From Acidimicrobiales bacterium (GTDB lineage: Bacteria > Actinomycetota > Acidimicrobiia > Acidimicrobiales > JAHWLA01): DNA of 64,000 nt. Below the pieces are notes generated by a model. That model worked only from the letters and a program-made list of their open reading frames with translations. It was not told the origin of the DNA and searched no databases. The position numbers and the translations under genes were made by a program. The stretch covers positions 15,044-79,043 of the forward strand of contig DATLNE010000020.1 in assembly GCA_035536915.1 (NCBI GenBank), written 5' to 3'. Numbering within the stretch: position 1 is the first letter of the stretch; each line of letters starts with the position of its first letter. Below are positions 1-64,000 of the stretch, piece after piece.

Positions 1-598
1 GCTGGCCTTGGCTGTTGACCCACCGCCACCAAGCCTCTTCGTCGGGGAAGACGAAGAGGGCCTCGTCGTCGTGCTCTTCCACGCCGGTGAAGCCCGCGGC
101 GGTGAGCTCGGCCCGGATGTCGCCGGGCGGAAACGGCGGCGGCATCGCGACGAACTGCTTGGCCACGTCGCCGAAGAACATCATCTCGTCGTTGGCGCCC
201 GTCGGCACCGACAGCCCCACCCGCCCGCCGTTGCGAAGGACCCGTCGCCAGTTGGCGAACGCCGTGGCTCGGTCGGGCAGGAAGCCCACGGAGAAGGCGC
301 ACAGGACCACGTCGTAGTCGGCATTGCCCTCGGGTTCTTGGGCGTCCATGAGCCGGGCGTCGACCCCGTCGGCCCGCAGCGCCTCGACCATCTCCGGCGC
401 CAGGTCGGTGGCCACCACGCCGGCTCCTCGGGCCAGCGCCGGGAACACCGTGGCGCCCCGGCCGGAGGCGAGGTCGAGCACGTCGTCGCCCGGCTGCACG
501 TCGACGTAGTCGACCAGCCGTTCGCCGAACGTGCGGAAGAAGGGGATGACGCTGTCGTAGTCGGCCGCCGCCCGGCCGAACACCTGCACGAAGTCCAT
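1..598 (-). CDS. class I SAM-dependent methyltransferase (partial; C-terminus runs off the window start)
   Basis: My own minus-strand translation from the ATG at 598 reads MDFVQVFGRAAADYDSVIPFFRTFGERLVDYVDVQPGDDVLDLASGRGATVFPALARGAGVVATDLAPEMV...RVLRNGGRVGL. It carries SAM-binding motif I (VLDLASGRG) and the acidic motif II (VATDL). It is absent from the ORF track because there is no stop codon in the window. Confidence 0.8.
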   Translation of the reverse strand, partial: MDFVQVFGRAAADYDSVIPFFRTFGERLVDYVDVQPGDDVLDLASGRGATVFPALARGAGVVATDLAPEMVEALRADGVDARLMDAQEPEGNADYDVVLCAFSVGFLPDRATAFANWRRVLRNGGRVGLSVPTGANDEMMFFGDVAKQFVAMPPPFPPGDIRAELTAAGFTGVEEHDDEALFVFPDEEAWWRWVNSQGQ

Positions 599-625
599 CC
601 CGACTGCATAGCCCGCCCCGCCGGC

Positions 626-1657
626 CTACGGGGTGGCGACCACCGTCCGGGCCTTGGCGAGGGCACGGTCGACGATGGCCCGGTACTCCGCCAGCAACTG
701 CTCGTACTCGGCCACCACCGCCCGACCGTGCTCGGCCTTGAGGTCCTGGTAGATGCGCACGAGGCCGACGGCGTCCTTGCAGGCGACGTCGTCTCGGGCC
801 ACCGCTCGCTCTCGCTCGCTCTTCGCCGTGGTGGCGTCACTGGCGAACTCCTGCACCGGGCCGAAGGGGTCGGTGTAGGCGTAGCCCTTCGCCGTCATGC
901 ACGACGACCACGCCTTGATGCCGGCGTCGAAACGAGGGTCGGCGACGGCATCGCGCTCGACGGCGCTGCGCACCTCGTTGCCGATCCAACTGGCGAGCGA
1001 CGTGTGGCGAGCCTGGTCGCCGTAGAGCGTCCGCTGCGATTGGCCGAAGCACCCGCCCGAGGTCTGGGCGCCGGTCTGCTCGCCCGTGACCGGGTTTGTC
1101 AGCGGGACCCCGTCGCCCGCAGGGCCGCCCGAGTGAGGCTGGCCGTCGTAGGCCTGTGACCACCTGTCGCGCTGCGAGGCCGTCTGCAACTCCTTCTGTG
1201 CTGCGTTGGCCCCGCCTGGCCCCGCAGGCGTCGCGTAACCGAGCTCGTCGGCGCGGCGCGCGTCGGTGCGGCCGAGACGGCTCCACTCGGGGTCGAGGCC
1301 GCCCGCCGACACGTCGGTCTCGTCGTAGCGGTGGCCCGCGGCCTTCATGCAGTCGTGCACCAAGCGCTGCTCGGCGCGGAACAGCAAGGCCGACTCCTCG
1401 TCGGTGAGCAGGAAGGACGCCAGGTCCTCCTGCCCCGCAGGCGAGTCGGCCACTGTCGAGACGGGCTTCGACGGCCGGACCTGCACGGCGACCACGCCGG
1501 CCACGAGAGCGGCTGCCGCCAGCGCCACGGCCAATGCGGCACGCGGTGCCCGCCGGGCAGGCAACTGCATGACGGTGGCGTCGTCGAGCGGCGTGTCGGC
1601 CATGACCTCGAAGGTGCGACGCAGCCGGGCTTCGACCTCGTGCTCGGAGAGCTTCAC
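626..1657 (-). CDS. putative anti-sigma factor / single-pass membrane protein
   Basis: The GTG at 1657 overlaps the sigma-gene stop (GTGA, 1654-1657). The protein starts VKLSEHEVEARLRRTF, has one hydrophobic span (AALAVALAAAALVAGVVAV) and a Cys-containing outer domain. The track start at 2062 would lie inside the sigma gene. Function is inferred from position only. Confidence 0.55.
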   Translation of the reverse strand: MKLSEHEVEARLRRTFEVMADTPLDDATVMQLPARRAPRAALAVALAAAALVAGVVAVQVRPSKPVSTVADSPAGQEDLASFLLTDEESALLFRAEQRLVHDCMKAAGHRYDETDVSAGGLDPEWSRLGRTDARRADELGYATPAGPGGANAAQKELQTASQRDRWSQAYDGQPHSGGPAGDGVPLTNPVTGEQTGAQTSGGCFGQSQRTLYGDQARHTSLASWIGNEVRSAVERDAVADPRFDAGIKAWSSCMTAKGYAYTDPFGPVQEFASDATTAKSERERAVARDDVACKDAVGLVRIYQDLKAEHGRAVVAEYEQLLAEYRAIVDRALAKARTVVATP

Positions 1658-2124
1658 GACAGTTCCTCCCTCATGCGAGCGAGCGCGCGGTGCGTCGCCG
1701 ACTTCACCGTTCCTGGCCGGCACGCGAGGACGTTCGCGATGTCGGCTTCCGACATGTCTTCGTAGAAACGCAGGACGAGCACGGCGCGCTGCCGGTACGG
1801 CAGGCGGGCCAGCACGGCCCACGTCTCGTCGATCTCGGGGTCGCCGCTCACCCGAGGCGGTTCGGGTTGGTGGCGCTCGGCCACCGCCGCCCGCCGGTGC
1901 CGGCCCTTGGCCATGTTCACCACTGCGGTGCGCAGGTAGCCACGGGGGTTGTCGAGCCCGCCGAGCTTGGGCGACACGGCGAGGAAGGCGTCCTGCACCA
2001 CGTCTTCGGCCGCGGCGTCGGAGCCGACGAGCAGCTTGGCGAGGCGGACCATCGACGGCCACAGCTCCTCGTACAAGCCCGCCAGGTCGTGCTCGACCAC
2101 GAGCGCTCCTTCTACGAGATCCAT
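1654..2124 (-). CDS. ECF-type RNA polymerase sigma-70 family factor
   Basis: 156 aa. Region 2 (EDVVQDAFLAV) and region 4 HTH (LPYRQRAVLVLRFYEDMSEADIANVLACRPGTVKSATHRALARMRE) are recognisable. Confidence 0.9.
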   Translation of the reverse strand: MDLVEGALVVEHDLAGLYEELWPSMVRLAKLLVGSDAAAEDVVQDAFLAVSPKLGGLDNPRGYLRTAVVNMAKGRHRRAAVAERHQPEPPRVSGDPEIDETWAVLARLPYRQRAVLVLRFYEDMSEADIANVLACRPGTVKSATHRALARMREELS

Positions 2125-2217
2125 GCCGAACTGACGCGCGCCTCGGCAGTTTCGTTCCCTTCTGCCGGCTGCGCCCGACTTTGCCGGTCCTCCCGACGCT
2201 CGTTAGGCTTGCCTAAC

Positions 2218-3075
2218 ATGGTTCCGGCGCTGCTCATCATGATTCGCGAGGGCTTCGAAGCAGCCCTCGTCGTCGCCATCGTCTTCGCCTATCTGCGGCG
2301 CATCGGCCGCCTCGACCTCGGCCGCTCGGCGTGGCTGGGCGTGGCCGCCGCCACCGCCTGCTCGCTGGCCGTCGGCGTGGTCGTGCGCCTCACCCTCGGC
2401 AACCTGGTCGGCGCCGCCCGCATGCGGGCGTTCGCCGCGGTGTCGTTCGCTGCGGTGCTCGTCCTCACCTGGATGGTGTTCTGGATGCGCCGGCAGGCCC
2501 GGGCCATCAAGGGCGAGCTGGAGCAGAAGGTCGACAACGCGCTGGGCAGCGACAACCCGCACCGCGCCGTCATGCTCGTCACCTTCATGGCCGTCATCCG
2601 CGAGGGCATAGAAGCGGCGCTGTTCCTCCTGGCGGCCAGCACCTCGGCCGGCGGTGGGCAAGTCCTGCTCGGCGGCGTGCTCGGCCTGGCCATCGCCATC
2701 GCCCTCGGCCTCATGGTCTACGTGGGCGGGCGCAAGCTGCCCATGCGCCTGTTCTTCCGGGTGACCGGCATGATCATCGTCGTGTTCGCCGCCGGCCTCA
2801 TGGCCCGCACGGTGTTGTTCCTGCAGTCGGCGGGCGACCTCGGGACGGTGGCCGACAGCGTCTACGACGTCACAAGCGTGTCGTGGCTCACGCAACGGAC
2901 GGAGGGCGGCAAGATGCTCGCGGCCCTGTTCGGCTGGGACCCCCGGCCGTCACTCGAACAGGTCGTCGCCTGGGTCGGCTACATCGTCCCCGTGACCTAC
3001 TTGTTCCTCCGCGAACCGCGCACGCCGGCGCCGGTCGTGGCCGAGACCGCACGGGAGACGGCCGCCGCCGTCTAA
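2218..3075 (+). CDS. FTR1/EfeU-family high-affinity iron permease
   Basis: The ATG at 2218 gives MVPALLIMIREGFEAALVV. There are two REGxE iron-binding motifs (REGFE, REGIE) and about 7 hydrophobic spans. The longer track ORF (from 1690) is antisense to the sigma gene. Confidence 0.85.
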   Translation: MVPALLIMIREGFEAALVVAIVFAYLRRIGRLDLGRSAWLGVAAATACSLAVGVVVRLTLGNLVGAARMRAFAAVSFAAVLVLTWMVFWMRRQARAIKGELEQKVDNALGSDNPHRAVMLVTFMAVIREGIEAALFLLAASTSAGGGQVLLGGVLGLAIAIALGLMVYVGGRKLPMRLFFRVTGMIIVVFAAGLMARTVLFLQSAGDLGTVADSVYDVTSVSWLTQRTEGGKMLAALFGWDPRPSLEQVVAWVGYIVPVTYLFLREPRTPAPVVAETARETAAAV

Positions 3076-3117
3076 AGGAATCGGCCGTTCCGGTCGATTC
3101 AATACCTCGGGAGAACG

Positions 3118-3156
3118 GGCAGCGGCGGCGCCATGACCTCCTCGCGCCGCCCTGCC
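3118..3156 (+). terminator. GC-rich hairpin downstream of the iron permease (possible terminator)
   Basis: The arm GGCAG-c-GGCGGCGC (3118-3131) pairs with GCGCCGCCCTGCC (3144-3156), giving a 13-bp stem with one bulge and a 12-nt loop. No U-tract follows. Confidence 0.35.
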
Positions 3157-3181
3157 GCTGCGAGAGAGGTAGTCCCCCGAC

Positions 3182-4564
3182 ATGCGCAACAAGATCTTCG
3201 CCGGTGCAGTTGCCGTGCTGAGCCTGGCCAGTGGCTTGGTGCTCGGCCCCAAGGCCTCGGCCAACGAGCCTGAGTACCGGCGCATCCACTTCCCCGTCGA
3301 GGGGGCGGTGCAGTTCTCCGACGACTTCGGCGACCCCCGCAGCGGCGGGCGCTCCCATGCGGGCAACGACCTCATGGGCGCCAAAATGCAGAAGCTGCTC
3401 TCGACGGTCGACGGCCGCGTGACCTTCACCCGCGTCGACTCGAGCGGCCTGTCGGGCAACATGCTGACGATCCGCGATGCCGAGGGCTGGCAGTACCGCT
3501 ACATCCACATCAACAACGACACGCCCGGCACCGACGACGGGGCCAACCCGTCCAACGCCATCTTCGCTCCCGGCATCGGCACCGGCTCGAACGTGCGGGC
3601 GGGCCAGCACGTCGCCTTCCTCGGTGACAGCGGCAACGCCGAGGGCACCGCACCGCACCTCCACTTCGAGATCGTGCGCCCCGACGGCACGGCCATCAAC
3701 CCGTGGACGAGCCTGCGCTTGGCGCAAGGCCTGCCGGCGGGCACCCGTTGCGGCTACGGCAGCAACCCGGCGGGCGCGCCGAGCAATGCCTCGGCGGCGG
3801 GCTACTGGGTGTTGGGCGCCGACGGCGGCATCTTCAGCTTCGGAAACGCTGCCTTCTACGGCTCCACCGGCGGCATGCGGCTGAACCAGCCCATCGTCGG
3901 CATGGCGGCCACCCCGACCGGCCGCGGCTATTGGCTGGTCGCCCGTGACGGCGGCATCTTCAGCTTCGGCGACGCCCAGTTCTTCGGGTCGACCGGGGGC
4001 ATGCGGTTGAACCAGCCCATCGTCGGGATGGCCCCGACCCGCAGCGGCCAGGGCTACTGGCTGGTGGCCTCCGACGGCGGCATCTTCACCTTCGGCGACG
4101 CCACCTTCTTCGGCTCGACCGGCGGCATCCGCCTCAACAAGCCGGTCAACGGCATGGCCCCCACGTCATCGGGCAACGGCTACTGGCTCATCGCATCCGA
4201 CGGCGGCATCTTCACCTTCGGCGACGCCACCTTCATGGGCTCGGTCCCCGGCCTCGGCATCAACACCACCGTGCTCGGCATGGCGGTGGCCAAGGGCGGC
4301 AACGGCTATTGGCTGCTGGGCGCCGACGGCGGCGTGTTCAGCTTCGGCGACGCCCCGTTCTACGGGTCGCTGCCGGGCGTGGGCCTGTGCCGCTGGCCGC
4401 AAGGGACCAAGATCGTGACCAGCGCTACCGGCAACGGCTACTGGGTGCAGGCCAACGACGGCAGCACGTGGGCCTTCGGCGACGCCCAGCACTACGGCGC
4501 CGTCAACGCCCTCGGCCTGCCCGCCTTCCAGCCCACCATCGGCCTGGCCACCGTCGCCCCGTAA
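3182..4564 (+). CDS. secreted M23 (LytM-type) metallopeptidase with a C-terminal six-repeat domain
   Basis: N-terminal signal peptide (MRNKIFAGAVAVLSLASGLVLGPKASA). M23 zinc motifs HAGNDL and APHLHFE are present. A repeat domain follows (see the repeat feature). GAGAGG lies upstream of the ATG. Confidence 0.9.
   Translation: MRNKIFAGAVAVLSLASGLVLGPKASANEPEYRRIHFPVEGAVQFSDDFGDPRSGGRSHAGNDLMGAKMQKLLSTVDGRVTFTRVDSSGLSGNMLTIRDAEGWQYRYIHINNDTPGTDDGANPSNAIFAPGIGTGSNVRAGQHVAFLGDSGNAEGTAPHLHFEIVRPDGTAINPWTSLRLAQGLPAGTRCGYGSNPAGAPSNASAAGYWVLGADGGIFSFGNAAFYGSTGGMRLNQPIVGMAATPTGRGYWLVARDGGIFSFGDAQFFGSTGGMRLNQPIVGMAPTRSGQGYWLVASDGGIFTFGDATFFGSTGGIRLNKPVNGMAPTSSGNGYWLIASDGGIFTFGDATFMGSVPGLGINTTVLGMAVAKGGNGYWLLGADGGVFSFGDAPFYGSLPGVGLCRWPQGTKIVTSATGNGYWVQANDGSTWAFGDAQHYGAVNALGLPAFQPTIGLATVAP
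3800..4561 (+). repeat. six tandem ~39-43 aa coding repeats (GYWLvasDGGIFsFGDAxFfGS...)
   Basis: Read from the translation: GYWVLGADGGIFSFGNAAFYGS / GYWLVARDGGIFSFGDAQFFGS / GYWLVASDGGIFTFGDATFFGS / GYWLIASDGGIFTFGDATFMGS / GYWLLGADGGVFSFGDAPFYGS / GYWVQANDGSTWAFGDAQHYGA. The DNA repeats as well (gacggcggcatcttca(g/c)cttcggcgacgcc). Confidence 0.9.
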
Positions 4565-4566
4565 GG

Positions 4567-4609
4567 CCGGAGTACCCGCTGCCCGGATTCCGGGCAGCGG
4601 GTACTCCGG
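4567..4609 (+). terminator. perfect 20-bp-stem hairpin after the M23 gene (intrinsic-terminator candidate)
   Basis: CCGGAGTACCCGCTGCCCGG (4567-4586), loop att, then CCGGGCAGCGGGTACTCCGG (4590-4609), an exact reverse complement. It starts 3 nt after the stop codon. There is no U-tail. Confidence 0.7.
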
Positions 4610-4647
4610 GCGGGCAGAGGTACCGCGAAACCGGCAAGGGTGGATGA

Positions 4648-5445
4648 TTGCGAGCGATCGGGAGCTTCCAACAGGTCATCGGTCGCACCGTCCCACTACC
4701 GCGGTCGATCCCACGGCGATGGGGGTGGGTAGCGGGAGCCCATGACCGGACCGAGCGCGGGGCGGCCGTTCTCGAGTTCGAACTCGTTCCTCGGGTCCCG
4801 CTGAGCCCGACCGGACGGCTTGTGATGAGGTACTCGGCGCCGGGGGGCGAGGAAGGAGGCTGGGAGCGCGGCATCAAACAGAAAGCGCTGGGCAGCGTGG
4901 ACGGCTTGGCGATCACCTGTGAAATCGCACGGCTGGACCCACGCCCACTGCCAGACTTCGCTGCGACACTCGGAGGCCGGTGGCGCTTCGAAGAAGCACC
5001 ACCGGTCGTCGTCAATGGCCAGGGAGAAGCGGCGCGGTACTCGATCCGTGCGATCCCGGACAGTGCTGCACGCGAAGAAACCTCGCCACGAGAGCGCGAT
5101 GAATCACTGCCGCGACTCATTCGCGATATCGAAACACTTGGATTTGCCGAGCTCCCGTCCGTCGTCACCTGGCCTGAGCGACTGGGAGTGCTCGTCGCCA
5201 CCCGGTTCGACACCCTGGGCGTTGACCTGGCGTTCAGCCATCACATCAGCGCCGTGACGATGGAACTGGAGTTCGCATCACCGACCGCATCACCGGCGAC
5301 GGTCCTGTTCAGGTTGCAGAAGGACGCAGCCGTGGCCGACGAACAGGTCGGCGCCTGGGGTGCGTCGCTGGCGATGCGCTCCGATGCCGTAACCGACGAC
5401 GACATCGCAAGTCTTTTCGCCGCGCTCCGAACATCGGTTGGTTAG
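4648..5445 (+). CDS. hypothetical protein (orphan ORF with atypical codon usage; start uncertain)
   Basis: This is the only long ORF in the gap. Its antisense partner (4503..5213) is Ser/Arg-rich frame noise. It has many A/T-ending codons (aaa, gaa, gca, aca, att, ctt, ttt), unlike its neighbours. I recognise no motif. Alternative start: the ATG near 4827 (MRYSAPGG). Confidence 0.45.
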   Translation: MRAIGSFQQVIGRTVPLPRSIPRRWGWVAGAHDRTERGAAVLEFELVPRVPLSPTGRLVMRYSAPGGEEGGWERGIKQKALGSVDGLAITCEIARLDPRPLPDFAATLGGRWRFEEAPPVVVNGQGEAARYSIRAIPDSAAREETSPRERDESLPRLIRDIETLGFAELPSVVTWPERLGVLVATRFDTLGVDLAFSHHISAVTMELEFASPTASPATVLFRLQKDAAVADEQVGAWGASLAMRSDAVTDDDIASLFAALRTSVG

Positions 5446-5486
5446 CGCCTGCGTCCGTCAGCCCCATCAGCGCCGGTGACTGCCGA

Positions 5487-5525
5487 ACGTCGTCCTCGTT
5501 GCAGCATCAACACACGGGACGACGT
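5487..5525. terminator. hairpin between convergent genes (possible bidirectional terminator)
   Basis: ACGTCGTCC (5487-5495) pairs with GGACGACGT (5517-5525). The stem is 9 bp and the loop 21 nt. It lies between the stop at 5445 (+) and the stop at 5546 (-). Confidence 0.3.
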
Positions 5526-5545
5526 CCGGTTTGCCTCACGCCCCG

Positions 5546-6313
5546 TTACTTCGGGGGCATGCGGAGGGCGCCGTCGAGGCGGATGACCTCGCCGTTGAGG
5601 GCGGAGATTGTGGCGATGCTGTGCACCAGCTCGCCGAACTCGGCCGGGTTGCCCAACCGCTTGGGGAAGGGGATGCCCGCGCCCAGCGCCTCACGCGCCT
5701 CCTGGGGCAGCGTCGCCAGCATCGGGGTGTCGAAGGTCCCCGGCGCGATGGTGACGACGCGGATGCCCACGGCCGACAGGTCACGAGCGGCGGGCAGCGT
5801 GAGGGCCACGACCCCGCCCTTCGACGCCGAGTAGGCGAGCTGGCCGATCTGGCCGTCGAAGGCGGCGATCGACGCGGTGTTGACGATCACGCCGCGTTCG
5901 TTGTCGGCCAGCGGCTCGGTCTTGGAAATGGCCGACGCCGCCTGCGTCATGACGTTCACCGTGCCGACCAGGTTGATCTCGACGACGAAGCGGAAGGTGT
6001 CGAGGTCGTGGGGGCTGCCATCGCGGCCGATGGTGCGCATGGCCATGCCCACGCCTGCGCAGTTCACGGCGATGCGCAGCGGGCTGCTCTCGCCTGCCAT
6101 GGCCACGGCCTCGGCCACCTCGGCGGGCTTGGTGACGTCGGCGGCCACAAACTTGGTGGCGCCCCCGAGCTCCTTGGCGAGCGCCTCGCCCTGCTCGGCG
6201 TTGCGGTCGAGGATGGTGACGTCGACGCCCGCACCGGCCAGGTGGCGCACGGTCGCCTCACCCAGTCCCGACGCGCCCCCGGTTACCAATGCGGCTGCTC
6301 CTGTGATCTGCAT
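5546..6313 (-). CDS. short-chain dehydrogenase/reductase (3-hydroxyacyl-CoA dehydrogenase type-2-like)
   Basis: 255 aa. It has the TGGASGLG cofactor motif, the YSASK catalytic motif and the NCAG motif. Confidence 0.9.
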   Translation of the reverse strand: MQITGAAALVTGGASGLGEATVRHLAGAGVDVTILDRNAEQGEALAKELGGATKFVAADVTKPAEVAEAVAMAGESSPLRIAVNCAGVGMAMRTIGRDGSPHDLDTFRFVVEINLVGTVNVMTQAASAISKTEPLADNERGVIVNTASIAAFDGQIGQLAYSASKGGVVALTLPAARDLSAVGIRVVTIAPGTFDTPMLATLPQEAREALGAGIPFPKRLGNPAEFGELVHSIATISALNGEVIRLDGALRMPPK

Positions 6314-6331
6314 GACGGCAGATGCTAGGGG

Positions 6332-7096
6332 TCACCCCTCGTCGCGCTCGACTCGGGCGCCGACCTCGATGCGGCCCCCCACCACCACCCGAGCGTGCAC
6401 CCCGAGGTTGAACCCGTGGTGGTCGCGCACGGCCCGGATGACATCGCGGTCGGCCGCCACGCCTGCGGGCTGCGAGCGACCGATCATCGAACAGCGGCTG
6501 GTGGCCTTGAACGGCTCGAGCACGACCTCGCCGACGCGCAGGCGGCCATCGATCCAGCCGTCCTCCACAAACCCGTCGTCGTCGACCTCCACCACCAGGT
6601 TGGGCCGGAAACGCCGCAGCTCCCACTGCTGCGCGGGAGCCACGGCGGCCATGGCCCGCAGCGACGCTATCGTCAACAGGTGCACGGGGGCGTCGTCGTG
6701 GAACGAGCCTTCCGGGCCGCTCCACTCCACCGGCTCGGACCCGTCGTCGAGGTGGTCGCAGCGTGCTTGGAAGGTGCCACGCGCGCTGCGGTCCGCCTCC
6801 TGCAACACAACGGGCCGGCCCAGCCACGCCGACAACGAAGCGTCGTCGCCGCGCTCGCCGTTCGGCAACGCCACCGCCACGGCGCCGTCGACGGTGCGGG
6901 CGAACGCATGGAGCAAGCGGGGCTCCTCCTTGGCGGAAAGCACCCGACCGGTGCTGGTGTCGAGCACACCGAAACAACGATCACCGACGACGCCACCGGT
7001 AGCCACCTCCACCCACCCGGGTCGTTCCCCTTGCATCGACTTCACGGGGTACCGGTGCACGCTGAGGATCCGCACAGGTGCGACGCTACCGGCCAT
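6332..7096 (-). CDS. MOSC domain-containing protein
   Basis: The ATG at 7096 gives MAGSVAPVRILSVHRYPVKSMQGE, a typical MOSC N-terminal beta-barrel. The conserved Cys is present (ATSRCSMI). The track ORF start at 7486 is antisense to the MFS gene. Confidence 0.8.
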   Translation of the reverse strand: MAGSVAPVRILSVHRYPVKSMQGERPGWVEVATGGVVGDRCFGVLDTSTGRVLSAKEEPRLLHAFARTVDGAVAVALPNGERGDDASLSAWLGRPVVLQEADRSARGTFQARCDHLDDGSEPVEWSGPEGSFHDDAPVHLLTIASLRAMAAVAPAQQWELRRFRPNLVVEVDDDGFVEDGWIDGRLRVGEVVLEPFKATSRCSMIGRSQPAGVAADRDVIRAVRDHHGFNLGVHARVVVGGRIEVGARVERDEG

Positions 7097-8483
7097 GAGC
7101 GAGCAGGCCGACGACGAGCGGCTGCTGTCGCCGGGACGCCGGCCGCTGACCATCGGCCTGCTGCTGGTGGTGACGGGGATCGCCTTCGAGGCCTTGGCGA
7201 CGGCCACCGTCATGCCGGAGGTGGCCAACGAGTTGCACGGGATCCGCCTGTACGGCTGGGCGTTCAGCGCCTTCATGTTGGCCATGCTCATGGGCGTGGC
7301 CATCGCCGGGCCGCTCGGCGACCGGCGAGGCCCGGCTGCGCCGTTCGCGGTGGGCCTCGTCCTCTTCGGCAGCGGACTGCTCGGCGCGGGCCTGGCGCCG
7401 TCGATGCCGCTGCTCGTCGTGGCCCGAGCCGTGCAAGGCGCCGGTGGCGGCGTCGTCTTCGCCATGGCGTACGTCGCCATGGCCATGGCCTATCCGCCCG
7501 CTGCGCGCGGACGTTTGTTTGCGGTGTTGTCGTCGGCCTGGGTCGTGCCCGGCATCGTCGGGCCTGCGGTGGGCGGGGCGGTGGCCGAGCAGTTCGGCTG
7601 GCGGGCCGTGTTCTTCGGGCTCGTACCCGTCCTCCCCGTCGCCGGTGCGTTGACGCTGCCGTCGCTGCGCCGCCACCAGCCGGTCCCCAACGACGAGGGC
7701 CACGACGCGCTCCCCGTCCTCGATGCCGTGCGCCTGGCCGGTGGTGCGGGCCTGGTGCTCGGCGGGTTGGCAGCCGACAACCGCTTGGCCGGGCTCGTCG
7801 CCGTGGTCATCGGCTTGGTGCTGGCGTTGCCGGCATTCCTGCGGTTGGTGCCGCCCGGCACCCTGCGCGGTGCGGGCCCGCTGCCTGCCGCCGTCGCCTC
7901 GCGCGGGTTGTTGTCGTTCGCCTTCTTCGGCGCCGAAGCCTTCGTGCCGTTGGCCCTGACGTCACTGCGGGGCTGGACGACCACGGAGGCCGGCGTGTCG
8001 CTCACCCTCGCCGCCCTGACGTGGGCCACGGGCGCGTGGGTGCAGTCGCGCAAAGGCACGGCGTGGGGGCGCAGGCGCACGGTCGGCGCAGGCTTCGTGC
8101 TCGTCGGCATCGGCGTGGCGGCCATGGCCACGATCCTGGTGCCCGCCGTTCCTGCCCTCGTCGCCCCGTTGGCCTGGGCCGTGGCGGGCCTCGGCATGGG
8201 ACTGGCCTCGCCGACGACGAGCTTGATCGTGCTCGAAGAAGCGCCACCCGGCCGCGTCGGCCGTTCGTCGGCGGCGTTGCAGTTGACCGACACGCTCGGG
8301 GCAGGCTTGGGCACCGGCTTGGGCGGCGCCGCCCTGTCGATCGCCGTGGCCGAGGGCTGGAGCCGCCGCCTCGGCATCGGCGTGGCGGACGGGCTGGCGG
8401 TGGTCGCCGTCGTGGTGGGCGTGCTCGCCTCCCGGCAACTTCGCGGCCCGCACGACACCGGCGAGGCGAACGACAGCCGGTAA
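7095..8483 (+). CDS. MFS transporter
   Basis: The ATG at 7095 gives MSEQADDERLLSPGRRPLTIGLLLVV. It has about 12 hydrophobic spans and the MFS loop motif GPLGDRRG. The long track ORF 5877..8483 shares the frame, but its first ~400 aa are antisense noise. Confidence 0.85.
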   Translation: MSEQADDERLLSPGRRPLTIGLLLVVTGIAFEALATATVMPEVANELHGIRLYGWAFSAFMLAMLMGVAIAGPLGDRRGPAAPFAVGLVLFGSGLLGAGLAPSMPLLVVARAVQGAGGGVVFAMAYVAMAMAYPPAARGRLFAVLSSAWVVPGIVGPAVGGAVAEQFGWRAVFFGLVPVLPVAGALTLPSLRRHQPVPNDEGHDALPVLDAVRLAGGAGLVLGGLAADNRLAGLVAVVIGLVLALPAFLRLVPPGTLRGAGPLPAAVASRGLLSFAFFGAEAFVPLALTSLRGWTTTEAGVSLTLAALTWATGAWVQSRKGTAWGRRRTVGAGFVLVGIGVAAMATILVPAVPALVAPLAWAVAGLGMGLASPTTSLIVLEEAPPGRVGRSSAALQLTDTLGAGLGTGLGGAALSIAVAEGWSRRLGIGVADGLAVVAVVVGVLASRQLRGPHDTGEANDSR

Positions 8484-8625
8484 CGCATGTCACCCGCGAT
8501 CCGGGTTACACGAACTTCGTGATGCACCAACGCGGGCAACCTGCGTATGCCCGCTCCCGTCCCCTCCGTTCTCGCCACGAACGTGCTCGGCAGCCGCCGG
8601 GCCGTCACGAACAAGGGGGATTCGC

Positions 8626-9135
8626 ATGCTCCGCCGCATCGCCACCATGGCGCTCGTCCTCGGCTCGGCGGCCGCTCTGCTCGTCGGAGGTGCGACGTAC
8701 GCACCGTTCACCGACGACGCCGAGGGGGCCGGCCCAGTGGGCGCCGGCAATGTCAACGTCAGCATCAACGGCACCGACAGCGCCACCTTCGCCTTCGACA
8801 GCGACGAGTGCTCGAACATGGCACCCGGGATCGACTGCGTGGTGCCCTTCGACGCGAGCGCGGGGTCGAGCAGCCTGTCGGCCACGTGGACCACGACGAT
8901 CACCGAGGACGGCGACGAAGCACTCGACGGACTGCCCGACGGCTGCTTCACCGAGGAGGTCAGCGTGCCGGTCGGCGATGCCGAACAAGGCGACGCCGAC
9001 GCCGACCACGACCCCGGTGACTCGCACGACGGGACGCTCACCGTGCGCATCGCCGACGACAACCGGTGCCAGTCGGCGGCCACCGGCATCCTCGTCAAGG
9101 TCGTGGCCACCCAGTCGCCGAGCCCTCACAACTAG
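8626..9135 (+). CDS. TasA/CalY (camelysin, M73)-like exported protein with a SipW-cognate-type signal peptide
   Basis: MLRRIATMALVLGSAAALLVGGATYAPFTDDAEG. The GGxTxAxFxD junction matches B. subtilis TasA (ALVGGGTWAAFND). A strong RBS (AAGGGGGA) lies 7 nt upstream. A SipW-type peptidase gene sits two genes downstream. Confidence 0.75.
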   Translation: MLRRIATMALVLGSAAALLVGGATYAPFTDDAEGAGPVGAGNVNVSINGTDSATFAFDSDECSNMAPGIDCVVPFDASAGSSSLSATWTTTITEDGDEALDGLPDGCFTEEVSVPVGDAEQGDADADHDPGDSHDGTLTVRIADDNRCQSAATGILVKVVATQSPSPHN

Positions 9136-9137
9136 CC

Positions 9138-10001
9138 GTGCGACGTTCTCTCGTCCTCGCGCTGGCGGTCGGCCTTGCCGCCGTTCCCGCCGTCGGGTCT
9201 GCGGCCGGCCCGAGCCCCAACCTCACCCTGCTGTCGCCGTCGGCCGACTCGGTGGCTGCCCGGGTGGTGGAGGTGCGGTGGTCGTACGCCGGCTTCCATC
9301 GCACCACCCCCGTCGACGTCGAAGTGCGGCGGGGCACCGACGCCTTCACCCGCGTCGGTCGCGTGCCGATCGACGACGGCACGCCGGGTTACTACGGCTC
9401 GCTGTCGTGGTCGACGGGCGATTTCGACGACGGCACCGACTACACGGTGCGGGTCATCGCACCTACCAACAAGCGGGTGAGCTCGTCGGCGTCTCCAGTG
9501 AGCGTCGACAACAGCGGGCCCACCACCACGATCACCGTGCCCGACCCGCCTGTGTCGGTCCTGGCCGACGTGACGGGTACCGCCGTCGATGCCGTCTCTG
9601 CGGTGTCGACGGTGACCGTGCAGTTCGTCGCCCCTGACGGGTCGAGGACGCAACGGGTGGCGTCGTGCACCGGGTGCGGCACGTCGACGTCGGTGACGTG
9701 GGCGGCGTCCACTGCCGGCCTCGCCCCTGCCTCGTACGAGGTGCGGGCATGGGCGGTCGACATGGTCGGCAATGTGGGGCCGACAGCGACGGCGACGATG
9801 GCGATCGTCGGTACGCCGTCGCCGCCGGAGGTCACACCCCCGGAGGTCACACCACCGGAGGTGACAGTGCCCGACGCAACAGTGCCGGAGCCGACCGTGC
9901 CGGAGCCGACAGTGCCCGATGGGGTACCGCCCACGGTGCCCACCGATCCGGCGTCGACAGTTCCGCCGGTCACCGTGCCGGTGGCCGTGCCGACGCTGTG
10001 A
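9138..10001 (+). CDS. secreted protein with Ig-like domains and a Pro-rich C-terminal tail
   Basis: The GTG at 9138 (3 nt after the previous stop) gives VRRSLVLALAVGLAAVPAVGSAAG, a classical signal peptide. VSVDNSGPTTTITVP is typical of bacterial Ig-like domain borders. The tail reads PPEVTPPEVTPPEVTVPDATVPEPTVPEPTVPD. Confidence 0.7.
   Translation: MRRSLVLALAVGLAAVPAVGSAAGPSPNLTLLSPSADSVAARVVEVRWSYAGFHRTTPVDVEVRRGTDAFTRVGRVPIDDGTPGYYGSLSWSTGDFDDGTDYTVRVIAPTNKRVSSSASPVSVDNSGPTTTITVPDPPVSVLADVTGTAVDAVSAVSTVTVQFVAPDGSRTQRVASCTGCGTSTSVTWAASTAGLAPASYEVRAWAVDMVGNVGPTATATMAIVGTPSPPEVTPPEVTPPEVTVPDATVPEPTVPEPTVPDGVPPTVPTDPASTVPPVTVPVAVPTL
9823..9920 (+). repeat. short tandem 15-nt coding repeats (PPEVT x3, VPEPT x2)
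   Basis: ccggaggtcaca(c/c)c(c/a) occurs three times and gtgccggagccgac(c/a) twice, inside the 3' end of CDS 9138..10001. Confidence 0.7.
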
Positions 10002-10522
10002 GCGGCCGCGACCTGCGCCGGGTGGGCACCTACCTGGCGCAGGTCGCCGTCACCGCCCTTGCGGTGGCGGCGGCGTGCCTGCTCGTTGTGCCCAAAGCGC
10101 TCGGGTGGCACGGGGTGCTGGTCCTCAGCGGGAGCATGGAACCGACGCTGCAGTCGGGCGGCGTGGCCTTCGTCGACCCGGTGCGGCCCGAGGCCGTGCA
10201 CGTGGGCGACGTCATCACCTTCCAGCGCCCCGGCGGGTGGCAGGTGACCCACCGCGTCGTCGAGGTGACAGCCACCACGGACGGCCCGCGCTTTCGCACC
10301 AAGGGCGACGCCAACGACGTGGCCGACGCCTGGGTAGTGGGGTCGAAGGCGCTGGTCGGCAAGGTGCGTTATGCGTTTCCCGGCGCAGCGGGCGTCGTGG
10401 GGTTGCTCGTGGGCAACACCCAGCTGCTCGGCGTGTTGATGTTGATCCCCGCGGCCTACTTGGTGGTCGGCGAAGTGCGCCCGTCGCGGCGGCGCCTACG
10501 GGTGCGTGGCGCGGACGGGTGA
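9998..10522 (+). CDS. sipW: signal peptidase I, archaeal/ER type (S26B, SipW-like)
   Basis: The GTG at 9998 overlaps the upstream stop (GTGA). There is an N-terminal TM span, the catalytic Ser box LSGSMEPTLQSGG, the His box VTHRVV, TKGDAN, and a C-terminal TM span. Confidence 0.85.
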   Translation: MSGRDLRRVGTYLAQVAVTALAVAAACLLVVPKALGWHGVLVLSGSMEPTLQSGGVAFVDPVRPEAVHVGDVITFQRPGGWQVTHRVVEVTATTDGPRFRTKGDANDVADAWVVGSKALVGKVRYAFPGAAGVVGLLVGNTQLLGVLMLIPAAYLVVGEVRPSRRRLRVRGADG

Positions 10523-11632
10523 TGCGGGGGCCGGCGACTGCGGGGGCTCGGCGTGGCCTGCGACCCGGCAGCACCCACGGCCTGCGGCCTTGGCCTCGTA
10601 CATGGCGCCGTCGGCCCTGAGGAGCAGGTCTTCCATCGTCGTGCCGGGCTCCCCGAGGGCGATGCCTGCGCTGGCGCCGACGACGACTTGCGTGCCCCTG
10701 ATGGTGAAGGGGGCGGCCATGGCGCTGAGCAAGCGCTCGGCTACGTACCGGGCTTCGGCTTCGCCGACGATCTCCTCGACGAGGACCGCGAACTCGTCGC
10801 CGCCGATGCGCGCTGCCGTGTCCGACGGCCGCACCAAGGCGCGGATGCGCTCGGCCACGAGGACGAGGAGTTGGTCACCACCGGCGTGGCCGAGGCTGTC
10901 GTTGACGTCCTTGAAGCCGTCGAGGTCGATGTAGACGACGGCCAGCGACATCGGGCGCCGCGAGGTGCGGGCGATGCCGTGCGCCACCCGGTCGTGGAAC
11001 AAGCGGCGGTTGGGGAGGCGGGTCAGCGAGTCCTGCATGGCCTGTTCCTCGTTGAGCTTCCAGGCGACCACGCTGGCGACGCTGGCGGCGAGGACGAAGA
11101 CGCCGTGGATCAAGGCCCACCGGAGCGGCTGGGCCACCGCCGCGGGGTGGTTGTAGACGGCGCTCGGGGTCAACGTCCCGAGCACGCCGTGGTGGAGCAC
11201 GACGAAGCCGATGGCCAGGAGGAACGGCTGCCAGTCTTGGTACAGGGTCAAGATGCCGACCATCACAAAGAAGTGGAAGTGCATCTCGATGGTGCCGTTC
11301 GACAGGTGCACGAGCACGGCCGAGGCGACCACGAGGCCGAGAGCGGTGACGGCGGACGCGAAGGCACGGCGGGCGGTGCACGCCCAGGACACCACAGCGA
11401 AGGCGCCGACGATGGCAGCTTCGAGGGCGCTGTGCAGCGGGCCTTCACCGAGGGAGAGCCCGAGGATGAAGAGGCCGACGACGTGGGCCCGCAAGAGGAA
11501 CGAGAGCGTGCGGTGGCGGACTCGCCAGACCTCCTCGGGCAACGAGTGGCCCTTGGGGAGGAAGTCGAAGGCGACTCTTCGCCATCGCCTGAGGATCGTG
11601 CTCAAAACGCCACCTTCCCGCGCGGTGCGCAA
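10496..11632 (-). CDS. membrane-bound diguanylate cyclase (GGDEF domain)
   Basis: The N-terminal ~190 aa carry about 6 hydrophobic spans and are His-rich (EMHFHFF, VLHHG). The C-terminal GGDEF domain has RLPNRR, DLDGFKDVND and the active site RIGGDEF. Its 3' end overlaps sipW convergently by 27 nt. Confidence 0.9.
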   Translation of the reverse strand: MRTAREGGVLSTILRRWRRVAFDFLPKGHSLPEEVWRVRHRTLSFLLRAHVVGLFILGLSLGEGPLHSALEAAIVGAFAVVSWACTARRAFASAVTALGLVVASAVLVHLSNGTIEMHFHFFVMVGILTLYQDWQPFLLAIGFVVLHHGVLGTLTPSAVYNHPAAVAQPLRWALIHGVFVLAASVASVVAWKLNEEQAMQDSLTRLPNRRLFHDRVAHGIARTSRRPMSLAVVYIDLDGFKDVNDSLGHAGGDQLLVLVAERIRALVRPSDTAARIGGDEFAVLVEEIVGEAEARYVAERLLSAMAAPFTIRGTQVVVGASAGIALGEPGTTMEDLLLRADGAMYEAKAAGRGCCRVAGHAEPPQSPAPASPVRATHP

Positions 11633-11771
11633 CTCTCCCCCTCTCGTCTATCGGCACGCGGGCGACACGGAATGAGCTTTTTGCGCGTCGGGGGCAAAAG
11701 GCCGATCGTCGTCGCCCTGCGGGGGCAGGGTGAGGACGACGCGTAGGGTGGACGGGCGTGGAGCCGAACCA

Positions 11772-12920
11772 GTGAAACGCACCCTCTTCGAAGACGAGCA
11801 CGAGCAGTTCCGGGCCAGCGTCGCCGCATTTCTGGAGAAGGAGGCAGTCCCCCACTTCCTCGACTGGGAGCGGGCGGGCCTTGTCGACCGCGAGCTGTTC
11901 CGGAAGGCCGGGGCGCTCGGGTTCCTGGGCATGTCGGTGCCCGAGGAGTACGGCGGGGGCGGCGTCGACGACTTCCGCTACAACCTGGTGCTGATCGAAG
12001 AGGCGCAGCGACTCGGCCTCGGCGGCGCCGGGCTGGGCCTGACCCTGCACAACGACATCTGCCTGCCGTATTTCCTTTCGTTGTGCAACGAGGAGCAGAA
12101 GCAGCGCTGGCTGCCCGGCATCTGCTCGGGCGAGCTCGTCACCGCCATCGCCATGACCGAGCCGGGCATCGGCTCCGACTTGGCGTCGATGCGCACCAGC
12201 GCGGTGCGCGACGGCGACGACTACGTGCTCAACGGCTCGAAGACCTTCATCACCAACGGCATCAACGCCGACCTGGTCATCGTGGCGGCCAAGACCGACC
12301 CGTCGCAGAAGCACCGGGGCATGTCGCTGTTCGTCGTCGAGCGGGGGATGCCGGGCTTCGAACGAGGGCGCAACCTGGAGAAGATCGGCCTCCACTCGCA
12401 GGACACGGCCGAGTTGTTCTTCACCGACGTGCGGGTCCCGGCCGCCAACCGATTGGGCGACGAAGGCACGGGGTTCTTCAACCTGGTGCACAACCTCCCG
12501 CAGGAGCGGCTGTCGATCGCTGCGGCTGGCGTGGCCGCGGCGCGCGCCGCACTCGCCTGGACGATCGAGTACTGCCGGGAGCGCAAGGCGTTCGGCCAGC
12601 CGATCGGGTCGTTCCAGAACTCGAAGTTCGTGCTGGCCGAGTGCGAGACGGAGACGCGGATCGGCCAGGAGTTCGTCGACCGCTGCGTGGTCGCCCTCAA
12701 TGACGGCGAGCTCACGGCGGAGGAAGCGGCCATGGCGAAGTGGTGGTCGACCGAGCTCCAGAAGCGGGTCGTCGACCGCTGCGTGCAACTGCACGGCGGC
12801 TACGGCTACATGCTCGAGTACCCCATCGCCCGCGCCTACGCAGACGCTCGTGTGACGACGATCTACGGCGGTACCACCGAGGTCATGAAGGAGATCATCG
12901 GCCGCTCGCTCGGCTTCTGA
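11772..12920 (+). CDS. acyl-CoA dehydrogenase
   Basis: The GTG at 11772 (GGAG 9 nt upstream) gives VKRTLFEDEHEQFR, a typical ACAD N-terminus, and a 382-aa protein. The C-terminal catalytic region reads YGGTTEVMKEIIGR. The track start at 11730 is possible. Confidence 0.9.
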   Translation: MKRTLFEDEHEQFRASVAAFLEKEAVPHFLDWERAGLVDRELFRKAGALGFLGMSVPEEYGGGGVDDFRYNLVLIEEAQRLGLGGAGLGLTLHNDICLPYFLSLCNEEQKQRWLPGICSGELVTAIAMTEPGIGSDLASMRTSAVRDGDDYVLNGSKTFITNGINADLVIVAAKTDPSQKHRGMSLFVVERGMPGFERGRNLEKIGLHSQDTAELFFTDVRVPAANRLGDEGTGFFNLVHNLPQERLSIAAAGVAAARAALAWTIEYCRERKAFGQPIGSFQNSKFVLAECETETRIGQEFVDRCVVALNDGELTAEEAAMAKWWSTELQKRVVDRCVQLHGGYGYMLEYPIARAYADARVTTIYGGTTEVMKEIIGRSLGF

Positions 12921-12953
12921 GCGGTGTAGTCGCCTCGCTCACCGGCGTTGGGA

Positions 12954-12984
12954 CTGGGGGCCCGCCCTGCCCGCCGGCCCCCAG
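12954..12984. terminator. hairpin between convergent genes (bidirectional terminator candidate)
   Basis: CTGGGGGCC (12954-12962) pairs with GGCCCCCAG (12976-12984), with a 13-nt loop. It lies between the stops at 12920 (+) and 12988 (-). Confidence 0.45.
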
Positions 12985-12987
12985 CGG

Positions 12988-14688
12988 TCAACTGCCCGAA
13001 GGCGCCCCAGATGGCGTGAAGTCCTGTTCCCAGAACTCGTTTTCTGCACGGGCAGGGTCCTCACCGCGCGCCATCTCACGGGCACGCAGCTCGACGCGTC
13101 GGATCTTGCCGGAGATCGTCTTGGGCAACTCCGCGAACTCGATGCGACGAATGCGCTTGTAGGGCGCCAGGCGAGCACGGCAGTGAGCGAGGATGCTCTC
13201 GGCAACCTTCATCTCTGGTCGTCGACCATCGGCGAGCACCACGAATGCCTTGGGGACGGCGTTGCGCCGGCGGTCAGGGCTCGGGACGACCGCGGCCTCT
13301 GCGACGGCCGGGTGCTCTACCAGCACGCTCTCCAATTCGAAGGGGCTGAGCCGGTAGTCGGACGCCTTGAACACATCGTCCATCCGCCCGACGTAGGTGA
13401 TGTAGCCCTCGGCGTCGCGAGTCGCCGCGTCACCGGTGTGGAAGTAGCCGTCCCGCGTCACCTCCGCCGTCTTCGCCGGATCGTCGCGGTACCCGGCCAT
13501 GATGCCGACGGGCGCTTCCGCCAACGCCACGCACACCTCGCCCTCGTCGGCCGGGTTGCCGTCGGCGTCGAGGATCACGACGTCGTAGCCGGGCAGCGGC
13601 CGGCCCATCGACCCCGCCTTCACGGGCTGTCCGGGCGTGTTGCCGACAAGCGCGGTGGTCTCCGTCTGCCCGAAGAAGTCCCGGATCGTCACACCCCAGG
13701 CGCGCTCCACCTGCTCGATGACCTCGGGGTTGAGCGGCTCGCCGGCGCTCAGCGCCTCTCGAATGCGCACAGGGTGCGATGCCAGGTCCTGCTGAACCAG
13801 CATGCGCCACACCGTCGGCGGCGCGCAGAACGTCGTGACCTGCTGGTCGACGAGCACATCGAGCAACGGGGCTGGTTCGAAGCGCGCGTAGTCGAAGGCG
13901 AGGAGCGTCGCCTCCGCGGTCCACGGCACGAAGAACGAGCTCCATGCGTGCTTGGCCCAGCCTGGCGAGCTGATGTTGAGGTGGACGTCGCCGGGCTGGA
14001 GGCCGAGGGCGTACAACGTCGTCAAGTGGCCGACCGGGTAGCTCGTATGGGTGTGCAACACGAGCTTCGGCGTGGCCGTGGTGCCCGACGTGAAGTACAG
14101 GAGCAGCGGGTCGTCGCCGCTGGTGGGCCCGTCGGGTTCGAAGCCTTCAGCGTGCTCGGCACTCGCAGCGAACGACACCCACCCGTCGACCGGCTCGCCC
14201 ACGGCCACGCGGACGGGAGGCGCCCATTCCGGCGCAAAGCGCTCGGCCAGCTCGGCGGCAACGACGGCAGCGCGCACGCCGCCTCGCGTCACCCGGTCGG
14301 CAAGGTCGGAGGCGGCCAGCAGCGTCGATGCCGGGATGACGACCGCGCCCAACTTCATGGCGGCGAGCATCGTTTCCCACAGCGCAACGGTGTTGCCCAG
14401 TGAGACGAGTACGGCGTCGCCCCGCCCCACACCGAGCGAGCGCAGGAAAGCAGCCACCTGGTCAGAACGTGCGGAGAGCTCGCCGTACGTCCGTCGCTGG
14501 GTCGCGCCTGCCTCGGACGCCACGATCAACGCCACTCGGTCCCGCGGCGGGACGACGTCGAAAAAGTCGAGCGCCCAGTTGAAGCGTTCGAGCCGTGGCC
14601 ATCGGAAACCGTCAGCCGCGGCGACGTAATCGGCGCGCTTCGCCAACAATCCGTCGCGAGCCTGCAGGTAGGCGTCCAGTTCGCTCAT
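12988..14688 (-). CDS. AMP-dependent acyl-CoA synthetase/ligase
   Basis: 566 aa. AMP-binding motif LYFTSGTTATPK, plus FFGQTET and GDAATRDAEGYITYVGRMDDVFK. ATGA overlap with the upstream NTF2-like gene. Confidence 0.9.
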   Translation of the reverse strand: MSELDAYLQARDGLLAKRADYVAAADGFRWPRLERFNWALDFFDVVPPRDRVALIVASEAGATQRRTYGELSARSDQVAAFLRSLGVGRGDAVLVSLGNTVALWETMLAAMKLGAVVIPASTLLAASDLADRVTRGGVRAAVVAAELAERFAPEWAPPVRVAVGEPVDGWVSFAASAEHAEGFEPDGPTSGDDPLLLYFTSGTTATPKLVLHTHTSYPVGHLTTLYALGLQPGDVHLNISSPGWAKHAWSSFFVPWTAEATLLAFDYARFEPAPLLDVLVDQQVTTFCAPPTVWRMLVQQDLASHPVRIREALSAGEPLNPEVIEQVERAWGVTIRDFFGQTETTALVGNTPGQPVKAGSMGRPLPGYDVVILDADGNPADEGEVCVALAEAPVGIMAGYRDDPAKTAEVTRDGYFHTGDAATRDAEGYITYVGRMDDVFKASDYRLSPFELESVLVEHPAVAEAAVVPSPDRRRNAVPKAFVVLADGRRPEMKVAESILAHCRARLAPYKRIRRIEFAELPKTISGKIRRVELRAREMARGEDPARAENEFWEQDFTPSGAPSGS

Positions 14689-15299
14689 CGTGCCTCCTCG
14701 TCGTAGTCAGGCAGGGCGCCGCCCAGCCACGCTCGCCCCTCGGCATAGAGGGCCTCGACCTCGGGACCTGTAAGCCCTGCGCAGTTCGTGCTCGGGTCGA
14801 GACCGGCCCGCACCTGTACATAGGCGAGGTGTCGATACCCCTCGGGGAAACGACCCAGAAGCTCCTCGTCGAGCTGCGGGGCCGAGCCGCGCAGGGGATC
14901 GAGACGGTCACGTTCGTAGATGCCGCGACGGACGACGATCGCCCACCGCCCGTCCTTCCTCTCCAACAGGTCGTGGAACCGTGCGGTGCACGAGATGTCG
15001 CACTCGACCCCCTCGACGACCGCCCGCTGGCTGATCGTCACCTTGGTCTGGGCCACAGCCCGCTCGCCTTCGATGTCGACGGCGCTACCACCGAGCTCGT
15101 GCCACACACGCAGACCCCGGTCGAAGGCGGCGCAACTGCGGTCGACGAACTCGTCGCCCGTGCCGTCGAACCAGGTCGTCGTCATGCGACCACCGGGGTG
15201 CCACAGCGACCGCAACCGCTCCCACTCGCCGGCGTCGCGCCACACCACCCAGCGCTCGACGATGTCGCGCACCGCTACAGCTTGGAGAGCAAGGTCCAT
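14685..15299 (-). CDS. NTF2-like (SnoaL-type) superfamily protein
   Basis: About 204 aa from the ATG at 15299 (MDLALQAVAVRDIVERWVVWRDAGEWERLRSLWH), a typical SnoaL/NTF2-fold opening. The track start at 15329 lies inside the operator palindrome. The family call is tentative. Confidence 0.6.
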   Translation of the reverse strand: MDLALQAVAVRDIVERWVVWRDAGEWERLRSLWHPGGRMTTTWFDGTGDEFVDRSCAAFDRGLRVWHELGGSAVDIEGERAVAQTKVTISQRAVVEGVECDISCTARFHDLLERKDGRWAIVVRRGIYERDRLDPLRGSAPQLDEELLGRFPEGYRHLAYVQVRAGLDPSTNCAGLTGPEVEALYAEGRAWLGGALPDYDEEAR

Positions 15300-15314
15300 T
15301 GGCCCTACTGTAAT

Positions 15315-15328
15315 TGACAACGTTGCCA
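15315..15328. promoter_or_regulatory. LacI-type operator copy a (TGACAACGTTGCCA)
   Basis: A 13/14 palindrome in the centre of the 60-bp divergent gap between starts 15299 (-) and 15360 (+). It shares the 17-nt string TGTAATTGACAACGTTG with copy c. Confidence 0.65.
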
Positions 15329-15359
15329 TTCAGGCCGTCGTCCGGCCTAGGCTTTGTCC

Positions 15360-16181
15360 GTGACCACTAAGTGCCTGGCCCTGTGGAGCGTCCGGAACCA
15401 CCTCGCTGCCGACCTCGAAGGAACCATCGCCAAGGTCGCGGCCCTCGGCTTCGAAGGGGTGGAACCGCTGTGCCATGCCGGCAAGTCGGTGCCACTGCCG
15501 CCGCCGATCGGGCCGATGATCGACGCTGCACCTGTTGTGGACCCTCACCACCTTCGGCGGGTGCTCGACGACCACGGGCTCGTGGTGACCAGCGCCCACA
15601 CCTTCCTGCCCGAAGGCGCGTACGCCGACGCGGTGCTCGACGAACAAGAGGTGCTCGGCAACCAGCTGCTCGTGCTCACGGCTCCCTTCTTCGTCCCCGG
15701 CTTCGACCTCGAGGCCATCACCACCTCCGACGGGGTGAAGCGCCTTGCCGACCGGATCAACGCCGCCGTCGAGGTGACGGCGGCGCGCGGCATGCGAATC
15801 GGCTACCACAACCACACATGGGAGATGGAGACGACAATCGAGGGTCGCACCGCCTACGACCTCCTCTTCTCCATGCTCGACCCCGCTGTCTTCGCCGAGG
15901 TCGACCTGTACTGGGCCACCTTGGGCGGCGCCGACCCGACGGCGGTGATCGAGTCGCTCGACGCGCGGACGCTGCTGCTCCACCTCAAGGACGGCCCGGC
16001 AGAACCAGGACTGCCGCAAACCCCCCTCGGCACGGGAACGGTCGACCTGCGCTCCGCGCTTCGGGCGGCGACCCATGCGGTCGCCCACATCGTGGAACTG
16101 GACGACGCCGAGGGCGACGCCTTCGACGTTGTGGCCGCCGGCCTCCGTTATCTCCGTGACGAGGGCACTGTCGAGGTATGA
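15360..16181 (+). CDS. sugar phosphate isomerase/epimerase family protein (xylose-isomerase-like TIM barrel)
   Basis: LGFEGVE...; IGYHNHTWE and the DLYW/HLKD pattern are typical of the AP-endonuclease-2/xylose-isomerase-like fold. I prefer the GTG start at 15360 (TAGGCT-N6-GTG). The track TTG at 15354 is possible. Confidence 0.75.
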   Translation: MTTKCLALWSVRNHLAADLEGTIAKVAALGFEGVEPLCHAGKSVPLPPPIGPMIDAAPVVDPHHLRRVLDDHGLVVTSAHTFLPEGAYADAVLDEQEVLGNQLLVLTAPFFVPGFDLEAITTSDGVKRLADRINAAVEVTAARGMRIGYHNHTWEMETTIEGRTAYDLLFSMLDPAVFAEVDLYWATLGGADPTAVIESLDARTLLLHLKDGPAEPGLPQTPLGTGTVDLRSALRAATHAVAHIVELDDAEGDAFDVVAAGLRYLRDEGTVEV

Positions 16182-16987
16182 CCGAACCCTGCGTATCCCT
16201 CGACGTCGTCGCCGACGGCGTGACCCGCATCACCCTCGACCGGCCCACCACGCTGAACGCCATGACCGTCGACCTGGTCGTCGAACTGCACCGGGCCCTT
16301 GACCGCGTCGCCGCCGACGCCTCGTGCCGTGTCGTGATCCTCACCGGGGCGGGCCGCGGCTTCTGCTCGGGGCTCGACCTGAACGGCTTCGGGGTCGTGC
16401 CGGGCACGGAACAGCAAGGCGCAGTGCCCCGGAGCCTCGCCGTGCAGCAGGCCATCGCCGAGCTCGTGCCCCATCTGCGCCGCGTTCCCCAACCGGTGAT
16501 CGCCGCGGTGAACGGCCCGGCCGCCGGCGGGGGGTTCGCGTTGGTGCTCGGCTCCGACATCCGCCTCGCCGCTCGCTCGGCGACGTTCAGCGCCGCCTTC
16601 ATCCGAATCGGTGTCTCCGCCTGCGACATCGGTACCTCGTGGCTGCTTCCCCGCCTCATCGGCGCCGCTCGCGCCCAAGAGCTCATGCTCACCGGGCGGC
16701 TCTTCGAGGCCGAGGAGGCTGCCCGCATCGGGCTCGTGACCGATGTCGTCGACGACGACCGGCTGCTCGACCGTGCCCTCGCGCATGCCGAGCTCCTCAT
16801 GGCCAACGCGCCGATGGCCGTGCGGATGACCAAACGAGTGATGTGGTCGGCGCTGGAGGTTCCCGGCCAACAGGCCGCCCTCGACCTCGAGAACCACACG
16901 CAGGTGATGCTCCTGGCGACCGCGGACCACCACGAGGCGATCCGCGCCCGCCAGGAGCGCCGAGCTGCCGACTACGTCGACGGCTGA
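16178..16987 (+). CDS. enoyl-CoA hydratase/isomerase (crotonase family)
   Basis: ATGA overlap with the upstream gene. ITLDRPTTLNAM, GAGRGFCSGLDL and AAVNGPAAGGGFAL form the oxyanion-hole motifs. Confidence 0.9.
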   Translation: MTEPCVSLDVVADGVTRITLDRPTTLNAMTVDLVVELHRALDRVAADASCRVVILTGAGRGFCSGLDLNGFGVVPGTEQQGAVPRSLAVQQAIAELVPHLRRVPQPVIAAVNGPAAGGGFALVLGSDIRLAARSATFSAAFIRIGVSACDIGTSWLLPRLIGAARAQELMLTGRLFEAEEAARIGLVTDVVDDDRLLDRALAHAELLMANAPMAVRMTKRVMWSALEVPGQQAALDLENHTQVMLLATADHHEAIRARQERRAADYVDG

Positions 16988-17853
16988 GCGGCTGCCAGTC
17001 GGTCGAAGATGGGCTTGATGCCGCGAGCGAAGCCCACCGGGTCGGACCCGTACCCCAAGTGGTCGCCGGCGAGTTCCACGAACTCGATCCCCAGCTCGTC
17101 GGCCACAACCTTGCCCGTGCGGTTGTAGTACGCGTCACCGGTGTCGAGTCCGCCTGCGATAGCCATGGGTACGCGAGCGGCCCGCAGCGCCTCGTAGTCG
17201 GGTACGAAGCTTGAGATGGCCCGCATCTCGTAGCGCATGAAGAACTCGATGTTCGCCTGCATGCGCGCGACCAGCTCGGCAATCTCGGGGCCCAGCACCG
17301 GCACCGCTCCTGCGTCGGCTTCGCTTGTGTCGGCATCGCCTCCCGTCCGTGCCGTCGAACCCAGTCCTGCATGTTCCATGAACCGGATGTAGGCCTCCAT
17401 GACCTGGTCCTTCTCGAGCAATGCATCGAGTTCGTCGTGAAAGGCGAGCAACTCGGCAGCCTCGGGAAGGATGCGCAACACAGGTGCCTCATGGGCGACC
17501 AGCCCGACCACTCGACTCGGGTGTCGGGCCACGAGGTCGAAGCCGATGACCGCACCGGCGCTGCTGCCGAACGCGAGGGCGGCGTCGAAGCCGTTGGCGT
17601 CGAGGACCGCTACGGCATCCGCGCTCTGCTCCTCGGGCCGCAACGTCGTAGGAGGACCGTGCAGCGGGCTTCGCGAGTTGCCGCGCCGGTCGTAGGTGAG
17701 GACCGTGTAGTCGGCGGCCAGGACATCGGCGAGGAACGTGTAGACGCCCGCGTCGCCTCCCCCGCCGGAGATGAGCAGCAGGGCCGGGCCGTCGCCGCGC
17801 CGCTCGAAGTAGATGTCGGCCCCGTCGCTCTTGGCCAGGCCGGTCTCGATCAT
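16972..17853 (-). CDS. alpha/beta hydrolase
   Basis: (MA)MIETGLAKSDGADIYFERRGDGPALLLISGGGGD, with nucleophile elbow FGSSAGA. The ATG at 17853 makes an ATGA overlap with the PhyH stop. The ATG at 17859 is also possible. Confidence 0.85.
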   Translation of the reverse strand: MIETGLAKSDGADIYFERRGDGPALLLISGGGGDAGVYTFLADVLAADYTVLTYDRRGNSRSPLHGPPTTLRPEEQSADAVAVLDANGFDAALAFGSSAGAVIGFDLVARHPSRVVGLVAHEAPVLRILPEAAELLAFHDELDALLEKDQVMEAYIRFMEHAGLGSTARTGGDADTSEADAGAVPVLGPEIAELVARMQANIEFFMRYEMRAISSFVPDYEALRAARVPMAIAGGLDTGDAYYNRTGKVVADELGIEFVELAGDHLGYGSDPVGFARGIKPIFDRLAAAQPST

Positions 17854-18647
17854 CGCCATGCGTCCGCCCCCTTGAACGGGAAGTGCTCGCCTTCTACATA
17901 GGCGGGCTTCGGTTGGTACTCGTTGACCCCGGGGTCGCCGCGGAAGTGGAGGGCGCTCACGAACGGCCCGCCGTCGTCGGTCAGGATCTTGGTGCTCGTG
18001 GGGATGTACCGGATCGTCAGCCCGCAACGCCGCTTGGGCGAGTTGTTCGGCTTCGAGCTGTGGAGGATGTTCGGGTGGTGGACCTCGCAGTCACCGGGCT
18101 TCAGCTCGATGTCGACGGCGGTGCTCTCGTCGAACTCTGCCGTCGTCTCAGACTGGAACACGTTGTCGGTGTCCTGGCGGATCCGAAACTCGTGAGCCGG
18201 GAGTGTGTGCGAACCCGGAATCACCCGAAGGCACCCGTTCTCTGTCGTCGCCTCGTCCACCGCGAGCCAGATGCTGACGACCTCCATCGGCTCCAAGGGC
18301 CAGTAGGCGGCGTCCTGATGCCAGAGCACGGCTTGCCCGTCGAAAGGCGGCTTGGAGATGTAGTGCGACGCGAACAGCGCCAGGTCCGGGCCGACGAAGA
18401 GCTCGGCGATGTCGAGCAGCCGATCGTCGCTCACCAGCCGCACCCAGAACGGATCCTCCTTGACCAGCCATTGGCCGAGGTGTTCGGGCCGAACGTCGGG
18501 GTTGCGCGCTTGCACCCAGTCGATGTGTGCGGCGGCCTCAGCCATGAGGTCAGCGTCGAGCACGTTGCGGAAGATCGCATAGCCGTCGCGGTCGAACTTG
18601 GCGAGCGTGTCGTCTCGGGTGGTCGTGGGGGTCGACATGGAACTCAT
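17850..18647 (-). CDS. phytanoyl-CoA dioxygenase (PhyH) family Fe(II)/2-oxoglutarate dioxygenase
   Basis: The ATG at 18647 gives MSSMSTPTTTRDDTLAKFDRDGYAIFRNVL. The HxD facial triad (LWHQDAAYW) and the distal His (VHHPNILHSS) are present. The 892-aa track ORF is a spurious upstream extension. Confidence 0.85.
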   Translation of the reverse strand: MSSMSTPTTTRDDTLAKFDRDGYAIFRNVLDADLMAEAAAHIDWVQARNPDVRPEHLGQWLVKEDPFWVRLVSDDRLLDIAELFVGPDLALFASHYISKPPFDGQAVLWHQDAAYWPLEPMEVVSIWLAVDEATTENGCLRVIPGSHTLPAHEFRIRQDTDNVFQSETTAEFDESTAVDIELKPGDCEVHHPNILHSSKPNNSPKRRCGLTIRYIPTSTKILTDDGGPFVSALHFRGDPGVNEYQPKPAYVEGEHFPFKGADAWR

Positions 18648-18710
18648 CGTCACACGTCGCTGACGAGCCGGCTTCAACGGGTGCTGCACATAGTTGTACT
18701 GTTTTGACCT

Positions 18711-19565
18711 GTGTTGGTCCGCCTGGGCTTCACCGACGTGGCTGCGGGGAAGCCATACCATGCCGCTTTGGTGGTGATGGGTGGATCGCGTGAGTCCCGA
18801 GTCGACTCCCACACCCATCTCGATTTCTACGAGCTGATGGTGGTCGTGGCCGGTAGCGGCACGCATCGCGCCGGGACCGATGTCTACGCATTGGAACAGG
18901 GCGATGTCGTCGTCGTACGCCCGCACGACGTGCACACGATCCTTGCCCCTCCCAACGGCAACCTGCACTTTGTGAACATCGCGATTCCAGCGGCCACATG
19001 GTCGAGCGTGCTCGCCGTCGGGGGCCTCCCGGCGTCGCTCTGGGACCGGGAGCGCAGTCCCGTGCACGTGCGGCTCGGCGCGGGCGACGTCGCGACAGCG
19101 GTGGCCGCCGCATTGGAAGCAGTCGGCCAGTACCACGCCCGACCTGACCCGCTTGACGTGCTCCGCCTGTTGGGAACCGTGCTCCCGGCTCTCGTACACC
19201 GTCCGGACGATCGCGGGCCGATCGCACCCGACTGGCTGGTACGAGCCTGCGCGGCAATGGAACAACCGGACGAGATGCGCGTCGGCGTGCCTCGGTTCGT
19301 CGATCTCGCAGGCGTGAGCCATGCCCACCTCGACCGCTCGATGCGAACGCACTTCGGCACCACGCCCACCGACTTCGTCAACGAGTTGCGCCTCCAACGC
19401 GCGGCCCGACTGCTCGTCACCACGGCAGTCCCCGTGGGCACCATCGCCACCGAATGCGGCTTCAGCACGATCTCGTACTTCTGTCGGCGGTTCCGGGAGC
19501 GCTTCGGCCGGTCGGCTCGTGACTTCCGAAACGAAACCCGTCGGGCCGCTGCGCCCGGCGTCTGA
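18711..19565 (+). CDS. AraC-family transcriptional regulator (cupin sensor + HTH)
   Basis: N-terminal cupin-like domain (HTHLDFYELMVVVAGSGTH). C-terminal double HTH (AGVSHAHLDRSMRTHFG...IATECGFSTISYFCRRFRERFG). It is divergent from the PhyH gene. Confidence 0.9.
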   Translation: MLVRLGFTDVAAGKPYHAALVVMGGSRESRVDSHTHLDFYELMVVVAGSGTHRAGTDVYALEQGDVVVVRPHDVHTILAPPNGNLHFVNIAIPAATWSSVLAVGGLPASLWDRERSPVHVRLGAGDVATAVAAALEAVGQYHARPDPLDVLRLLGTVLPALVHRPDDRGPIAPDWLVRACAAMEQPDEMRVGVPRFVDLAGVSHAHLDRSMRTHFGTTPTDFVNELRLQRAARLLVTTAVPVGTIATECGFSTISYFCRRFRERFGRSARDFRNETRRAAAPGV

Positions 19566-19573
19566 CGTTCGAA

Positions 19574-19587
19574 TGACAACGTTAGAC
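19574..19587. promoter_or_regulatory. operator-like half-palindrome copy b (TGACAACGTTAGAC)
   Basis: The left half is identical to the full sites. The right half is degenerate but shared with copy g (AGAC). It lies in the 27-nt gap between the AraC stop and the ADH start. Confidence 0.5.
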
Positions 19588-19592
19588 TTCGA

Positions 19593-20618
19593 GTGGTGCG
19601 AGCTCTCCGTCTTCTGGGCGACAAACACCTCGACGTCTACGAGGTACCCGACCCGGAGCCCGGTCCTGCCGACGTCGTCGTCCGGCTGACCCGTGCTGCC
19701 GTGTGTGGCACCGACATCCACCTCTACCGCGCCCCTGCCGACATCGTGCCGCCCGTCGTCCCCGGCCACGAACCGGTCGGTGTCGTCGAGCATGCGGGGG
19801 ACGCCGCGCCCGTTGCGCTGCTCGGCACCCGGGTGCTGGTCGCAGGCGTCGTGGGGTGCGGCGGGTGCGCGATGTGCCGATCGGGCGTCAACAACGCGTG
19901 CGCCCAGGCCGTGGCGATGGGCCTCAGCCGTGACGGCGCCGATGCGACCCATGTGGTCGTCCCGTGGACGAACGTGGTGGCCCTCCCCGACGAGCTGTCG
20001 TGCGACGCAGCCGCCGTGCTCACGTGTGCGGGTGGCACGGCGTACACCGTGATGCGCGAATGCGGCGTCACCGGTGAGGACCAAGTCGCCGTGCTCGGGC
20101 TGGGCCCCGTCGGGCTCAGTCTTGTCATCCTCGCCACATCGATGGGCGCCACCGTCGTGGGGTCCGACCCGGTGGCAGCACGGCGCCGACAGGCGCTCGA
20201 CCTGGGGGCCGCAGCCGTGGTCGACCCCAGCACGGGCGACGCCGCCGAGCTGCTTCAAGCGGCCACCAGTGGCCGCGGCTACGACGTCGTGGCCGAGTGC
20301 GTGGGCCGAGCCGAGACGCAGAAGCTCGCCTTGGCTGTGGTCGCCATGCGGGGGCGGGTGGCGATGGCGGGATTGGGGGACGAGCCCGTCACCGTCAACT
20401 GGATGCGTGACGTCTTGGCGCGACACGCCCGCGTCGTCGGCATCTCCGCCACGCCGATCGCCTACTTCCCCGCACTGGTCGAGCGCGCCGCCCGGCTGCG
20501 GCTGCCGTTCGAGCGGCTGGTGACGCACCGTTTCCCGTTGGAGCAGGCCGTCGAGGCCTTCGCGGTCATGGAGTCGGGCGACTGCGGCAAGGTCGTCTTC
20601 GACTTCGCCTGCAGTTAG
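19593..20618 (+). CDS. zinc-dependent alcohol dehydrogenase (MDR family)
   Basis: Zinc ligand motifs CGTDIH and GHEPVGVV, the structural-zinc Cys cluster (GCGGCAMCRSGVNNAC) and the Rossmann motif LGLGPVGL are present. Start is the GTG at 19593 or 19596. Confidence 0.9.
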   Translation: MVRALRLLGDKHLDVYEVPDPEPGPADVVVRLTRAAVCGTDIHLYRAPADIVPPVVPGHEPVGVVEHAGDAAPVALLGTRVLVAGVVGCGGCAMCRSGVNNACAQAVAMGLSRDGADATHVVVPWTNVVALPDELSCDAAAVLTCAGGTAYTVMRECGVTGEDQVAVLGLGPVGLSLVILATSMGATVVGSDPVAARRRQALDLGAAAVVDPSTGDAAELLQAATSGRGYDVVAECVGRAETQKLALAVVAMRGRVAMAGLGDEPVTVNWMRDVLARHARVVGISATPIAYFPALVERAARLRLPFERLVTHRFPLEQAVEAFAVMESGDCGKVVFDFACS

Positions 20619-21982
20619 ACCGCCCGACCTGGGTTGAGAATGCCGTTCGGGTCGAGCGCCCGCTTGAGATCCTGGTGCACTGCCGTCCTCACGGGGTCGA
20701 TCTCCAGCGGCAGGAGCGAGTGCTTCAGCGAGCCGACGCCGTGCTCGCCGGTGACCGTCCCCCCCAGCGACACTGCCGCGTTGACCACCGCCTCGAAGGC
20801 GGTACGAGCCCGCTGGCAGGAACCGGCGTCGTTGCGGTCGTACACGATCGTCGGGTGGAGGTTGCCGTCGCCGGCGTGACCGAAAGTGGCGACGATCACC
20901 CCGTGCTCGTCGGCGACCTGCTCACACGCGGACACGAGCGACGCAACCGCCGAGCGCGGCACGCTGACATCGTCGAGCACCGTGGCGCCCAGTCGCTCGA
21001 GGGCGGGATAGGCGAGACGGCGCGCCATGAGGAGCTGTTCCCCCTCGTCGGGGTCGTCGGTGGCCACTTCGTAGAGCGCGCCGTGGTCGCGGCACAGCTC
21101 TGCGACCGCGTCGAGCTCTCGGCGTCGAGCGTCCGGCGTCGGGGCGTCACTCTGCGCGAGCACCAACGCCGCGGCGTCGCGGTCGAGCTCCATGCGCTTC
21201 CAGTCGTCGACGGCCCGTACGGTGGTCCGGTCCATGATCTCCAACATCGACGGGACGACCCGGCGGACGACAGCCACCACCGCGGCGCCTGCTTGGGCCA
21301 AGGTCGGGAACACGGCCACGAGCGTGGCGCGAGGCGGTGGTGCGGGCGCCAGGCGCAGCGTCGCCTCGGTGACGACGCCGAGCGTGCCCTCCGAACCGAC
21401 GAGTAGGCCGGTGAGGTCGTAGCCGGCGACGGACTTCACCGTACGGCCACCGGTGCGCACGACCCGCCCGTCACCGAGGACAGCCTCGAGCCCGAGCACC
21501 CAGTGGCGGGTGGTGCCGTACTTCAAGCAGCAGAGGCCGCCTGCGTTCGTGGCGATGTTTCCGCCGAGGCTGGAGAAAGCCGCGCTGGCGGGGTCGGGCG
21601 GATACCAGAGGCCCTCCTCCGCGACGGTCGCCTTCAACGTGCCGTTGAGCACGCCCGGTTGCACGACCGCGACCAGGTCGTCCGGCGCCACGTCGAGCAC
21701 CGCGTCCATGCGATCGAGTGACAGCACGATGCATCCCTCGATGGCGGTGGCCCCTCCGCTCAGGCCGGAGCCCGCACCCCTGGGCACGATCGGCACCCGG
21801 TAGCGGTTCGCCGCCCGCACGATCCGGACTACCTCGTCGGTGGTGCGCGGCCGCACGAGCACCGACGGCATGCCCGGCTCGGCCCACGTCGACTGGTCAT
21901 GCCGGAAGGCCTCGAACACGTCGGGGTCGGTCACCACGGACGACGCATCGAGCGTCGCCCGCAGTTCTTCGACGTGCGACAT
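20615..21982 (-). CDS. FAD-linked oxidase (GlcD / D-2-hydroxyacid dehydrogenase-like)
   Basis: 455 aa. FAD-binding PCMH domain motif PIVPRGAGSGLSGGA. C-terminal TGEHGVG motif. Convergent 4-nt overlap with the ADH gene. Confidence 0.9.
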   Translation of the reverse strand: MSHVEELRATLDASSVVTDPDVFEAFRHDQSTWAEPGMPSVLVRPRTTDEVVRIVRAANRYRVPIVPRGAGSGLSGGATAIEGCIVLSLDRMDAVLDVAPDDLVAVVQPGVLNGTLKATVAEEGLWYPPDPASAAFSSLGGNIATNAGGLCCLKYGTTRHWVLGLEAVLGDGRVVRTGGRTVKSVAGYDLTGLLVGSEGTLGVVTEATLRLAPAPPPRATLVAVFPTLAQAGAAVVAVVRRVVPSMLEIMDRTTVRAVDDWKRMELDRDAAALVLAQSDAPTPDARRRELDAVAELCRDHGALYEVATDDPDEGEQLLMARRLAYPALERLGATVLDDVSVPRSAVASLVSACEQVADEHGVIVATFGHAGDGNLHPTIVYDRNDAGSCQRARTAFEAVVNAAVSLGGTVTGEHGVGSLKHSLLPLEIDPVRTAVHQDLKRALDPNGILNPGRAV

Positions 21983-21985
21983 GCC

Positions 21986-22762
21986 TCAGGCGCCGAAGAC
22001 GGGAGCCCGCTTTTCGACGAAGGCTCGCAGCCCCTCCTCGAAGTCGGGGCCCTGCATGCACTTCACCTGGGTGGCGAGCTCCATCTCCACCACCGCCTCC
22101 AACTTGTCGACCTCGACAGCGCGGTACAGCGTTTCCTTCGTCTTGCGCAGTGCCAACGGCGCGACCCGGAGCATGTCGTCGATCAAAGGTTGGGCCGTCA
22201 TCTCCAGATCCGCGTCGGGAACCACGTCGGAGACGAGGCCCAGTCGCAGCGCGCGGGAAGCATCGATAAACCGACCCGTGAACATCAGTTCTGCCGCCAC
22301 CGACATGCCGAGCTCACGCGGCAGGAAGTAGCTCATGCCGAGCTCGCAGCCGGACACGCCGAGCGTGACGAAGGCGTCGTTCATCCGGGCCGACTCACCG
22401 GCGATGCGGATGTCGGCGGCGAGAGCCAGGGCGAAGCCCCCGCCACATGCCGCCCCGTGCACCAAGGCGATCACCGGCTGGGGCAACCGTCGGAGGCCGA
22501 CGACGATCTCGGCCAGTCTCTCGGCGAGGCCGTCGTCGTTGCCCTCCATGCGTGCGCCGATGTCGAGGCCGGCGCAAAAGGCGCGACCCGCCCCTCGAAG
22601 CACGACGACGCGCACAGACGTGTCGGTCCGTAGGGCCTCGACTCGTCCTGCCAGCTCCCGGCCGAAGGTGCCGTCCATGGCGTTCAGTCGCGTCGGCCGA
22701 TTGAACGTGATCCACTCGACTGCCCCTCGCCGCTCGACGACAAGCGTCTCGTACTCGGTCAC
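21986..22762 (-). CDS. enoyl-CoA hydratase/isomerase (crotonase family)
   Basis: The GTG at 22762 (GTGA overlap with the upstream stop) gives VTEYETLVVERRGAVEWITFNRPTRLNAM. GAGRAFCAGLD and HGAACGGGFALA are present. Confidence 0.9.
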   Translation of the reverse strand: MTEYETLVVERRGAVEWITFNRPTRLNAMDGTFGRELAGRVEALRTDTSVRVVVLRGAGRAFCAGLDIGARMEGNDDGLAERLAEIVVGLRRLPQPVIALVHGAACGGGFALALAADIRIAGESARMNDAFVTLGVSGCELGMSYFLPRELGMSVAAELMFTGRFIDASRALRLGLVSDVVPDADLEMTAQPLIDDMLRVAPLALRKTKETLYRAVEVDKLEAVVEMELATQVKCMQGPDFEEGLRAFVEKRAPVFGA

Positions 22763-23583
22763 GCGTCGGCCTTTCTCGGCGCCAGGTACCCGGGGTCGAT
22801 CAGTTGCCCGTGGACGACGAGGTTGTGCGTGTGGCAGAGCTGGTGCAGAGCAAACGCGGTTTGCATGGCGCTCGGCCGCCCTTGGGCGTCCTGTGCGGCA
22901 TTGACCGCCTCTTTCGCCGTCTTGAGGGCGAAGAGCGGCTTGGCTGCGATGCGCGACGCAAGGGCGAGGGTGAATGCCGGCAGCTCTTGGCGCGGCACGA
23001 CGTGGTTGACCATCCCGACGCGCAACGCATCGGCCGCCGTCAGCTCGTCGGAGGTGAAGAGCATCTCTTTGGCCTTCCGGGCCCCGACCTCCCACGGATG
23101 GTGGAAGAACTCCGCACCGGCGACGCCCATCGCCACGGTGTTGTCGGCAAAGGTGGCGTCGTCCGAAGCCACCACGAGGTCGCACGGCCATACGAGCATG
23201 AGGCCGCCCGCGATCACCTTGCCGTGCACCTGGGCAATGGTCGGCTTGGGCAGGTTGCGCCAGCGCTCGGAGAACCCGAGGTAGATCTCCTTCTCGATCC
23301 CCATCCGCCCCTCGGCCCCGGCGCAACCAAAGCCGCACCACGTCCCCACGGTGCGGTGTTCTCCGATGACGGCGACCGGGTCCTCGTACAGGTCATGGCC
23401 TGCCGAGAAGTGCGGTCCGTTGGCGGCGAGGATCACCACCCGCACGTCGTCGTCGGCCGCGGCGCGGTCGAACGCCGCGTTCAGGTCGTAGAGCAACTGC
23501 ACGTTCTGGGCGTTGCGCACCTCGGGGCGGTCGAGCGTCAGACGAGCAACTCCGTCAGCCGGCGTGTCGTAGACGACGGTCAT
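22759..23583 (-). CDS. enoyl-CoA hydratase/isomerase family protein
   Basis: The ATG at 23583 gives MTVVYDTPADGVARLTLDRPEVRNAQN. NGPHFSAGHDL and VHGKVIAGGLML are present. 1-nt TGATG junction with the upstream SDR. Confidence 0.85.
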   Translation of the reverse strand: MTVVYDTPADGVARLTLDRPEVRNAQNVQLLYDLNAAFDRAAADDDVRVVILAANGPHFSAGHDLYEDPVAVIGEHRTVGTWCGFGCAGAEGRMGIEKEIYLGFSERWRNLPKPTIAQVHGKVIAGGLMLVWPCDLVVASDDATFADNTVAMGVAGAEFFHHPWEVGARKAKEMLFTSDELTAADALRVGMVNHVVPRQELPAFTLALASRIAAKPLFALKTAKEAVNAAQDAQGRPSAMQTAFALHQLCHTHNLVVHGQLIDPGYLAPRKADA

Positions 23584-24560
23584 CAGTTCTCCTTGGGGGT
23601 GACGGGCGCGGCCGACGACTCGACGAGGGCGCGAATGTCGACGCCCAGCGGCCTGCCGAGCGCGTCGTAGTGCCCGTTGGCAAAGCAGACAGCGCCGTTC
23701 ATGGCCGTGATGTCGTCGAGCTTGGCAACGAAGTCCTCGACTTCGACCTCCCCACGCGGGTCGAAGCGGAGGCCCGGGCCTTGCACGACCTGCACTCGCG
23801 AGAAGTGACCGGCGAACGCCGAGATCACCTCGCCGTTCAGCTCGCAGGACTCGTGGGCAAGGTGCAGCACGGCGGGAGCCACCAAGGCGGGGCGCCAGGT
23901 TCGAGAGCCCGGCTTGGCGAACCGCTCCTGCGACATCCGGGTCTCGGCCGCCGGAGCAACGCAGTTCACCCGCACCCCGCACTCCTCCCCCTCCGCCGCC
24001 AACGCCCGGGCCAAGCCGTACACGCCGGCCTTGGCCGTGCCGTACGCGGCGTTTTGCGGGGCTCCCCAGAAACCGAGCGCCGAAACCGTCATCACCACCC
24101 GGCCGTACCCCTGTGCCCGCATGTGGGGCCACGCGGCGCGCGTGGTGAAGAGGGCCCCGTAGAGGTGGGTGTCGAGCACGGCGAGGAACTCGTCGACCGG
24201 TTGTTCGGCGAAGCGCCCGGTGCGCGAGATGCCGGCGTTGTTCACGAGGATGTCGATACGGCCGAAGGCGTCGAGCGCGGTCTGCACGATGGCCTGCGCC
24301 TGGTCGGGGTCGGCCACGCTGTGGTGGTCGGCGACGGCGCTGCCTCCGGCGGCTTCGATGGCGCCCGCCACCTCGTCTGCCGGCCGCTCACCGTCGATGC
24401 CGCCGTCGAGGGCGACGCCGAGGTCGTTCACGACGACAGAGGCGCCGCGCGCGGCGAGCGCCTCGGCGTAGCAGCGGCCCAACCCGCGCCCTGCGCCGGT
24501 GACGACAGCGACTTGGCCGTCGAAGCGAATCACCCAGCCACCCTGCGGCCCACCAGCCAT
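23583..24560 (-). CDS. SDR-family oxidoreductase (MFE-2 / Hsd4-type 3-hydroxyacyl-CoA dehydrogenase-like) with a C-terminal extension
   Basis: VTGAGRGLG, NNAG and YGTAK motifs, then a ~90-aa tail. Start is the ATG at 24560 or the GTG at 24533 (VIRFDGQ). Confidence 0.85.
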   Translation of the reverse strand: MAGGPQGGWVIRFDGQVAVVTGAGRGLGRCYAEALAARGASVVVNDLGVALDGGIDGERPADEVAGAIEAAGGSAVADHHSVADPDQAQAIVQTALDAFGRIDILVNNAGISRTGRFAEQPVDEFLAVLDTHLYGALFTTRAAWPHMRAQGYGRVVMTVSALGFWGAPQNAAYGTAKAGVYGLARALAAEGEECGVRVNCVAPAAETRMSQERFAKPGSRTWRPALVAPAVLHLAHESCELNGEVISAFAGHFSRVQVVQGPGLRFDPRGEVEVEDFVAKLDDITAMNGAVCFANGHYDALGRPLGVDIRALVESSAAPVTPKEN

Positions 24561-24584
24561 CGCGTACAGGAGGGTTCTCCCCCT

Positions 24585-27347
24585 CTATAGAGGCGAAGCT
24601 GTTTCCAGCCAGTGGACGAGTCCGAGCCGCGACGTGACCCCGACCTTCACGTAGATGCGCGTGAGGTTCGCCTCGACGGTCTTCTTGCTCATCGACAGCA
24701 CCGCGGCGATCTCCCGGTTGCGGCTGCCTTGTTGTACCAACCTGGCAATCTGAAGCTCGACGTCGGTCAGCACATCGGAACGTGGTCGCCGGTAACGCGG
24801 GACCTTCATCCCCCGTCGCCTGAGCTCGCGGACGACGCGATGGCGCCACGGGTCGGCGTCGAGTTGCCGGAACCTGCGGTACGCCTCGGCGAAGTTCGCC
24901 TCGCTGTCGACGTCGAGCTCGGCGAGGGCGAAGTGAACGGTCGCCTCGACGAACACGTCGCCCAGCGCTCGTGCCGCGCCGAGCGCATCGGCCAACACGT
25001 CGGCGTCGCCGGTAGCGGTGCCGTACACCGCACGCGCCGTGACGCGTTCGTGGTTGTCGGCTGCCTCGGGATCGTGGCAGGCGAACTCGGCAACGAGGGC
25101 AGCAGAGCGATCCGGTCGTCCGGCGGCCAGTTCAACCTCCGCCAGCCGCGTGGCGAGCAAGCACCGGCCTTTGGCGAACGCCGCCTGCGGTAGTGCGGCT
25201 TCGATCACCGAGCGGGCCGAATCGAGGTCGCCGGTGAGCAAGTCGACCCCACCCGCGGCCCACGCGCGGAAGACATCGACGGCAGGCGACGGGGCGTGCT
25301 CTCCGAGGACGCGTCTGGCGTGAGCCCACTGCCCTCGCTTGGCGAGGATGTCGGCCTTGAACGCGCCGAGGAGCGCGAGATGCGTATACGACTGTGAGTC
25401 CTCCAACTCGTCGGCGATGTGGTCGACGGTCGCCAGCGCACCGTCCCAATCCCCTTTGACGTAGCCGTGGAGCATGCGCGCCAGCGCCGCTTCGGCGCGG
25501 AAGAGGGTCCAGCCCGACGCGGACATGAGTGCTTCCGTGCGGTTCAGGAAGTCGGCCACGCGCGCCTCGTCGCCTCGCTCGGCGGCCAGGTAGGCGACGT
25601 TGGCGTAGGCAGTCAGTTGCGACGGCAGCGGCGCGGCGGCGGCGACCTCGATCAACTGCGCGACCACAGGTTCGACCGACCGATGTCGGTGGAGCAGTGA
25701 GTGCACGTGGGCGACGTGCACAAGCGTGGCGATGCGGTCTGCGGGCGGCGGCTCTGCAGTCGCGAGGCGTTCCTCGATCGCCTTGGTGATGGTCACGGCG
25801 TCGTCGACTCGACCGAGATAGACGAGGAGGTGGGCACGCAGGGCCCCCAGGCGGAGGTCTCCCGCGTCGACACCGGTCTCTTCGAGCAAGGCGACCGCTT
25901 CCGACGCGGCCCCGACGGCGTTAAGGGCTTCGGCCACCAGTCCGACGGTGCGTGCACGCTCGGCACCGGGTGCGAGCACTCGAAGGGCCTCGAGCCCCGT
26001 CGCGCTCGCCTCCGCCGGCCGCCCGGCCAGGAACTGTGCTCGTGCCAGACGGGAAGACACCGACGCCCTGTCGGGCTCGTCCTCCGCCATGATCGACAGC
26101 GCCCGCTCGTATCGAGGGATCGACGAGCGGGGGGCCGCGCCCGACAGCAAGTCGCCGGCCGCCACGAGGGCAAGCGCGGCACCGCGGTCGCCGTAGACGG
26201 CGGTCTCCGCCTTGTGTACGGCCAACTCGAGCACCACCGCCGCCGAGCGGGGCCGAGCGGCGAGCCAGTCGGCCACCGCCAGGTGCCACTCCCAACGCCG
26301 GGCAGGAGGGATGCCGTGGTACAGGGCCTCCCGGAGCAGTTGGTGCGAGAAGCCGAAGGCCTCGTCGTCGAGCGGGACGAGCACGCCGCGCGCGACGAGG
26401 GTGTCGAAGGCGCGTGACGCGTCAGCGCGGTACAGGCCCGCCAGGTCGGCCACCAAGTCCAGTCGGTCGAGGCGGGCGGTGCCGAGAAGTGCCGTCACCT
26501 GGGCCACGGCACGCACGTCGTCGCCGACCCGCAGCACGCGTCGAACCAGCGCTCCTCGGCGGTCGCTCGGTAGTCGGCGCGATCCACCTCGCAGCCGGCA
26601 ACGGCCGTCCGCCTTCTCCAAAAGCCCCGACTCGTCCCAGCCGAGGACCGCTTCGCGAGCGAAGAGCGGGTTTCCTTGCGTTTGGGCGCCCAACTCTTCG
26701 ATCAGTGACTCGTCGGGCACGCATCCCAGCAGTGTCTCGACCAAGGGTCGTAGCTCCCCGCTCGACAGCGGCGCCAGCCTCACCACCGTGAGCAGTTCGT
26801 CGCGGCGCAACCGGTCGAGCAGGGCGACGAACGCCGGGTGCGGTTCGCCCTCAGGGGTACGGACGGTTGCCACCAGCACGAGTGGAAACCGCGCCGGGCG
26901 CCGCAGCAGCAGCGAGATGAGTGCAACCGTGTCCGCGTCGGCCACGCCCGGATCGTCCATCACCAGGAAGACGGGGTCGTAGGTGCGCAGGACGGCGAGG
27001 TAACGCACCGCGGCCGCATGCACGTTGGCAACCGTCGTCGCCGAGCCGAGTTCGAGAGCCTCGGCAAGTTCGGTCCGAAGCGATGCCACCTCCTCCCCGG
27101 CCCGGGCGGGCGCCGACGCCAAGGCGTTGGCGAAGGCTGCGTACGGCAGACCACCCTCGATGGGGTCGGCGCGAGCGAAGAGCACGCTGCCGAGCGACCG
27201 CACGTCGTCGGCCAGCTCGCGCAAGAGCACCGATTTGCCGATCCCCGCCTCCCCTTCGAGGATCACTGCGCCACCGACACCGTGCGCCGCCTGCTCGACG
27301 GCACGCATGGCGGCGTCTCGCTCTGCTGTTCGCCCGATCAGCGACAC
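24585..27347 (-). CDS. LAL-type (large ATP-binding LuxR family) transcriptional regulator
   Basis: Walker A GEAGIGKS near the N-terminus, a long helical/TPR-like middle, and a C-terminal LuxR HTH (LTDVELQIARLVQQGSRNREIAAVLSMSKKTVEANLTRIY). I chose the GTG at 27347 (VSLIGRTAERD) because the track start overlaps the upstream ACAD. The start is uncertain. Confidence 0.85.
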   Translation of the reverse strand: MSLIGRTAERDAAMRAVEQAAHGVGGAVILEGEAGIGKSVLLRELADDVRSLGSVLFARADPIEGGLPYAAFANALASAPARAGEEVASLRTELAEALELGSATTVANVHAAAVRYLAVLRTYDPVFLVMDDPGVADADTVALISLLLRRPARFPLVLVATVRTPEGEPHPAFVALLDRLRRDELLTVVRLAPLSSGELRPLVETLLGCVPDESLIEELGAQTQGNPLFAREAVLGWDESGLLEKADGRCRLRGGSRRLPSDRRGALVRRVLRVGDDVRAVAQVTALLGTARLDRLDLVADLAGLYRADASRAFDTLVARGVLVPLDDEAFGFSHQLLREALYHGIPPARRWEWHLAVADWLAARPRSAAVVLELAVHKAETAVYGDRGAALALVAAGDLLSGAAPRSSIPRYERALSIMAEDEPDRASVSSRLARAQFLAGRPAEASATGLEALRVLAPGAERARTVGLVAEALNAVGAASEAVALLEETGVDAGDLRLGALRAHLLVYLGRVDDAVTITKAIEERLATAEPPPADRIATLVHVAHVHSLLHRHRSVEPVVAQLIEVAAAAPLPSQLTAYANVAYLAAERGDEARVADFLNRTEALMSASGWTLFRAEAALARMLHGYVKGDWDGALATVDHIADELEDSQSYTHLALLGAFKADILAKRGQWAHARRVLGEHAPSPAVDVFRAWAAGGVDLLTGDLDSARSVIEAALPQAAFAKGRCLLATRLAEVELAAGRPDRSAALVAEFACHDPEAADNHERVTARAVYGTATGDADVLADALGAARALGDVFVEATVHFALAELDVDSEANFAEAYRRFRQLDADPWRHRVVRELRRRGMKVPRYRRPRSDVLTDVELQIARLVQQGSRNREIAAVLSMSKKTVEANLTRIYVKVGVTSRLGLVHWLETASPL

Positions 27348-27390
27348 GTGATGGCTTGCCTCCGACAGCGAGGATACCGATGCCCTGGTG

Positions 27391-28680
27391 TCATCCCTTC
27401 GGCATGTCTCGAAACGGCATCTTGGCGTCGGCGCCGGGCTCACGAGGCAGGCCGAGCACCTGCTCGGCGATGATCTTGCGCTGGATCTCGTCGGTGCCCC
27501 CTGCGACGCGGAGGCCAGGCACCGCGGTGACGAACCGCGACCATGCGAACGTGCCCCACTCGCCGGTGTCCGCAGCAAGCCGCGGACCGAGAACGGTGCC
27601 GACGAAGTCGGCGACGGCCCGGAGGTTCTCGGTGAGCGCCAGCTTCGAACCCGACAGCTCCGGCCCCGGCGCCTGCCCCGCCTTCACCTTCGCCATGGCG
27701 CGTCGGTTGTTAAGTGCCGCAACCCGGAACCCGATGTAGACACGAGCGAGCTTCTGGCGCAGCAGGGGATCGTGCTCGACGCCGAAGTGGCGGAGCATCT
27801 CCATCAGCCACGTCGCATCGGTGACGCCTTGGAGGGCCGCTCCCTCCGTGCTGCCGACCCCTACCGATGCCCGCTCGTTGGACAGCGTGGTGAGAGCAAC
27901 CGACCAGCCGTCGTCGACGGCCCCGAGACGGTGGTCGTCGGGAATGCGGACGTTGTCGAGGAAAACCTCGTTGAACGAAGTGCCGCCGTTCATCTGCTTG
28001 ATCGGCCGTACCGTCACCCCCGGGGCGTGCATGTCGACGAGGAATGCCGTGATGCCCCGGTGCTTGGGCCTCCCGACGTCCGTGCGGCAGAGGATCTCGC
28101 CGATGTCGGCGACGTGCGCGCTCGACGTCCACACCTTCTGCCCGTTCACCACCCACTCGTCGCCGTCACGTTCCGCCCGGCAGGCCAGCGCGGCCAGGTC
28201 CGACCCTGCGCTCGGCTCGCTGAACAGCTGACAGCCGATGACGTCACCGCGGTGCATGGCTGTGAGGTAGCGGCCCTTGGCGACCTCGGTGCCGTGAGCC
28301 AGGATCGTCGGCGCCACCATGCCCAAGCCCACGACGTAGACGGTCTGGTCGGGCACGACGAACTGCGACTCCACCGCCGCGTAGACGCGCTCGTGGGCCT
28401 GGGTCAGCCCACGGCCACCGAACTCGGGCGGCCCGCCGATCCAGCCGAGCCCTGCCTCGAAGCGCTTGGCCCGCCACGCCTTCGCTTCCGCCAGCCGGCG
28501 CTGTTCGTCTTCGGCATCACCGCCGAAGTCGCCGAACATCACCGCCGCCTCGAGCCCTTCGCCCCACACGAAGGGCGCTCCCTCGGCCTGGCGCGGGGCA
28601 TTGGCCTCGAAGAACGCCACGCACTCCCGCTCGAACTCCTCGAGCGCGGACGGGATCAATTGCGCGGCACCTCCCGCCAC
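27391..28680 (-). CDS. acyl-CoA dehydrogenase (one of an adjacent pair)
   Basis: 429 aa. Typical ACAD middle and C-terminal regions (GCQLFSEPSAGSDLA, VAGGTDEIQRKIIA). An alternative TTG start at 28659 would make a TTGA overlap with the upstream stop. Confidence 0.9.
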   Translation of the reverse strand: MAGGAAQLIPSALEEFERECVAFFEANAPRQAEGAPFVWGEGLEAAVMFGDFGGDAEDEQRRLAEAKAWRAKRFEAGLGWIGGPPEFGGRGLTQAHERVYAAVESQFVVPDQTVYVVGLGMVAPTILAHGTEVAKGRYLTAMHRGDVIGCQLFSEPSAGSDLAALACRAERDGDEWVVNGQKVWTSSAHVADIGEILCRTDVGRPKHRGITAFLVDMHAPGVTVRPIKQMNGGTSFNEVFLDNVRIPDDHRLGAVDDGWSVALTTLSNERASVGVGSTEGAALQGVTDATWLMEMLRHFGVEHDPLLRQKLARVYIGFRVAALNNRRAMAKVKAGQAPGPELSGSKLALTENLRAVADFVGTVLGPRLAADTGEWGTFAWSRFVTAVPGLRVAGGTDEIQRKIIAEQVLGLPREPGADAKMPFRDMPKG

Positions 28681-29840
28681 GAACGATCACGGTCGACGCG
28701 CACGTCGCCCGGCAACCCGAGGACCCGCTCACCGAGGATGTTCCGCATCACCTCGGACGTGCCACCCTCGATGGAGTTCGCGCGCGCGCGGAGGAACGCA
28801 CGGGGCAGGTCGTCGAAGATCTCGTGGCCACGCGGCCGTTGTTCCATCTCGTAGCTGCCGTACAACGTGCCCGCAGGCCCGAGCACGTCGAGGCAGAACT
28901 CGGTGATGCGCTGGTTGAGCAGGGCGCCGACGAGCTTGCCGATCGAGCCTTCGGGACCCGGCACCCCGCTGTTGCGGCCCGCCGCGGCGCGCAATGCCGT
29001 AAGGCGCAGGCACTCCGCCTCCACCCATAGTCCCGCCAGACGATCACGCAGCACGGGCGACTTGTCGCCTGCCTTGCGCCACGCCTCGACGGCAACCCCG
29101 ATCATCCCGCCGCCACGTGGCTGCACGATCCCGCCGATCGCCACGCGCTCGTTCATAAGGGTGGTGAGCATCACCGTCCAGCCCTCCCCCACGTCACCCA
29201 AGCGCTCGCTGTCGGGAACCCGGGCGTCGGAGAAGAAGACCTCGTTGAACTCCGCATCACCGGTGATCTGACGCAGGGGGCGGATCTCGACGCCGGAAGC
29301 GTGCATGTCCATGACGAAGTAGGTCATGCCCTTGTGCTTCGGCTGGTCGGGGTCGGTGCGGGCGGCGAGCATCCCCCAACGGGCGACGTGGGCAACCGAG
29401 GTCCACACCTTCTGGCCGTTGACGACCCACTCGTCGCCGTCGCGGGTCGCCGTGGTGGCAAGCGCGGCGACGTCGGAACCGGCACCCGGCTCGCTGAAGA
29501 GCTGGCACCAGATCTCCTCGCCCGTGAAGAGAGGGCGGAGGTACCGGCGTTTCTGCTCCTCGCTGCCGTGCGTCATTACCACGGGAGCGCCCATGCCGAG
29601 GCCGATCATCGACACGACAGGTGTTGTCGGTGCACCGGCGTCGCGGAGCAGTTCGTCGACCACCACCTGGTCCCCGGGGTCGAGCCCGAGCCCGCCGTGC
29701 CCCTCCGGAAAGTGCACCCACGCCAGGCCCGCGTCGAACTGCGCACCGAGGAACCGGCGCGGGTCCACCTCCGTGGGCGGGTGCTCCGCGAGCAGTCGTT
29801 CGACTCGCGGGGCCAACATCGCGCGCACATCGACTGACAT
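28656..29840 (-). CDS. acyl-CoA dehydrogenase (one of an adjacent pair)
   Basis: 394 aa. WCQLFSEPGAGSDVA and IEGGTSEVMRNILGE are present. Confidence 0.9.
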   Translation of the reverse strand: MSVDVRAMLAPRVERLLAEHPPTEVDPRRFLGAQFDAGLAWVHFPEGHGGLGLDPGDQVVVDELLRDAGAPTTPVVSMIGLGMGAPVVMTHGSEEQKRRYLRPLFTGEEIWCQLFSEPGAGSDVAALATTATRDGDEWVVNGQKVWTSVAHVARWGMLAARTDPDQPKHKGMTYFVMDMHASGVEIRPLRQITGDAEFNEVFFSDARVPDSERLGDVGEGWTVMLTTLMNERVAIGGIVQPRGGGMIGVAVEAWRKAGDKSPVLRDRLAGLWVEAECLRLTALRAAAGRNSGVPGPEGSIGKLVGALLNQRITEFCLDVLGPAGTLYGSYEMEQRPRGHEIFDDLPRAFLRARANSIEGGTSEVMRNILGERVLGLPGDVRVDRDRSWREVPRN

Positions 29841-29843
29841 GCG

Positions 29844-31037
29844 TCAGGACTCCGTCAGTTCCGAGCCCACGATGCTCACGAAGCTCACGCAGCTACCCGG
29901 CGCACCGCCGAGGTTGTGGGTGAGGGCGAGCGTGCGCCCGTTGTCGATCTGTCGCTCGCCGGCCTCTCCGCGCAGCTGCAGCCAGCACTCGAACAGCATG
30001 CGCAACCCCGAGGCGCCGATGGGATGCCCGAAGCTCTTGAGGCCCCCGTCGGGATTGACCGGCAGCTCGCCGTCGAGGTCGAACGTGCCCGCCAGCACCT
30101 CCTTCCACGCCATGCCGCGCTCGGTGAAGCCGAGGTCCTCCATGAGCACCAACTCGGTCGGGGTGAAGCAGTCGTGCACCTCTGCCATCGCCAGTTCGGC
30201 GCGCGGGTTGTCGACGCCCGCTTGGCGATAGGCGGCTACTGCGGAGCGCACGACCTCGTGGAAGGTCGTGTAGTCGTAGGTCGGGTCGATGGGACCGGCA
30301 GAAGGCCCGGCCACCAGTGAGAGAGCCTTCACGAACAGCGGCTTGTCCGTGTACTTGTAGGCGTCTTCGGCCCGCACGATGATGGCGGCAGCCGAGCCGT
30401 CGGCCACGCCCGAACAGTCGAAGATCCCCAGCGGGCCGGCGACCAACGGCGAGGAGCAGATGACGTCCTTCGCCACTTCCTTGCGGTACTGCGCCAAGGG
30501 GTTGCGGGCCCCGTTGCGATGGTTCTTCCAGGCGATGCGGGTCAGCACGTCCTTGAGCTCGGCATCGTCGACGCCGTACTTCTTGGCGTAGGCAGGCGCC
30601 AACAGCGAGAACATGGCGGGGGCGGTCAGCGGCACCGTGGTGCCGTCGCTCGGCGGGAACTGGGTCGTCAGGCCGGAGAACCCGCCGTCCTTCAACTTCT
30701 CCACGCCGATCGCCATGGCGGCGTCGACTGCCCCGGCGGCAACGGCGTAGCACGCGTTCCGGAAGGCGTCCGAGCCCGTGGCGCACATGTTCTCCAAGCG
30801 CGACACCGGCTTGTAGTCGATCTTCAACGGCCGCGACAGCGTGAGGCCCGAGATGCCGGAGCCCATGGTGCCGAGCCAAAAGGCGTCGACCGCGTCGATC
30901 TCCATCCCGGCGGCGGCCAACGCCGCCTGCGACGAGTCCACCAAGAGGTCATCGGTGCTCTTGTCCCAATGCTCGCGGAACGGGGTGCAGCCCATTCCGA
31001 CGATGGCCACTTGGTCACGAATGCCCTTCGATCCCAT
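29844..31037 (-). CDS. thiolase-fold lipid-transfer protein (SCPx / Ltp-type acyl-CoA C-acyltransferase)
   Basis: MGSKGIRDQVAIVGMGCTPF. Active-site Cys context ENMCATGS. C-terminal THNLGGAPGSC. It resembles SCPx-type rather than FadA-type thiolases. Confidence 0.85.
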   Translation of the reverse strand: MGSKGIRDQVAIVGMGCTPFREHWDKSTDDLLVDSSQAALAAAGMEIDAVDAFWLGTMGSGISGLTLSRPLKIDYKPVSRLENMCATGSDAFRNACYAVAAGAVDAAMAIGVEKLKDGGFSGLTTQFPPSDGTTVPLTAPAMFSLLAPAYAKKYGVDDAELKDVLTRIAWKNHRNGARNPLAQYRKEVAKDVICSSPLVAGPLGIFDCSGVADGSAAAIIVRAEDAYKYTDKPLFVKALSLVAGPSAGPIDPTYDYTTFHEVVRSAVAAYRQAGVDNPRAELAMAEVHDCFTPTELVLMEDLGFTERGMAWKEVLAGTFDLDGELPVNPDGGLKSFGHPIGASGLRMLFECWLQLRGEAGERQIDNGRTLALTHNLGGAPGSCVSFVSIVGSELTES

Positions 31038-32458
31038 CAGTCCTGCCCTCCGCTCGTCGCCCGTGCCGGGCGGGCTTTCCAGAAGTAGTTGTGGACGCCG
31101 CCTGCCGTGTAGAAGCGGCGGAACGTCATCTCGACGCGGTCGCCGATTGCGACCTGCTCACGGTCGACGTCGGCCATCTCGCACTGGAACCTGCCGCCGC
31201 CGTCGAAGTCCACCACCGCCACCACGACAGGCGGGCTCAACGAGAACGCCAGCCGGTCGACGGTGAACGTGGCGATGGTGGCGGGAACGTCGGCCAGCCG
31301 CTCCGGGGTCATCTGGTCGACCGCGCCGCACGTCAGGCAGACCCGGTCGGGCGGAAGGTGGCGGGTCCCGCACTCGAGGCACCGGCTCGCCACGAAGCCG
31401 AACTTCCACGCCTCCGTGCGATAGGACGGGGGGCCCGCCGGTCGCTCGGGATCAGGACGACGGGGGGGCTCCCGGCGCAGCATGCCGCGCCACGTCAAGA
31501 ACGCGGCGTAGTCGACCGGCATCGAGGCCGCGGCCTGCTCGCGCACCGTCGGACGGCCTTCACGGAAGGCGACGAGCTTCTCGGTCGCACGAAAGACGAC
31601 GACTTCGACACCGTCGGCCAGCGTGACGAGCATGATCACCTCGCCGTCTTCAGCCCGGTCGAGTGCGTCAGCGAGAAGTACGCCCGGCTGCGCACAGCCG
31701 GTGTTCCCCAACACCGCACCGAGCTCGTCGGAGGCCCGCTCCTTCGGCACCCCGACCACCCGCGCCACGCCCCGGGCCGCCCGCTCATGAAGGCCCGCCA
31801 CGACCAAGCGGTCGATGTCGCCGACCGCGAGGCCCGCTTCCTTGAGGGCGTCGGTGACGGCAGCCTCGACCAGTGGCAGGTACGCGGTCTCACCGAACCG
31901 CTCCTCCCATACGCTCGACCAACTCTCGCCCGGCGTCCGCCAGCGATCGAGGAACTCGGCGGTCGCCGACGACGTGGCCACGACGTCGGCGATCACGCCT
32001 TCGTCACCGAACAACAGAGCGGCAGCGGCGTCGCCGCCTCCCGCCTCGTCGTTACCGCCCGGAAGTCCGGTGCGGATGTCGGACAGGACGGCCAGAGTTG
32101 TGCGCCCCGCGTGGCACCCGTCGAGCGCGAACCGCAGTGCTCCCATGGCCGAGCGCACCGAGCCGACCATGTCGAAGGCTGCGCTCGCTCGGTCGAGGCC
32201 GAGAGCAGCGTGGATGGCGGTGGCGTTGGTCTTGTCGGCGTATGCAGGCGCCGTCGTGGCGAAGACGACGGCGTCGGGAGCAGGCAGGCCCGCTACGGCG
32301 CGGCGTGCCGCCTCCACTCCGAGCGAAGTGGTGTCCTGGTCGTACGACGCCACTGCCCTGGTTCCTTTGGCGGCGGTGCCGCCCAGGGTTGCGGCAACAG
32401 CGGCCCGGTCCAGACGGTAAACGGGAACGTACGTGGCGTACGCGGTGATTCCGGCCAT
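31037..32458 (-). CDS. fusion protein: HMG-CoA-synthase/KAS-III-like thiolase-fold domain + DUF35 (Zn-ribbon/OB-fold) domain
   Basis: The ATG at 32458 (AAGAGGA RBS) gives MAGITAYATYVPVYRL, the N-terminal thiolase-fold half. The C-terminal ~130 aa carry a C4 ribbon (CLECGTRHLPPDRVCLTCG) followed by an OB-fold-like segment, as in DUF35 proteins. Confidence 0.75.
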   Translation of the reverse strand: MAGITAYATYVPVYRLDRAAVAATLGGTAAKGTRAVASYDQDTTSLGVEAARRAVAGLPAPDAVVFATTAPAYADKTNATAIHAALGLDRASAAFDMVGSVRSAMGALRFALDGCHAGRTTLAVLSDIRTGLPGGNDEAGGGDAAAALLFGDEGVIADVVATSSATAEFLDRWRTPGESWSSVWEERFGETAYLPLVEAAVTDALKEAGLAVGDIDRLVVAGLHERAARGVARVVGVPKERASDELGAVLGNTGCAQPGVLLADALDRAEDGEVIMLVTLADGVEVVVFRATEKLVAFREGRPTVREQAAASMPVDYAAFLTWRGMLRREPPRRPDPERPAGPPSYRTEAWKFGFVASRCLECGTRHLPPDRVCLTCGAVDQMTPERLADVPATIATFTVDRLAFSLSPPVVVAVVDFDGGGRFQCEMADVDREQVAIGDRVEMTFRRFYTAGGVHNYFWKARPARATSGGQD

Positions 32459-32481
32459 GTCAGTCCTCTTTCGGAACGTGG

Positions 32482-33381
32482 TCAGGAGAGCTGCTTCTGG
32501 AGCAACGCGGTCTCCTCGAAGCAGTTTGTGAGGACGGCGTAACCGTCCTCGGAACGGATGTCGGCGATGTGGGCAGCTACGTCCTCGGCGGTGGGCTGCA
32601 AGCCCTTTCCTGCGAACCACCCCGGCGCGAGGCCGACGAACACCCGGGCGAAACGACCTCCAGCCGCCGAATAGACCTCGCCGGTGACGTCGCAGGCCTT
32701 CGACGCCAGGTACACGACCATCGGGGCCACGAGGTCGGGTGCCAGCAGCTCGGCGGCGTCGCCCAAGAGCTCCTCGGTGAGGCGCGAGGCGGCCACCGGG
32801 GCGATGGTGTTGGAGAGCACGCCACACGTGGCGCCCTCCAGGGCCAAGACGTTGGAGAGGCCGACCAGGCCCATCTTGGCCGCCGCGTAGTTCGCCTGCC
32901 CGAAGTTGCCGAAGAGCCCCGCCGCGGAACTGGTGAACACCAGCCGTCCGTAGCCCTTCTCCTTCATCACCCGGAACGCCGGCTGCGAGACGTAGAACGC
33001 GCCGAGCAGGTGGACTTCGACGATGCCGTGCAGCTCTTCGAGTGACAGCTTCGGGAACGAGCGGTCGCGAAGGAAGCCGGCGTTGTTGACCACGATGTCG
33101 ACGGTCCCGAACGCGTCGATGGCGCGCTGCACGACCTCGGCACCGCCCTCGGGGGTCGACACCGAGTCGTAGCTGGCGACCGCCTCGCCGCCTGCCTCGG
33201 TGATCTCGGCCACGACGCGGTCGGCTGCGCGCGACGCGCCGGTCCCGTCCGGGGTGCCACCAAGGTCGTTCACCACGACCTTGGCGCCGCGCCGAGCCAA
33301 CTCGAGGGCGTACGTGCGGCCCAGGCCGCCGCCTGCGCCGGTGACGACGGCTACCTGGTTGTCGAAGGTGATGGGTTCCAT
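32482..33381 (-). CDS. SDR-family oxidoreductase (MFE-2 / Hsd4-type 3-hydroxyacyl-CoA dehydrogenase-like)
   Basis: The ATG at 33381 (GAGGAG RBS) gives MEPITFDNQVAVVTGAGGGLG. NNAG and YAAAK are present. It is a paralogue of 23583..24560. Confidence 0.9.
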   Translation of the reverse strand: MEPITFDNQVAVVTGAGGGLGRTYALELARRGAKVVVNDLGGTPDGTGASRAADRVVAEITEAGGEAVASYDSVSTPEGGAEVVQRAIDAFGTVDIVVNNAGFLRDRSFPKLSLEELHGIVEVHLLGAFYVSQPAFRVMKEKGYGRLVFTSSAAGLFGNFGQANYAAAKMGLVGLSNVLALEGATCGVLSNTIAPVAASRLTEELLGDAAELLAPDLVAPMVVYLASKACDVTGEVYSAAGGRFARVFVGLAPGWFAGKGLQPTAEDVAAHIADIRSEDGYAVLTNCFEETALLQKQLS

Positions 33382-33400
33382 GTCGTGCTCCTCGAGGGGG

Positions 33401-34579
33401 TCAGTTGACGGGGGCGGGCACCACGGCGGCGCCCGCGGCCACAAGTGCGGCGACGATCTCGACGGGAACGCCCCAGTCGTGCAGCGGTTCCACGCCCTCC
33501 CCTCCCGAAGGACGAGGAGGCAAGGGCGCATCGGGCGGAGTACGGCCGAAGCGGGGCGCAGGGGCAGGCTGCACGATCCCGCCGACGTCGACGAAGGCGT
33601 CCCGGGCCACGTTGTGTGGGTGGCCGGGAGCTTCCGTCAGGCTCATGACGGGCACGGCGCAGGCATCGCTCGACTCCAGCAGCGTCGCCCATTCCTGTCG
33701 CGTTCGGGTACGGAAGATCGACTCGAAGCGAGCCGTGGTCGCCGGCCATGTCGACCGGTCGTGCTGGCGGTCGGGATCGACGTCAGCGGCGCCGATCCGC
33801 GTGAGGAGCTCCCGGTAGAACTCGGGCTCGACGGCGCCCACCGCCATGTAGCCGCCGTCGGCGGTTTCGTACGTCGTGTAGAAGGGCGCGACGCCCGACA
33901 GGAGGTTCGTGCCGCGCTGATCGGACCATGCCCCCGCATGAACGAGCCCGTGGAGCATCGTGGTGAGCAGCGCGGCTCCGTCGACCATCGCCGCATCGAC
34001 GACTTGCCCCGAACCCGATCCGACGCGCTCGTAGAGCGCGGCGAGGATGCCGAAGGCGAGGAGCAGCCCGCCGCCGCCGAAGTCGCCGAGGAGGTTCGCC
34101 GGGGGAAGCGGCTTGTCGTCGGGCCTTCCGATCAAGTGGAGCGCACCGGCGACGGCGATGTAGTCGATGTCGTGCCCCGCGGTGAGCGCCAGTGGGCCCT
34201 GCCCACCCCAGCCGGTCATGCGCCCGTAGACCAGCCGCGGGTTACGGGCGAGGCAGACGTCAGGGCCCAGCCCGAGGCGTTCCATCACGCCGGGACGAAA
34301 CCCTTCGACGAGCACGTCGGCTTCCTCGACGACGGCGAGGACGGCGTCCACGGCAGCCGGGTGCTTCAGGTCGAGGGCCACCGACCGTCGCCCACGGCCG
34401 AGCACGTCACTCGGCCCGAACGGAGCGACAACGTACGCCCCGTTCTCGCCGGACTTTGCCCGATCGACTCGCAACACCTCGGCGCCGAGGTCGGCCAGGA
34501 CCATGCAGGCGAAGGGCGCAGGCGCCAGGCCCGCCATCTCGACGACACGAAGCCCGGCGAGGGGCCCACGCTTCGTCAT
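33401..34579 (-). CDS. family III CoA-transferase (CaiB/BaiF) fold, alpha-methylacyl-CoA racemase-like
   Basis: The ATG at 34579 (ATGA overlap) gives MTKRGPLAGLRVVEMAGLAPAPF. RMTGWGGQGPLALTAGHDIDY closely resembles the AMACR/Mcr signature (GHDINY). Confidence 0.8.
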   Translation of the reverse strand: MTKRGPLAGLRVVEMAGLAPAPFACMVLADLGAEVLRVDRAKSGENGAYVVAPFGPSDVLGRGRRSVALDLKHPAAVDAVLAVVEEADVLVEGFRPGVMERLGLGPDVCLARNPRLVYGRMTGWGGQGPLALTAGHDIDYIAVAGALHLIGRPDDKPLPPANLLGDFGGGGLLLAFGILAALYERVGSGSGQVVDAAMVDGAALLTTMLHGLVHAGAWSDQRGTNLLSGVAPFYTTYETADGGYMAVGAVEPEFYRELLTRIGAADVDPDRQHDRSTWPATTARFESIFRTRTRQEWATLLESSDACAVPVMSLTEAPGHPHNVARDAFVDVGGIVQPAPAPRFGRTPPDAPLPPRPSGGEGVEPLHDWGVPVEIVAALVAAGAAVVPAPVN

Positions 34580-34992
34580 CGCGACAGGTCGAAGGAGGCT
34601 GTGCCGCTGATGGCAAGCCCGCCCGTCTGGCGCACGCAGCGAAGTTCGACCTCGACGGTGTCGCCCTCGACAGACGCCACCGTGCCGGAGCACTCGAGGA
34701 CGTCACCCGGCCAGACCTGCTCGAGAAAGCGCACGCGAAAACGACGGATTGCCTCGGCACCGAGCCAGTCCGTCGCGAAGGTGGCGAGGAACCCGGCCTG
34801 GAGCATGCCGATCGAGAAGACGGTCGGAAATCCCGCGGATGTCGCGAAGCCCTCGTCGTGGTGGATGGGGTTGAAGTCGCCCGACGCGCCTGCGTAGCGC
34901 ACGAAGTCGGTACGGGTGAGCGGGCCGAAGCTGCGTCCCGGCGCGCTGTCGCCCACCGCGATGGAAGTGGTGCTCGTCGTTGCCATCGTCAT
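34576..34992 (-). CDS. MaoC-like (R)-specific enoyl-CoA hydratase, hot-dog fold (catalytic subunit)
   Basis: 138 aa. Hydratase-2 motif YAGASGDFNPIHHDEGFA. ATGA overlap with the upstream hot-dog gene. Confidence 0.9.
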   Translation of the reverse strand: MTMATTSTTSIAVGDSAPGRSFGPLTRTDFVRYAGASGDFNPIHHDEGFATSAGFPTVFSIGMLQAGFLATFATDWLGAEAIRRFRVRFLEQVWPGDVLECSGTVASVEGDTVEVELRCVRQTGGLAISGTASFDLSR

Positions 34993-35399
34993 CCCTCCGC
35001 AGGGGGACGGCCCGTTTCGACCAGCGTGGAGCGCTGCTCCGCCACCAGTGATCCCGTGGTGTCCCTGAACTCGTGCACGATCGTGGCGAAGCGCATCACG
35101 CCGCCTCGCTTCCCCTCCTTCTCCCACTGCTCGCCGAGGCGGGCGCTCACGGTGAGCGTGGTACCTGCTCGGGGCGGGGGCCCGTGGAAGACGTACTCCT
35201 CCTCGCCGTGGAGCAGCCGGGCCAGCTCGTAGCCCAGGTCCTTGGCGCCGATCTCCTCCGCCGGCTCCCACGTCATCGCCGCAGTGGTGAGGAACGTCGG
35301 CGGCACGACGGCGTCGGGCGCGTCGTATGCCGGGTTGTCGGATTGGGTGGCGCGGGCGAACTCCCGGACCTTGCCGCGCTCGATCGGTATCTCGTACAT
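34989..35399 (-). CDS. MaoC N-terminal-type hot-dog fold protein (non-catalytic partner subunit)
   Basis: 136 aa, MYEIPIERGKVREFARATQSDNPAY. It lacks the hydratase-2 motif. The pairing resembles split ChsH1/ChsH2-type hydratases. Confidence 0.8.
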   Translation of the reverse strand: MYEIPIERGKVREFARATQSDNPAYDAPDAVVPPTFLTTAAMTWEPAEEIGAKDLGYELARLLHGEEEYVFHGPPPRAGTTLTVSARLGEQWEKEGKRGGVMRFATIVHEFRDTTGSLVAEQRSTLVETGRPPAEG

Positions 35400-35475
35400 G
35401 TATCGCTCCGTGAATGCCAGGCGTCGTCGCCACCTTGCGCGCCGGCCGGGCTGTGCCACAGCCGAGTACGCCCTA

Positions 35476-36504
35476 TCAATAAGACGGCCCCACCGCGGCT
35501 GCCCGTATTGCGTCGAGCACGTCGCGACGGACGTCGCCCGCGGGTTCGTACGGCATGGCGGGGGTGACGCGATCGGCGAGGTCGCCGTAGCGCCGTTGCA
35601 CCTCGACGCCGATCGCCGCCGGCTCGCCGACGACTGCGAACGCGTTGAGCATCTCGTCGTCGAAGACGTCCGCCATGCGCTTCCACTCGCCTTGCTTCGA
35701 CAACGCGTGCAGGACGGGATGGGCGTCACCCCAGCCGTGCTTCTCCAACACGCCGACATAGGCGGGCGTGGACGCATAGAAGGCCAGCTGCTGCTTCACG
35801 GGCTGCGCGTTCTCCGCCAATTCCGCGTCGTCGCGGCCCGTCACCACGAACACCGGGTAACTCACCTCCAGCGTCGAACGAGCGCGCCCTGCGCTGTCGA
35901 GTCCGCGTTGGACGGCAGGCAACGTCTCCTCACGCATGTACTGCTCGGTGGTGAACGGGTGGACGAAGAAGCCGTCTGCGACCTCCCCCGCCACCTCGGT
36001 CATTCGAGCACCCACTCCGGCGAGGAAGACCTTCGGCATCCCGAAGGGGTTCGGTCCCGGGTTGAACACCGGCGTCATGAGGGTGTGCGCGTAGAAGTCG
36101 CCTCGGAAGTCGAGTGGGGTGCCCTCGTTCCAGGCGGCCCACACCGCCCGCATGGCCAGGACGAACTCTCGCATCCGGGCCGCGGGCTTCGACCACGGCA
36201 TGGAGAAGCGCTTCGTCACATGTGCAGCGATCTGGCTGCCGAGGCCCAGGACGAAACGGCCCTCCGAACAGAGTTGGAGGTCGTTGGCGAGAACTGCCAC
36301 GGCCATCGGTGTGCGGGCGAAGGCGACGGCAATGGAGGTTCCCACCTGCACGCGTTGCGTCGACAACGCGGCGGGCACCAGCGGCAAGAAGGGGTCGTGG
36401 CTCGTCTCCGCCACGAACACGCCGTCGAGGCCTACCTCCTCCGCGTCACGGGCTGCGGCGCCCACCTCCGACGGCGTGCCGCCGACGATGACATCGACCT
36501 TCAT
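35476..36504 (-). CDS. luciferase-like monooxygenase (LLM) family, F420-dependent oxidoreductase-like
   Basis: The ATG at 36504 gives MKVDVIVGGTPSEVGAAARDAEEVGLDGVFVAETSHDPF, typical of LLM-class TIM barrels in actinobacteria. The cofactor assignment is an inference. Confidence 0.7.
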   Translation of the reverse strand: MKVDVIVGGTPSEVGAAARDAEEVGLDGVFVAETSHDPFLPLVPAALSTQRVQVGTSIAVAFARTPMAVAVLANDLQLCSEGRFVLGLGSQIAAHVTKRFSMPWSKPAARMREFVLAMRAVWAAWNEGTPLDFRGDFYAHTLMTPVFNPGPNPFGMPKVFLAGVGARMTEVAGEVADGFFVHPFTTEQYMREETLPAVQRGLDSAGRARSTLEVSYPVFVVTGRDDAELAENAQPVKQQLAFYASTPAYVGVLEKHGWGDAHPVLHALSKQGEWKRMADVFDDEMLNAFAVVGEPAAIGVEVQRRYGDLADRVTPAMPYEPAGDVRRDVLDAIRAAAVGPSY

Positions 36505-36506
36505 GC

Positions 36507-38121
<1,615 letters not shown>

Positions 38122-38127
38122 TGTAAT

Positions 38128-38141
38128 TGACAACGTTGTCG
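38128..38141. promoter_or_regulatory. LacI-type operator copy c (TGACAACGTTGTCG)
   Basis: It lies in the 33-nt gap between the HelD stop (38155) and the kinase start (38121). A TACAAT -10-like hexamer (minus strand, 38125..38120) follows directly. Confidence 0.65.
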
Positions 38142-38154
38142 GAAGCGAGAGGAA

Positions 38155-40440
38155 TCAGGCGAACTGCGCGAGCGGCTGGGGAAGTTCGCCTGCCCACACC
38201 ACGTCGAGGCGGCGCGTTGCCCTCGTCAGCGCGACGTACAGGGCGTGGAATCCTTGCTCGTGCTCCGCGACCAGCGCAGCCGGCTCGACCACCACGACGC
38301 TGTCGAACTCCAGGCCTTTCGCCTCGCGCACCGACAGCACGGCAATGTCCACGTCCGCCAGGTCGATCACCGGGTCGGCCCCGAAGCTCGCCCGGTGGGC
38401 GGCAGGCACGATCACGGCGACAGTCCCGCCCGCGGCATTGGCCTCGGCTGCCAGCGCGAAGGCCGTCGAGACAAGCTGACCGGCAGCGACGTGCGACCAC
38501 GTCGGCTGCTCTCCTGACGTTCGCACCGATCGAGGAGGACGAAGCTGCGGGGCCGCTACAGCAAGGACAGCGGCGGCAACCTCCATGATCTCGGCGGGGG
38601 TCCGGTAATTGATGTCGAGCTCCACCATCTTCGGCGGCTCGTGTGCCTCCAGCGTCGCCAGCGCCTCCTCCCACGACGACGGCGCGTTCGAGCCGCTCGC
38701 CTGCGCGAGGTCGCCGACCACGGTGAACGAAGATCCGGCGGCGCGGCGGGCGAGCAGGCGCCACGCCATAGGCGACACGTCCTGGGCCTCGTCCACGATG
38801 ACGTGGCCGAACCGACGGATGCTCTCGCTCTCGGGCTGCTCGACCACCTGCTCGGCTCCGAGCCGTTGGCGCAGTTCCCAGAGACGCACGGCCTCCGCCG
38901 GGCTCATCACCTGGTCGGCGCGCCATTCTCGTCCGCAGGTGGCGTACTCGCACCGCAGCCGAGAGGCATCCGAGCCGCGCACCACCGAGAGCTGGCTGCC
39001 GCAGCGTGGGCAATCGGGCAGGTGGTCCGACAATGCTTGGTCGATGCGCCACTGCTCTTCCACGGCGTCCACCGGCGCCGCCCGCGGAGGCGGCGACTCG
39101 GGGCCGAGCAGCGCGAAGGCCTCGTCGAGCAGGGGAACGTCTGCTTCGCTCCACTCCGGCTCAAGGCGCGCCAGCCCCTCCAACTCCGCCTCGACGAAGA
39201 GGCCACGCCCAGCGGCACGGAGCAGTGCGGGAACCCGGTACAGGTCGCCGACGAGCTCCTCGGGCGTGAGCCGCGGCCAAAGCGTGTCGAGCACCTGCCG
39301 CACTTCGGGGCGTCGCCGTACAGCGGCAACGAAGGTCGAGCGGCTGTCGGGGTCACCTGGGCCGCGGCGTCCGAGGCGCACGGCTCGGTCGAACGCAGCG
39401 ACATACAAGTCGTAGAGGTGGCGCAGCAGCACGCGCTCGACGAACGGACGGCGGGCGTTGTGCGTGCCCGGCCGCTTCCGAGCAGCAGCGACGATGCGCT
39501 TGGACGCCTCTACGGTCACGACCATCGAATAGACGCCGAAGCCGACTCTGGCATCCTGGCGCAGGCGCCGTTGGCGCTGGGACACCGCCCGCCGGACGAC
39601 CTCCGCCATGCGGGCGTCCCCCTTCACCCGCGCCGCCGACGGGGTGTCGTGCCCGACAACCTCGATGCCCAGAACGAGGTCGGCGATCGTCGCCATGGTG
39701 ACGGTGTCTTCGCCCAAGGAGGGGAGCACCCCTTCGACGTAACGCAAGAACAGCGGGTTGGGCCCGACCACGAGCACGCCGGTCCGTTCGAGGCGCTCCC
39801 GATGCGTGTAGAGCAGGTAGGCGGCGCGGTGAAGTGCCACTGCGGTCTTGCCGGTACCGGGCGCCCCTTGCACCACCAGGATGCCCGGCAGGCCTGCACG
39901 GACGGCGGCGTCCTGCTCCGCCTGGATGGTGGCCACGATGTCGCCCATCCGGCCGGTGCGCGTACGACCGAGGGCGGCGAGCAGCGCTCCTTCGCCGACG
40001 ACCTCGACATCGGTGCTCGCGTCGCCGAGCAGCTCGTCGTCGATGGCGACGAGGCGTCGCCCCCGGCAGTGGAAGTGCCTGCGACGTACGAGCCCCATGG
40101 GTGCCACTCCCGTGGCCCGGTAGAAGGCCTCGGCCACCGGTGCCCGCCAGTCGACGACCAGGGGTTCGCGGTGCTCGTCGTCGATTGCGACGCGGCCGAT
40201 GTAGTGACGATCGCCGCCTTCGGTGTCGATGCGCCCGAAGCAGAGTGGCAGGTCGCCGAACCAGAGCGAGGCCATGCGAGCCGCGCTGCGGTACGCCGCC
40301 ACGTCCCGTTCGTAGAGTGCTTGCGCGGTGCCACCAGTGCCCGACTCCGCTGCCTTCTCGCGTGCCGCGGCGCGCAGGACATCGAGCCGCTCGTACGCCC
40401 GCGCCAGATAGGCGCGCTCGCCGTCGAGCTCACTCGTCAT
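38155..40440 (-). CDS. HelD-like / UvrD-family SF1 helicase-like ATPase (RNA-polymerase-associated type)
   Basis: 761 aa. The N-terminal coiled-coil-like arm and YIGRVAIDD...VVDWRAPVAEAFY are a typical HelD/helicase IV opening. Walker A VQGAPGTGKT is present, and the C-terminal 1B/2A region ends LYVALTRATRRL. Confidence 0.8.
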   Translation of the reverse strand: MTSELDGERAYLARAYERLDVLRAAAREKAAESGTGGTAQALYERDVAAYRSAARMASLWFGDLPLCFGRIDTEGGDRHYIGRVAIDDEHREPLVVDWRAPVAEAFYRATGVAPMGLVRRRHFHCRGRRLVAIDDELLGDASTDVEVVGEGALLAALGRTRTGRMGDIVATIQAEQDAAVRAGLPGILVVQGAPGTGKTAVALHRAAYLLYTHRERLERTGVLVVGPNPLFLRYVEGVLPSLGEDTVTMATIADLVLGIEVVGHDTPSAARVKGDARMAEVVRRAVSQRQRRLRQDARVGFGVYSMVVTVEASKRIVAAARKRPGTHNARRPFVERVLLRHLYDLYVAAFDRAVRLGRRGPGDPDSRSTFVAAVRRRPEVRQVLDTLWPRLTPEELVGDLYRVPALLRAAGRGLFVEAELEGLARLEPEWSEADVPLLDEAFALLGPESPPPRAAPVDAVEEQWRIDQALSDHLPDCPRCGSQLSVVRGSDASRLRCEYATCGREWRADQVMSPAEAVRLWELRQRLGAEQVVEQPESESIRRFGHVIVDEAQDVSPMAWRLLARRAAGSSFTVVGDLAQASGSNAPSSWEEALATLEAHEPPKMVELDINYRTPAEIMEVAAAVLAVAAPQLRPPRSVRTSGEQPTWSHVAAGQLVSTAFALAAEANAAGGTVAVIVPAAHRASFGADPVIDLADVDIAVLSVREAKGLEFDSVVVVEPAALVAEHEQGFHALYVALTRATRRLDVVWAGELPQPLAQFA

Positions 40441-40561
40441 CGTGTGGCGGCGATCTGTCGATGTCGGTTTCGCTGACCCTGCTCATGGACCCGTGCTCAC
40501 GATCATGGCGCTTGCGTGGCGCAACGCCTCGCACGTGGCCGCGGTCACCCGTTCCTCCGGC

Positions 40562-41551
40562 TCAACCACCTCTGGCGTCCAGGCCTGCCGCCCGGTAGAT
40601 GTCGTCGAGCACTCGCATCGTCGCCACCGAATCGGCGCCGCCCGTGGGCATCGGAGCGCCGCTCCGCAACCCCTCGGCGACCGTGGCCAGTTGGTGCCAG
40701 TAGGTGGAGCGTCCCTCCACCGTCTCCCGCACCTCTCCGGCTTCGTCCCACACGGTGAGGGCGTGCCCGAGGTGCGGCACGAGCGGGTTGTCGACCCGGA
40801 TGCGCCCTCCGGTGCCCTCGACGACGAGCAGGGCGCCAAAGGCAGCATCGGGAGCCATCGACGTCTGAACGCGACCCACGATGCCGCCGGGGAATGCCAG
40901 TTCAGCCGTCATGGCCACGTCGATGCCGGGACGGCCCACCTCCGCCGAGGCGGCGGCAACTCGTGGCTCGGCGCCTACGACGGTCCGCGCCCAGTGCACC
41001 GCGTAGCAGCCGAGGTTGAGCATGGCGCCACCACCGAGCGCGAGGTCGTGCTGCATGCCGACCCCGTCGGGCTTCGGCACCGTGAACACGCCTTCGACCG
41101 AGACGACATCGCTGATTCGCCCGCTTCCGAGCAACTCCAGAAGGCGGGCGGCGAGCGGGTGGTAGCGCCAGTGGTAGGCCTCGACAACCGTCCGGCCCGC
41201 CGCATCTGCGGCGGCCACCAGCCGTTCCGCCTCGTCCGCGTTGGCCGTGAGTGGTTTCTCACAGAGCACGTGCTTGCCCGCTTCGACGGCCGCCAGCGCC
41301 CACTCGAGATGCAGGCTGGTAGGAAGGGGGACGTACACGACGTCGATCTCGGCGTCGGCGAGCAGCGCGTCGTAATCGGCGTAGACGCGCGCAACGCCGT
41401 GTTCCGACGCGAACGCCTCGGCCCGTTTGCGGTCGCGCGCCGCTACGCCGGCCACCTCGACGGAGGCCAGCTCCCGGGCGGGCGCCAGTACGGCATCGAC
41501 GGCGACGCGGGCGGCTCCGAGGAGGCCGATGCGAAGGGGTGAGTCGCTCAT
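40562..41551 (-). CDS. Gfo/Idh/MocA family oxidoreductase
   Basis: The ATG at 41551 gives MSDSPLRIGLLGAARVA (Rossmann). The EKP motif (VLCEKPL) is present. Confidence 0.9.
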   Translation of the reverse strand: MSDSPLRIGLLGAARVAVDAVLAPARELASVEVAGVAARDRKRAEAFASEHGVARVYADYDALLADAEIDVVYVPLPTSLHLEWALAAVEAGKHVLCEKPLTANADEAERLVAAADAAGRTVVEAYHWRYHPLAARLLELLGSGRISDVVSVEGVFTVPKPDGVGMQHDLALGGGAMLNLGCYAVHWARTVVGAEPRVAAASAEVGRPGIDVAMTAELAFPGGIVGRVQTSMAPDAAFGALLVVEGTGGRIRVDNPLVPHLGHALTVWDEAGEVRETVEGRSTYWHQLATVAEGLRSGAPMPTGGADSVATMRVLDDIYRAAGLDARGG

Positions 41552-41561
41552 GCCCCTTTGC

Positions 41562-43118
41562 TCAGATGGCCCGTCCTGCGGCTTCCCAGTACGGGGCCCG
41601 CAGCTTGCGCTTGAAGATCTTTCCGGAGTCCTCCCGCGGGAGCTCGTCGTGGAAGGTGACGAGCCTCGGGACCTTGAACCCGGCGAGGTGCTCGCGCACG
41701 TGAGCCTTGACGGCGTCGACCGTGAGCTCGCAACCCGCTTCGCATTCGACGGCGGCAGCCAGCGACTCACCGAACTCCTCGTCGGGGATGCCGAACACGG
41801 CGCAGTCGCGCACACCTTCGAGCTTCAGCAGACAAGCCTCTATCTCGATGGGATAGATGTTCACGCCGCCCGAGATGACCATGTCGCGCTTGCGGTCGCA
41901 GAGGTAGAGGAAGCCGTCCTCGTCGAGGTAGCCGATGTCGCCCACGGTGACGAGTCCTTGGCGCTCGACCTCCGACCGCGCATCGGGCTTGCCCTGATAG
42001 GTGAAATCCGGGTACCCGGCGGCGCGGACGTAGACCTCGCCGGGCACGTTCGGCGGCTGCTCGTTGCCGTGCTCGTCGAAGATGCGCACGGACGCGGTGG
42101 CCAGCGGTTGGCCCACGGTGCCCGGATGGGCGAGCCACTCCTCACTCGTGCAGCCGACGATGGCGCCGGTCTCGGTCCCGCCGTAATACTCGTGGACGAC
42201 AGGCCCCCACCACTCGATCATCGCCCACTTGACGTCAGGCGGACACGGCGCCGCGGCGTGTACGACGTGGCGGATCGACGACACGTCGTAGCGGGCGCGC
42301 ACGGCGTCGTCGAGCTTCAGCAACCGCACGAACATCGTGGGCACCATGTGCAAGTGGCTGATGCGGTGAAGCTCGACGAGCTCGAGCAGCTCCTCGGCGT
42401 CGAACCGCGGTTGCAGCACGACGAAGCCGCCAAGCTGGGCAGCGATCAGGGCGTGGTTGTTCGGTGCCGTGTGGTACATCGGTCCGGTGACCACGGTGCG
42501 CATGCCCGGCTCCAAGCCGAGGAAGCGCTTGAGCTCTTCGTGGTACACGGCTTGCAACTCGGGGTCGAGGCCCTCGGGCAGGCGGCGTACACCCTTGGGA
42601 CGGCCGGTCGTGCCCGAGGTGTAGATCATCGAGAGCGGCGCACCCTCGAGTTCCCTGTCCCACGGGTCGAACCCTTGCAACCAGTCGCTCCACGACGGCA
42701 CGTCGGCGGGCAGTTCGCACAGCGCGGCGATGTCGTAGCGCTTGGCGACCGCGGCCGGCGTTGGTACACCGATCACGGCCACGCCCTCGGGCACGGCAGT
42801 CCGCAGAGGGGCGAGGAGGTCGGCATGGACCACGAGGACCTTGGCCTTGCTGTCGGCCAGGATGTAGCCGACCTCGTCAGCCGTGCCATGCCAGTTGACC
42901 GGAACCGGGGCGGCCCCCAGTTGCGCGGCCGCGAACGACGCCTCGACGAACGGCAGGTCGTTGCGCATGAGCAGCGCCACGGCGTCACCGGGGCCGACGC
43001 CCAGGCCGGCGAGGCCGGTCGCCGCGCGCGCAGCGTGCTCCAACAACTCTTCGGTGGGCGTGAACACGTCGCCGGCCAGCACGCCGCCGTCGAACTTGAG
43101 GTTCGTGGTCAACTGCAT
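41562..43118 (-). CDS. AMP-dependent acyl-CoA synthetase (FadD-like)
   Basis: The ATG at 43118 gives MQLTTNLKFDGG. MIYTSGTTGRPKGV, YYGGTETG and GDIGYLDEDGFLYLCDRKRDMVISGG are present. It begins 10 nt after the GH2 stop. Confidence 0.9.
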   Translation of the reverse strand: MQLTTNLKFDGGVLAGDVFTPTEELLEHAARAATGLAGLGVGPGDAVALLMRNDLPFVEASFAAAQLGAAPVPVNWHGTADEVGYILADSKAKVLVVHADLLAPLRTAVPEGVAVIGVPTPAAVAKRYDIAALCELPADVPSWSDWLQGFDPWDRELEGAPLSMIYTSGTTGRPKGVRRLPEGLDPELQAVYHEELKRFLGLEPGMRTVVTGPMYHTAPNNHALIAAQLGGFVVLQPRFDAEELLELVELHRISHLHMVPTMFVRLLKLDDAVRARYDVSSIRHVVHAAAPCPPDVKWAMIEWWGPVVHEYYGGTETGAIVGCTSEEWLAHPGTVGQPLATASVRIFDEHGNEQPPNVPGEVYVRAAGYPDFTYQGKPDARSEVERQGLVTVGDIGYLDEDGFLYLCDRKRDMVISGGVNIYPIEIEACLLKLEGVRDCAVFGIPDEEFGESLAAAVECEAGCELTVDAVKAHVREHLAGFKVPRLVTFHDELPREDSGKIFKRKLRAPYWEAAGRAI

Positions 43119-43128
43119 TCCCCTTCGT

Positions 43129-45654
43129 TCAGAGGTTTCCGATGTGGAGCACCTTCGGCGGAGTCGCGGCGTCCCAGGCGATGGCGTGGGGGATGCCCGG
43201 GTACACGTCGAAGAAGTTGTCGGCGAGCGGCACTTCGCCGTCGAGGTCGAGGCAGACACCCCACACGAACGTCTCGCTCTCGAAGACCGCTTGGCCGTCG
43301 GCACACGTCACGGTCAGGTCGGACGATGCCCAGGCGAGCTCGTGGAAGACCGGGAGCACCAACCGGTTGCGAGCCACGAGCTCGCCGTCGCGCTCGAGCA
43401 CGGCGAAGGCGAGGCTCCCGGTGGGGTCGGTCCATTCGGAACGGGGGAAGCGGCCCAGGACGGTCGCGCTGTTGGGCTCCAACGTCACCTCGTCGCCCAG
43501 GTCGACCGGGTACCCGCCTTTGAGCCCGAACACGCCGTAGCGCAGCGTGCCTTCGACGGGGTCGGTGGTGTCGTTGACTCCGTGCACGACGACATCGCCG
43601 TCGGTGGCCGCGACGACAACATGCACGGGTTGGAGCGCCCGGCGGACGGCATGGAAGGCCGGCGTCCGACGGAGGTAGTAGTCGACGATCGCCCAGCCCC
43701 GCGTGGTAGGCCACGCGTCGTTGAACCCCCAGAGCACCGAGGCCGCCGACTCGAACATCCGGGACCGGAAACGCTCGCAGTACTCGCGCAGCGCTTCGCC
43801 TTGCAGAAGTCCGGCGCGGTAGACGAACTCCGATAGCGACAGTTCGCGCGGATCGAGGCCCGTCCAGAAGAAGAGGAAGTCGTCGGCCAGCGGATGCCGC
43901 GGTGAACGGCGAGGCACGTCGGCGTCGAAGCCGGGCATCTCTGTCAACAGGGCGATGGAGTTGTCGTGGGCAACCCATGCAGGAGAACCCACGTACCGCT
44001 GGGCTTCGGGCAGCGCCGATTCCAGCGTGGGCAGCGACGGCGGGCCCAGGACGCCGCCTTCGTCGGGGAAACGGCACACCATCGAGCGGTAGTCGCGGAA
44101 GTCGGGGTTGGCGAAGCCCACCGACCATGGGTGCTGGTCGCCACTCGTGTCGGAAAAGGGGGGCTCGCCGTCGGGTGAGAACGGAGACGACGGCACGTAG
44201 AAGCGGGTGCCGTCCTCGTCGGCGACGATGCCGGCGAGCACCTCGTGGTAGAGCCGATGGTCGGGCGCCTCGTCCAGCCGGGCCTCGGTGAGCATCCACG
44301 TCGTCCACTCGACCTCGTTGTTGCCGCACCACACCACCAAGCTCGGGTGCGACGCCAACCGACGGACCTGCTCCGTCGCCTCGGCTACGCACTCCGCGAC
44401 GAACCCCTCGTCGTCGCCGGGATACCACGAGCAGGCGAACGTCATCTCCTGCCACACGAGGATGCCCTCGCGGTCGCAGCGGTCGTAGAAGTGGTCGCGC
44501 TCGTAGTCGCCGCCGCCCCACACGCGCAGGAAGTTGAAGTTGGCCTCCACGGCGCGGTCGATCAAGGCGTCGTAGCGGGCGTTGTCGACGAGCGACGGCA
44601 CGAGGTCCGGTGGCACCCAGTTGCCGCCCTTGGCGAACACCGGCCTTCCGTTCACCTCGATGCGGAAGTACCGCCCGCCCTCGGGGTGGGGGTCCTGGGC
44701 CACGACGGCGCGACGGAACCCGACGCGGCGCCGCTCGGTCGCCACGACCTGGCCGTGGACGACGACCTCGATGTCGACGTCGTACAAGCGCTGCGCGCCG
44801 TGGCCGCGCGGCCACCACAGTTCCGGGGCTTCGACCTGCACCTCGGCCGTGTGGCGCGACAGGCCCGCCCCCACCGTGACCGGTACCGTCTCCGACACCC
44901 CGAGCTCGGCGACGCGCACCGAGAGCGTGGCGCTCACCGGGTCGGCGACAAGGCCCTCGACGTGCGCACTGACCCGCACGACACCCGATCGCAGGTCTTC
45001 TCCGAGGTGCGCCACCACGGCCACGTCGTCGACGCGTACCTCGTCGTCGCCGGCGGCGAGTTCGAGGCGGACGGACCCGCTGATCCCGACGTTCACCAAC
45101 CGGGTCGACCAGTCCCACCCGAACTGGTACTGCGGCTTTCGCAGCCAGTGGCGCTTCGAGAGCCTCGCGTCCGTGCTCGGAACGATGACGTACGGCTCGG
45201 ACGGCAGGTCGCCGACGGCGAGCAGGCCACTGTGGATGTCGACAGCTACCACGTTGCGGCCGGGACGTAAACGGCCAGCTACGTCGATCCGGCAACGCCG
45301 AAACGCGTTCGCATGTGTCCCGACCGGCTCGCCGTTCACGTACACCGTGGCGTGCAGGTCGAGGCGGTCGAACACGAGCCAGGCCCGTTCGGACGCGACC
45401 GAGCCGGGGTCGAGCTCGAAGGTTCGCCGGTAGAAGAAGCGGCACTCTTCCACCCACCGGCCCGCCAGCGCGTTCAACCCCAGCTCGGGCGGCTCCAAGA
45501 GGCCCGCGCGTTCGAGATCACGATGGATCTCGCCGGGGACGGACGCCTCCAGAAAACCGTGTTCGTCGACCTCGTCACCCACCGCGTGGCCCATGGTGCG
45601 CGGGCCGTCGCTCCACGTCAGCTTCCAGCGACCATCGAGGCTGATGACGTTCAT
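43129..45654 (-). CDS. glycoside hydrolase family 2 beta-mannosidase-like enzyme (no signal peptide)
   Basis: 841 aa, MNVISLDGRWKLTW. The GH2 sugar-binding, Ig-like and TIM-barrel order is recognisable. The acid/base region is VVWCGNNEVEW. The overall pattern resembles bacterial beta-mannosidases. Confidence 0.85.
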   Translation of the reverse strand: MNVISLDGRWKLTWSDGPRTMGHAVGDEVDEHGFLEASVPGEIHRDLERAGLLEPPELGLNALAGRWVEECRFFYRRTFELDPGSVASERAWLVFDRLDLHATVYVNGEPVGTHANAFRRCRIDVAGRLRPGRNVVAVDIHSGLLAVGDLPSEPYVIVPSTDARLSKRHWLRKPQYQFGWDWSTRLVNVGISGSVRLELAAGDDEVRVDDVAVVAHLGEDLRSGVVRVSAHVEGLVADPVSATLSVRVAELGVSETVPVTVGAGLSRHTAEVQVEAPELWWPRGHGAQRLYDVDIEVVVHGQVVATERRRVGFRRAVVAQDPHPEGGRYFRIEVNGRPVFAKGGNWVPPDLVPSLVDNARYDALIDRAVEANFNFLRVWGGGDYERDHFYDRCDREGILVWQEMTFACSWYPGDDEGFVAECVAEATEQVRRLASHPSLVVWCGNNEVEWTTWMLTEARLDEAPDHRLYHEVLAGIVADEDGTRFYVPSSPFSPDGEPPFSDTSGDQHPWSVGFANPDFRDYRSMVCRFPDEGGVLGPPSLPTLESALPEAQRYVGSPAWVAHDNSIALLTEMPGFDADVPRRSPRHPLADDFLFFWTGLDPRELSLSEFVYRAGLLQGEALREYCERFRSRMFESAASVLWGFNDAWPTTRGWAIVDYYLRRTPAFHAVRRALQPVHVVVAATDGDVVVHGVNDTTDPVEGTLRYGVFGLKGGYPVDLGDEVTLEPNSATVLGRFPRSEWTDPTGSLAFAVLERDGELVARNRLVLPVFHELAWASSDLTVTCADGQAVFESETFVWGVCLDLDGEVPLADNFFDVYPGIPHAIAWDAATPPKVLHIGNL

Positions 45655-45677
45655 AGAACCGTCACCGTACCACCATA

Positions 45678-45691
45678 AGACAACGTTGTCA
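45678..45691. promoter_or_regulatory. LacI-type operator copy d (AGACAACGTTGTCA)
   Basis: It lies in the 34-nt gap upstream of the GH2 start (45654) and overlaps the stop codon (45689-45691) of the upstream oxidoreductase. A TATGGT hexamer follows on the minus strand. Confidence 0.65.
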
Positions 45692-46846
45692 GCGGGCGGG
45701 GCTGTCGAGCGGAGGACACGCGGCGTGCGTCTCGTGGGAGCGCAGTGCCGCCGCGAAGACCCGGTGGCTGTCGAGCGCTTCTGCCGGCGTCACGCACCCG
45801 AAGCGGTCGCCCAGCTGCCCGGCCCGTTCGGCGAGGAAGGCAGCCCACATCTGGAGGATCGCATCGGAGAACCCGAACTCGAAGATGCCACCGGTCACCG
45901 TCGGGAAGGCGGACTGGCTGCCCATCTCGACTTGTTGCCACACCTGCTCACCCTCGTCGACCTTCAGCCGCCAAAGCGTCTTGGGATACCGCGTGGAGAA
46001 CTCCACGCACCCGTCCAGTCCTCGCACCCTGAAGTAGAACGAGTTCTTCTCCCCCGGTGCGATGCGCTTCTGTTCGAGCGTCAACGGGAACCGGCCGTGA
46101 GCCTCGTCGTCGACGGTGCACACGAGGGTGGCGTTCTCGAAGGTGTCACACGGCACCCGTTCGACGGCGCCCTTGGAGCGGGGCCGCTCGTCGACGAGGT
46201 GCTGGAGCACGCCGTAGACGTGTTCGGGCAACCACCCCAGCCGCAGCGGCAGGTGAAGCGTGTGCATGCCCAGATCGCCCATGACGCCGATCTCCCCGCA
46301 GTGCTGCGCCTGGCGCTTCCAGTTGATCGGCTTGTCGAGGTCGTAGTCACTCGAATGGAGGAAGCCGCAGCCCGCGTCGACGATGCGGCCGAGGGCGCCC
46401 GAGCGGACGAGGTCGAACGCCTTCTGGGCGGCAGGGAAGAACGGCATCTCACTGGAGCAGCGCACGAAGACGTCGGGGTTCGCCTCGGCAACGGCGACGA
46501 TTCGGGCAGCGGCATCCAGGTCGATGCCGAACGGCTTTTCACCCAGCACGTCCTTGCCTGCGGTGATTGCCTCGACGTAGATCTCCTCGTGCAGGTGATG
46601 AGGGACGGCGATGTAGAGAACGTCGACCCCGTCGTCCTTCAACAGGTCGCGGTAGTCGGTCGTCTTCACCACGACGCTGTCGACCTTGTCGAACCAGTCG
46701 AGTGCGGCGGGGTTGGTGTCGCAGACGTGCGTCAGCCGCGGCCTCACCGGGTGGTCCTCCAGGGCGTCCCAACGGCCGATGGCGGCCGCCAGCTCCTTTC
46801 CCATCAACCCACCCCCGACGATGCCGATGTTGACCACCTGCGTCAC
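45689..46846 (-). CDS. Gfo/Idh/MocA family oxidoreductase
   Basis: The GTG at 46846 (GTGA overlap with the aldolase stop) gives VTQVVNIGIVGGGLMGKE. The EKP motif (VLGEKPF) is present. Confidence 0.9.
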   Translation of the reverse strand: MTQVVNIGIVGGGLMGKELAAAIGRWDALEDHPVRPRLTHVCDTNPAALDWFDKVDSVVVKTTDYRDLLKDDGVDVLYIAVPHHLHEEIYVEAITAGKDVLGEKPFGIDLDAAARIVAVAEANPDVFVRCSSEMPFFPAAQKAFDLVRSGALGRIVDAGCGFLHSSDYDLDKPINWKRQAQHCGEIGVMGDLGMHTLHLPLRLGWLPEHVYGVLQHLVDERPRSKGAVERVPCDTFENATLVCTVDDEAHGRFPLTLEQKRIAPGEKNSFYFRVRGLDGCVEFSTRYPKTLWRLKVDEGEQVWQQVEMGSQSAFPTVTGGIFEFGFSDAILQMWAAFLAERAGQLGDRFGCVTPAEALDSHRVFAAALRSHETHAACPPLDSPAR

Positions 46847-47679
46847 CGCACGTCCTCCAACAACTCGAGCGCCTTGTCGGCTGAGACGTTCTCGTGGAGG
46901 ACGGCCATGAGGGCACGGGTGATCGAAGCCGGGCGGGGGTGCTGGATGATGTTGCGCCCGTAGACGATGCCCGCCGCGCCTTGGGCCAGCACTGCTTCCG
47001 TGCGTCGCAGCAGGGTGGCGTCGTCCACCTTCCCGCCACCACGGACGAGCACGGGCACGCCCGCCGCCTCGACCACCCGGTGGTAGTCCTCGACATCGTC
47101 GGTCGGGTCGGCTTTCACGAGGTCCGCACCGAGCTCGCGCGCCTGGCGCACCAGCGCCACCACCTTGGTGGTGTCTCCGTCGACCATGTAGCCGCCCGCC
47201 TTGCTGTTGTCCTGCATGACGAGGGGCTCGATCATCAGTGGCATGGCGTAGCGATCGCACTCGGCACGCAGGTGCATGATGTTCTCGATGCACGCTTGGC
47301 GCACGTCGGGGCGGCCGGGCAGCTGGAACAGGTTCACGACGACGCAGACGGCGTCGAGTCGGACGGCGATCTCCACCGCGTCGGGGTACACGAGCGAGAA
47401 GAGGTGGTCGTCGAGCGGGCTCCCGTAGACGTTGGCGACATCCGTGCGCAGCACGAGCGCGGGCTTGTCCTTCCCTGGCAGGCCCTGCAAGAGAGGCGCC
47501 TGCCCCGGCGTGAGTTGGATGGCGTCGGGCGCGGCGTCGACCAGCGTGCGCACCGCCGCCCCCATGTCCTCGATGCCGGTCAGGAACGACGGCTCCCCGA
47601 AGAAACCGTGGTCGACGGCGACATCGAGGCACCGACCGGACACGGGGTTGACGAGCCTGTTGAGCCGGAATTGCTTCAT
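46843..47679 (-). CDS. class I aldolase (DeoC/LacD/FbaB-LsrF family)
   Basis: The ATG at 47679 gives MKQFRLNRLVNPVSGRCLDVAVDHG. The Schiff-base lysine context is GADLVKADPT, and the C-terminal phosphate-binding stretch is VLVRGGGK...GAAGIVYGRNI. Confidence 0.8.
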   Translation of the reverse strand: MKQFRLNRLVNPVSGRCLDVAVDHGFFGEPSFLTGIEDMGAAVRTLVDAAPDAIQLTPGQAPLLQGLPGKDKPALVLRTDVANVYGSPLDDHLFSLVYPDAVEIAVRLDAVCVVVNLFQLPGRPDVRQACIENIMHLRAECDRYAMPLMIEPLVMQDNSKAGGYMVDGDTTKVVALVRQARELGADLVKADPTDDVEDYHRVVEAAGVPVLVRGGGKVDDATLLRRTEAVLAQGAAGIVYGRNIIQHPRPASITRALMAVLHENVSADKALELLEDVR

Positions 47680-47700
47680 GCCATGATCGTAGCGACAGGT

Positions 47701-47714
47701 AGACAACGTTGTCA
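47701..47714. promoter_or_regulatory. LacI-type operator copy e (AGACAACGTTGTCA)
   Basis: It lies in the divergent gap between the aldolase start (47679, -) and the LacI gene (+). It is identical to copy d. Confidence 0.7.
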
Positions 47715-47775
47715 TCCCCCTGCGTCCTATGACTTTCGCGACGTGGGCACTACCGTCTTGCGCGTGGGGGGCCAC

Positions 47776-48816
47776 ATGCACGCAGGAGGATCTTTGAACC
47801 GGCGACCGACGATGCCTGATGTCGCACGGGCCGCGGGAGTGAGCCTCAAGACCGTGTCGCGCGTGATCAACGGCGAGCAGGGTGTGAGCGCCGGCACCAT
47901 GGCGCGCGTCAACGAGGCGATCGCCGCGTTGGGCTTCCGGCGCAACGACATCGCCCGTGGCCTGCGCTCAGGCCAGACCTCGGCCAGCATCGGCCTGGTG
48001 ATCGGCGACATCGCCAACCCCTTCTACTCCGCCATCGCCCGAGCGGTGGAGACGGTGGCGGGGCCCCGGCACTTCATGGTCGTGATCGGAAGCAGCGACG
48101 AGTCACCCGAACGAGAGCAGGAACTGGTGGCGTCGCTGTTCCAACGCCGGGTCGACGGGCTGCTCGTCGTCCCTGCCCCGGGCAGCCATCGTTACCTCGA
48201 GGCCGAGATCGCCATGGGCACGCCCATCGTCTTCCTCGACCGCCCGCCGGTCGGCATCAAAGCCGACACCGTCGTGATCGAGAACCGCAAGGGCGCCGAA
48301 CAGGGCGTCGCCCACCTCATCGCCGAGGGGCACCGGCGCATCGCCATGGTGGGCGACCGGCCCGCCATCTACACCGCCCGCGAGCGCCTCGCCGGCTACC
48401 GTCGCGCCCTCGAGGCCGCGGGGCTCCCCGTAGACGAGGGCCTGATGCGCCTCGGACCGCACGACCCCGAGGCCGCCGAAGCTGCCACCTACGAATTGCT
48501 CGACCTGCCCGACCCGCCTACGGCGTTCTTCACGTCGAACAACCGCATGACGGTGGGCGTTGTGCATGCTCTCTGGTCGCGTGGCGTGGAGGCGGGGCTC
48601 GTCGGGTTCGACGACTTCGAACTCGCCGACATGCTTCCCGTCCCCTTCACCGTGATCACCCACCAGCCGAGCGACATGGCAGGTCGCGCCGCCGAGTTGC
48701 TGTTCGACCGCATCGACGGCAACCGCGGGGGTCCTCCTCGCCGCATCGCGCTGCCGACCGAGCTCGTCCCGCGTGGCCGCGGGCTTACCGCCGCAGTAGG
48801 AGCCGGCAGTCGCTGA
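47776..48816 (+). CDS. LacI-family transcriptional regulator
   Basis: HTH RRPTMPDVARAAGVSLKTVSRVINGEQGVS followed by a periplasmic-binding-protein-like effector domain. Start candidates are the GTG at 47764 (TACCGT-N7-GTG), the ATG at 47776 and the TTG at 47794. The long track ORF from 46894 is antisense to the aldolase. Confidence 0.9.
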   Translation: MHAGGSLNRRPTMPDVARAAGVSLKTVSRVINGEQGVSAGTMARVNEAIAALGFRRNDIARGLRSGQTSASIGLVIGDIANPFYSAIARAVETVAGPRHFMVVIGSSDESPEREQELVASLFQRRVDGLLVVPAPGSHRYLEAEIAMGTPIVFLDRPPVGIKADTVVIENRKGAEQGVAHLIAEGHRRIAMVGDRPAIYTARERLAGYRRALEAAGLPVDEGLMRLGPHDPEAAEAATYELLDLPDPPTAFFTSNNRMTVGVVHALWSRGVEAGLVGFDDFELADMLPVPFTVITHQPSDMAGRAAELLFDRIDGNRGGPPRRIALPTELVPRGRGLTAAVGAGSR

Positions 48817-48846
48817 CCCACCACCGCACGCCGTAAGCGCCCCCGC

Positions 48847-49746
48847 CTACGAGAGCTGTGCCTCGGCCTTGGCGATCAGTTCCTGCAGGTGGAGGCCCCG
48901 CAGCACGCCACACGGGTGGGGCTTGCCGGTGCGTACCGCATCGTGCAGCTCGGCAGCCATCCGGGGGAAGGTGTCGGGACCGGCGGCCTTGACGAGGTCG
49001 ACCTCCAACTCGCCTTCACGACCGTAGAGGGCCACCCCCGCAGCAGCGCCGTCGATCCCGGTGCTCGAAGACAACGACACCTGCGAGACGGCACCGCCCT
49101 CATGGCCGAGCGTCAGGCCGACCCAGCCACCGGCCGATGCCCGAGCGGCCACGTCGACAACCGGGCCGAGGGCGACGTCGATCAGGTCGAGGGCATGAGG
49201 GCCCACGTCGAGCAGCGCCCCCTTGGCCTGGCGCCACGGCGATGCCGCGAACGGGCCGTCGAGCAGCGCACCCGACAGCAACCACGCTCGTCCGCCCGCG
49301 GCGTCGAAGAGGCGGGCTTGTTCGAGAAAGGCGCGCACCCCCGCTGCGTACCGCCACGTCAGCGCGACCAGCGACTGGACGCCGGCTTCACCCACGGCGT
49401 CCACCACCCGTCGGGCGTCGTCGACGGACGTGGCAAGAGGCTTTTCGACCAAGAGGTGCTTGCCCCGGCGGGCGGCCTGCACGGCGATGTCGGGTTGCGC
49501 CTCGGGGGCCACGGCGATGACCACCGCTTCGCAGAGGCCGAACAGCTCGTCCAGCGAACGAGCCGCCACCGCACCGTGCTGCGTGGCCAGCGCCTCGCCC
49601 GCCTCGGGCCGACGCGCCCACACCGCAGCCAGCCGGGTGTGCGGTCCCGCGGCCAGGGTGGGTGCGTGCACCATCGTCGCCCACGGTCCCGCGCCGACGA
49701 GCCCGACGGACACCGGCTCGTGTGTCGACTGCCTTTCCACCGTCAA
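48847..49746 (-). CDS. Gfo/Idh/MocA family oxidoreductase
   Basis: VSVGLVGAGPWATMVH (Rossmann) and the EKP motif (LLVEKPL). The start is uncertain: the TTG at 49746, or the GTG at 49740 or 49713. Confidence 0.85.
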   Translation of the reverse strand: MTVERQSTHEPVSVGLVGAGPWATMVHAPTLAAGPHTRLAAVWARRPEAGEALATQHGAVAARSLDELFGLCEAVVIAVAPEAQPDIAVQAARRGKHLLVEKPLATSVDDARRVVDAVGEAGVQSLVALTWRYAAGVRAFLEQARLFDAAGGRAWLLSGALLDGPFAASPWRQAKGALLDVGPHALDLIDVALGPVVDVAARASAGGWVGLTLGHEGGAVSQVSLSSSTGIDGAAAGVALYGREGELEVDLVKAAGPDTFPRMAAELHDAVRTGKPHPCGVLRGLHLQELIAKAEAQLS

Positions 49747-49753
49747 TTGCTGT

Positions 49754-51964
49754 TCAGCTCGGCAGGCCTGCGGAGGCGCCTTGGAGGAACACCGAACGGA
49801 GCAGGTCGTCGCGACCCAACAGCTCCTTGGCGTCGCCGTCGAAGCGAACCGAGCCCTTCTCCATGAAGTAGGCGTGGTCGACGAGCGACAGCGCGATGTT
49901 CACGCTCTGCTCCACGAGCACGATCGCCGTGCCCTGGGCGTTGATCTGCCGAACCATCTCCAGCAGCTCGCCCACGACCTTGGGGGCCAGGCCCAGCGAC
50001 AACTCGTCGATCAGGAGCAGACGGGGCCGCACCATGAACGCTTTCCCCAACGCGATCATCTGGTTCTCGCCGCCCGACATCTGCGCCGCCGGTTGGTTGC
50101 GCCGTTCGGCCAGGCGGGGGAACGCCTCGAACACCACGTCGATTCCCGCGTCGATTGCTTTGCGGTCGCGACCGAGCGAGTAGCCCGCGGCCCGGAGGTT
50201 CTCCACCACGGTGAGGCCGGGGAACGTCGCCCGTCCCCCCGCGATCTGCTTCAGGCCGAGCGAGACGCGGCGCTGCGGGTCGAGGAAGGTGATGTCGGCG
50301 CCGAGGTAACGCACCGAGCCGCGACTCGGGAGGCCCAGCCCGGAGATGACACGGAGCAAGGTCGACTTCCCCGCGCCGTTGGTGCCGAGCAGCGCCACCA
50401 TCTCGCCCTCGTCGACCGTGAACGAGACGTCGAACAGCACCTGTACTTGGTCATAGGCAAAGTCGATGTGCCGGCAGGCGAGCATCGGCAACGTGGTCCC
50501 CGACTGCACCAGGGCGCGGATCTCCTCCTCTTCGATGATCTCGCCGACCATCCGGTCGAGGTCGTCGTTGACGGTGCGCGCCGCCCGGTGCAGCACCAGG
50601 CCCGCCGCGATGCCGGGCACGGCCAGCGAGAGGATCGCGCCCGCCGAGCCGTACCGGCGGTCGACGCCGCTGAGCAACAAGATGCCCATCGTGCCGCCGA
50701 CACCCGCCAGCGCAATGCCCGCCAGTGCGGCGAGGTGCGGTCGCATGTGGGCGGGCACGACGGAGAACATCGCCATGTGCAGGATCGGCAGGATGACCGA
50801 GGTCATGGCCAGCGCAACTGCGAACAGCACGACCATCACGGCGAAGACGGGCGTGAAGATCGCTACCGCAAGGGTGGTGATGCCGATGCCCAGGAGGGTT
50901 CCCGCCAGTCGCACCAGTCGCCCGGGATCCTGACGGAACAGCATCTCGTCGCGCTTGCCGAAGGCGGCCAGCGCCACCACGCCACAGAGCGACGTGGCCG
51001 CGGAGAAGACCGACCGGCTGCCGGGGCCCATCCCCCACTCCTCCTGGAGGAAGAACGCCAGGTAGGTGACGAACGGCACGATGAGCATGCCGAGCACGGC
51101 GTTGGCCACCAGGATCTTGCGCACCGTCGGGATGAGCAGCACACGCTGGGCGATCTCGAAGAAGCCGAGCTTCACCTGGGAGTCGTCGACCTCGGCGCGC
51201 GCCGCCCCTTTGCCCCGCACCACGTCGCGCACCCGCTCCGTGTCGAACCGGCCGAAGCCCGGGTCGCGCAGCCGCGTCGCGAACAAGGCCACGAGGATGC
51301 AGACAACGCCTTGGGCGACGAACACCCCGCGCCACGTCCAGCCCAGGATCGCCGTGCACAGCCCGATGAGGAGGGGGGCCGCGACCTGGCCTGCCGCCTG
51401 AGCCCCGCGGTAGAAGGCCATTACCCGCACACGGATGGGTGGCGGATAGCTGTCGAGGAGCAACGGCTCGTGCACCGCCTGGACGGACGCCGAACTGGCT
51501 CCGTCGAGGACCATGACGAGGAACAGTCCCCAGAGGGTGACGACGAAGCCGGTGCCGAGCGTCATCACGCTCCAGGCAAAAGCGGTCACGATGCAGATGG
51601 CAGCCCTTCGCGGGTGGCGCTGCACAAGCGAGGCGACGGGCAGCGTGGCCAGGGTCAGCACGAGCGTCTTGACGAGCACGATGCCGGCGAGAGCGCTGCG
51701 GGGCATGCCGAGCGACGCGGTGATCTCCGGGCCCAGCACGACCACCGAATTACTCTGGAACTGGTCGACCGTGAGCAAGAGGCCGAGCGAGACCATCGGG
51801 TACCAGCCCACGCCCGACTCGGCGAGCGCTCGTCGCAGCGGCGGTGCCTCGCTGTCGCCGGTGACGCCGACGGCCGCCCGTCCTTTGACCTGCAGCTCGG
51901 CCCGTGCCGACTCCACCGCCTCGACGGCGTCGTCGGTCTCCCGAGTTGTCTGCCGGGTTCCCAT
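49754..51964 (-). CDS. fusion protein: MFS-type 12-TM domain + LivF-type (HAAT family) ABC ATPase domain
   Basis: 736 aa. Residues ~50-480 form about 12 hydrophobic spans with MFS-like loops (LDSYPPPIRVRVMAFYRG). Residues ~497-736 carry Walker A GTNGAGKSTLL, signature MSGGENQM, Walker B LLLIDELSLGLAP and a LivF-like tail. Confidence 0.85.
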   Translation of the reverse strand: MGTRQTTRETDDAVEAVESARAELQVKGRAAVGVTGDSEAPPLRRALAESGVGWYPMVSLGLLLTVDQFQSNSVVVLGPEITASLGMPRSALAGIVLVKTLVLTLATLPVASLVQRHPRRAAICIVTAFAWSVMTLGTGFVVTLWGLFLVMVLDGASSASVQAVHEPLLLDSYPPPIRVRVMAFYRGAQAAGQVAAPLLIGLCTAILGWTWRGVFVAQGVVCILVALFATRLRDPGFGRFDTERVRDVVRGKGAARAEVDDSQVKLGFFEIAQRVLLIPTVRKILVANAVLGMLIVPFVTYLAFFLQEEWGMGPGSRSVFSAATSLCGVVALAAFGKRDEMLFRQDPGRLVRLAGTLLGIGITTLAVAIFTPVFAVMVVLFAVALAMTSVILPILHMAMFSVVPAHMRPHLAALAGIALAGVGGTMGILLLSGVDRRYGSAGAILSLAVPGIAAGLVLHRAARTVNDDLDRMVGEIIEEEEIRALVQSGTTLPMLACRHIDFAYDQVQVLFDVSFTVDEGEMVALLGTNGAGKSTLLRVISGLGLPSRGSVRYLGADITFLDPQRRVSLGLKQIAGGRATFPGLTVVENLRAAGYSLGRDRKAIDAGIDVVFEAFPRLAERRNQPAAQMSGGENQMIALGKAFMVRPRLLLIDELSLGLAPKVVGELLEMVRQINAQGTAIVLVEQSVNIALSLVDHAYFMEKGSVRFDGDAKELLGRDDLLRSVFLQGASAGLPS

Positions 51965-52440
51965 CAGTCTTCACGCTCCACGGTGAACTCACGCACAAAC
52001 GCCGCCTCGCCCACCCGACGTCCCTCGTGATCAAGTAGCACGATGACGACCTCGTGACGGTCGGCCTGTCGATTGCCGGCGCGACGGTCGGCCAGTTCCT
52101 CGATGCGGACGCTCGTGCTCTCGGTGACGTACACGCGCTTGGTGGCCAGCCACGCTGCATCGGGGCAGTCGGGCCGGCGTCGACAAAGCTCGTCGTCGTG
52201 GGGAACGAGCGATCGCAGGTCCTGACCCGGGCGAATCGGCGCGCGGTCGACGAAGACGCCGAACATCCCGTCGAAGTCCTCGGCCTCCCACGAGATCTCG
52301 ACAGGCAGCGTCACCGCCGCTTCGTGCGCCGGCTCTAAGAACTTGACCCGGTTGTCGGCGACGAAGTCGAGGTTCGACGTCGAACAGGCCGTCAACCACG
52401 CGCACGCCAGCAGCGCTGCGCTCCACCGAACCCGGCTCAT
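51964..52440 (-). CDS. lipoprotein of unknown function
   Basis: The ATG at 52440 (ATGA overlap) gives MSRVRWSAALLACAWLTACSTSN, with lipobox L-T-A-C. 158 aa. I recognise no family. Confidence 0.65.
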   Translation of the reverse strand: MSRVRWSAALLACAWLTACSTSNLDFVADNRVKFLEPAHEAAVTLPVEISWEAEDFDGMFGVFVDRAPIRPGQDLRSLVPHDDELCRRRPDCPDAAWLATKRVYVTESTSVRIEELADRRAGNRQADRHEVVIVLLDHEGRRVGEAAFVREFTVERED

Positions 52441-53975
52441 GCCGGCCTGGTCCACGGCGTGGCCCGCACCATGCACCGGCAGAGTGTGTCGAACTTGCCG
52501 ACGGCGTAGTGGCTGGCGCCCGTGTGGCGCCCGTCGGCGAAGTCGGTGCCGAACACGCGTGGGGCCTGCCAGGCTCGGAGGGAACGTACGCCCGCCGCGA
52601 ACCTGGCCAGGTCGGCGCCGCCCCCCGCCGCGATTGCGTCGGTCCACAGGAAGAAGTGCTCGCAGGCGGTCTTCGTGCCGGTGCTCTGGTTGTTGGGGTT
52701 GTAGTAGTCCGCTCCCCGGAGCCGGGTCATCGTGTCGAGGCACCGCCGAAGGCCGGGTGCCAGGCGGTTGCGGTCCGTGTACGGCGACCGGTTGGCCGGG
52801 TTCCTCGTGTTGTCCTCGACGATGCAACCGTCGGGGTCGTTGCACACCGACACCGCCACCATGCCCTTGAGCTGGGTGTCGTGCATCGTCTGACCTGTCG
52901 TGGCCGTCGCTGCCAGGGTGTAGTAGTCGTTCACCGCGTAGCGATAGGTCGACTCCTGCGTCTGCGCCTGCTGTGTGAACGAGGCGAACTGGAGGTAGTT
53001 GCCGATGAAGATCACATGGGTGACGCCGGCCGAGGCGAACGTCGATTCCGCGTTCCTAATGCCGTCCTGGTCGTTTATTCCGGCGCGTGCCACCGCGGCA
53101 ACCGGCGTGCCCGCAGCCCGCAGCGAGGGTTCGAGGATGTTGCGGTAGGGCCCGTCCACCCGAGGCGTCTGGTCGAGGAAGACCCCGACCTTCGCCCCTG
53201 CGAGGTACCCGACCTCCTTGAGCTTGGGCGCCAGCGCCCTGAACTGGCTGTCGATCGTCGGGAACGTGGTCGTCACGTACGGCCGCGCCTTGAGGAGCGT
53301 CTCCTCCGCCAACGTCGAAGACAAGGTGATGATCGGCACCCGGTTGCGGGCGAAGCACTCCTGCCCGCCCGGCCCGTACACGTAGGTGTCGAGCACGTAG
53401 TGGGCCTTGAAGTCCTGAGCGATCTGGCTGCAGCGGCGGACCTGGCTGTCCTCGCTCATGAACTCGGCGAAGCTGAACTCGAACCCTCGGTACTCGATGC
53501 GGCGTCCCCCGATGCCGCCCTTGGCGTTGAGGTCGTCGAAGAGCGCCTTGAACTCCCGGTCCATCTTTGTCGAGTCTGTGGTCGGGTCCACGCCGCCGAC
53601 GGAGGCGCCGAGGCCCGCGAGGTTCACGTACGTGTAAGCCACGCGGATCGGGCCGGTCTCCGATGTGGCGCCACCGGGTCCCTGGGGGCCGCCACGCTGT
53701 GTCCCGCCGGGGCCGTTCGTGCTGGTGCCCCCGGTCCTCGCGCCTGGGCCCACCGCCCCAGGACCGCTTCCGTCCACCCCGGGGGCGCCGGGTTCGCCGA
53801 TCCCGTCGGGCCCCACCGCGCCGTCGCCTCCGAAACCGAGCTCCCCGCCGTCGCCGATGCCTCCCGCGGCAACGCCCGACAACTCGTCGTTGCGGATCGC
53901 CGACGTGACGCCGATGAGCGTGGCCAGGCTCAGCAGCGCCACGACCAATGAAAGAGCACGCTGCTTTGTCCTCAT
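52437..53975 (-). CDS. membrane-anchored putative solute-binding protein (type I periplasmic-binding-protein-like) with a long Gly/Pro-rich tether
   Basis: N-terminal TM span (ALSLVVALLSLATLIGV), then about 85 aa of low-complexity G/P sequence (53624..53879), then a ~390-aa alpha/beta-looking domain. The binding-protein role is inferred mostly from operon context. Confidence 0.5.
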   Translation of the reverse strand: MRTKQRALSLVVALLSLATLIGVTSAIRNDELSGVAAGGIGDGGELGFGGDGAVGPDGIGEPGAPGVDGSGPGAVGPGARTGGTSTNGPGGTQRGGPQGPGGATSETGPIRVAYTYVNLAGLGASVGGVDPTTDSTKMDREFKALFDDLNAKGGIGGRRIEYRGFEFSFAEFMSEDSQVRRCSQIAQDFKAHYVLDTYVYGPGGQECFARNRVPIITLSSTLAEETLLKARPYVTTTFPTIDSQFRALAPKLKEVGYLAGAKVGVFLDQTPRVDGPYRNILEPSLRAAGTPVAAVARAGINDQDGIRNAESTFASAGVTHVIFIGNYLQFASFTQQAQTQESTYRYAVNDYYTLAATATTGQTMHDTQLKGMVAVSVCNDPDGCIVEDNTRNPANRSPYTDRNRLAPGLRRCLDTMTRLRGADYYNPNNQSTGTKTACEHFFLWTDAIAAGGGADLARFAAGVRSLRAWQAPRVFGTDFADGRHTGASHYAVGKFDTLCRCMVRATPWTRPA

Positions 53976-54889
53976 GGCGTTGCCTCCTCTTCGTAGATCC
54001 GTCGCCGGAGGCGGGGCACGCCTCCGGACAGCAACCAGGCACCGAGTGCCGCGGTGCCGATACCAGCCGCAACGACCGCCCGGCCCACGCCGTCCGTCCC
54101 GATGCCGACGATGCGCCGCGGCCCCGCCGATCGATACGACGTCGGCGCCAGGGGGGTCCCGCTCGGCCCCGACGGCGCAGCGCCGTCAGCGGCACCAGTC
54201 GGCCCGAGGGTCGCCGACAGGTCGCCGTCGCCGCCGACCACCGTCGGACCGGGGAACAGCAGGGTCGTGGTAGTCGACGTCGACGTCGTCGTCGGCGTGC
54301 CCGCGACCAATGCCTGCTCGTCAGGACGCTCGAAGGCGATAGCGAACACGGCGGTGTCGCCTTCCACCGGCAACACGGCGATCTCCACTGCGTCGCCTTC
54401 GAGCGTGGCGAACGCTCCGATGTCGGGTATGGCAAAGACGACTTGGTCCGTGCTTACCGTGCCGTCGACGGGCTTTTCGCAGGCGACAGCCGGGCGCGTG
54501 GTCCACGATGCGTTGGCACCGGAATCCCACCCGCTGCGCAACGGACAGGCCACGACGCGGGACTGGGGCGGAGCGACCGAGTCGGCGACAGGGAGCGTCA
54601 GGGTGGCGGCGCCGGAAGCGGCTTCGAACCGCAAAGCCGACATGGCGCGAGCGCCCGTTGCATCGTTCTCCACGTACAAGCCCCCCTCGGGGACGGCCAG
54701 CGTCGGCCTCCGCGATTCGGGCGGGACTGTCACCAACGGCACGGGGAGGCCGGTGTCGACGACAGCCCGATGCCACCACGCAACGGTGACGGGGCTGGCG
54801 CCAGATGCGCTCCACGGCAGCGCGAGGGCGCCGACGCTGGCGAGGAAAGCGGCGGTGAACCCCAGCCGTCGGCGTTGTCGTTCGATCAC
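53972..54889 (-). CDS. exported, C-terminally membrane-anchored protein of unknown function
   Basis: The GTG at 54889 (GTGA overlap). Signal peptide (FTAAFLASVGALALPWSASGA), Thr/Ser-rich linker (TPTTTSTSTTTT), C-terminal TM span (AVVAAGIGTAALGAWLL) and a basic tail. Confidence 0.6.
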   Translation of the reverse strand: MIERQRRRLGFTAAFLASVGALALPWSASGASPVTVAWWHRAVVDTGLPVPLVTVPPESRRPTLAVPEGGLYVENDATGARAMSALRFEAASGAATLTLPVADSVAPPQSRVVACPLRSGWDSGANASWTTRPAVACEKPVDGTVSTDQVVFAIPDIGAFATLEGDAVEIAVLPVEGDTAVFAIAFERPDEQALVAGTPTTTSTSTTTTLLFPGPTVVGGDGDLSATLGPTGAADGAAPSGPSGTPLAPTSYRSAGPRRIVGIGTDGVGRAVVAAGIGTAALGAWLLSGGVPRLRRRIYEEEATP

Positions 54890-57879
54890 GTCTCACTCCT
54901 CGGGACAGCAGCCACTCGCGTGCGCTTCGGCCGTGGCGTAGGCCCACCGTTGGACGCCGAGGGCCTCTCCTCGAGGACGGCGCCCGATCGCTCCACGGCG
55001 CGGCGGTCGGTGCCGAGGTAGCTGGCGACGACGGCGGGATCCTGGATGACAGCCTGCGGCTCACCGGCGGCGATCACACGACCGGTCTCCATGGCGACGA
55101 TCTCGTCGCTGATGCCGAGCAACAACGGCATGTCGTGCTCGATCACCACGAACGTGGTGTCGAGCATCGACTTGAGGCGGCTCAGCAGCCCCCCGAGCGC
55201 CTCCGTCTCCCGCTGCGCGACACCGGAGGACGGCTCGTCGAGCAACACAAGTCGGGGGCGGAGGGCGATGATGGAGGCCAGGTCAGCGATTCGACGGGTG
55301 CCGGTGGACAGCTCGCCAACGGCCTTGTCCGCGTAGGCGCCGAGGCCCATCGTGTCGATGAGCTCGTCGGCACGGAGCGCCTTGCGTTCCTCCGCCTCGA
55401 CGGCAGAAGGCCAGGAGGTCAGCGTCGACAGCAGCCCCGTCGGGGCAATCCGCTCGCAGGCCAGGCGGAGGGTCTCCCTCACCGTGAGGGTGGGGAACAG
55501 CCGAGCGTCTTGGAAGGAGCGAACGAGCCCGAGCGCGGCCCGTTGCTCCGGGGCCGCCTTCGTGACGTCGACGCCGCCGAACAGCACAGTCCCAGCGTCG
55601 GCGGGCGTGAACCCCCCGATGAGCTCGAAAAGCGTCGTCTTCCCTGCCCCGTTGGCGCCGATGATCCCGACCGTCTGTCCGGCGCGGACGGTGATCGACA
55701 CTTGGTCGACGGCATGGATGCCGCCGAACGATTTCGACAGGGCTTTGGTCTCCAGCAGCGGGACGATGTCGGTCGCAACCGCGCGGGGGGCGACCTGCGC
55801 GCGTGCCGGGATGCCGGCGGCCGCGGAACTGATCTGCGTGACGGCATCGGTCTCCGGTGCCGGTGCTTCCAGCGGGACCGGTCCGGCCAGCCGTCCGAGG
55901 AGGCGGTCGCGCAGCGGCTTTACCGCTTGTGCCAATCCTCCCGGGAAGTACAGGAGCAGGATCATCCAGCCGAACGTCGACACCGCGAGGCCCACGGCGT
56001 CGAGGTCCACCAGCGCAGGCAATGCGGTGAGGTACAGCGCCCCCAGCAGCGGGCCGACCATGATCGCCAGTCCCCCGATGAGGGCGATGGCGACCGCGGT
56101 GATGCTCCGCGAAGCGGCGAAGGTGTCCGGGTTGAGGCGCGGCAGGGCATGGGCGTAGACCGCGCCACCGAGCCCGGCCAGGAACCCGGCGAACGCGAAG
56201 GCCTCCAGCTTTCGACGGGTGGACGGCACGGCAAAGGCGCGTGCCCCGTCCTCGTTGTCGCGCAGGCCGCGGAGCGCCCGGGCGTAGCCGCCGCGGTTGA
56301 GGTTCCGCACGAGCCACAGCGCCCCGGCCAGGAACGGGAGCGTGAACACGAAGTACCCGCGCGCCGTCGGCACCCGTTCGTCGATGAAGACGAGCTGCGC
56401 CGGGTCCAGCCCGAGCCCGACCGCCCAAGGCTGAGGCATCACCCATGCCTGGATGGCGACGGCAAAGCTCAGGGTGGTCACGCCGAGCATGAGCCCGCGG
56501 ATGCGCAGGGCCGGGATACCGATCAGCACGCACACCAATGAGCCCGCAAGGCCGCCCACCAGGAAGCCCACAGGAAAGCTGCGGAAGACCTCGTTCACAA
56601 AGTGCACCGAGACCACGGCCCCCACGGCGGCCACCGCGAACTGCCCGAGCGAAAGCTCCCCGCCCATGCCGGTGATCACGTAGATCGACAGGCCCACGAT
56701 GGTGAATGCCACGACGAGGGTGAAGGCGAAGGCCGCCTGGTTCGAGCTGAGGGCCACAGCAAGAAAGAGCGCCGTCGCCAGGCCCATCGACGCGGGCGTC
56801 ACCGCGCGGACCGCAGGAATCCGACGCCACGCCGCCGGGAGCGCGGGCCACGGCCGGGCCGTCGCCCAGTCCTCAGCGCGGCGAGCTCGGCCGCTGTCGC
56901 GGCTCTGCAGGACGAGCACGACCAGGAGGATGACGAAGAGGATGACCTCGGTGGGACCGCTTCCGTCCGTGTTGAACCGCCCGACTTGGTCGATGATGCC
57001 GACGACCACGCCGAAGGCCAACGCCACCGGCAGGCTTCGCAGGCGGGCCACGATCGCCGGGAGGAGCGCACGAACGAGCAGGGCCGGGCCGAGGGAGGCT
57101 CCTCCGATCATGAAGCCCTTTTCGGGGAACTGGAGCACTGCCACCAAGGCGGAGGCCGCACCGGCGAGGCCCCACGCCACCGACGACATCCGGTTGGCGG
57201 GGATGGCGTCCAGCAGTGCCGCATCGCGGTTCTCGGCAGAGGCGCGAAGGGCGACCCCGAAGCGGGTGCGGCTCAGGAACAACGCCAGCGCAACGACGAC
57301 AAGAGGCGTGAGCACGAGCATTGCCGTGTACTCGGGCGTCACCCGGAGCGTGCCCACGGTGAAGGCCGGAAACCACGGCGGGCGCGGGTAGAGCGCTCCG
57401 TTGCGGATCTTCGTGTTCACCGCGCTCGACACCAGCAGGAAGAACTCGGCCGCGCCGAGGGTCATGACCAAGCTCATCACCCGAGGCACCTTGCGGAGCC
57501 GGCGCACGGCAATGACCTCGACGCTCATGTTCGCCGCCGCCCCCACGGCCATGGCCACGGGGAACATCAACCAGTACGGAATGCCCAACCCGCCGAGGTT
57601 CCCGCCGACCACCCAGATTCCGAAAAACGAGGCGGCGAGGGTGCCGACCTCGGCGTGAGCGAAGTTGAGGACGCCGCTCGTGCGGTGGACAAGGACGAGC
57701 CCGACGGCGAGCAGCCCGTACGTGAGCCCGACGATCACGCCCAGCACCACAACGGCGAGGGGCACGCTGAAGTCGTCGACCAGGACGGCCCCGCCGAGGA
57801 ACAGCGTGAGGAGGGTGACCCCCGCGAAGGCCAGCGGTTCCCGCTGCGCCCGGATCGCGTACAAGAGGCCGGCGCTCAC
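54886..57879 (-). CDS. triple fusion: LivH-like permease + LivM-like permease + LivG-like ABC ATPase (HAAT family)
   Basis: Two successive branched-chain-type permease domains, a linker, then an ATPase (LLETKALSKSFGGIHAVDQVS, Walker A GANGAGKTT, signature LSTGTRR, Walker B LVLLDEPSSGV). I chose the GTG start at 57879. The track start at 57999 is possible. Confidence 0.85.
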   Translation of the reverse strand: MSAGLLYAIRAQREPLAFAGVTLLTLFLGGAVLVDDFSVPLAVVVLGVIVGLTYGLLAVGLVLVHRTSGVLNFAHAEVGTLAASFFGIWVVGGNLGGLGIPYWLMFPVAMAVGAAANMSVEVIAVRRLRKVPRVMSLVMTLGAAEFFLLVSSAVNTKIRNGALYPRPPWFPAFTVGTLRVTPEYTAMLVLTPLVVVALALFLSRTRFGVALRASAENRDAALLDAIPANRMSSVAWGLAGAASALVAVLQFPEKGFMIGGASLGPALLVRALLPAIVARLRSLPVALAFGVVVGIIDQVGRFNTDGSGPTEVILFVILLVVLVLQSRDSGRARRAEDWATARPWPALPAAWRRIPAVRAVTPASMGLATALFLAVALSSNQAAFAFTLVVAFTIVGLSIYVITGMGGELSLGQFAVAAVGAVVSVHFVNEVFRSFPVGFLVGGLAGSLVCVLIGIPALRIRGLMLGVTTLSFAVAIQAWVMPQPWAVGLGLDPAQLVFIDERVPTARGYFVFTLPFLAGALWLVRNLNRGGYARALRGLRDNEDGARAFAVPSTRRKLEAFAFAGFLAGLGGAVYAHALPRLNPDTFAASRSITAVAIALIGGLAIMVGPLLGALYLTALPALVDLDAVGLAVSTFGWMILLLYFPGGLAQAVKPLRDRLLGRLAGPVPLEAPAPETDAVTQISSAAAGIPARAQVAPRAVATDIVPLLETKALSKSFGGIHAVDQVSITVRAGQTVGIIGANGAGKTTLFELIGGFTPADAGTVLFGGVDVTKAAPEQRAALGLVRSFQDARLFPTLTVRETLRLACERIAPTGLLSTLTSWPSAVEAEERKALRADELIDTMGLGAYADKAVGELSTGTRRIADLASIIALRPRLVLLDEPSSGVAQRETEALGGLLSRLKSMLDTTFVVIEHDMPLLLGISDEIVAMETGRVIAAGEPQAVIQDPAVVASYLGTDRRAVERSGAVLEERPSASNGGPTPRPKRTRVAAVPRSET

Positions 57880-58049
57880 TGCGGTGGCGCGCCCACGACT
57901 GGGGGTGCAACCAGCTGCGTCCGGGGAGATCTCGCCATCGTCGGTCCTGTGTCTGGAGGTCGGTGGTCGTCGTCTGCAACTCCCGGGCGTCCCGCACACC
58001 GAGACCGACCGTCGGGCCGAATGCCCGCTCCCCCAGCCGTGTGTTGCTC

Positions 58050-58063
58050 TGACAACGTTGTCT
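58050..58063. promoter_or_regulatory. LacI-type operator copy f (TGACAACGTTGTCT)
   Basis: It lies in the ~200-320 bp divergent gap between the ABC operon (-) and the oxidoreductase/esterase operon (+). Confidence 0.65.
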
Positions 58064-58141
58064 TTCTGTGCTTAGCGTATGGCCGGCCACCACCCGTGTC
58101 AATGGACTCTTCACCAGGTTTTCTGTTTGGGTCAGAACTAT

Positions 58142-58155
58142 TGACAACGTAAGAC
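58142..58155. promoter_or_regulatory. operator-like half-palindrome copy g (TGACAACGTAAGAC)
   Basis: It lies 43 nt upstream of the GTG at 58198. The left half is perfect and the right half is the same variant (AGAC) as copy b. Confidence 0.5.
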
Positions 58156-58197
58156 AAAGGGTGGACGCTGCGTCGCACAGCAAGCAGAGGAGATCAG

Positions 58198-59166
58198 GTG
58201 AGGACTGTCATCTGCCGGAGGCTCGGCCCCGTCGACGAGCTTGAGATTGTCGAGCGCGAGGAACCCGATCCCCGGCCCGGCCAGGCTGTCGTTGCCGTTC
58301 GCGCCGCCGGGATCAGCTTCGTGGAATCACTCTTCGTACAGGGGCTGTACCAGGTGAAGCCGCCGCTGCCGTTCCATCCCGGGACCATCGCCGCCGGCGT
58401 CGTCGCCGCAGTCGGCGAGGGCGTCGGGCCGGAACTGGTGGGGCGGCGCGTGCTCGGCCGCGTCCAGGGCGCATGGTCGACGGCCGCTGTGGCGGAGGCG
58501 TCCCAGCTCCTGCCCCTTCCCGACGAAATCGACTTCGACGTGGCCGCCTCCATGGTCGAGAGCTACTGCACGGCGCTGTACGGACTGATGCGACGCGACA
58601 CCGTCGAGCCGGGCGAGCGCGTGCTGGTGCTCGGAGCGGGCGGCAGCGTCGGGCTGGCCATGATCGACGTCGCCCGCTACCAGGGCGCAGAGGTCGTCGC
58701 CGCCGCGTCGAGCGAGGAGAAGCTCGCCGCGGCGCGCCACGCAGGTGCCGTCGAGCTCCTCGACAGCCGCGACGCCGACGCCGTGGCGGGACTCCGGGGC
58801 GACGGGGGCGACGGCGTCGACATCGTGGTCGATCCCGTCGGCGGCACGCTGGCATCGACAGCGCTGCGCGTCCTGCGCCCGTTCGGCCGCTACCACGTCG
58901 TCGGCTTTGCTTCCGGCGACATCCCGTCCCTGCCCGCCAACCGCGTGCTGCTCCGCAACCGGTCGGTCATCGGCGTCGATTGGGGCGACTTCATGCGCGG
59001 CGACCCCGACGGCGACCGTGCCCTCATGCTCGAGCTGATCTCGCTCGTCGCCTCGGGCGCCCTGCGCCCTCCGCCGCCGACGCCGTACCCGCTCGACGAG
59101 ATCGCCAAGGCCCTTCGCTCGTTCTCGGAGCGAGCGGTGGTCGGCCGCCTGGTGGTGAACCCGTGA
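58198..59166 (+). CDS. NADPH:quinone oxidoreductase / zeta-crystallin-like MDR protein
   Basis: The GTG at 58198 has AGAGGAG upstream. Rossmann motif [15 protein letters not shown]. It lacks the zinc ligand pattern of classical ADHs. Confidence 0.85.
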
Positions 59167-59621
59167 GCCGCCGCGACGCAGTGCGCATGTCGGACGAGGA
59201 GATCGACTCGTTCCTCTCCGAACGCCACGTGATGAACGTGGCGACCATGCGGGGCGACGGCCGCATCCACCTCGTGGCCATGTGGTACGGCTTCGTCGAC
59301 GACAAGCCCGCGTTCTGGACGTACGGTCGGTCGCAGAAGATCGCCAACCTGCAGCGCGACCCCCGCATCACGTGCCTGGTCGAGGACGGGGAACAGTACG
59401 ACGAGCTTCGTGGCGTCGAGCTGTCCGGTGCCGCCCGCGTCGTCGACGACCGCGACACGGTCCTCGCTGTGGGGCGGAGCGTGTACGAGCGCTACACCGC
59501 CCCCTACGACGAATCCGTGCTCCCGCAGCTGGAATACGCGGCGGCGAAGCGGGTGGCCGTGGTGATCGACGTCGAGAACATCACCTCGTGGGACCACCGG
59601 AAGCTGGGAGGCACGTACTGA
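59163..59621 (+). CDS. PPOX-class (pyridoxamine 5'-phosphate oxidase fold) F420/FMN-dependent protein
   Basis: GTGA overlap with the upstream stop. [34 protein letters not shown] is a typical split-barrel opening. The start may instead be the ATG at 59187. Confidence 0.75.
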
Positions 59622-61144
59622 TGGATGTTGTGCTCACCACGACGTCAGGGCGTGTCCGCGGCGTAAGGGAAGGCGATGTCGTGGCTTTCCGCGGCATCCC
59701 CTACGCGGCACCGCCTGTCGGCACGTCGCGCTTCCGCCCCCCGGCGCCGCCCGAGCAGTGGGACGGCGTCCGCGATGCTTCGGCCTTCGGGGCGGTCGTC
59801 CCGCAGACGAAGCTCGAGGGCGTGCTGGGGGAGCTGTTCTGCCCGACGGTGGGCGCGGGCGACGACGCCCTGAACCTCAACGTGTGGACGCCAGACGCCG
59901 GAAGAGCGGGGCTCCCGGTCCTCGTCTGGGTGCACGGCGGCGCGTTCACCATCGGTGCCGGGAGCGAACCGTGGTACGACGGCGCCACGTTCGCCCGCGA
60001 CGGCGTCGTCTGCGTCACGTTCAACTACCGCGTCGGTGCAGCCGGGTTCCTTTTCACCGAAGGCGAAGGCGCCGGGAACTGGGGCCTGCTCGACCAAGTG
60101 GCCGCCCTCCGATGGGTGCAGGAGAACATCGCCGCCTTCGGCGGTGACCCCGGCAACGTGACGATCGCCGGACAGTCCGCAGGCGGCATGAGCATCGGCC
60201 TTCTGCTCGGTGCCCCGTCCACACGCGGCCTGTTTCGCCGGGCCATCCTCCAAAGTGGGGCGGCCGGCCATGGCATCCCCGCCGAGTACGCCGAACGCGT
60301 GGCCGTGGCGTTTTGCGGCCGTGCAGGCGTCGAGGTCGGCGACATCGACGGCCTCCAATCGTTGACGAGCGAGCGGGTGCTGGAGGTGCAGGCTGCACTG
60401 GCGGAGGAGATCGTCACGGAGAACGACGTGGAGCGGTGGGGCCCCGAGATCGTCCTCAGCCGCCTGCCCTTCCAGCCCCTCGTCGGACGCGACTTCATCC
60501 CCCGGCGCTCGATGACGGCCATCACCGACGGAGCGGCAGCCGGCGTCGACATCGTGGTCGGCCACACCAAAGACGAGTTCCAGCTCTTCTACGCGTTGGA
60601 GCCGATGCTGGTGGCCTTGGCCGAGATGGGCCTCGACGTGGTCGCGCCGACGTACCAACTGGCCTTCGGCGACCGGGCCGACGAGGCCTTGGACCTCTAC
60701 CGTCGGAACCGACCGGATGCAGGGCCTGCGGAGCTCATGGCCGCGGTCGAGAGCGACCGCATGTTCCACGTGCCCGCGGTGCGGCTGGCGAACGCCCAGG
60801 CCGACCACGCTCGCGTCTTCGCCTACCGGCTTTCCTGGCCCTCCCGAGCCTTCGAAGGTCGTATCGGCGCCGCCCACGCCCTCGACCTCCCCTTCACGTG
60901 GGGCAACCTGGACCAGCCGCGCGCCGTCATGTTGGCCGGTCCCAACCCACCGCAGCGGCTGGCGGACGAGATGCACGGGGCGTGGGTGGCGTTCGCGGCC
61001 ACGGGAGATCCGAACCACTCGGCGCTGCCGTCGTGGCCGGTGTACGAACCCGACAAGCGCCCCGTGATGGACTTCGGAGAGACAACCGAGGTGGTGCTCG
61101 ACCCGGCTGCGGACGAGGTCGCCTTGTGGGAGTCCCGCACATGA
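59621..61144 (+). CDS. carboxylesterase type B (para-nitrobenzyl-esterase-like)
   Basis: The ATG at 59621 (TGATG junction) gives [15 protein letters not shown]...[10 protein letters not shown]. The oxyanion motif VWVHGGAF and the nucleophile GQSAGG are present. Confidence 0.9.
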
Positions 61145-62121
61145 CTCTTCGGCTGTGGCCCGACGAGCTGGAGGCGGTACGCGACGAGGCGCGGGTGGCG
61201 GTGGGTGCCATGCTCCGCGGCGCACTCGGCGCCGCCCCCCCGATCCCTCCCGGCCTGTCGCCCGAGGCTCGGGTGGCGGAGCAGCGCGCCCGCATGGCGG
61301 CCTTCATGCCCGACGACACGCCAGGCGTGGCCGACCGCGAGATCGAGGGTGTCCCTTGTCGCATCGCCACCCCTGACGGGCCGGCGAAGGCGGTGTACGT
61401 GCACTTCCACGGCGGGGGCATGGTTTCCGGCGGCGCCCGAATGAGCGACGTGGCCAATCGCACACTGGCGCAGACGCACGGCCTCGTGGTGGTGTCGGTC
61501 GACTACCGCTTGGCGCCCGAGCACCCGTGGCCGGCCGGCCCCGACGACGGTGTCAGTGTCGCCGCCTGGCTGCTCGACCACTGCGATTCCGAGTGGGGTA
61601 CCGATGCGTTGCTCGTCGGGGGCGAGTCGGCGGGTGCCTACATGGCGGCGGTCGTCCTCATGGCGATCCGCGACGAGCTCGATGCGGTCGACCGTGTGCT
61701 CGGCGCCAACCTCGTGTTCGGCCTGTTCGACTGGGGCCGGTCGCCGTCGGCGCGAGGCGCCCGTTCCGGCGACGCCATCGACCTGCTCGATCCCGAAGAG
61801 ATCGCTTTCTACGCGGACGCCTTTCTTCCCGGCTGCACCGACGAGGAGCGGCGCCATCCGACGATTTCGCCGGTGTACGCCGACCTGCGCGAACTTCCTC
61901 CCGCGCTCCTGAGCGTCGGTTCCGCCGACCACCTGCTCGACGACACCCTGCTGATGGCGACGCGCCTGGCCGCGGCGGGATGCGAGGTCGACCTCTTTGT
62001 CGCCCCCGACATGCCGCACGGCTTCATGGCCTTCCCCTCGGCGATGGTCGACGCGTGGGAGAAACGAACGGAGGCGTGGTTTAGCCGCCGACTGGCTGCA
62101 GTCGAACCGCCCCTGCGGTGA
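61141..62121 (+). CDS. alpha/beta hydrolase, hormone-sensitive-lipase (family IV esterase) type
   Basis: ATGA overlap. HGGG oxyanion motif (VHFHGGGM), nucleophile GESAGA, and C-terminal DxL/His (PDMPHGF). Confidence 0.85.
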
Positions 62122-63796
62122 TCGGCACGAGCAGGCCGACTGCCCGGGCGACAACCTCCGTGGCGTAGAACGTGCACATCCGGACCGCCTCAGGCGTGTG
62201 CGCCGACCGGAGGAGGAGCCAGCCCGACAGGACGATGCCGCACAACTCCAGGTAGGCGGTCGCGCCCGCCAACACCTCGTCCACCTCGTCGTGCGAGCGG
62301 GCGACGATCCAGTCGGTTGCTCGCTCGAGGGTACGGAGTGCTTCGCTGACCAGATCGGCGGCAAGACGGAGCTCGGCGGGGGCGGTGGCGACGTCCCGCC
62401 ACGCTTCATCGACCACCAGCGCCAAGGTGGCACCCTTGTCGCGGCGCACCTTGCGGGTGACCAAGTCGACGGCTTGGATGCCGTTCGTCCCTTCGTAGAT
62501 CGGGGCGATACGGCTGTCGCGGAGCCGCTGCGGAACGCCGCTCTCTTCGATGTACCCGAGCCCGCCGTGCACCTGGATGGCGAGCGATGCCATCGCCACG
62601 CCGGTATCGGTGGCCCAGGCCTTGGCGACCGGCGTGAGGAGGTCGAGTCGCGCAAGGGCGCGCTCGCGAGCCGTTACCTCGCCGGCGTATCGGGCATCGT
62701 CGGCAGCCTTGGCCGTGAAGTACAGCAGGTGGCGCATGCCGGCCACGGAAGAGCGCATGGTGAGCAGCATGCGGGCGACATCGGGGTGCTGGGCAATGGG
62801 CGACGACGACCCTGGCGGTGCACCCGGCGCCCGGCCCTGTCGCCGTTCGGCCGCATAGGCCTCGCTCTGCTGCAGAGCCCGCTCGGCCACAGCCAGGCCT
62901 TCGACGCCGACGGCCCGACGAGCGGCGTTCATCATCACGAACATCCCGCGCATGCCGTCGCACACATCACCGACGAGTTCACCGACGGCGTCGGTGAACT
63001 CGAGGACGCACGTCGGGCTGGCGTGGATGCCCAGCTTCTCCTCGAGTTTCAGGCAGCGCACGCTGTTGCGCGCGCCGAGCGACCCGTCGGGGGCAACGTC
63101 GAACTTGGGGACGAGGAACAGCGACAACCCCTTGGTCCCGGGGGGCGCTCCGGGCGTGCGCGCCAGCACCAGGTGCACGATGTTCTCGGCCAGGTCGTGC
63201 TCGCCCCAGGTGATGAAGACCTTTGTGCCGCTGACGCGCCAACGCCCGTCGGCATCCTGCTCGGCACGGGCGCGCACGGCGCCGACGTCGGAGCCGGCAT
63301 CAGGCTCCGTGAGGTTCATCGTGCCCGTCCACTCGCCGGTGACAAGGCGGGGTAGGAACAGCCGCCGTTGTCGTTCGTCGCCGGACGCTGCCAGCAACTC
63401 GACCGCACCCTGGGTGAGCATGGGGCACAAGGACAGGGCCATGCTCGCCGACGTCAACATCTCCTGAACGGCCATGGCGACGACGGCCGGGAGCCCTCCG
63501 CCGCCGTGCTCGACCTCCGCTGCCGGTGCGTTCCACCCGCCGTGGACGACTGCGCGATAGGCCTCGGCGAACCCTGGCGGCGTGGTCACCGCGCCCGTGG
63601 TCGGATCGAGGCGGCTGCCGACTCGGTCGCCCACGGCATCGATCGGCGCGATCACCTTGGCGGCAACGCGGCCGAACTCGGCCAGCAACTCCGACACGGT
63701 GCCCCGGTCGAGTGAAGCGGGGGCGAGCACCTCGTCAGCACCGACGCCGTCGAGCACCGCCTCGATGTCGCGAAGGGGTGGCGCGTAGTCCGTCAC
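62081..63796 (-). CDS. long acyl-CoA dehydrogenase (FadE-type with a C-terminal helical extension)
   Basis: The GTG at 63796 (GTGA overlap) gives VTDYAPPLRDIEAV, 571 aa. MNLTEPDAGSDVG and IYEGTNGIQAVDLV are present. Its 3' end overlaps the esterase gene convergently by 41 nt. Confidence 0.85.
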   Translation of the reverse strand: MTDYAPPLRDIEAVLDGVGADEVLAPASLDRGTVSELLAEFGRVAAKVIAPIDAVGDRVGSRLDPTTGAVTTPPGFAEAYRAVVHGGWNAPAAEVEHGGGGLPAVVAMAVQEMLTSASMALSLCPMLTQGAVELLAASGDERQRRLFLPRLVTGEWTGTMNLTEPDAGSDVGAVRARAEQDADGRWRVSGTKVFITWGEHDLAENIVHLVLARTPGAPPGTKGLSLFLVPKFDVAPDGSLGARNSVRCLKLEEKLGIHASPTCVLEFTDAVGELVGDVCDGMRGMFVMMNAARRAVGVEGLAVAERALQQSEAYAAERRQGRAPGAPPGSSSPIAQHPDVARMLLTMRSSVAGMRHLLYFTAKAADDARYAGEVTARERALARLDLLTPVAKAWATDTGVAMASLAIQVHGGLGYIEESGVPQRLRDSRIAPIYEGTNGIQAVDLVTRKVRRDKGATLALVVDEAWRDVATAPAELRLAADLVSEALRTLERATDWIVARSHDEVDEVLAGATAYLELCGIVLSGWLLLRSAHTPEAVRMCTFYATEVVARAVGLLVPITAGAVRLQPVGG

Positions 63797-64000
63797 CGCT
63801 CGTACTCGTAGAACCCGCGCCCGGTCTTTCGTCCGAGCAAGCCCGCATCCACCATGCGAGACAGCAGTGGCGGCGGTGCGAAGAGCGGCTCCTTGAACTC
63901 CTCGAAGAGCGAGTTCGCCACCGCCGTCGTCGTATCGAGGCCGATGAGGTCCGTGAGCGCGAGCGGGCCCATCGGGTGCGCACACCCCAGGACCATGCCT
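63793..64000 (-). CDS. 3-hydroxyacyl-CoA (3-hydroxybutyryl-CoA) dehydrogenase, C-terminal part only (partial; N-terminus beyond the window end)
   Basis: ...GCAHPMGPLALTDLIGLDTTTAVANSLFEEFKEPLFAPPPLLSRMVDAGLLGRKTGRGFYEYER is the conserved C-terminal dimerisation domain of Hbd/FadB-type dehydrogenases. Confidence 0.85.
   Translation of the reverse strand, partial: GMVLGCAHPMGPLALTDLIGLDTTTAVANSLFEEFKEPLFAPPPLLSRMVDAGLLGRKTGRGFYEYER

Follow-up and report, generated by a model that had tools for sequence, protein, structure and literature searches.

Five near-perfect, CG-centred copies of one palindrome, dispersed over a 64,000-nt window of an Acidimicrobiales contig (the whole stretch analysed here, to which all positions refer), are by their sequence genuine LacI-repressor-type operators. 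They mark at least five promoter regions, in keeping with the dispersed regulon that an earlier note on this DNA had proposed. We regard it as likely that the arrangement as a whole is explained by a LacI repressor with five operators and a mannose-type effector, to whose regulon acyl-CoA genes were recruited. The regulon is sound yet, for the most part, an ordinary one.

The earlier note had read seven copies of the palindrome from this DNA, and all seven strings are present where it placed them. Two of them (b and g) are half-sites with noise-level scores; the other five hold as full sites of 21–28 bits:

15315..15328, operator a, TGACAACGTTGCCA, in the gap that separates the SnoaL-ACS1 operon from the divergent TIM-ECH1 operon
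38128..38141, operator c, TGACAACGTTGTCG, ahead of the operon for PfkB, mannose isomerase, and LLM
45678..45691, operator d, AGACAACGTTGTCA, in the gap from the GFO2 stop to the GH2 start
47701..47714, operator e, AGACAACGTTGTCA, common to the LacI gene and the aldolase operon divergent from it; putative autoregulatory site
58050..58063, operator f, TGACAACGTTGTCT, in the region from which the HAAT-type importer operon and the oxidoreductase/esterase operon diverge

Each full site differs from TGACAACGTTGTCA by one mismatch. When the window was searched with TGACAACGTTGTCA, allowing up to three mismatches, eight matches were found where 1.5 were expected, and none of 100 shuffles reached eight. 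The hexamer AACGTT occurs six times in the window, each time within one of the sites a–f. Scored with a position weight matrix derived from 75 non-redundant sites of other genomes, operator e reached 27.8 bits, c 25.8, f and d 25.7 each, and a 21.4. The next matches in the window, at 33087 (14.6 bits) and at 14011 (12.4 bits), were coding, consistent with the earlier statement that no full copy lies within a coding sequence. Non-coding DNA makes up 5.4% of the window by our own gene map, and all five full sites are intergenic (chance ~5e-7), as are b and g; the copies thus do sit in non-coding gaps, as had been claimed. Operator d touches coding sequence solely through the 3-nt stop codon of GFO2. 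In the public annotation, the aldolase gene begins at 47715, which would place operator e within the first aldolase codons; we favoured a start at 47679 because of the lengths of homologues and the promoter reading.

Upon inspection of the promoter regions, we noted that operator e, which precedes the LacI start by 98 bp, overlaps the predicted –35 (ATGACA) of a promoter-like site on the minus strand; the –10 of this site (TACGAT) ends 7 nt short of the ATG at 47679. A consensus promoter scan found no promoter element at a, c, or f. Read by eye on the minus strand, operator c is followed by AT, TACAAT, 7 nt, and the GTG at 38112, a leaderless-type arrangement, and operator a by AT, TACAGT, 7 nt, and the ATG at 15299; operator d, likewise by eye, abuts TATGGT (–10-like, TANNNT), 17 nt before the GH2 ATG at 45654. 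Operator a also lies 26–32 bp before the TIM-barrel start, and operator f precedes the importer start by 51–171 bp and the start at 58198 by 135 bp. Both operator f distances fit the 30–140 bp upstream of starts that is usual for LacI-family sites, less than 1% of which fall in coding sequence (PMC4052901).

The two half-sites were:

19574..19587, half-site b, TGACAACGTTAGAC, 8.1 bits, in the range of coding noise; doubtful operator
58142..58155, half-site g, TGACAACGTAAGAC, 2.1 bits; doubtful operator

The kinship that the earlier note saw between these intergenic strings is real, in that they share TGACAACGTnAGAC and agree at 13 of 14 positions; their standing as full operators was not borne out, since both scores fall within coding-region noise. 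The variant half of b is TAGACT, by eye a –10-like TANNNT 7 nt before the Zn-ADH GTG at 19596, and g lies 43 bp upstream of the oxidoreductase/esterase operon start at 58198. A g-type variant was looked for in 80 loci of LacI orthologues, and none was found.

The LacI gene is the only one in the window, as previously reported (tblastn found no second):

47812..48816, plus strand, LacI-family repressor gene, 334 aa; probable ManR-like mannose/mannoside regulator

Its product is 100% identical to a protein (P0001) annotated as a LacI family regulator in an Acidimicrobiales MAG, carries the Pfam LacI HTH (PF00356) and Peripla_BP_1/3/4 (PF00532/PF13377/PF13407) domains, and has CcpA, RbsR, and PurR as PDB relatives (E about 1e-43 to 1e-31). 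Across 20 LacI orthologues, the residues of the HTH and of the hinge helix do not vary, and the invariant hinge-helix leucine L51 (ARGLRS) is one that we take, from alignment by eye, to correspond to PurR L54. In PurR, L54 intercalates at the central CpG of the operator. The 80 orthologue loci (1.46 Mb; the SirexAA-E locus lies outside the 80) come from Streptomyces, Actinoallomurus, Acidimicrobiia, and Chloroflexota. They hold 95 motif sites against 0.15 expected; of the 95, 80 fall within the 350 bp that precede the LacI gene and are spread over 74 of the 80 loci. The core GACAACGTTGTC, with CG at its centre, is near-invariant among the 75 non-redundant sites. The palindrome is conserved among many soil bacteria, standing 22–316 bp ahead of the orthologous LacI gene in 74/80 genomes; it therefore appears to be the cognate, autoregulatory operator of this group of regulators, which bears out its earlier reading as the LacI/GalR-type operator of the adjacent gene. 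LacI-family operators are even palindromes with a central CG, and 72% of the family is autoregulated (PMC4052901).

Two other accounts of the palindrome were weighed. We consider it improbable that it is bound by another factor, such as a global regulator or the product of a LacI paralogue at another locus, with the adjacent LacI gene merely one target. LacI-family paralogues could possess similar CG-centred motifs, the motif is by our own comparison one mismatch off the Firmicute cre consensus, and our view of the genome spans 64 kb; against this, the motif tracks the orthologous LacI gene in the 74 genomes, across several phyla, while neighbouring genes change, the pattern that marks a cognate operator under autoregulation, and the invariant HTH and hinge residues point the same way. 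CcpA/cre global catabolite control was rejected, the LacI product lying far under the CcpA cutoff (TIGR01481, 161.9 against 442 bits) and the source being an Acidimicrobiales MAG. It is very improbable that the copies belong to a REP/MITE-like dispersed repeat, a concern that the earlier note had itself raised, or that an AT-rich palindrome clustered by chance in the GC-rich DNA between genes. Intergenic DNA is relatively AT-rich in this 70% GC genome, which favours AACGTT-like motifs outside genes, but the 40-nt flanks of the copies are 20–40% identical (all pairs, both orientations), and the copies are therefore not a REP/MITE-type repeat. Together with the shuffles and the excess of sites in the orthologue loci, this refutes both the repeat and the chance cluster.

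Behind the five operators to which the LacI product would bind lie the following operons, whose gene contents, as listed in the earlier note, were confirmed by Pfam:

12988..15299, minus strand, SnoaL-ACS1 operon: SnoaL_4 protein and medium/short-chain-type acyl-CoA synthetase ACS1 (Pfam SnoaL_4, AMP-binding)
15354..16987, plus strand, TIM-ECH1 operon: xylose-isomerase-like TIM barrel and enoyl-CoA hydratase (Pfam AP_endonuc_2, ECH_1)
35476..38112, minus strand, kinase operon: PfkB sugar kinase (by Pfam), D-lyxose/D-mannose-family isomerase (36507-37082), F420-dependent LLM oxidoreductase
40562..45654, minus strand, GH2 operon: GH2 beta-mannosidase (43129-45654), acyl-CoA synthetase ACS2 (41562-43118), Gfo/Idh/MocA protein GFO1 (40562-41551)
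45689..47679, minus strand, aldolase-GFO2 operon: DhnA/LsrF-type class I aldolase (46843-47679), Gfo/Idh/MocA protein (45689-46846) (Pfam DeoC, GFO_IDH_MocA)
48847..57999, minus strand, HAAT (Liv/Urt)-type ABC importer operon (Pfam, NCBIfam)
58198..62121, plus strand, oxidoreductase/esterase operon: quinone-oxidoreductase-type MDR, PNPOx-like protein, carboxylesterase, Abhydrolase_3 esterase (Pfam)

The close spacing described before was also found, with intergenic gaps of 10 nt in the GH2 operon and an ATGA overlap of the TIM-barrel and crotonase genes at 16178-16181. GH2 matched solved beta-mannosidases at E = 1e-109, and the isomerase matched PDB entries 7NZO (E = 1.6e-70) and 2Y0O (1.6e-65). 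The LLM oxidoreductase scored 481 bits against TIGR03617, above the cutoff, and ACS2, a long-chain acyl-CoA synthetase, passed that of NCBIfam PRK12406; the best NCBIfam matches of ACS1 (MbcS, acetate-CoA ligase) were below their cutoffs. PDB relatives were LsrF/MJ0400 aldolases for the aldolase and scyllo-inositol/L-glucose or levoglucosan-type dehydrogenases for GFO2. This pair recurs together with the operator in two orthologue loci (L008, L019); in two more (L021, L024), it lies near the LacI orthologue with no motif site at the pair. The importer operon encodes a fused two-permease and ATPase protein, a Peripla_BP_6 binding protein, a fused MFS_1 and ATPase protein, two unassigned ORFs, and a terminal Gfo/Idh/MocA protein; importer homologues of 38% identity flank the LacI orthologue in L001, the closest orthologue locus, also from Acidimicrobiales. 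We noted that an importer of this type is not usual for sugar import. The oxidoreductase/esterase operon is possibly under operator f, and its membership is weak. Also, ACS1, ECH1, SnoaL, ACS2, and LLM are linked to operators and have no evident role in mannose catabolism.

The genes regulated in the window and in the orthologous loci point to mannose and mannosides, and mannose is, from gene content, most likely the sugar handled by the regulon. The window encodes the GH2 beta-mannosidase and the D-lyxose/D-mannose isomerase adjoining the PfkB kinase. Among the orthologue loci, L001 has a GH38 alpha-mannosidase inside the LacI operon, L013 and L016 have a GH92 alpha-mannosidase adjoining the LacI gene, with operators, and L054 has a GlcNAc-2-epimerase/mannose-isomerase-family gene. 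A ROK homologue is present in 54 of the 80 loci, and a ROK kinase is divergent from LacI in most Streptomyces-type loci. The neighbourhoods are mixed (ribose-type ABC systems, GH27 alpha-galactosidase, FGGY kinase), so the effector may vary among lineages.

As to binding, repression, promoter positions, and effector, we infer the following. The product of 47812-48816 would be a dimeric LacI/GalR-family repressor whose cognate operator is the CG-centred palindrome (T/A)GACAACGTTGTC(A/N), and it would bind the five operators in the window. Every operator is predicted to abut or overlap the –10 or –35 of a promoter whose mRNA is leaderless or has a short leader; the bound repressor would thus block RNA polymerase. 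Operator e would control the LacI gene itself and the divergent aldolase-oxidoreductase operon, d the beta-mannosidase operon, c the kinase/mannose-isomerase operon, a the divergent SnoaL-ACS and TIM-ECH operons, and f the ABC importer operon, probably along with the oxidoreductase/esterase operon that diverges from it. The repressor would be released by a sugar effector, most likely mannose, a manno-oligosaccharide, or a mannoside, and the acyl-CoA genes would be lineage-specific recruits to an otherwise conventional mannose/mannoside regulon.

Local sugar repressors of the LacI/GalR family, with PurR, RbsR, GalR, and CcpA as structural models, share their domain architecture with the window regulator, as well as the even palindrome with a central CG, predicted autoregulation, sites near or overlapping promoters, and glycosidase, kinase, isomerase, and ABC importer genes as targets. 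By contrast with these regulators, the window has a large set of five operator regions within 43 kb, several targets that are enzymes for CoA-thioesters or hydrophobic compounds, and an importer of HAAT rather than CUT1/CUT2 type. Among LacI groups assigned to a pathway, 96% control carbohydrate metabolism, and five orthologous groups, termed 'ManR', were predicted by comparative genomics to act on mannose/mannosides (PMC4052901). The 'ManR' groups belong to the same family and the same predicted pathway as the regulon here, but are non-orthologous sets from other taxa. The window does contain what characterizes a ManR-type regulon, namely a mannosidase together with mannose-catabolic targets. 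SsManR of Streptomyces sp. SirexAA-E, reportedly described by Ohashi et al. in 2021, is said to be a mannose/mannobiose-responsive LacI-type repressor that recognizes GACAACGTTGTC, a 12-bp palindrome at few genomic sites, some of them upstream of GH92 alpha-1,2-mannosidase genes. The likeness to SsManR so described is that orthologues of the window LacI with the GACAACGTTGTC core adjoin GH92 in L013 and L016 and that the window has a beta-mannosidase and a mannose isomerase; in contrast to SsManR, the window regulon adds the aldolase/GFO operon, acyl-CoA synthetases, a crotonase, a SnoaL protein, and the HAAT importer, and is without secreted mannanases and GH92. No mention of the palindrome string was found in the literature searched.

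Clusters for oxidative (3-keto) glycoside cleavage, such as the levoglucosan, C-glycoside, and BT2158-type pathways, combine a Gfo/Idh/MocA dehydrogenase with xylose-isomerase-like TIM barrels. Similarly, the operator-controlled units of the window contain or adjoin four Gfo/Idh/MocA genes and one AP_endonuc_2 TIM barrel, and more distant TIM homologues occur in GFO-TIM-GFO and GH3-TIM-GFO clusters. Unlike those clusters, the window has no assignable lyase or hydratase, and its weak NCBIfam matches to levoglucosan dehydrogenase and glycoside 3-dehydrogenase are all far below the family cutoffs.

The coupling of sugar and CoA-thioester enzymes, on which the earlier note had dwelt, is real in the operator-preceded operons but absent around homologues of GH2 and ACS2. 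Possibly, though on balance we doubt it, the mixed operons belong to a single pathway acting on a mannoside with a hydrophobic or acylated aglycone (a glycolipid, acylated mannoside, or terpenoid/steroid glycoside), whose deglycosylation, deacylation, uptake, and CoA activation/beta-oxidation would all be coordinated by the regulator. Operators do stand ahead of GH2-ACS2-GFO1, SnoaL-ACS1, and TIM-ECH1, two esterases are encoded in the divergent unit at f, and the importer is of HAAT rather than sugar type. In L001, one operator lies amid both gene sets, between LacI-PBP6-permease/ATPase-GH38 and MFS/ATPase-SnoaL-P450-SDR-LLM, and the closest TIM-barrel homologue (48%) sits with two AMP-binding genes, ECH, GFO, and glycosidases. 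A steroid-side-chain-like beta-oxidation block lies 76 bp downstream of the c-controlled operon on the same strand, but it lacks an operator of its own and comes with a separate LuxR-type regulator. Moreover, the nearest GH2 homologues (≤55% identity, 80 loci) have neither an acyl-CoA synthetase/GFO neighbour nor the motif, and the nearest ACS2 homologues (63–64%) are in TetR-linked SDR-LLM-ACS operons without sugar genes; hence, the GH2-ACS fusion looks like a lineage-specific rearrangement rather than a conserved pathway signature. Ordinary sugar genes alone are found in most of the 80 orthologue loci, and none of the window's enzymes passes an equivalog cutoff that denotes a function specific to lipids or steroids.

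Beyond the favoured reading of a mannose-type LacI regulon with recruited acyl-CoA genes, a looser coupling of mannosidase, HAAT-type importer, and hydrophobic-compound enzymes is seen again in the closest Acidimicrobiales relative, and a glycoside with a hydrophobic aglycone is a possible substrate. That an Acidimicrobiales ManR-type repressor has, as a whole scheme, been extended to the catabolism of a mannosylated hydrophobic compound is less likely still, and we put it forward tentatively. Candidate compounds would be an acylated mannoside, a glycolipid (mannosylerythritol-lipid-like biosurfactants or envelope mannolipids, for example), or a terpenoid/steroid mannoside. If this scheme were true, half-sites b and g would serve as weak auxiliary operators, joined to –10 boxes, and uptake would proceed by the unusual HAAT-type ABC system with its fused MFS-ATPase and permease-ATPase proteins. 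The esterases would then deacylate the compound and GH2 (GH38 in the relative) would demannosylate it; the mannose would pass to the isomerase and kinase, and the aglycone to the acyl-CoA synthetases, the crotonase, and possibly the adjacent steroid-side-chain-like beta-oxidation block.

All seven copies of the 14-bp palindrome (a–g) reported in the earlier note were found at their positions when we checked the sequence. Five of them, namely a (15315), c (38128), d (45678), e (47701), and f (58050), each differ from TGACAACGTTGTCA by one mismatch. At ≤3 mismatches the window (GC content 69.6%) holds 8 matches to the palindrome versus 1.5 expected, and none of 100 shuffles reached 8. The hexamer AACGTT occurs six times in the 64 kb, each time within one of sites a–f. 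We noted that ~4 copies would be expected in the window, as estimated from base composition, and that none lies outside the operators. On a gene map built from codon statistics and confirmed with Pfam, only 5.4% of the window is non-coding, and sites a, c, d, e, and f all fall within this fraction (5/5, probability ~5e-7), site d touching coding sequence solely at a stop codon. The 40-nt flanks of the copies share 20–40% identity in either orientation, hence the copies do not belong to a longer repeat unit. An origin as REP/MITE elements or by chance was rejected, given these dissimilar flanks and shuffled counts below the one observed.

The only LacI gene in the window (47812–48816, + strand) adjoins site e, and its product is 100% identical to P0001, a LacI family regulator of an Acidimicrobiales MAG. 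We fetched 80 loci encoding LacI relatives (51–68% identical) from a species-representative genome set, spanning Streptomyces, Kitasatospora, Actinoallomurus, Streptosporangium, Dactylosporangium, Acidimicrobiia, Solirubrobacteraceae, Ktedonobacteraceae, Anaerolineaceae, and Dormiibacterota, and scored as a site any GACAACGTTGTC core with ≤1 core mismatch. The 80 loci (1.46 Mb) contain 95 such sites versus 0.15 expected from shuffles; 74 of the 80 loci have at least one site ≤350 bp upstream of LacI, which accounts for 80 of the 95, and the median distance is 137 bp. The assignment of the palindrome to the adjacent LacI thus held. Neighboring genes vary between lineages while the palindrome remains with the regulator, the hallmark of an operator that is cognate and autoregulatory.

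A matrix was built from 75 non-redundant sites of the orthologue loci, all from other genomes. Its 12-bp core hardly varies; ~60% of sites have T/A at positions 1 and 14, and the next base outward shows a weak T/A preference. In the window, the matrix scored e at 27.8 bits, c at 25.8, f and d at 25.7 each, and a at 21.4. The next-best matches (14.6 and 12.4 bits) are both in coding regions, and b and g scored 8.1 and 2.1 bits. This gap supports five operators, a and c–f, rather than the seven originally proposed. Overall, the comparative evidence strongly supports the prediction that the palindrome is a LacI-family operator and that the operator and its regulon had been correctly identified.

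When the regulator was aligned with 19 homologues, the helix-turn-helix and hinge-helix residues were invariant, among them the leucine of ARGLRS, which by eye is the counterpart of the PurR intercalating leucine. In PurR, this hinge leucine intercalates at the central CpG. As a family, LacI-type regulators have even palindromes centered on CG, are autoregulated in 72% of cases, and use sites that lie mostly 30–140 bp upstream of starts, with <1% in coding regions (PMC4052901); the regulator-operator case in the window conforms to this pattern.

In sites b (19574) and g (58142), the left arm alone is preserved. We rejected them as full operators since their matrix scores amount to noise, and their variant is absent from the 80 orthologue loci. 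The two nevertheless agree at 13 of 14 positions, are both intergenic, share the 9-mer TGACAACGT (~0.15 chance copies per window, estimated from base composition), and have MDR-type dehydrogenase genes downstream, which suggests that they are not random. The deviant half of b, TAGACT, resembles a –10 hexamer and stands 7 nt ahead of the GTG at 19596, so b may combine a half-operator with a promoter element; the deviant half of g, TAAGAC, fits this idea less well. Since both divergent operons are at a usual distance from site f, the rightward operon can be placed in the regulon without g. We also noted an AraC-type regulator directly upstream of b, in the following region:

18711–19565 (+ strand) and 17850–18707 (– strand): AraC-type regulator, PhyH-family dioxygenase, and alpha/beta hydrolase (Pfam)

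Control of the Zn-ADH gene (19596–20618) might instead rest with the AraC-type regulator.

The contents of the operator-linked units were determined from Pfam, NCBIfam, and PDB comparisons.

Transcription units linked to the five operators, and the fused importer genes
Site e, leftward: DhnA/LsrF-type class I aldolase and Gfo/Idh/MocA oxidoreductase
Site e, rightward: the LacI gene
Site d: GH2, then long-chain acyl-CoA synthetase (ACS2), then Gfo/Idh/MocA gene, with 10-nt gaps
Site c: PfkB kinase, D-lyxose/D-mannose isomerase-like protein, and F420-dependent luciferase-like (LLM) oxidoreductase
Site a, leftward: SnoaL_4 protein and acyl-CoA synthetase (ACS1)
Site a, rightward: xylose-isomerase-like TIM barrel and enoyl-CoA hydratase (ECH), joined by an ATGA junction
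Site f, leftward: HAAT (Liv/Urt-type) importer comprising a two-permease + ATPase fusion, a Peripla_BP_6 binding protein (52437–53948), and an MFS + ATPase fusion
Site f, rightward, starting 135 bp away: quinone-oxidoreductase-type gene, PNPOx-like gene, and two esterases
49754–51964 (– strand) and 54886–57999 (– strand): fused importer ORFs; in orthologue locus L001, 7567–9780 and 12779–15967

A promoter consensus scan of site e found a putative minus-strand promoter whose –35 element (ATGACA) lies inside the operator and whose –10 element (TACGAT) ends 7 nt before an ATG at 47679. Translation from this ATG yields an aldolase of 278 residues, matching in length its homologues at the orthologue loci L008 and L019 (276–277 aa). 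The public gene call is 290 aa long and starts at 47715, which would engulf operator e. Both the homologue lengths and the –10 box 7 nt upstream favor the start at 47679; the aldolase transcript is probably leaderless, and the public call too long. A strict sigma-70 consensus scan returned nothing at a, c, or f and a promoter-like site at e only. Reading the minus strand by eye, we found AT-TACAGT, 7 nt, and ATG (15299) at a; AT-TACAAT, 7 nt, and GTG (38112) at c; and TATGGT directly adjoining d, 17 nt before the GH2 ATG. These hexamers are putative TANNNT –10-like elements, placed as for leaderless or short-leader transcripts, and would account for the 'TGTAAT' flank common to a and c. A repressor dimer on the operators would occlude the –10/–35 region, a case of classical steric repression.

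The GH2 protein matches solved beta-mannosidases at E = 1e-109, and the isomerase of the c unit matches D-lyxose/D-mannose isomerases at E = 1.6e-70. In NCBIfam, none of the sugar or CoA enzymes received an equivalog-level name; subfamily cutoffs were reached by the LLM protein and by ACS2 (PRK12406) only. Beta-mannosidase, mannose isomerase, and kinase together give a plain route from mannoside via mannose and fructose to fructose phosphate. Mannosidases recur near orthologous regulators. L001, from another Acidimicrobiales MAG (LacI 68% identical), has an operon of LacI, Peripla_BP_6, fused permease/ATPase, and GH38 alpha-mannosidase, and the first gene of the divergent operon is an MFS/ATPase fusion. 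At L013 and L016, a 1,850-residue GH92 alpha-mannosidase adjoins the regulator with two operators between them, and L054 carries a GlcNAc-2-epimerase/mannose-isomerase-family gene. A ROK kinase homologue is present in 54 of the 80 loci, mostly Streptomyces-type, with a GH27 alpha-galactosidase beside it in 22 of those 54; the reference kinase is divergent from LacI in L020. The aldolase–oxidoreductase pair has its own operator in L008 and L019, and lies near the LacI orthologue with no motif site at the pair in L021 and L024. Some of the remaining loci carry ribose-type or CUT1 sugar importers. On these comparisons, the regulon is predicted to serve mannose/mannoside use.

In Streptomyces sp. 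SirexAA-E, Ohashi et al. (2021) reportedly described SsManR, a LacI-type mannose/mannobiose repressor, with a 12-bp palindrome said to occur four times, twice in front of GH92 genes. This palindrome is probably the same as the GACAACGTTGTC core. A literature text search with the motif string matched unrelated primers only. The regulator in the window is possibly the Acidimicrobiales counterpart of this already characterized Streptomyces regulator. The LacI-family regulon catalogue includes five 'ManR' groups for mannose and mannosides (PMC4052901).

The importer fusions are unusual: MFS_1 and a LivF-like ATPase are joined in one ORF, and two BPD_transp_2 domains and a LivG-like ATPase in another. 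Both are kept at 38% identity beside the LacI orthologue in L001. A UvrD-like superfamily 1 helicase gene (38155–40440, – strand) is flanked by two operator-controlled sugar operons that share its strand, and operator c occupies the 33–42-bp gap past its stop codon.

The earlier note had also coupled sugar and CoA-thioester genes behind common operators. The mixing itself is real; its conservation mostly is not. A conserved GH2–ACS2–GFO1 (Gfo/Idh/MocA oxidoreductase) arrangement was rejected, since 80 metagenomic GH2 loci (≤55% identity) have no ACS or GFO neighbors; the palindrome is likewise absent from them. The closest relatives of ACS2 (63–64%) reside in TetR-(Peripla_BP_6 or BVMO)-SDR-LLM-ACS operons devoid of sugar genes. 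Given this context and the GH2 loci without ACS, ACS2 looks to have been moved into the mannosidase operon in this lineage. We noted that two ACS2 contexts, L167 and L168, hold a conserved TetR-linked operon of SDR, luciferase-like monooxygenase, and acyl-CoA synthetase; ahead of it lies a Peripla_BP_6 gene at one locus and a Baeyer-Villiger-type FMO gene at the other. These operons suggest an ACS2 origin outside sugar metabolism.

Both the GH2 and the ACS2 comparisons count against the idea of one coupled pathway, for a mannoside whose aglycone is acyl, lipid, or terpenoid in nature. In its favor, the closest homologue of the TIM barrel (48%) again lies beside two AMP-binding genes, ECH, GFO, Zn-ADH, and glycosidases, and a single operator in L001 stands between the importer/GH38 operon and a SnoaL-P450-SDR-LLM operon. 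The window and L001 thus place the regulator over a mannosidase, the same HAAT importer, and hydrophobic-compound enzymes in two Acidimicrobiales genomes. On balance we regard a single pathway as rather unlikely, and read the coupling as a lineage-specific expansion of uncertain meaning.

The ManR-type motif was not found at the five TIM-barrel contexts (L162–L166), which have other regulators. The cluster around the closest homologue (L162, 2838–16864) encodes GH127, a GHL6/fucosidase-like protein, apiosidase, GFO, Zn-ADH, an aldo-keto reductase, two AMP-binding enzymes, ECH, and an Amidohydro_2 protein, and appears suited to breaking down plant glycosides whose aglycone is a carboxylate. At L166 (5190–5525), a different LacI is divergent from a GH3-TIM-GFO-MFS operon; the intergenic region has two copies of a ATTATAGCG(C/G)TA(T/C)AAAT-type palindrome, probably the operator of that LacI.

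A twelve-gene block (21986–35399, – strand) resembles steroid or branched side-chain beta-oxidation. It encodes two crotonases, an SDR, a 920–997-aa AAA_16+GerE (LAL/LuxR) regulator, two acyl-CoA dehydrogenases, an Ltp2-like thiolase, a DUF35/ChsH2-OB protein, a further SDR, a family III CoA-transferase, and a MaoC pair. The block lies on the strand of the operator-c operon, 76 bp downstream of it. Its membership in the regulon is speculative because no operator accompanies it and a LuxR-type regulator is encoded within the block itself.

This regulon alone leaves the known picture of LacI-type regulation unchanged. It provides, with good support, an operator and its regulator for a group of LacI orthologues that is common among soil Actinomycetota and extends to Chloroflexota; with this pair, a simple motif scan can predict mannose/mannoside regulons, including those of uncultivated Acidimicrobiia. 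The recruitment of acyl-CoA, esterase, and HAAT-importer genes in this lineage illustrates, on a small scale, how a regulon can expand. A single pathway, if real, would indicate the catabolism of glycolipids or acylated mannosides, a poorly charted area.
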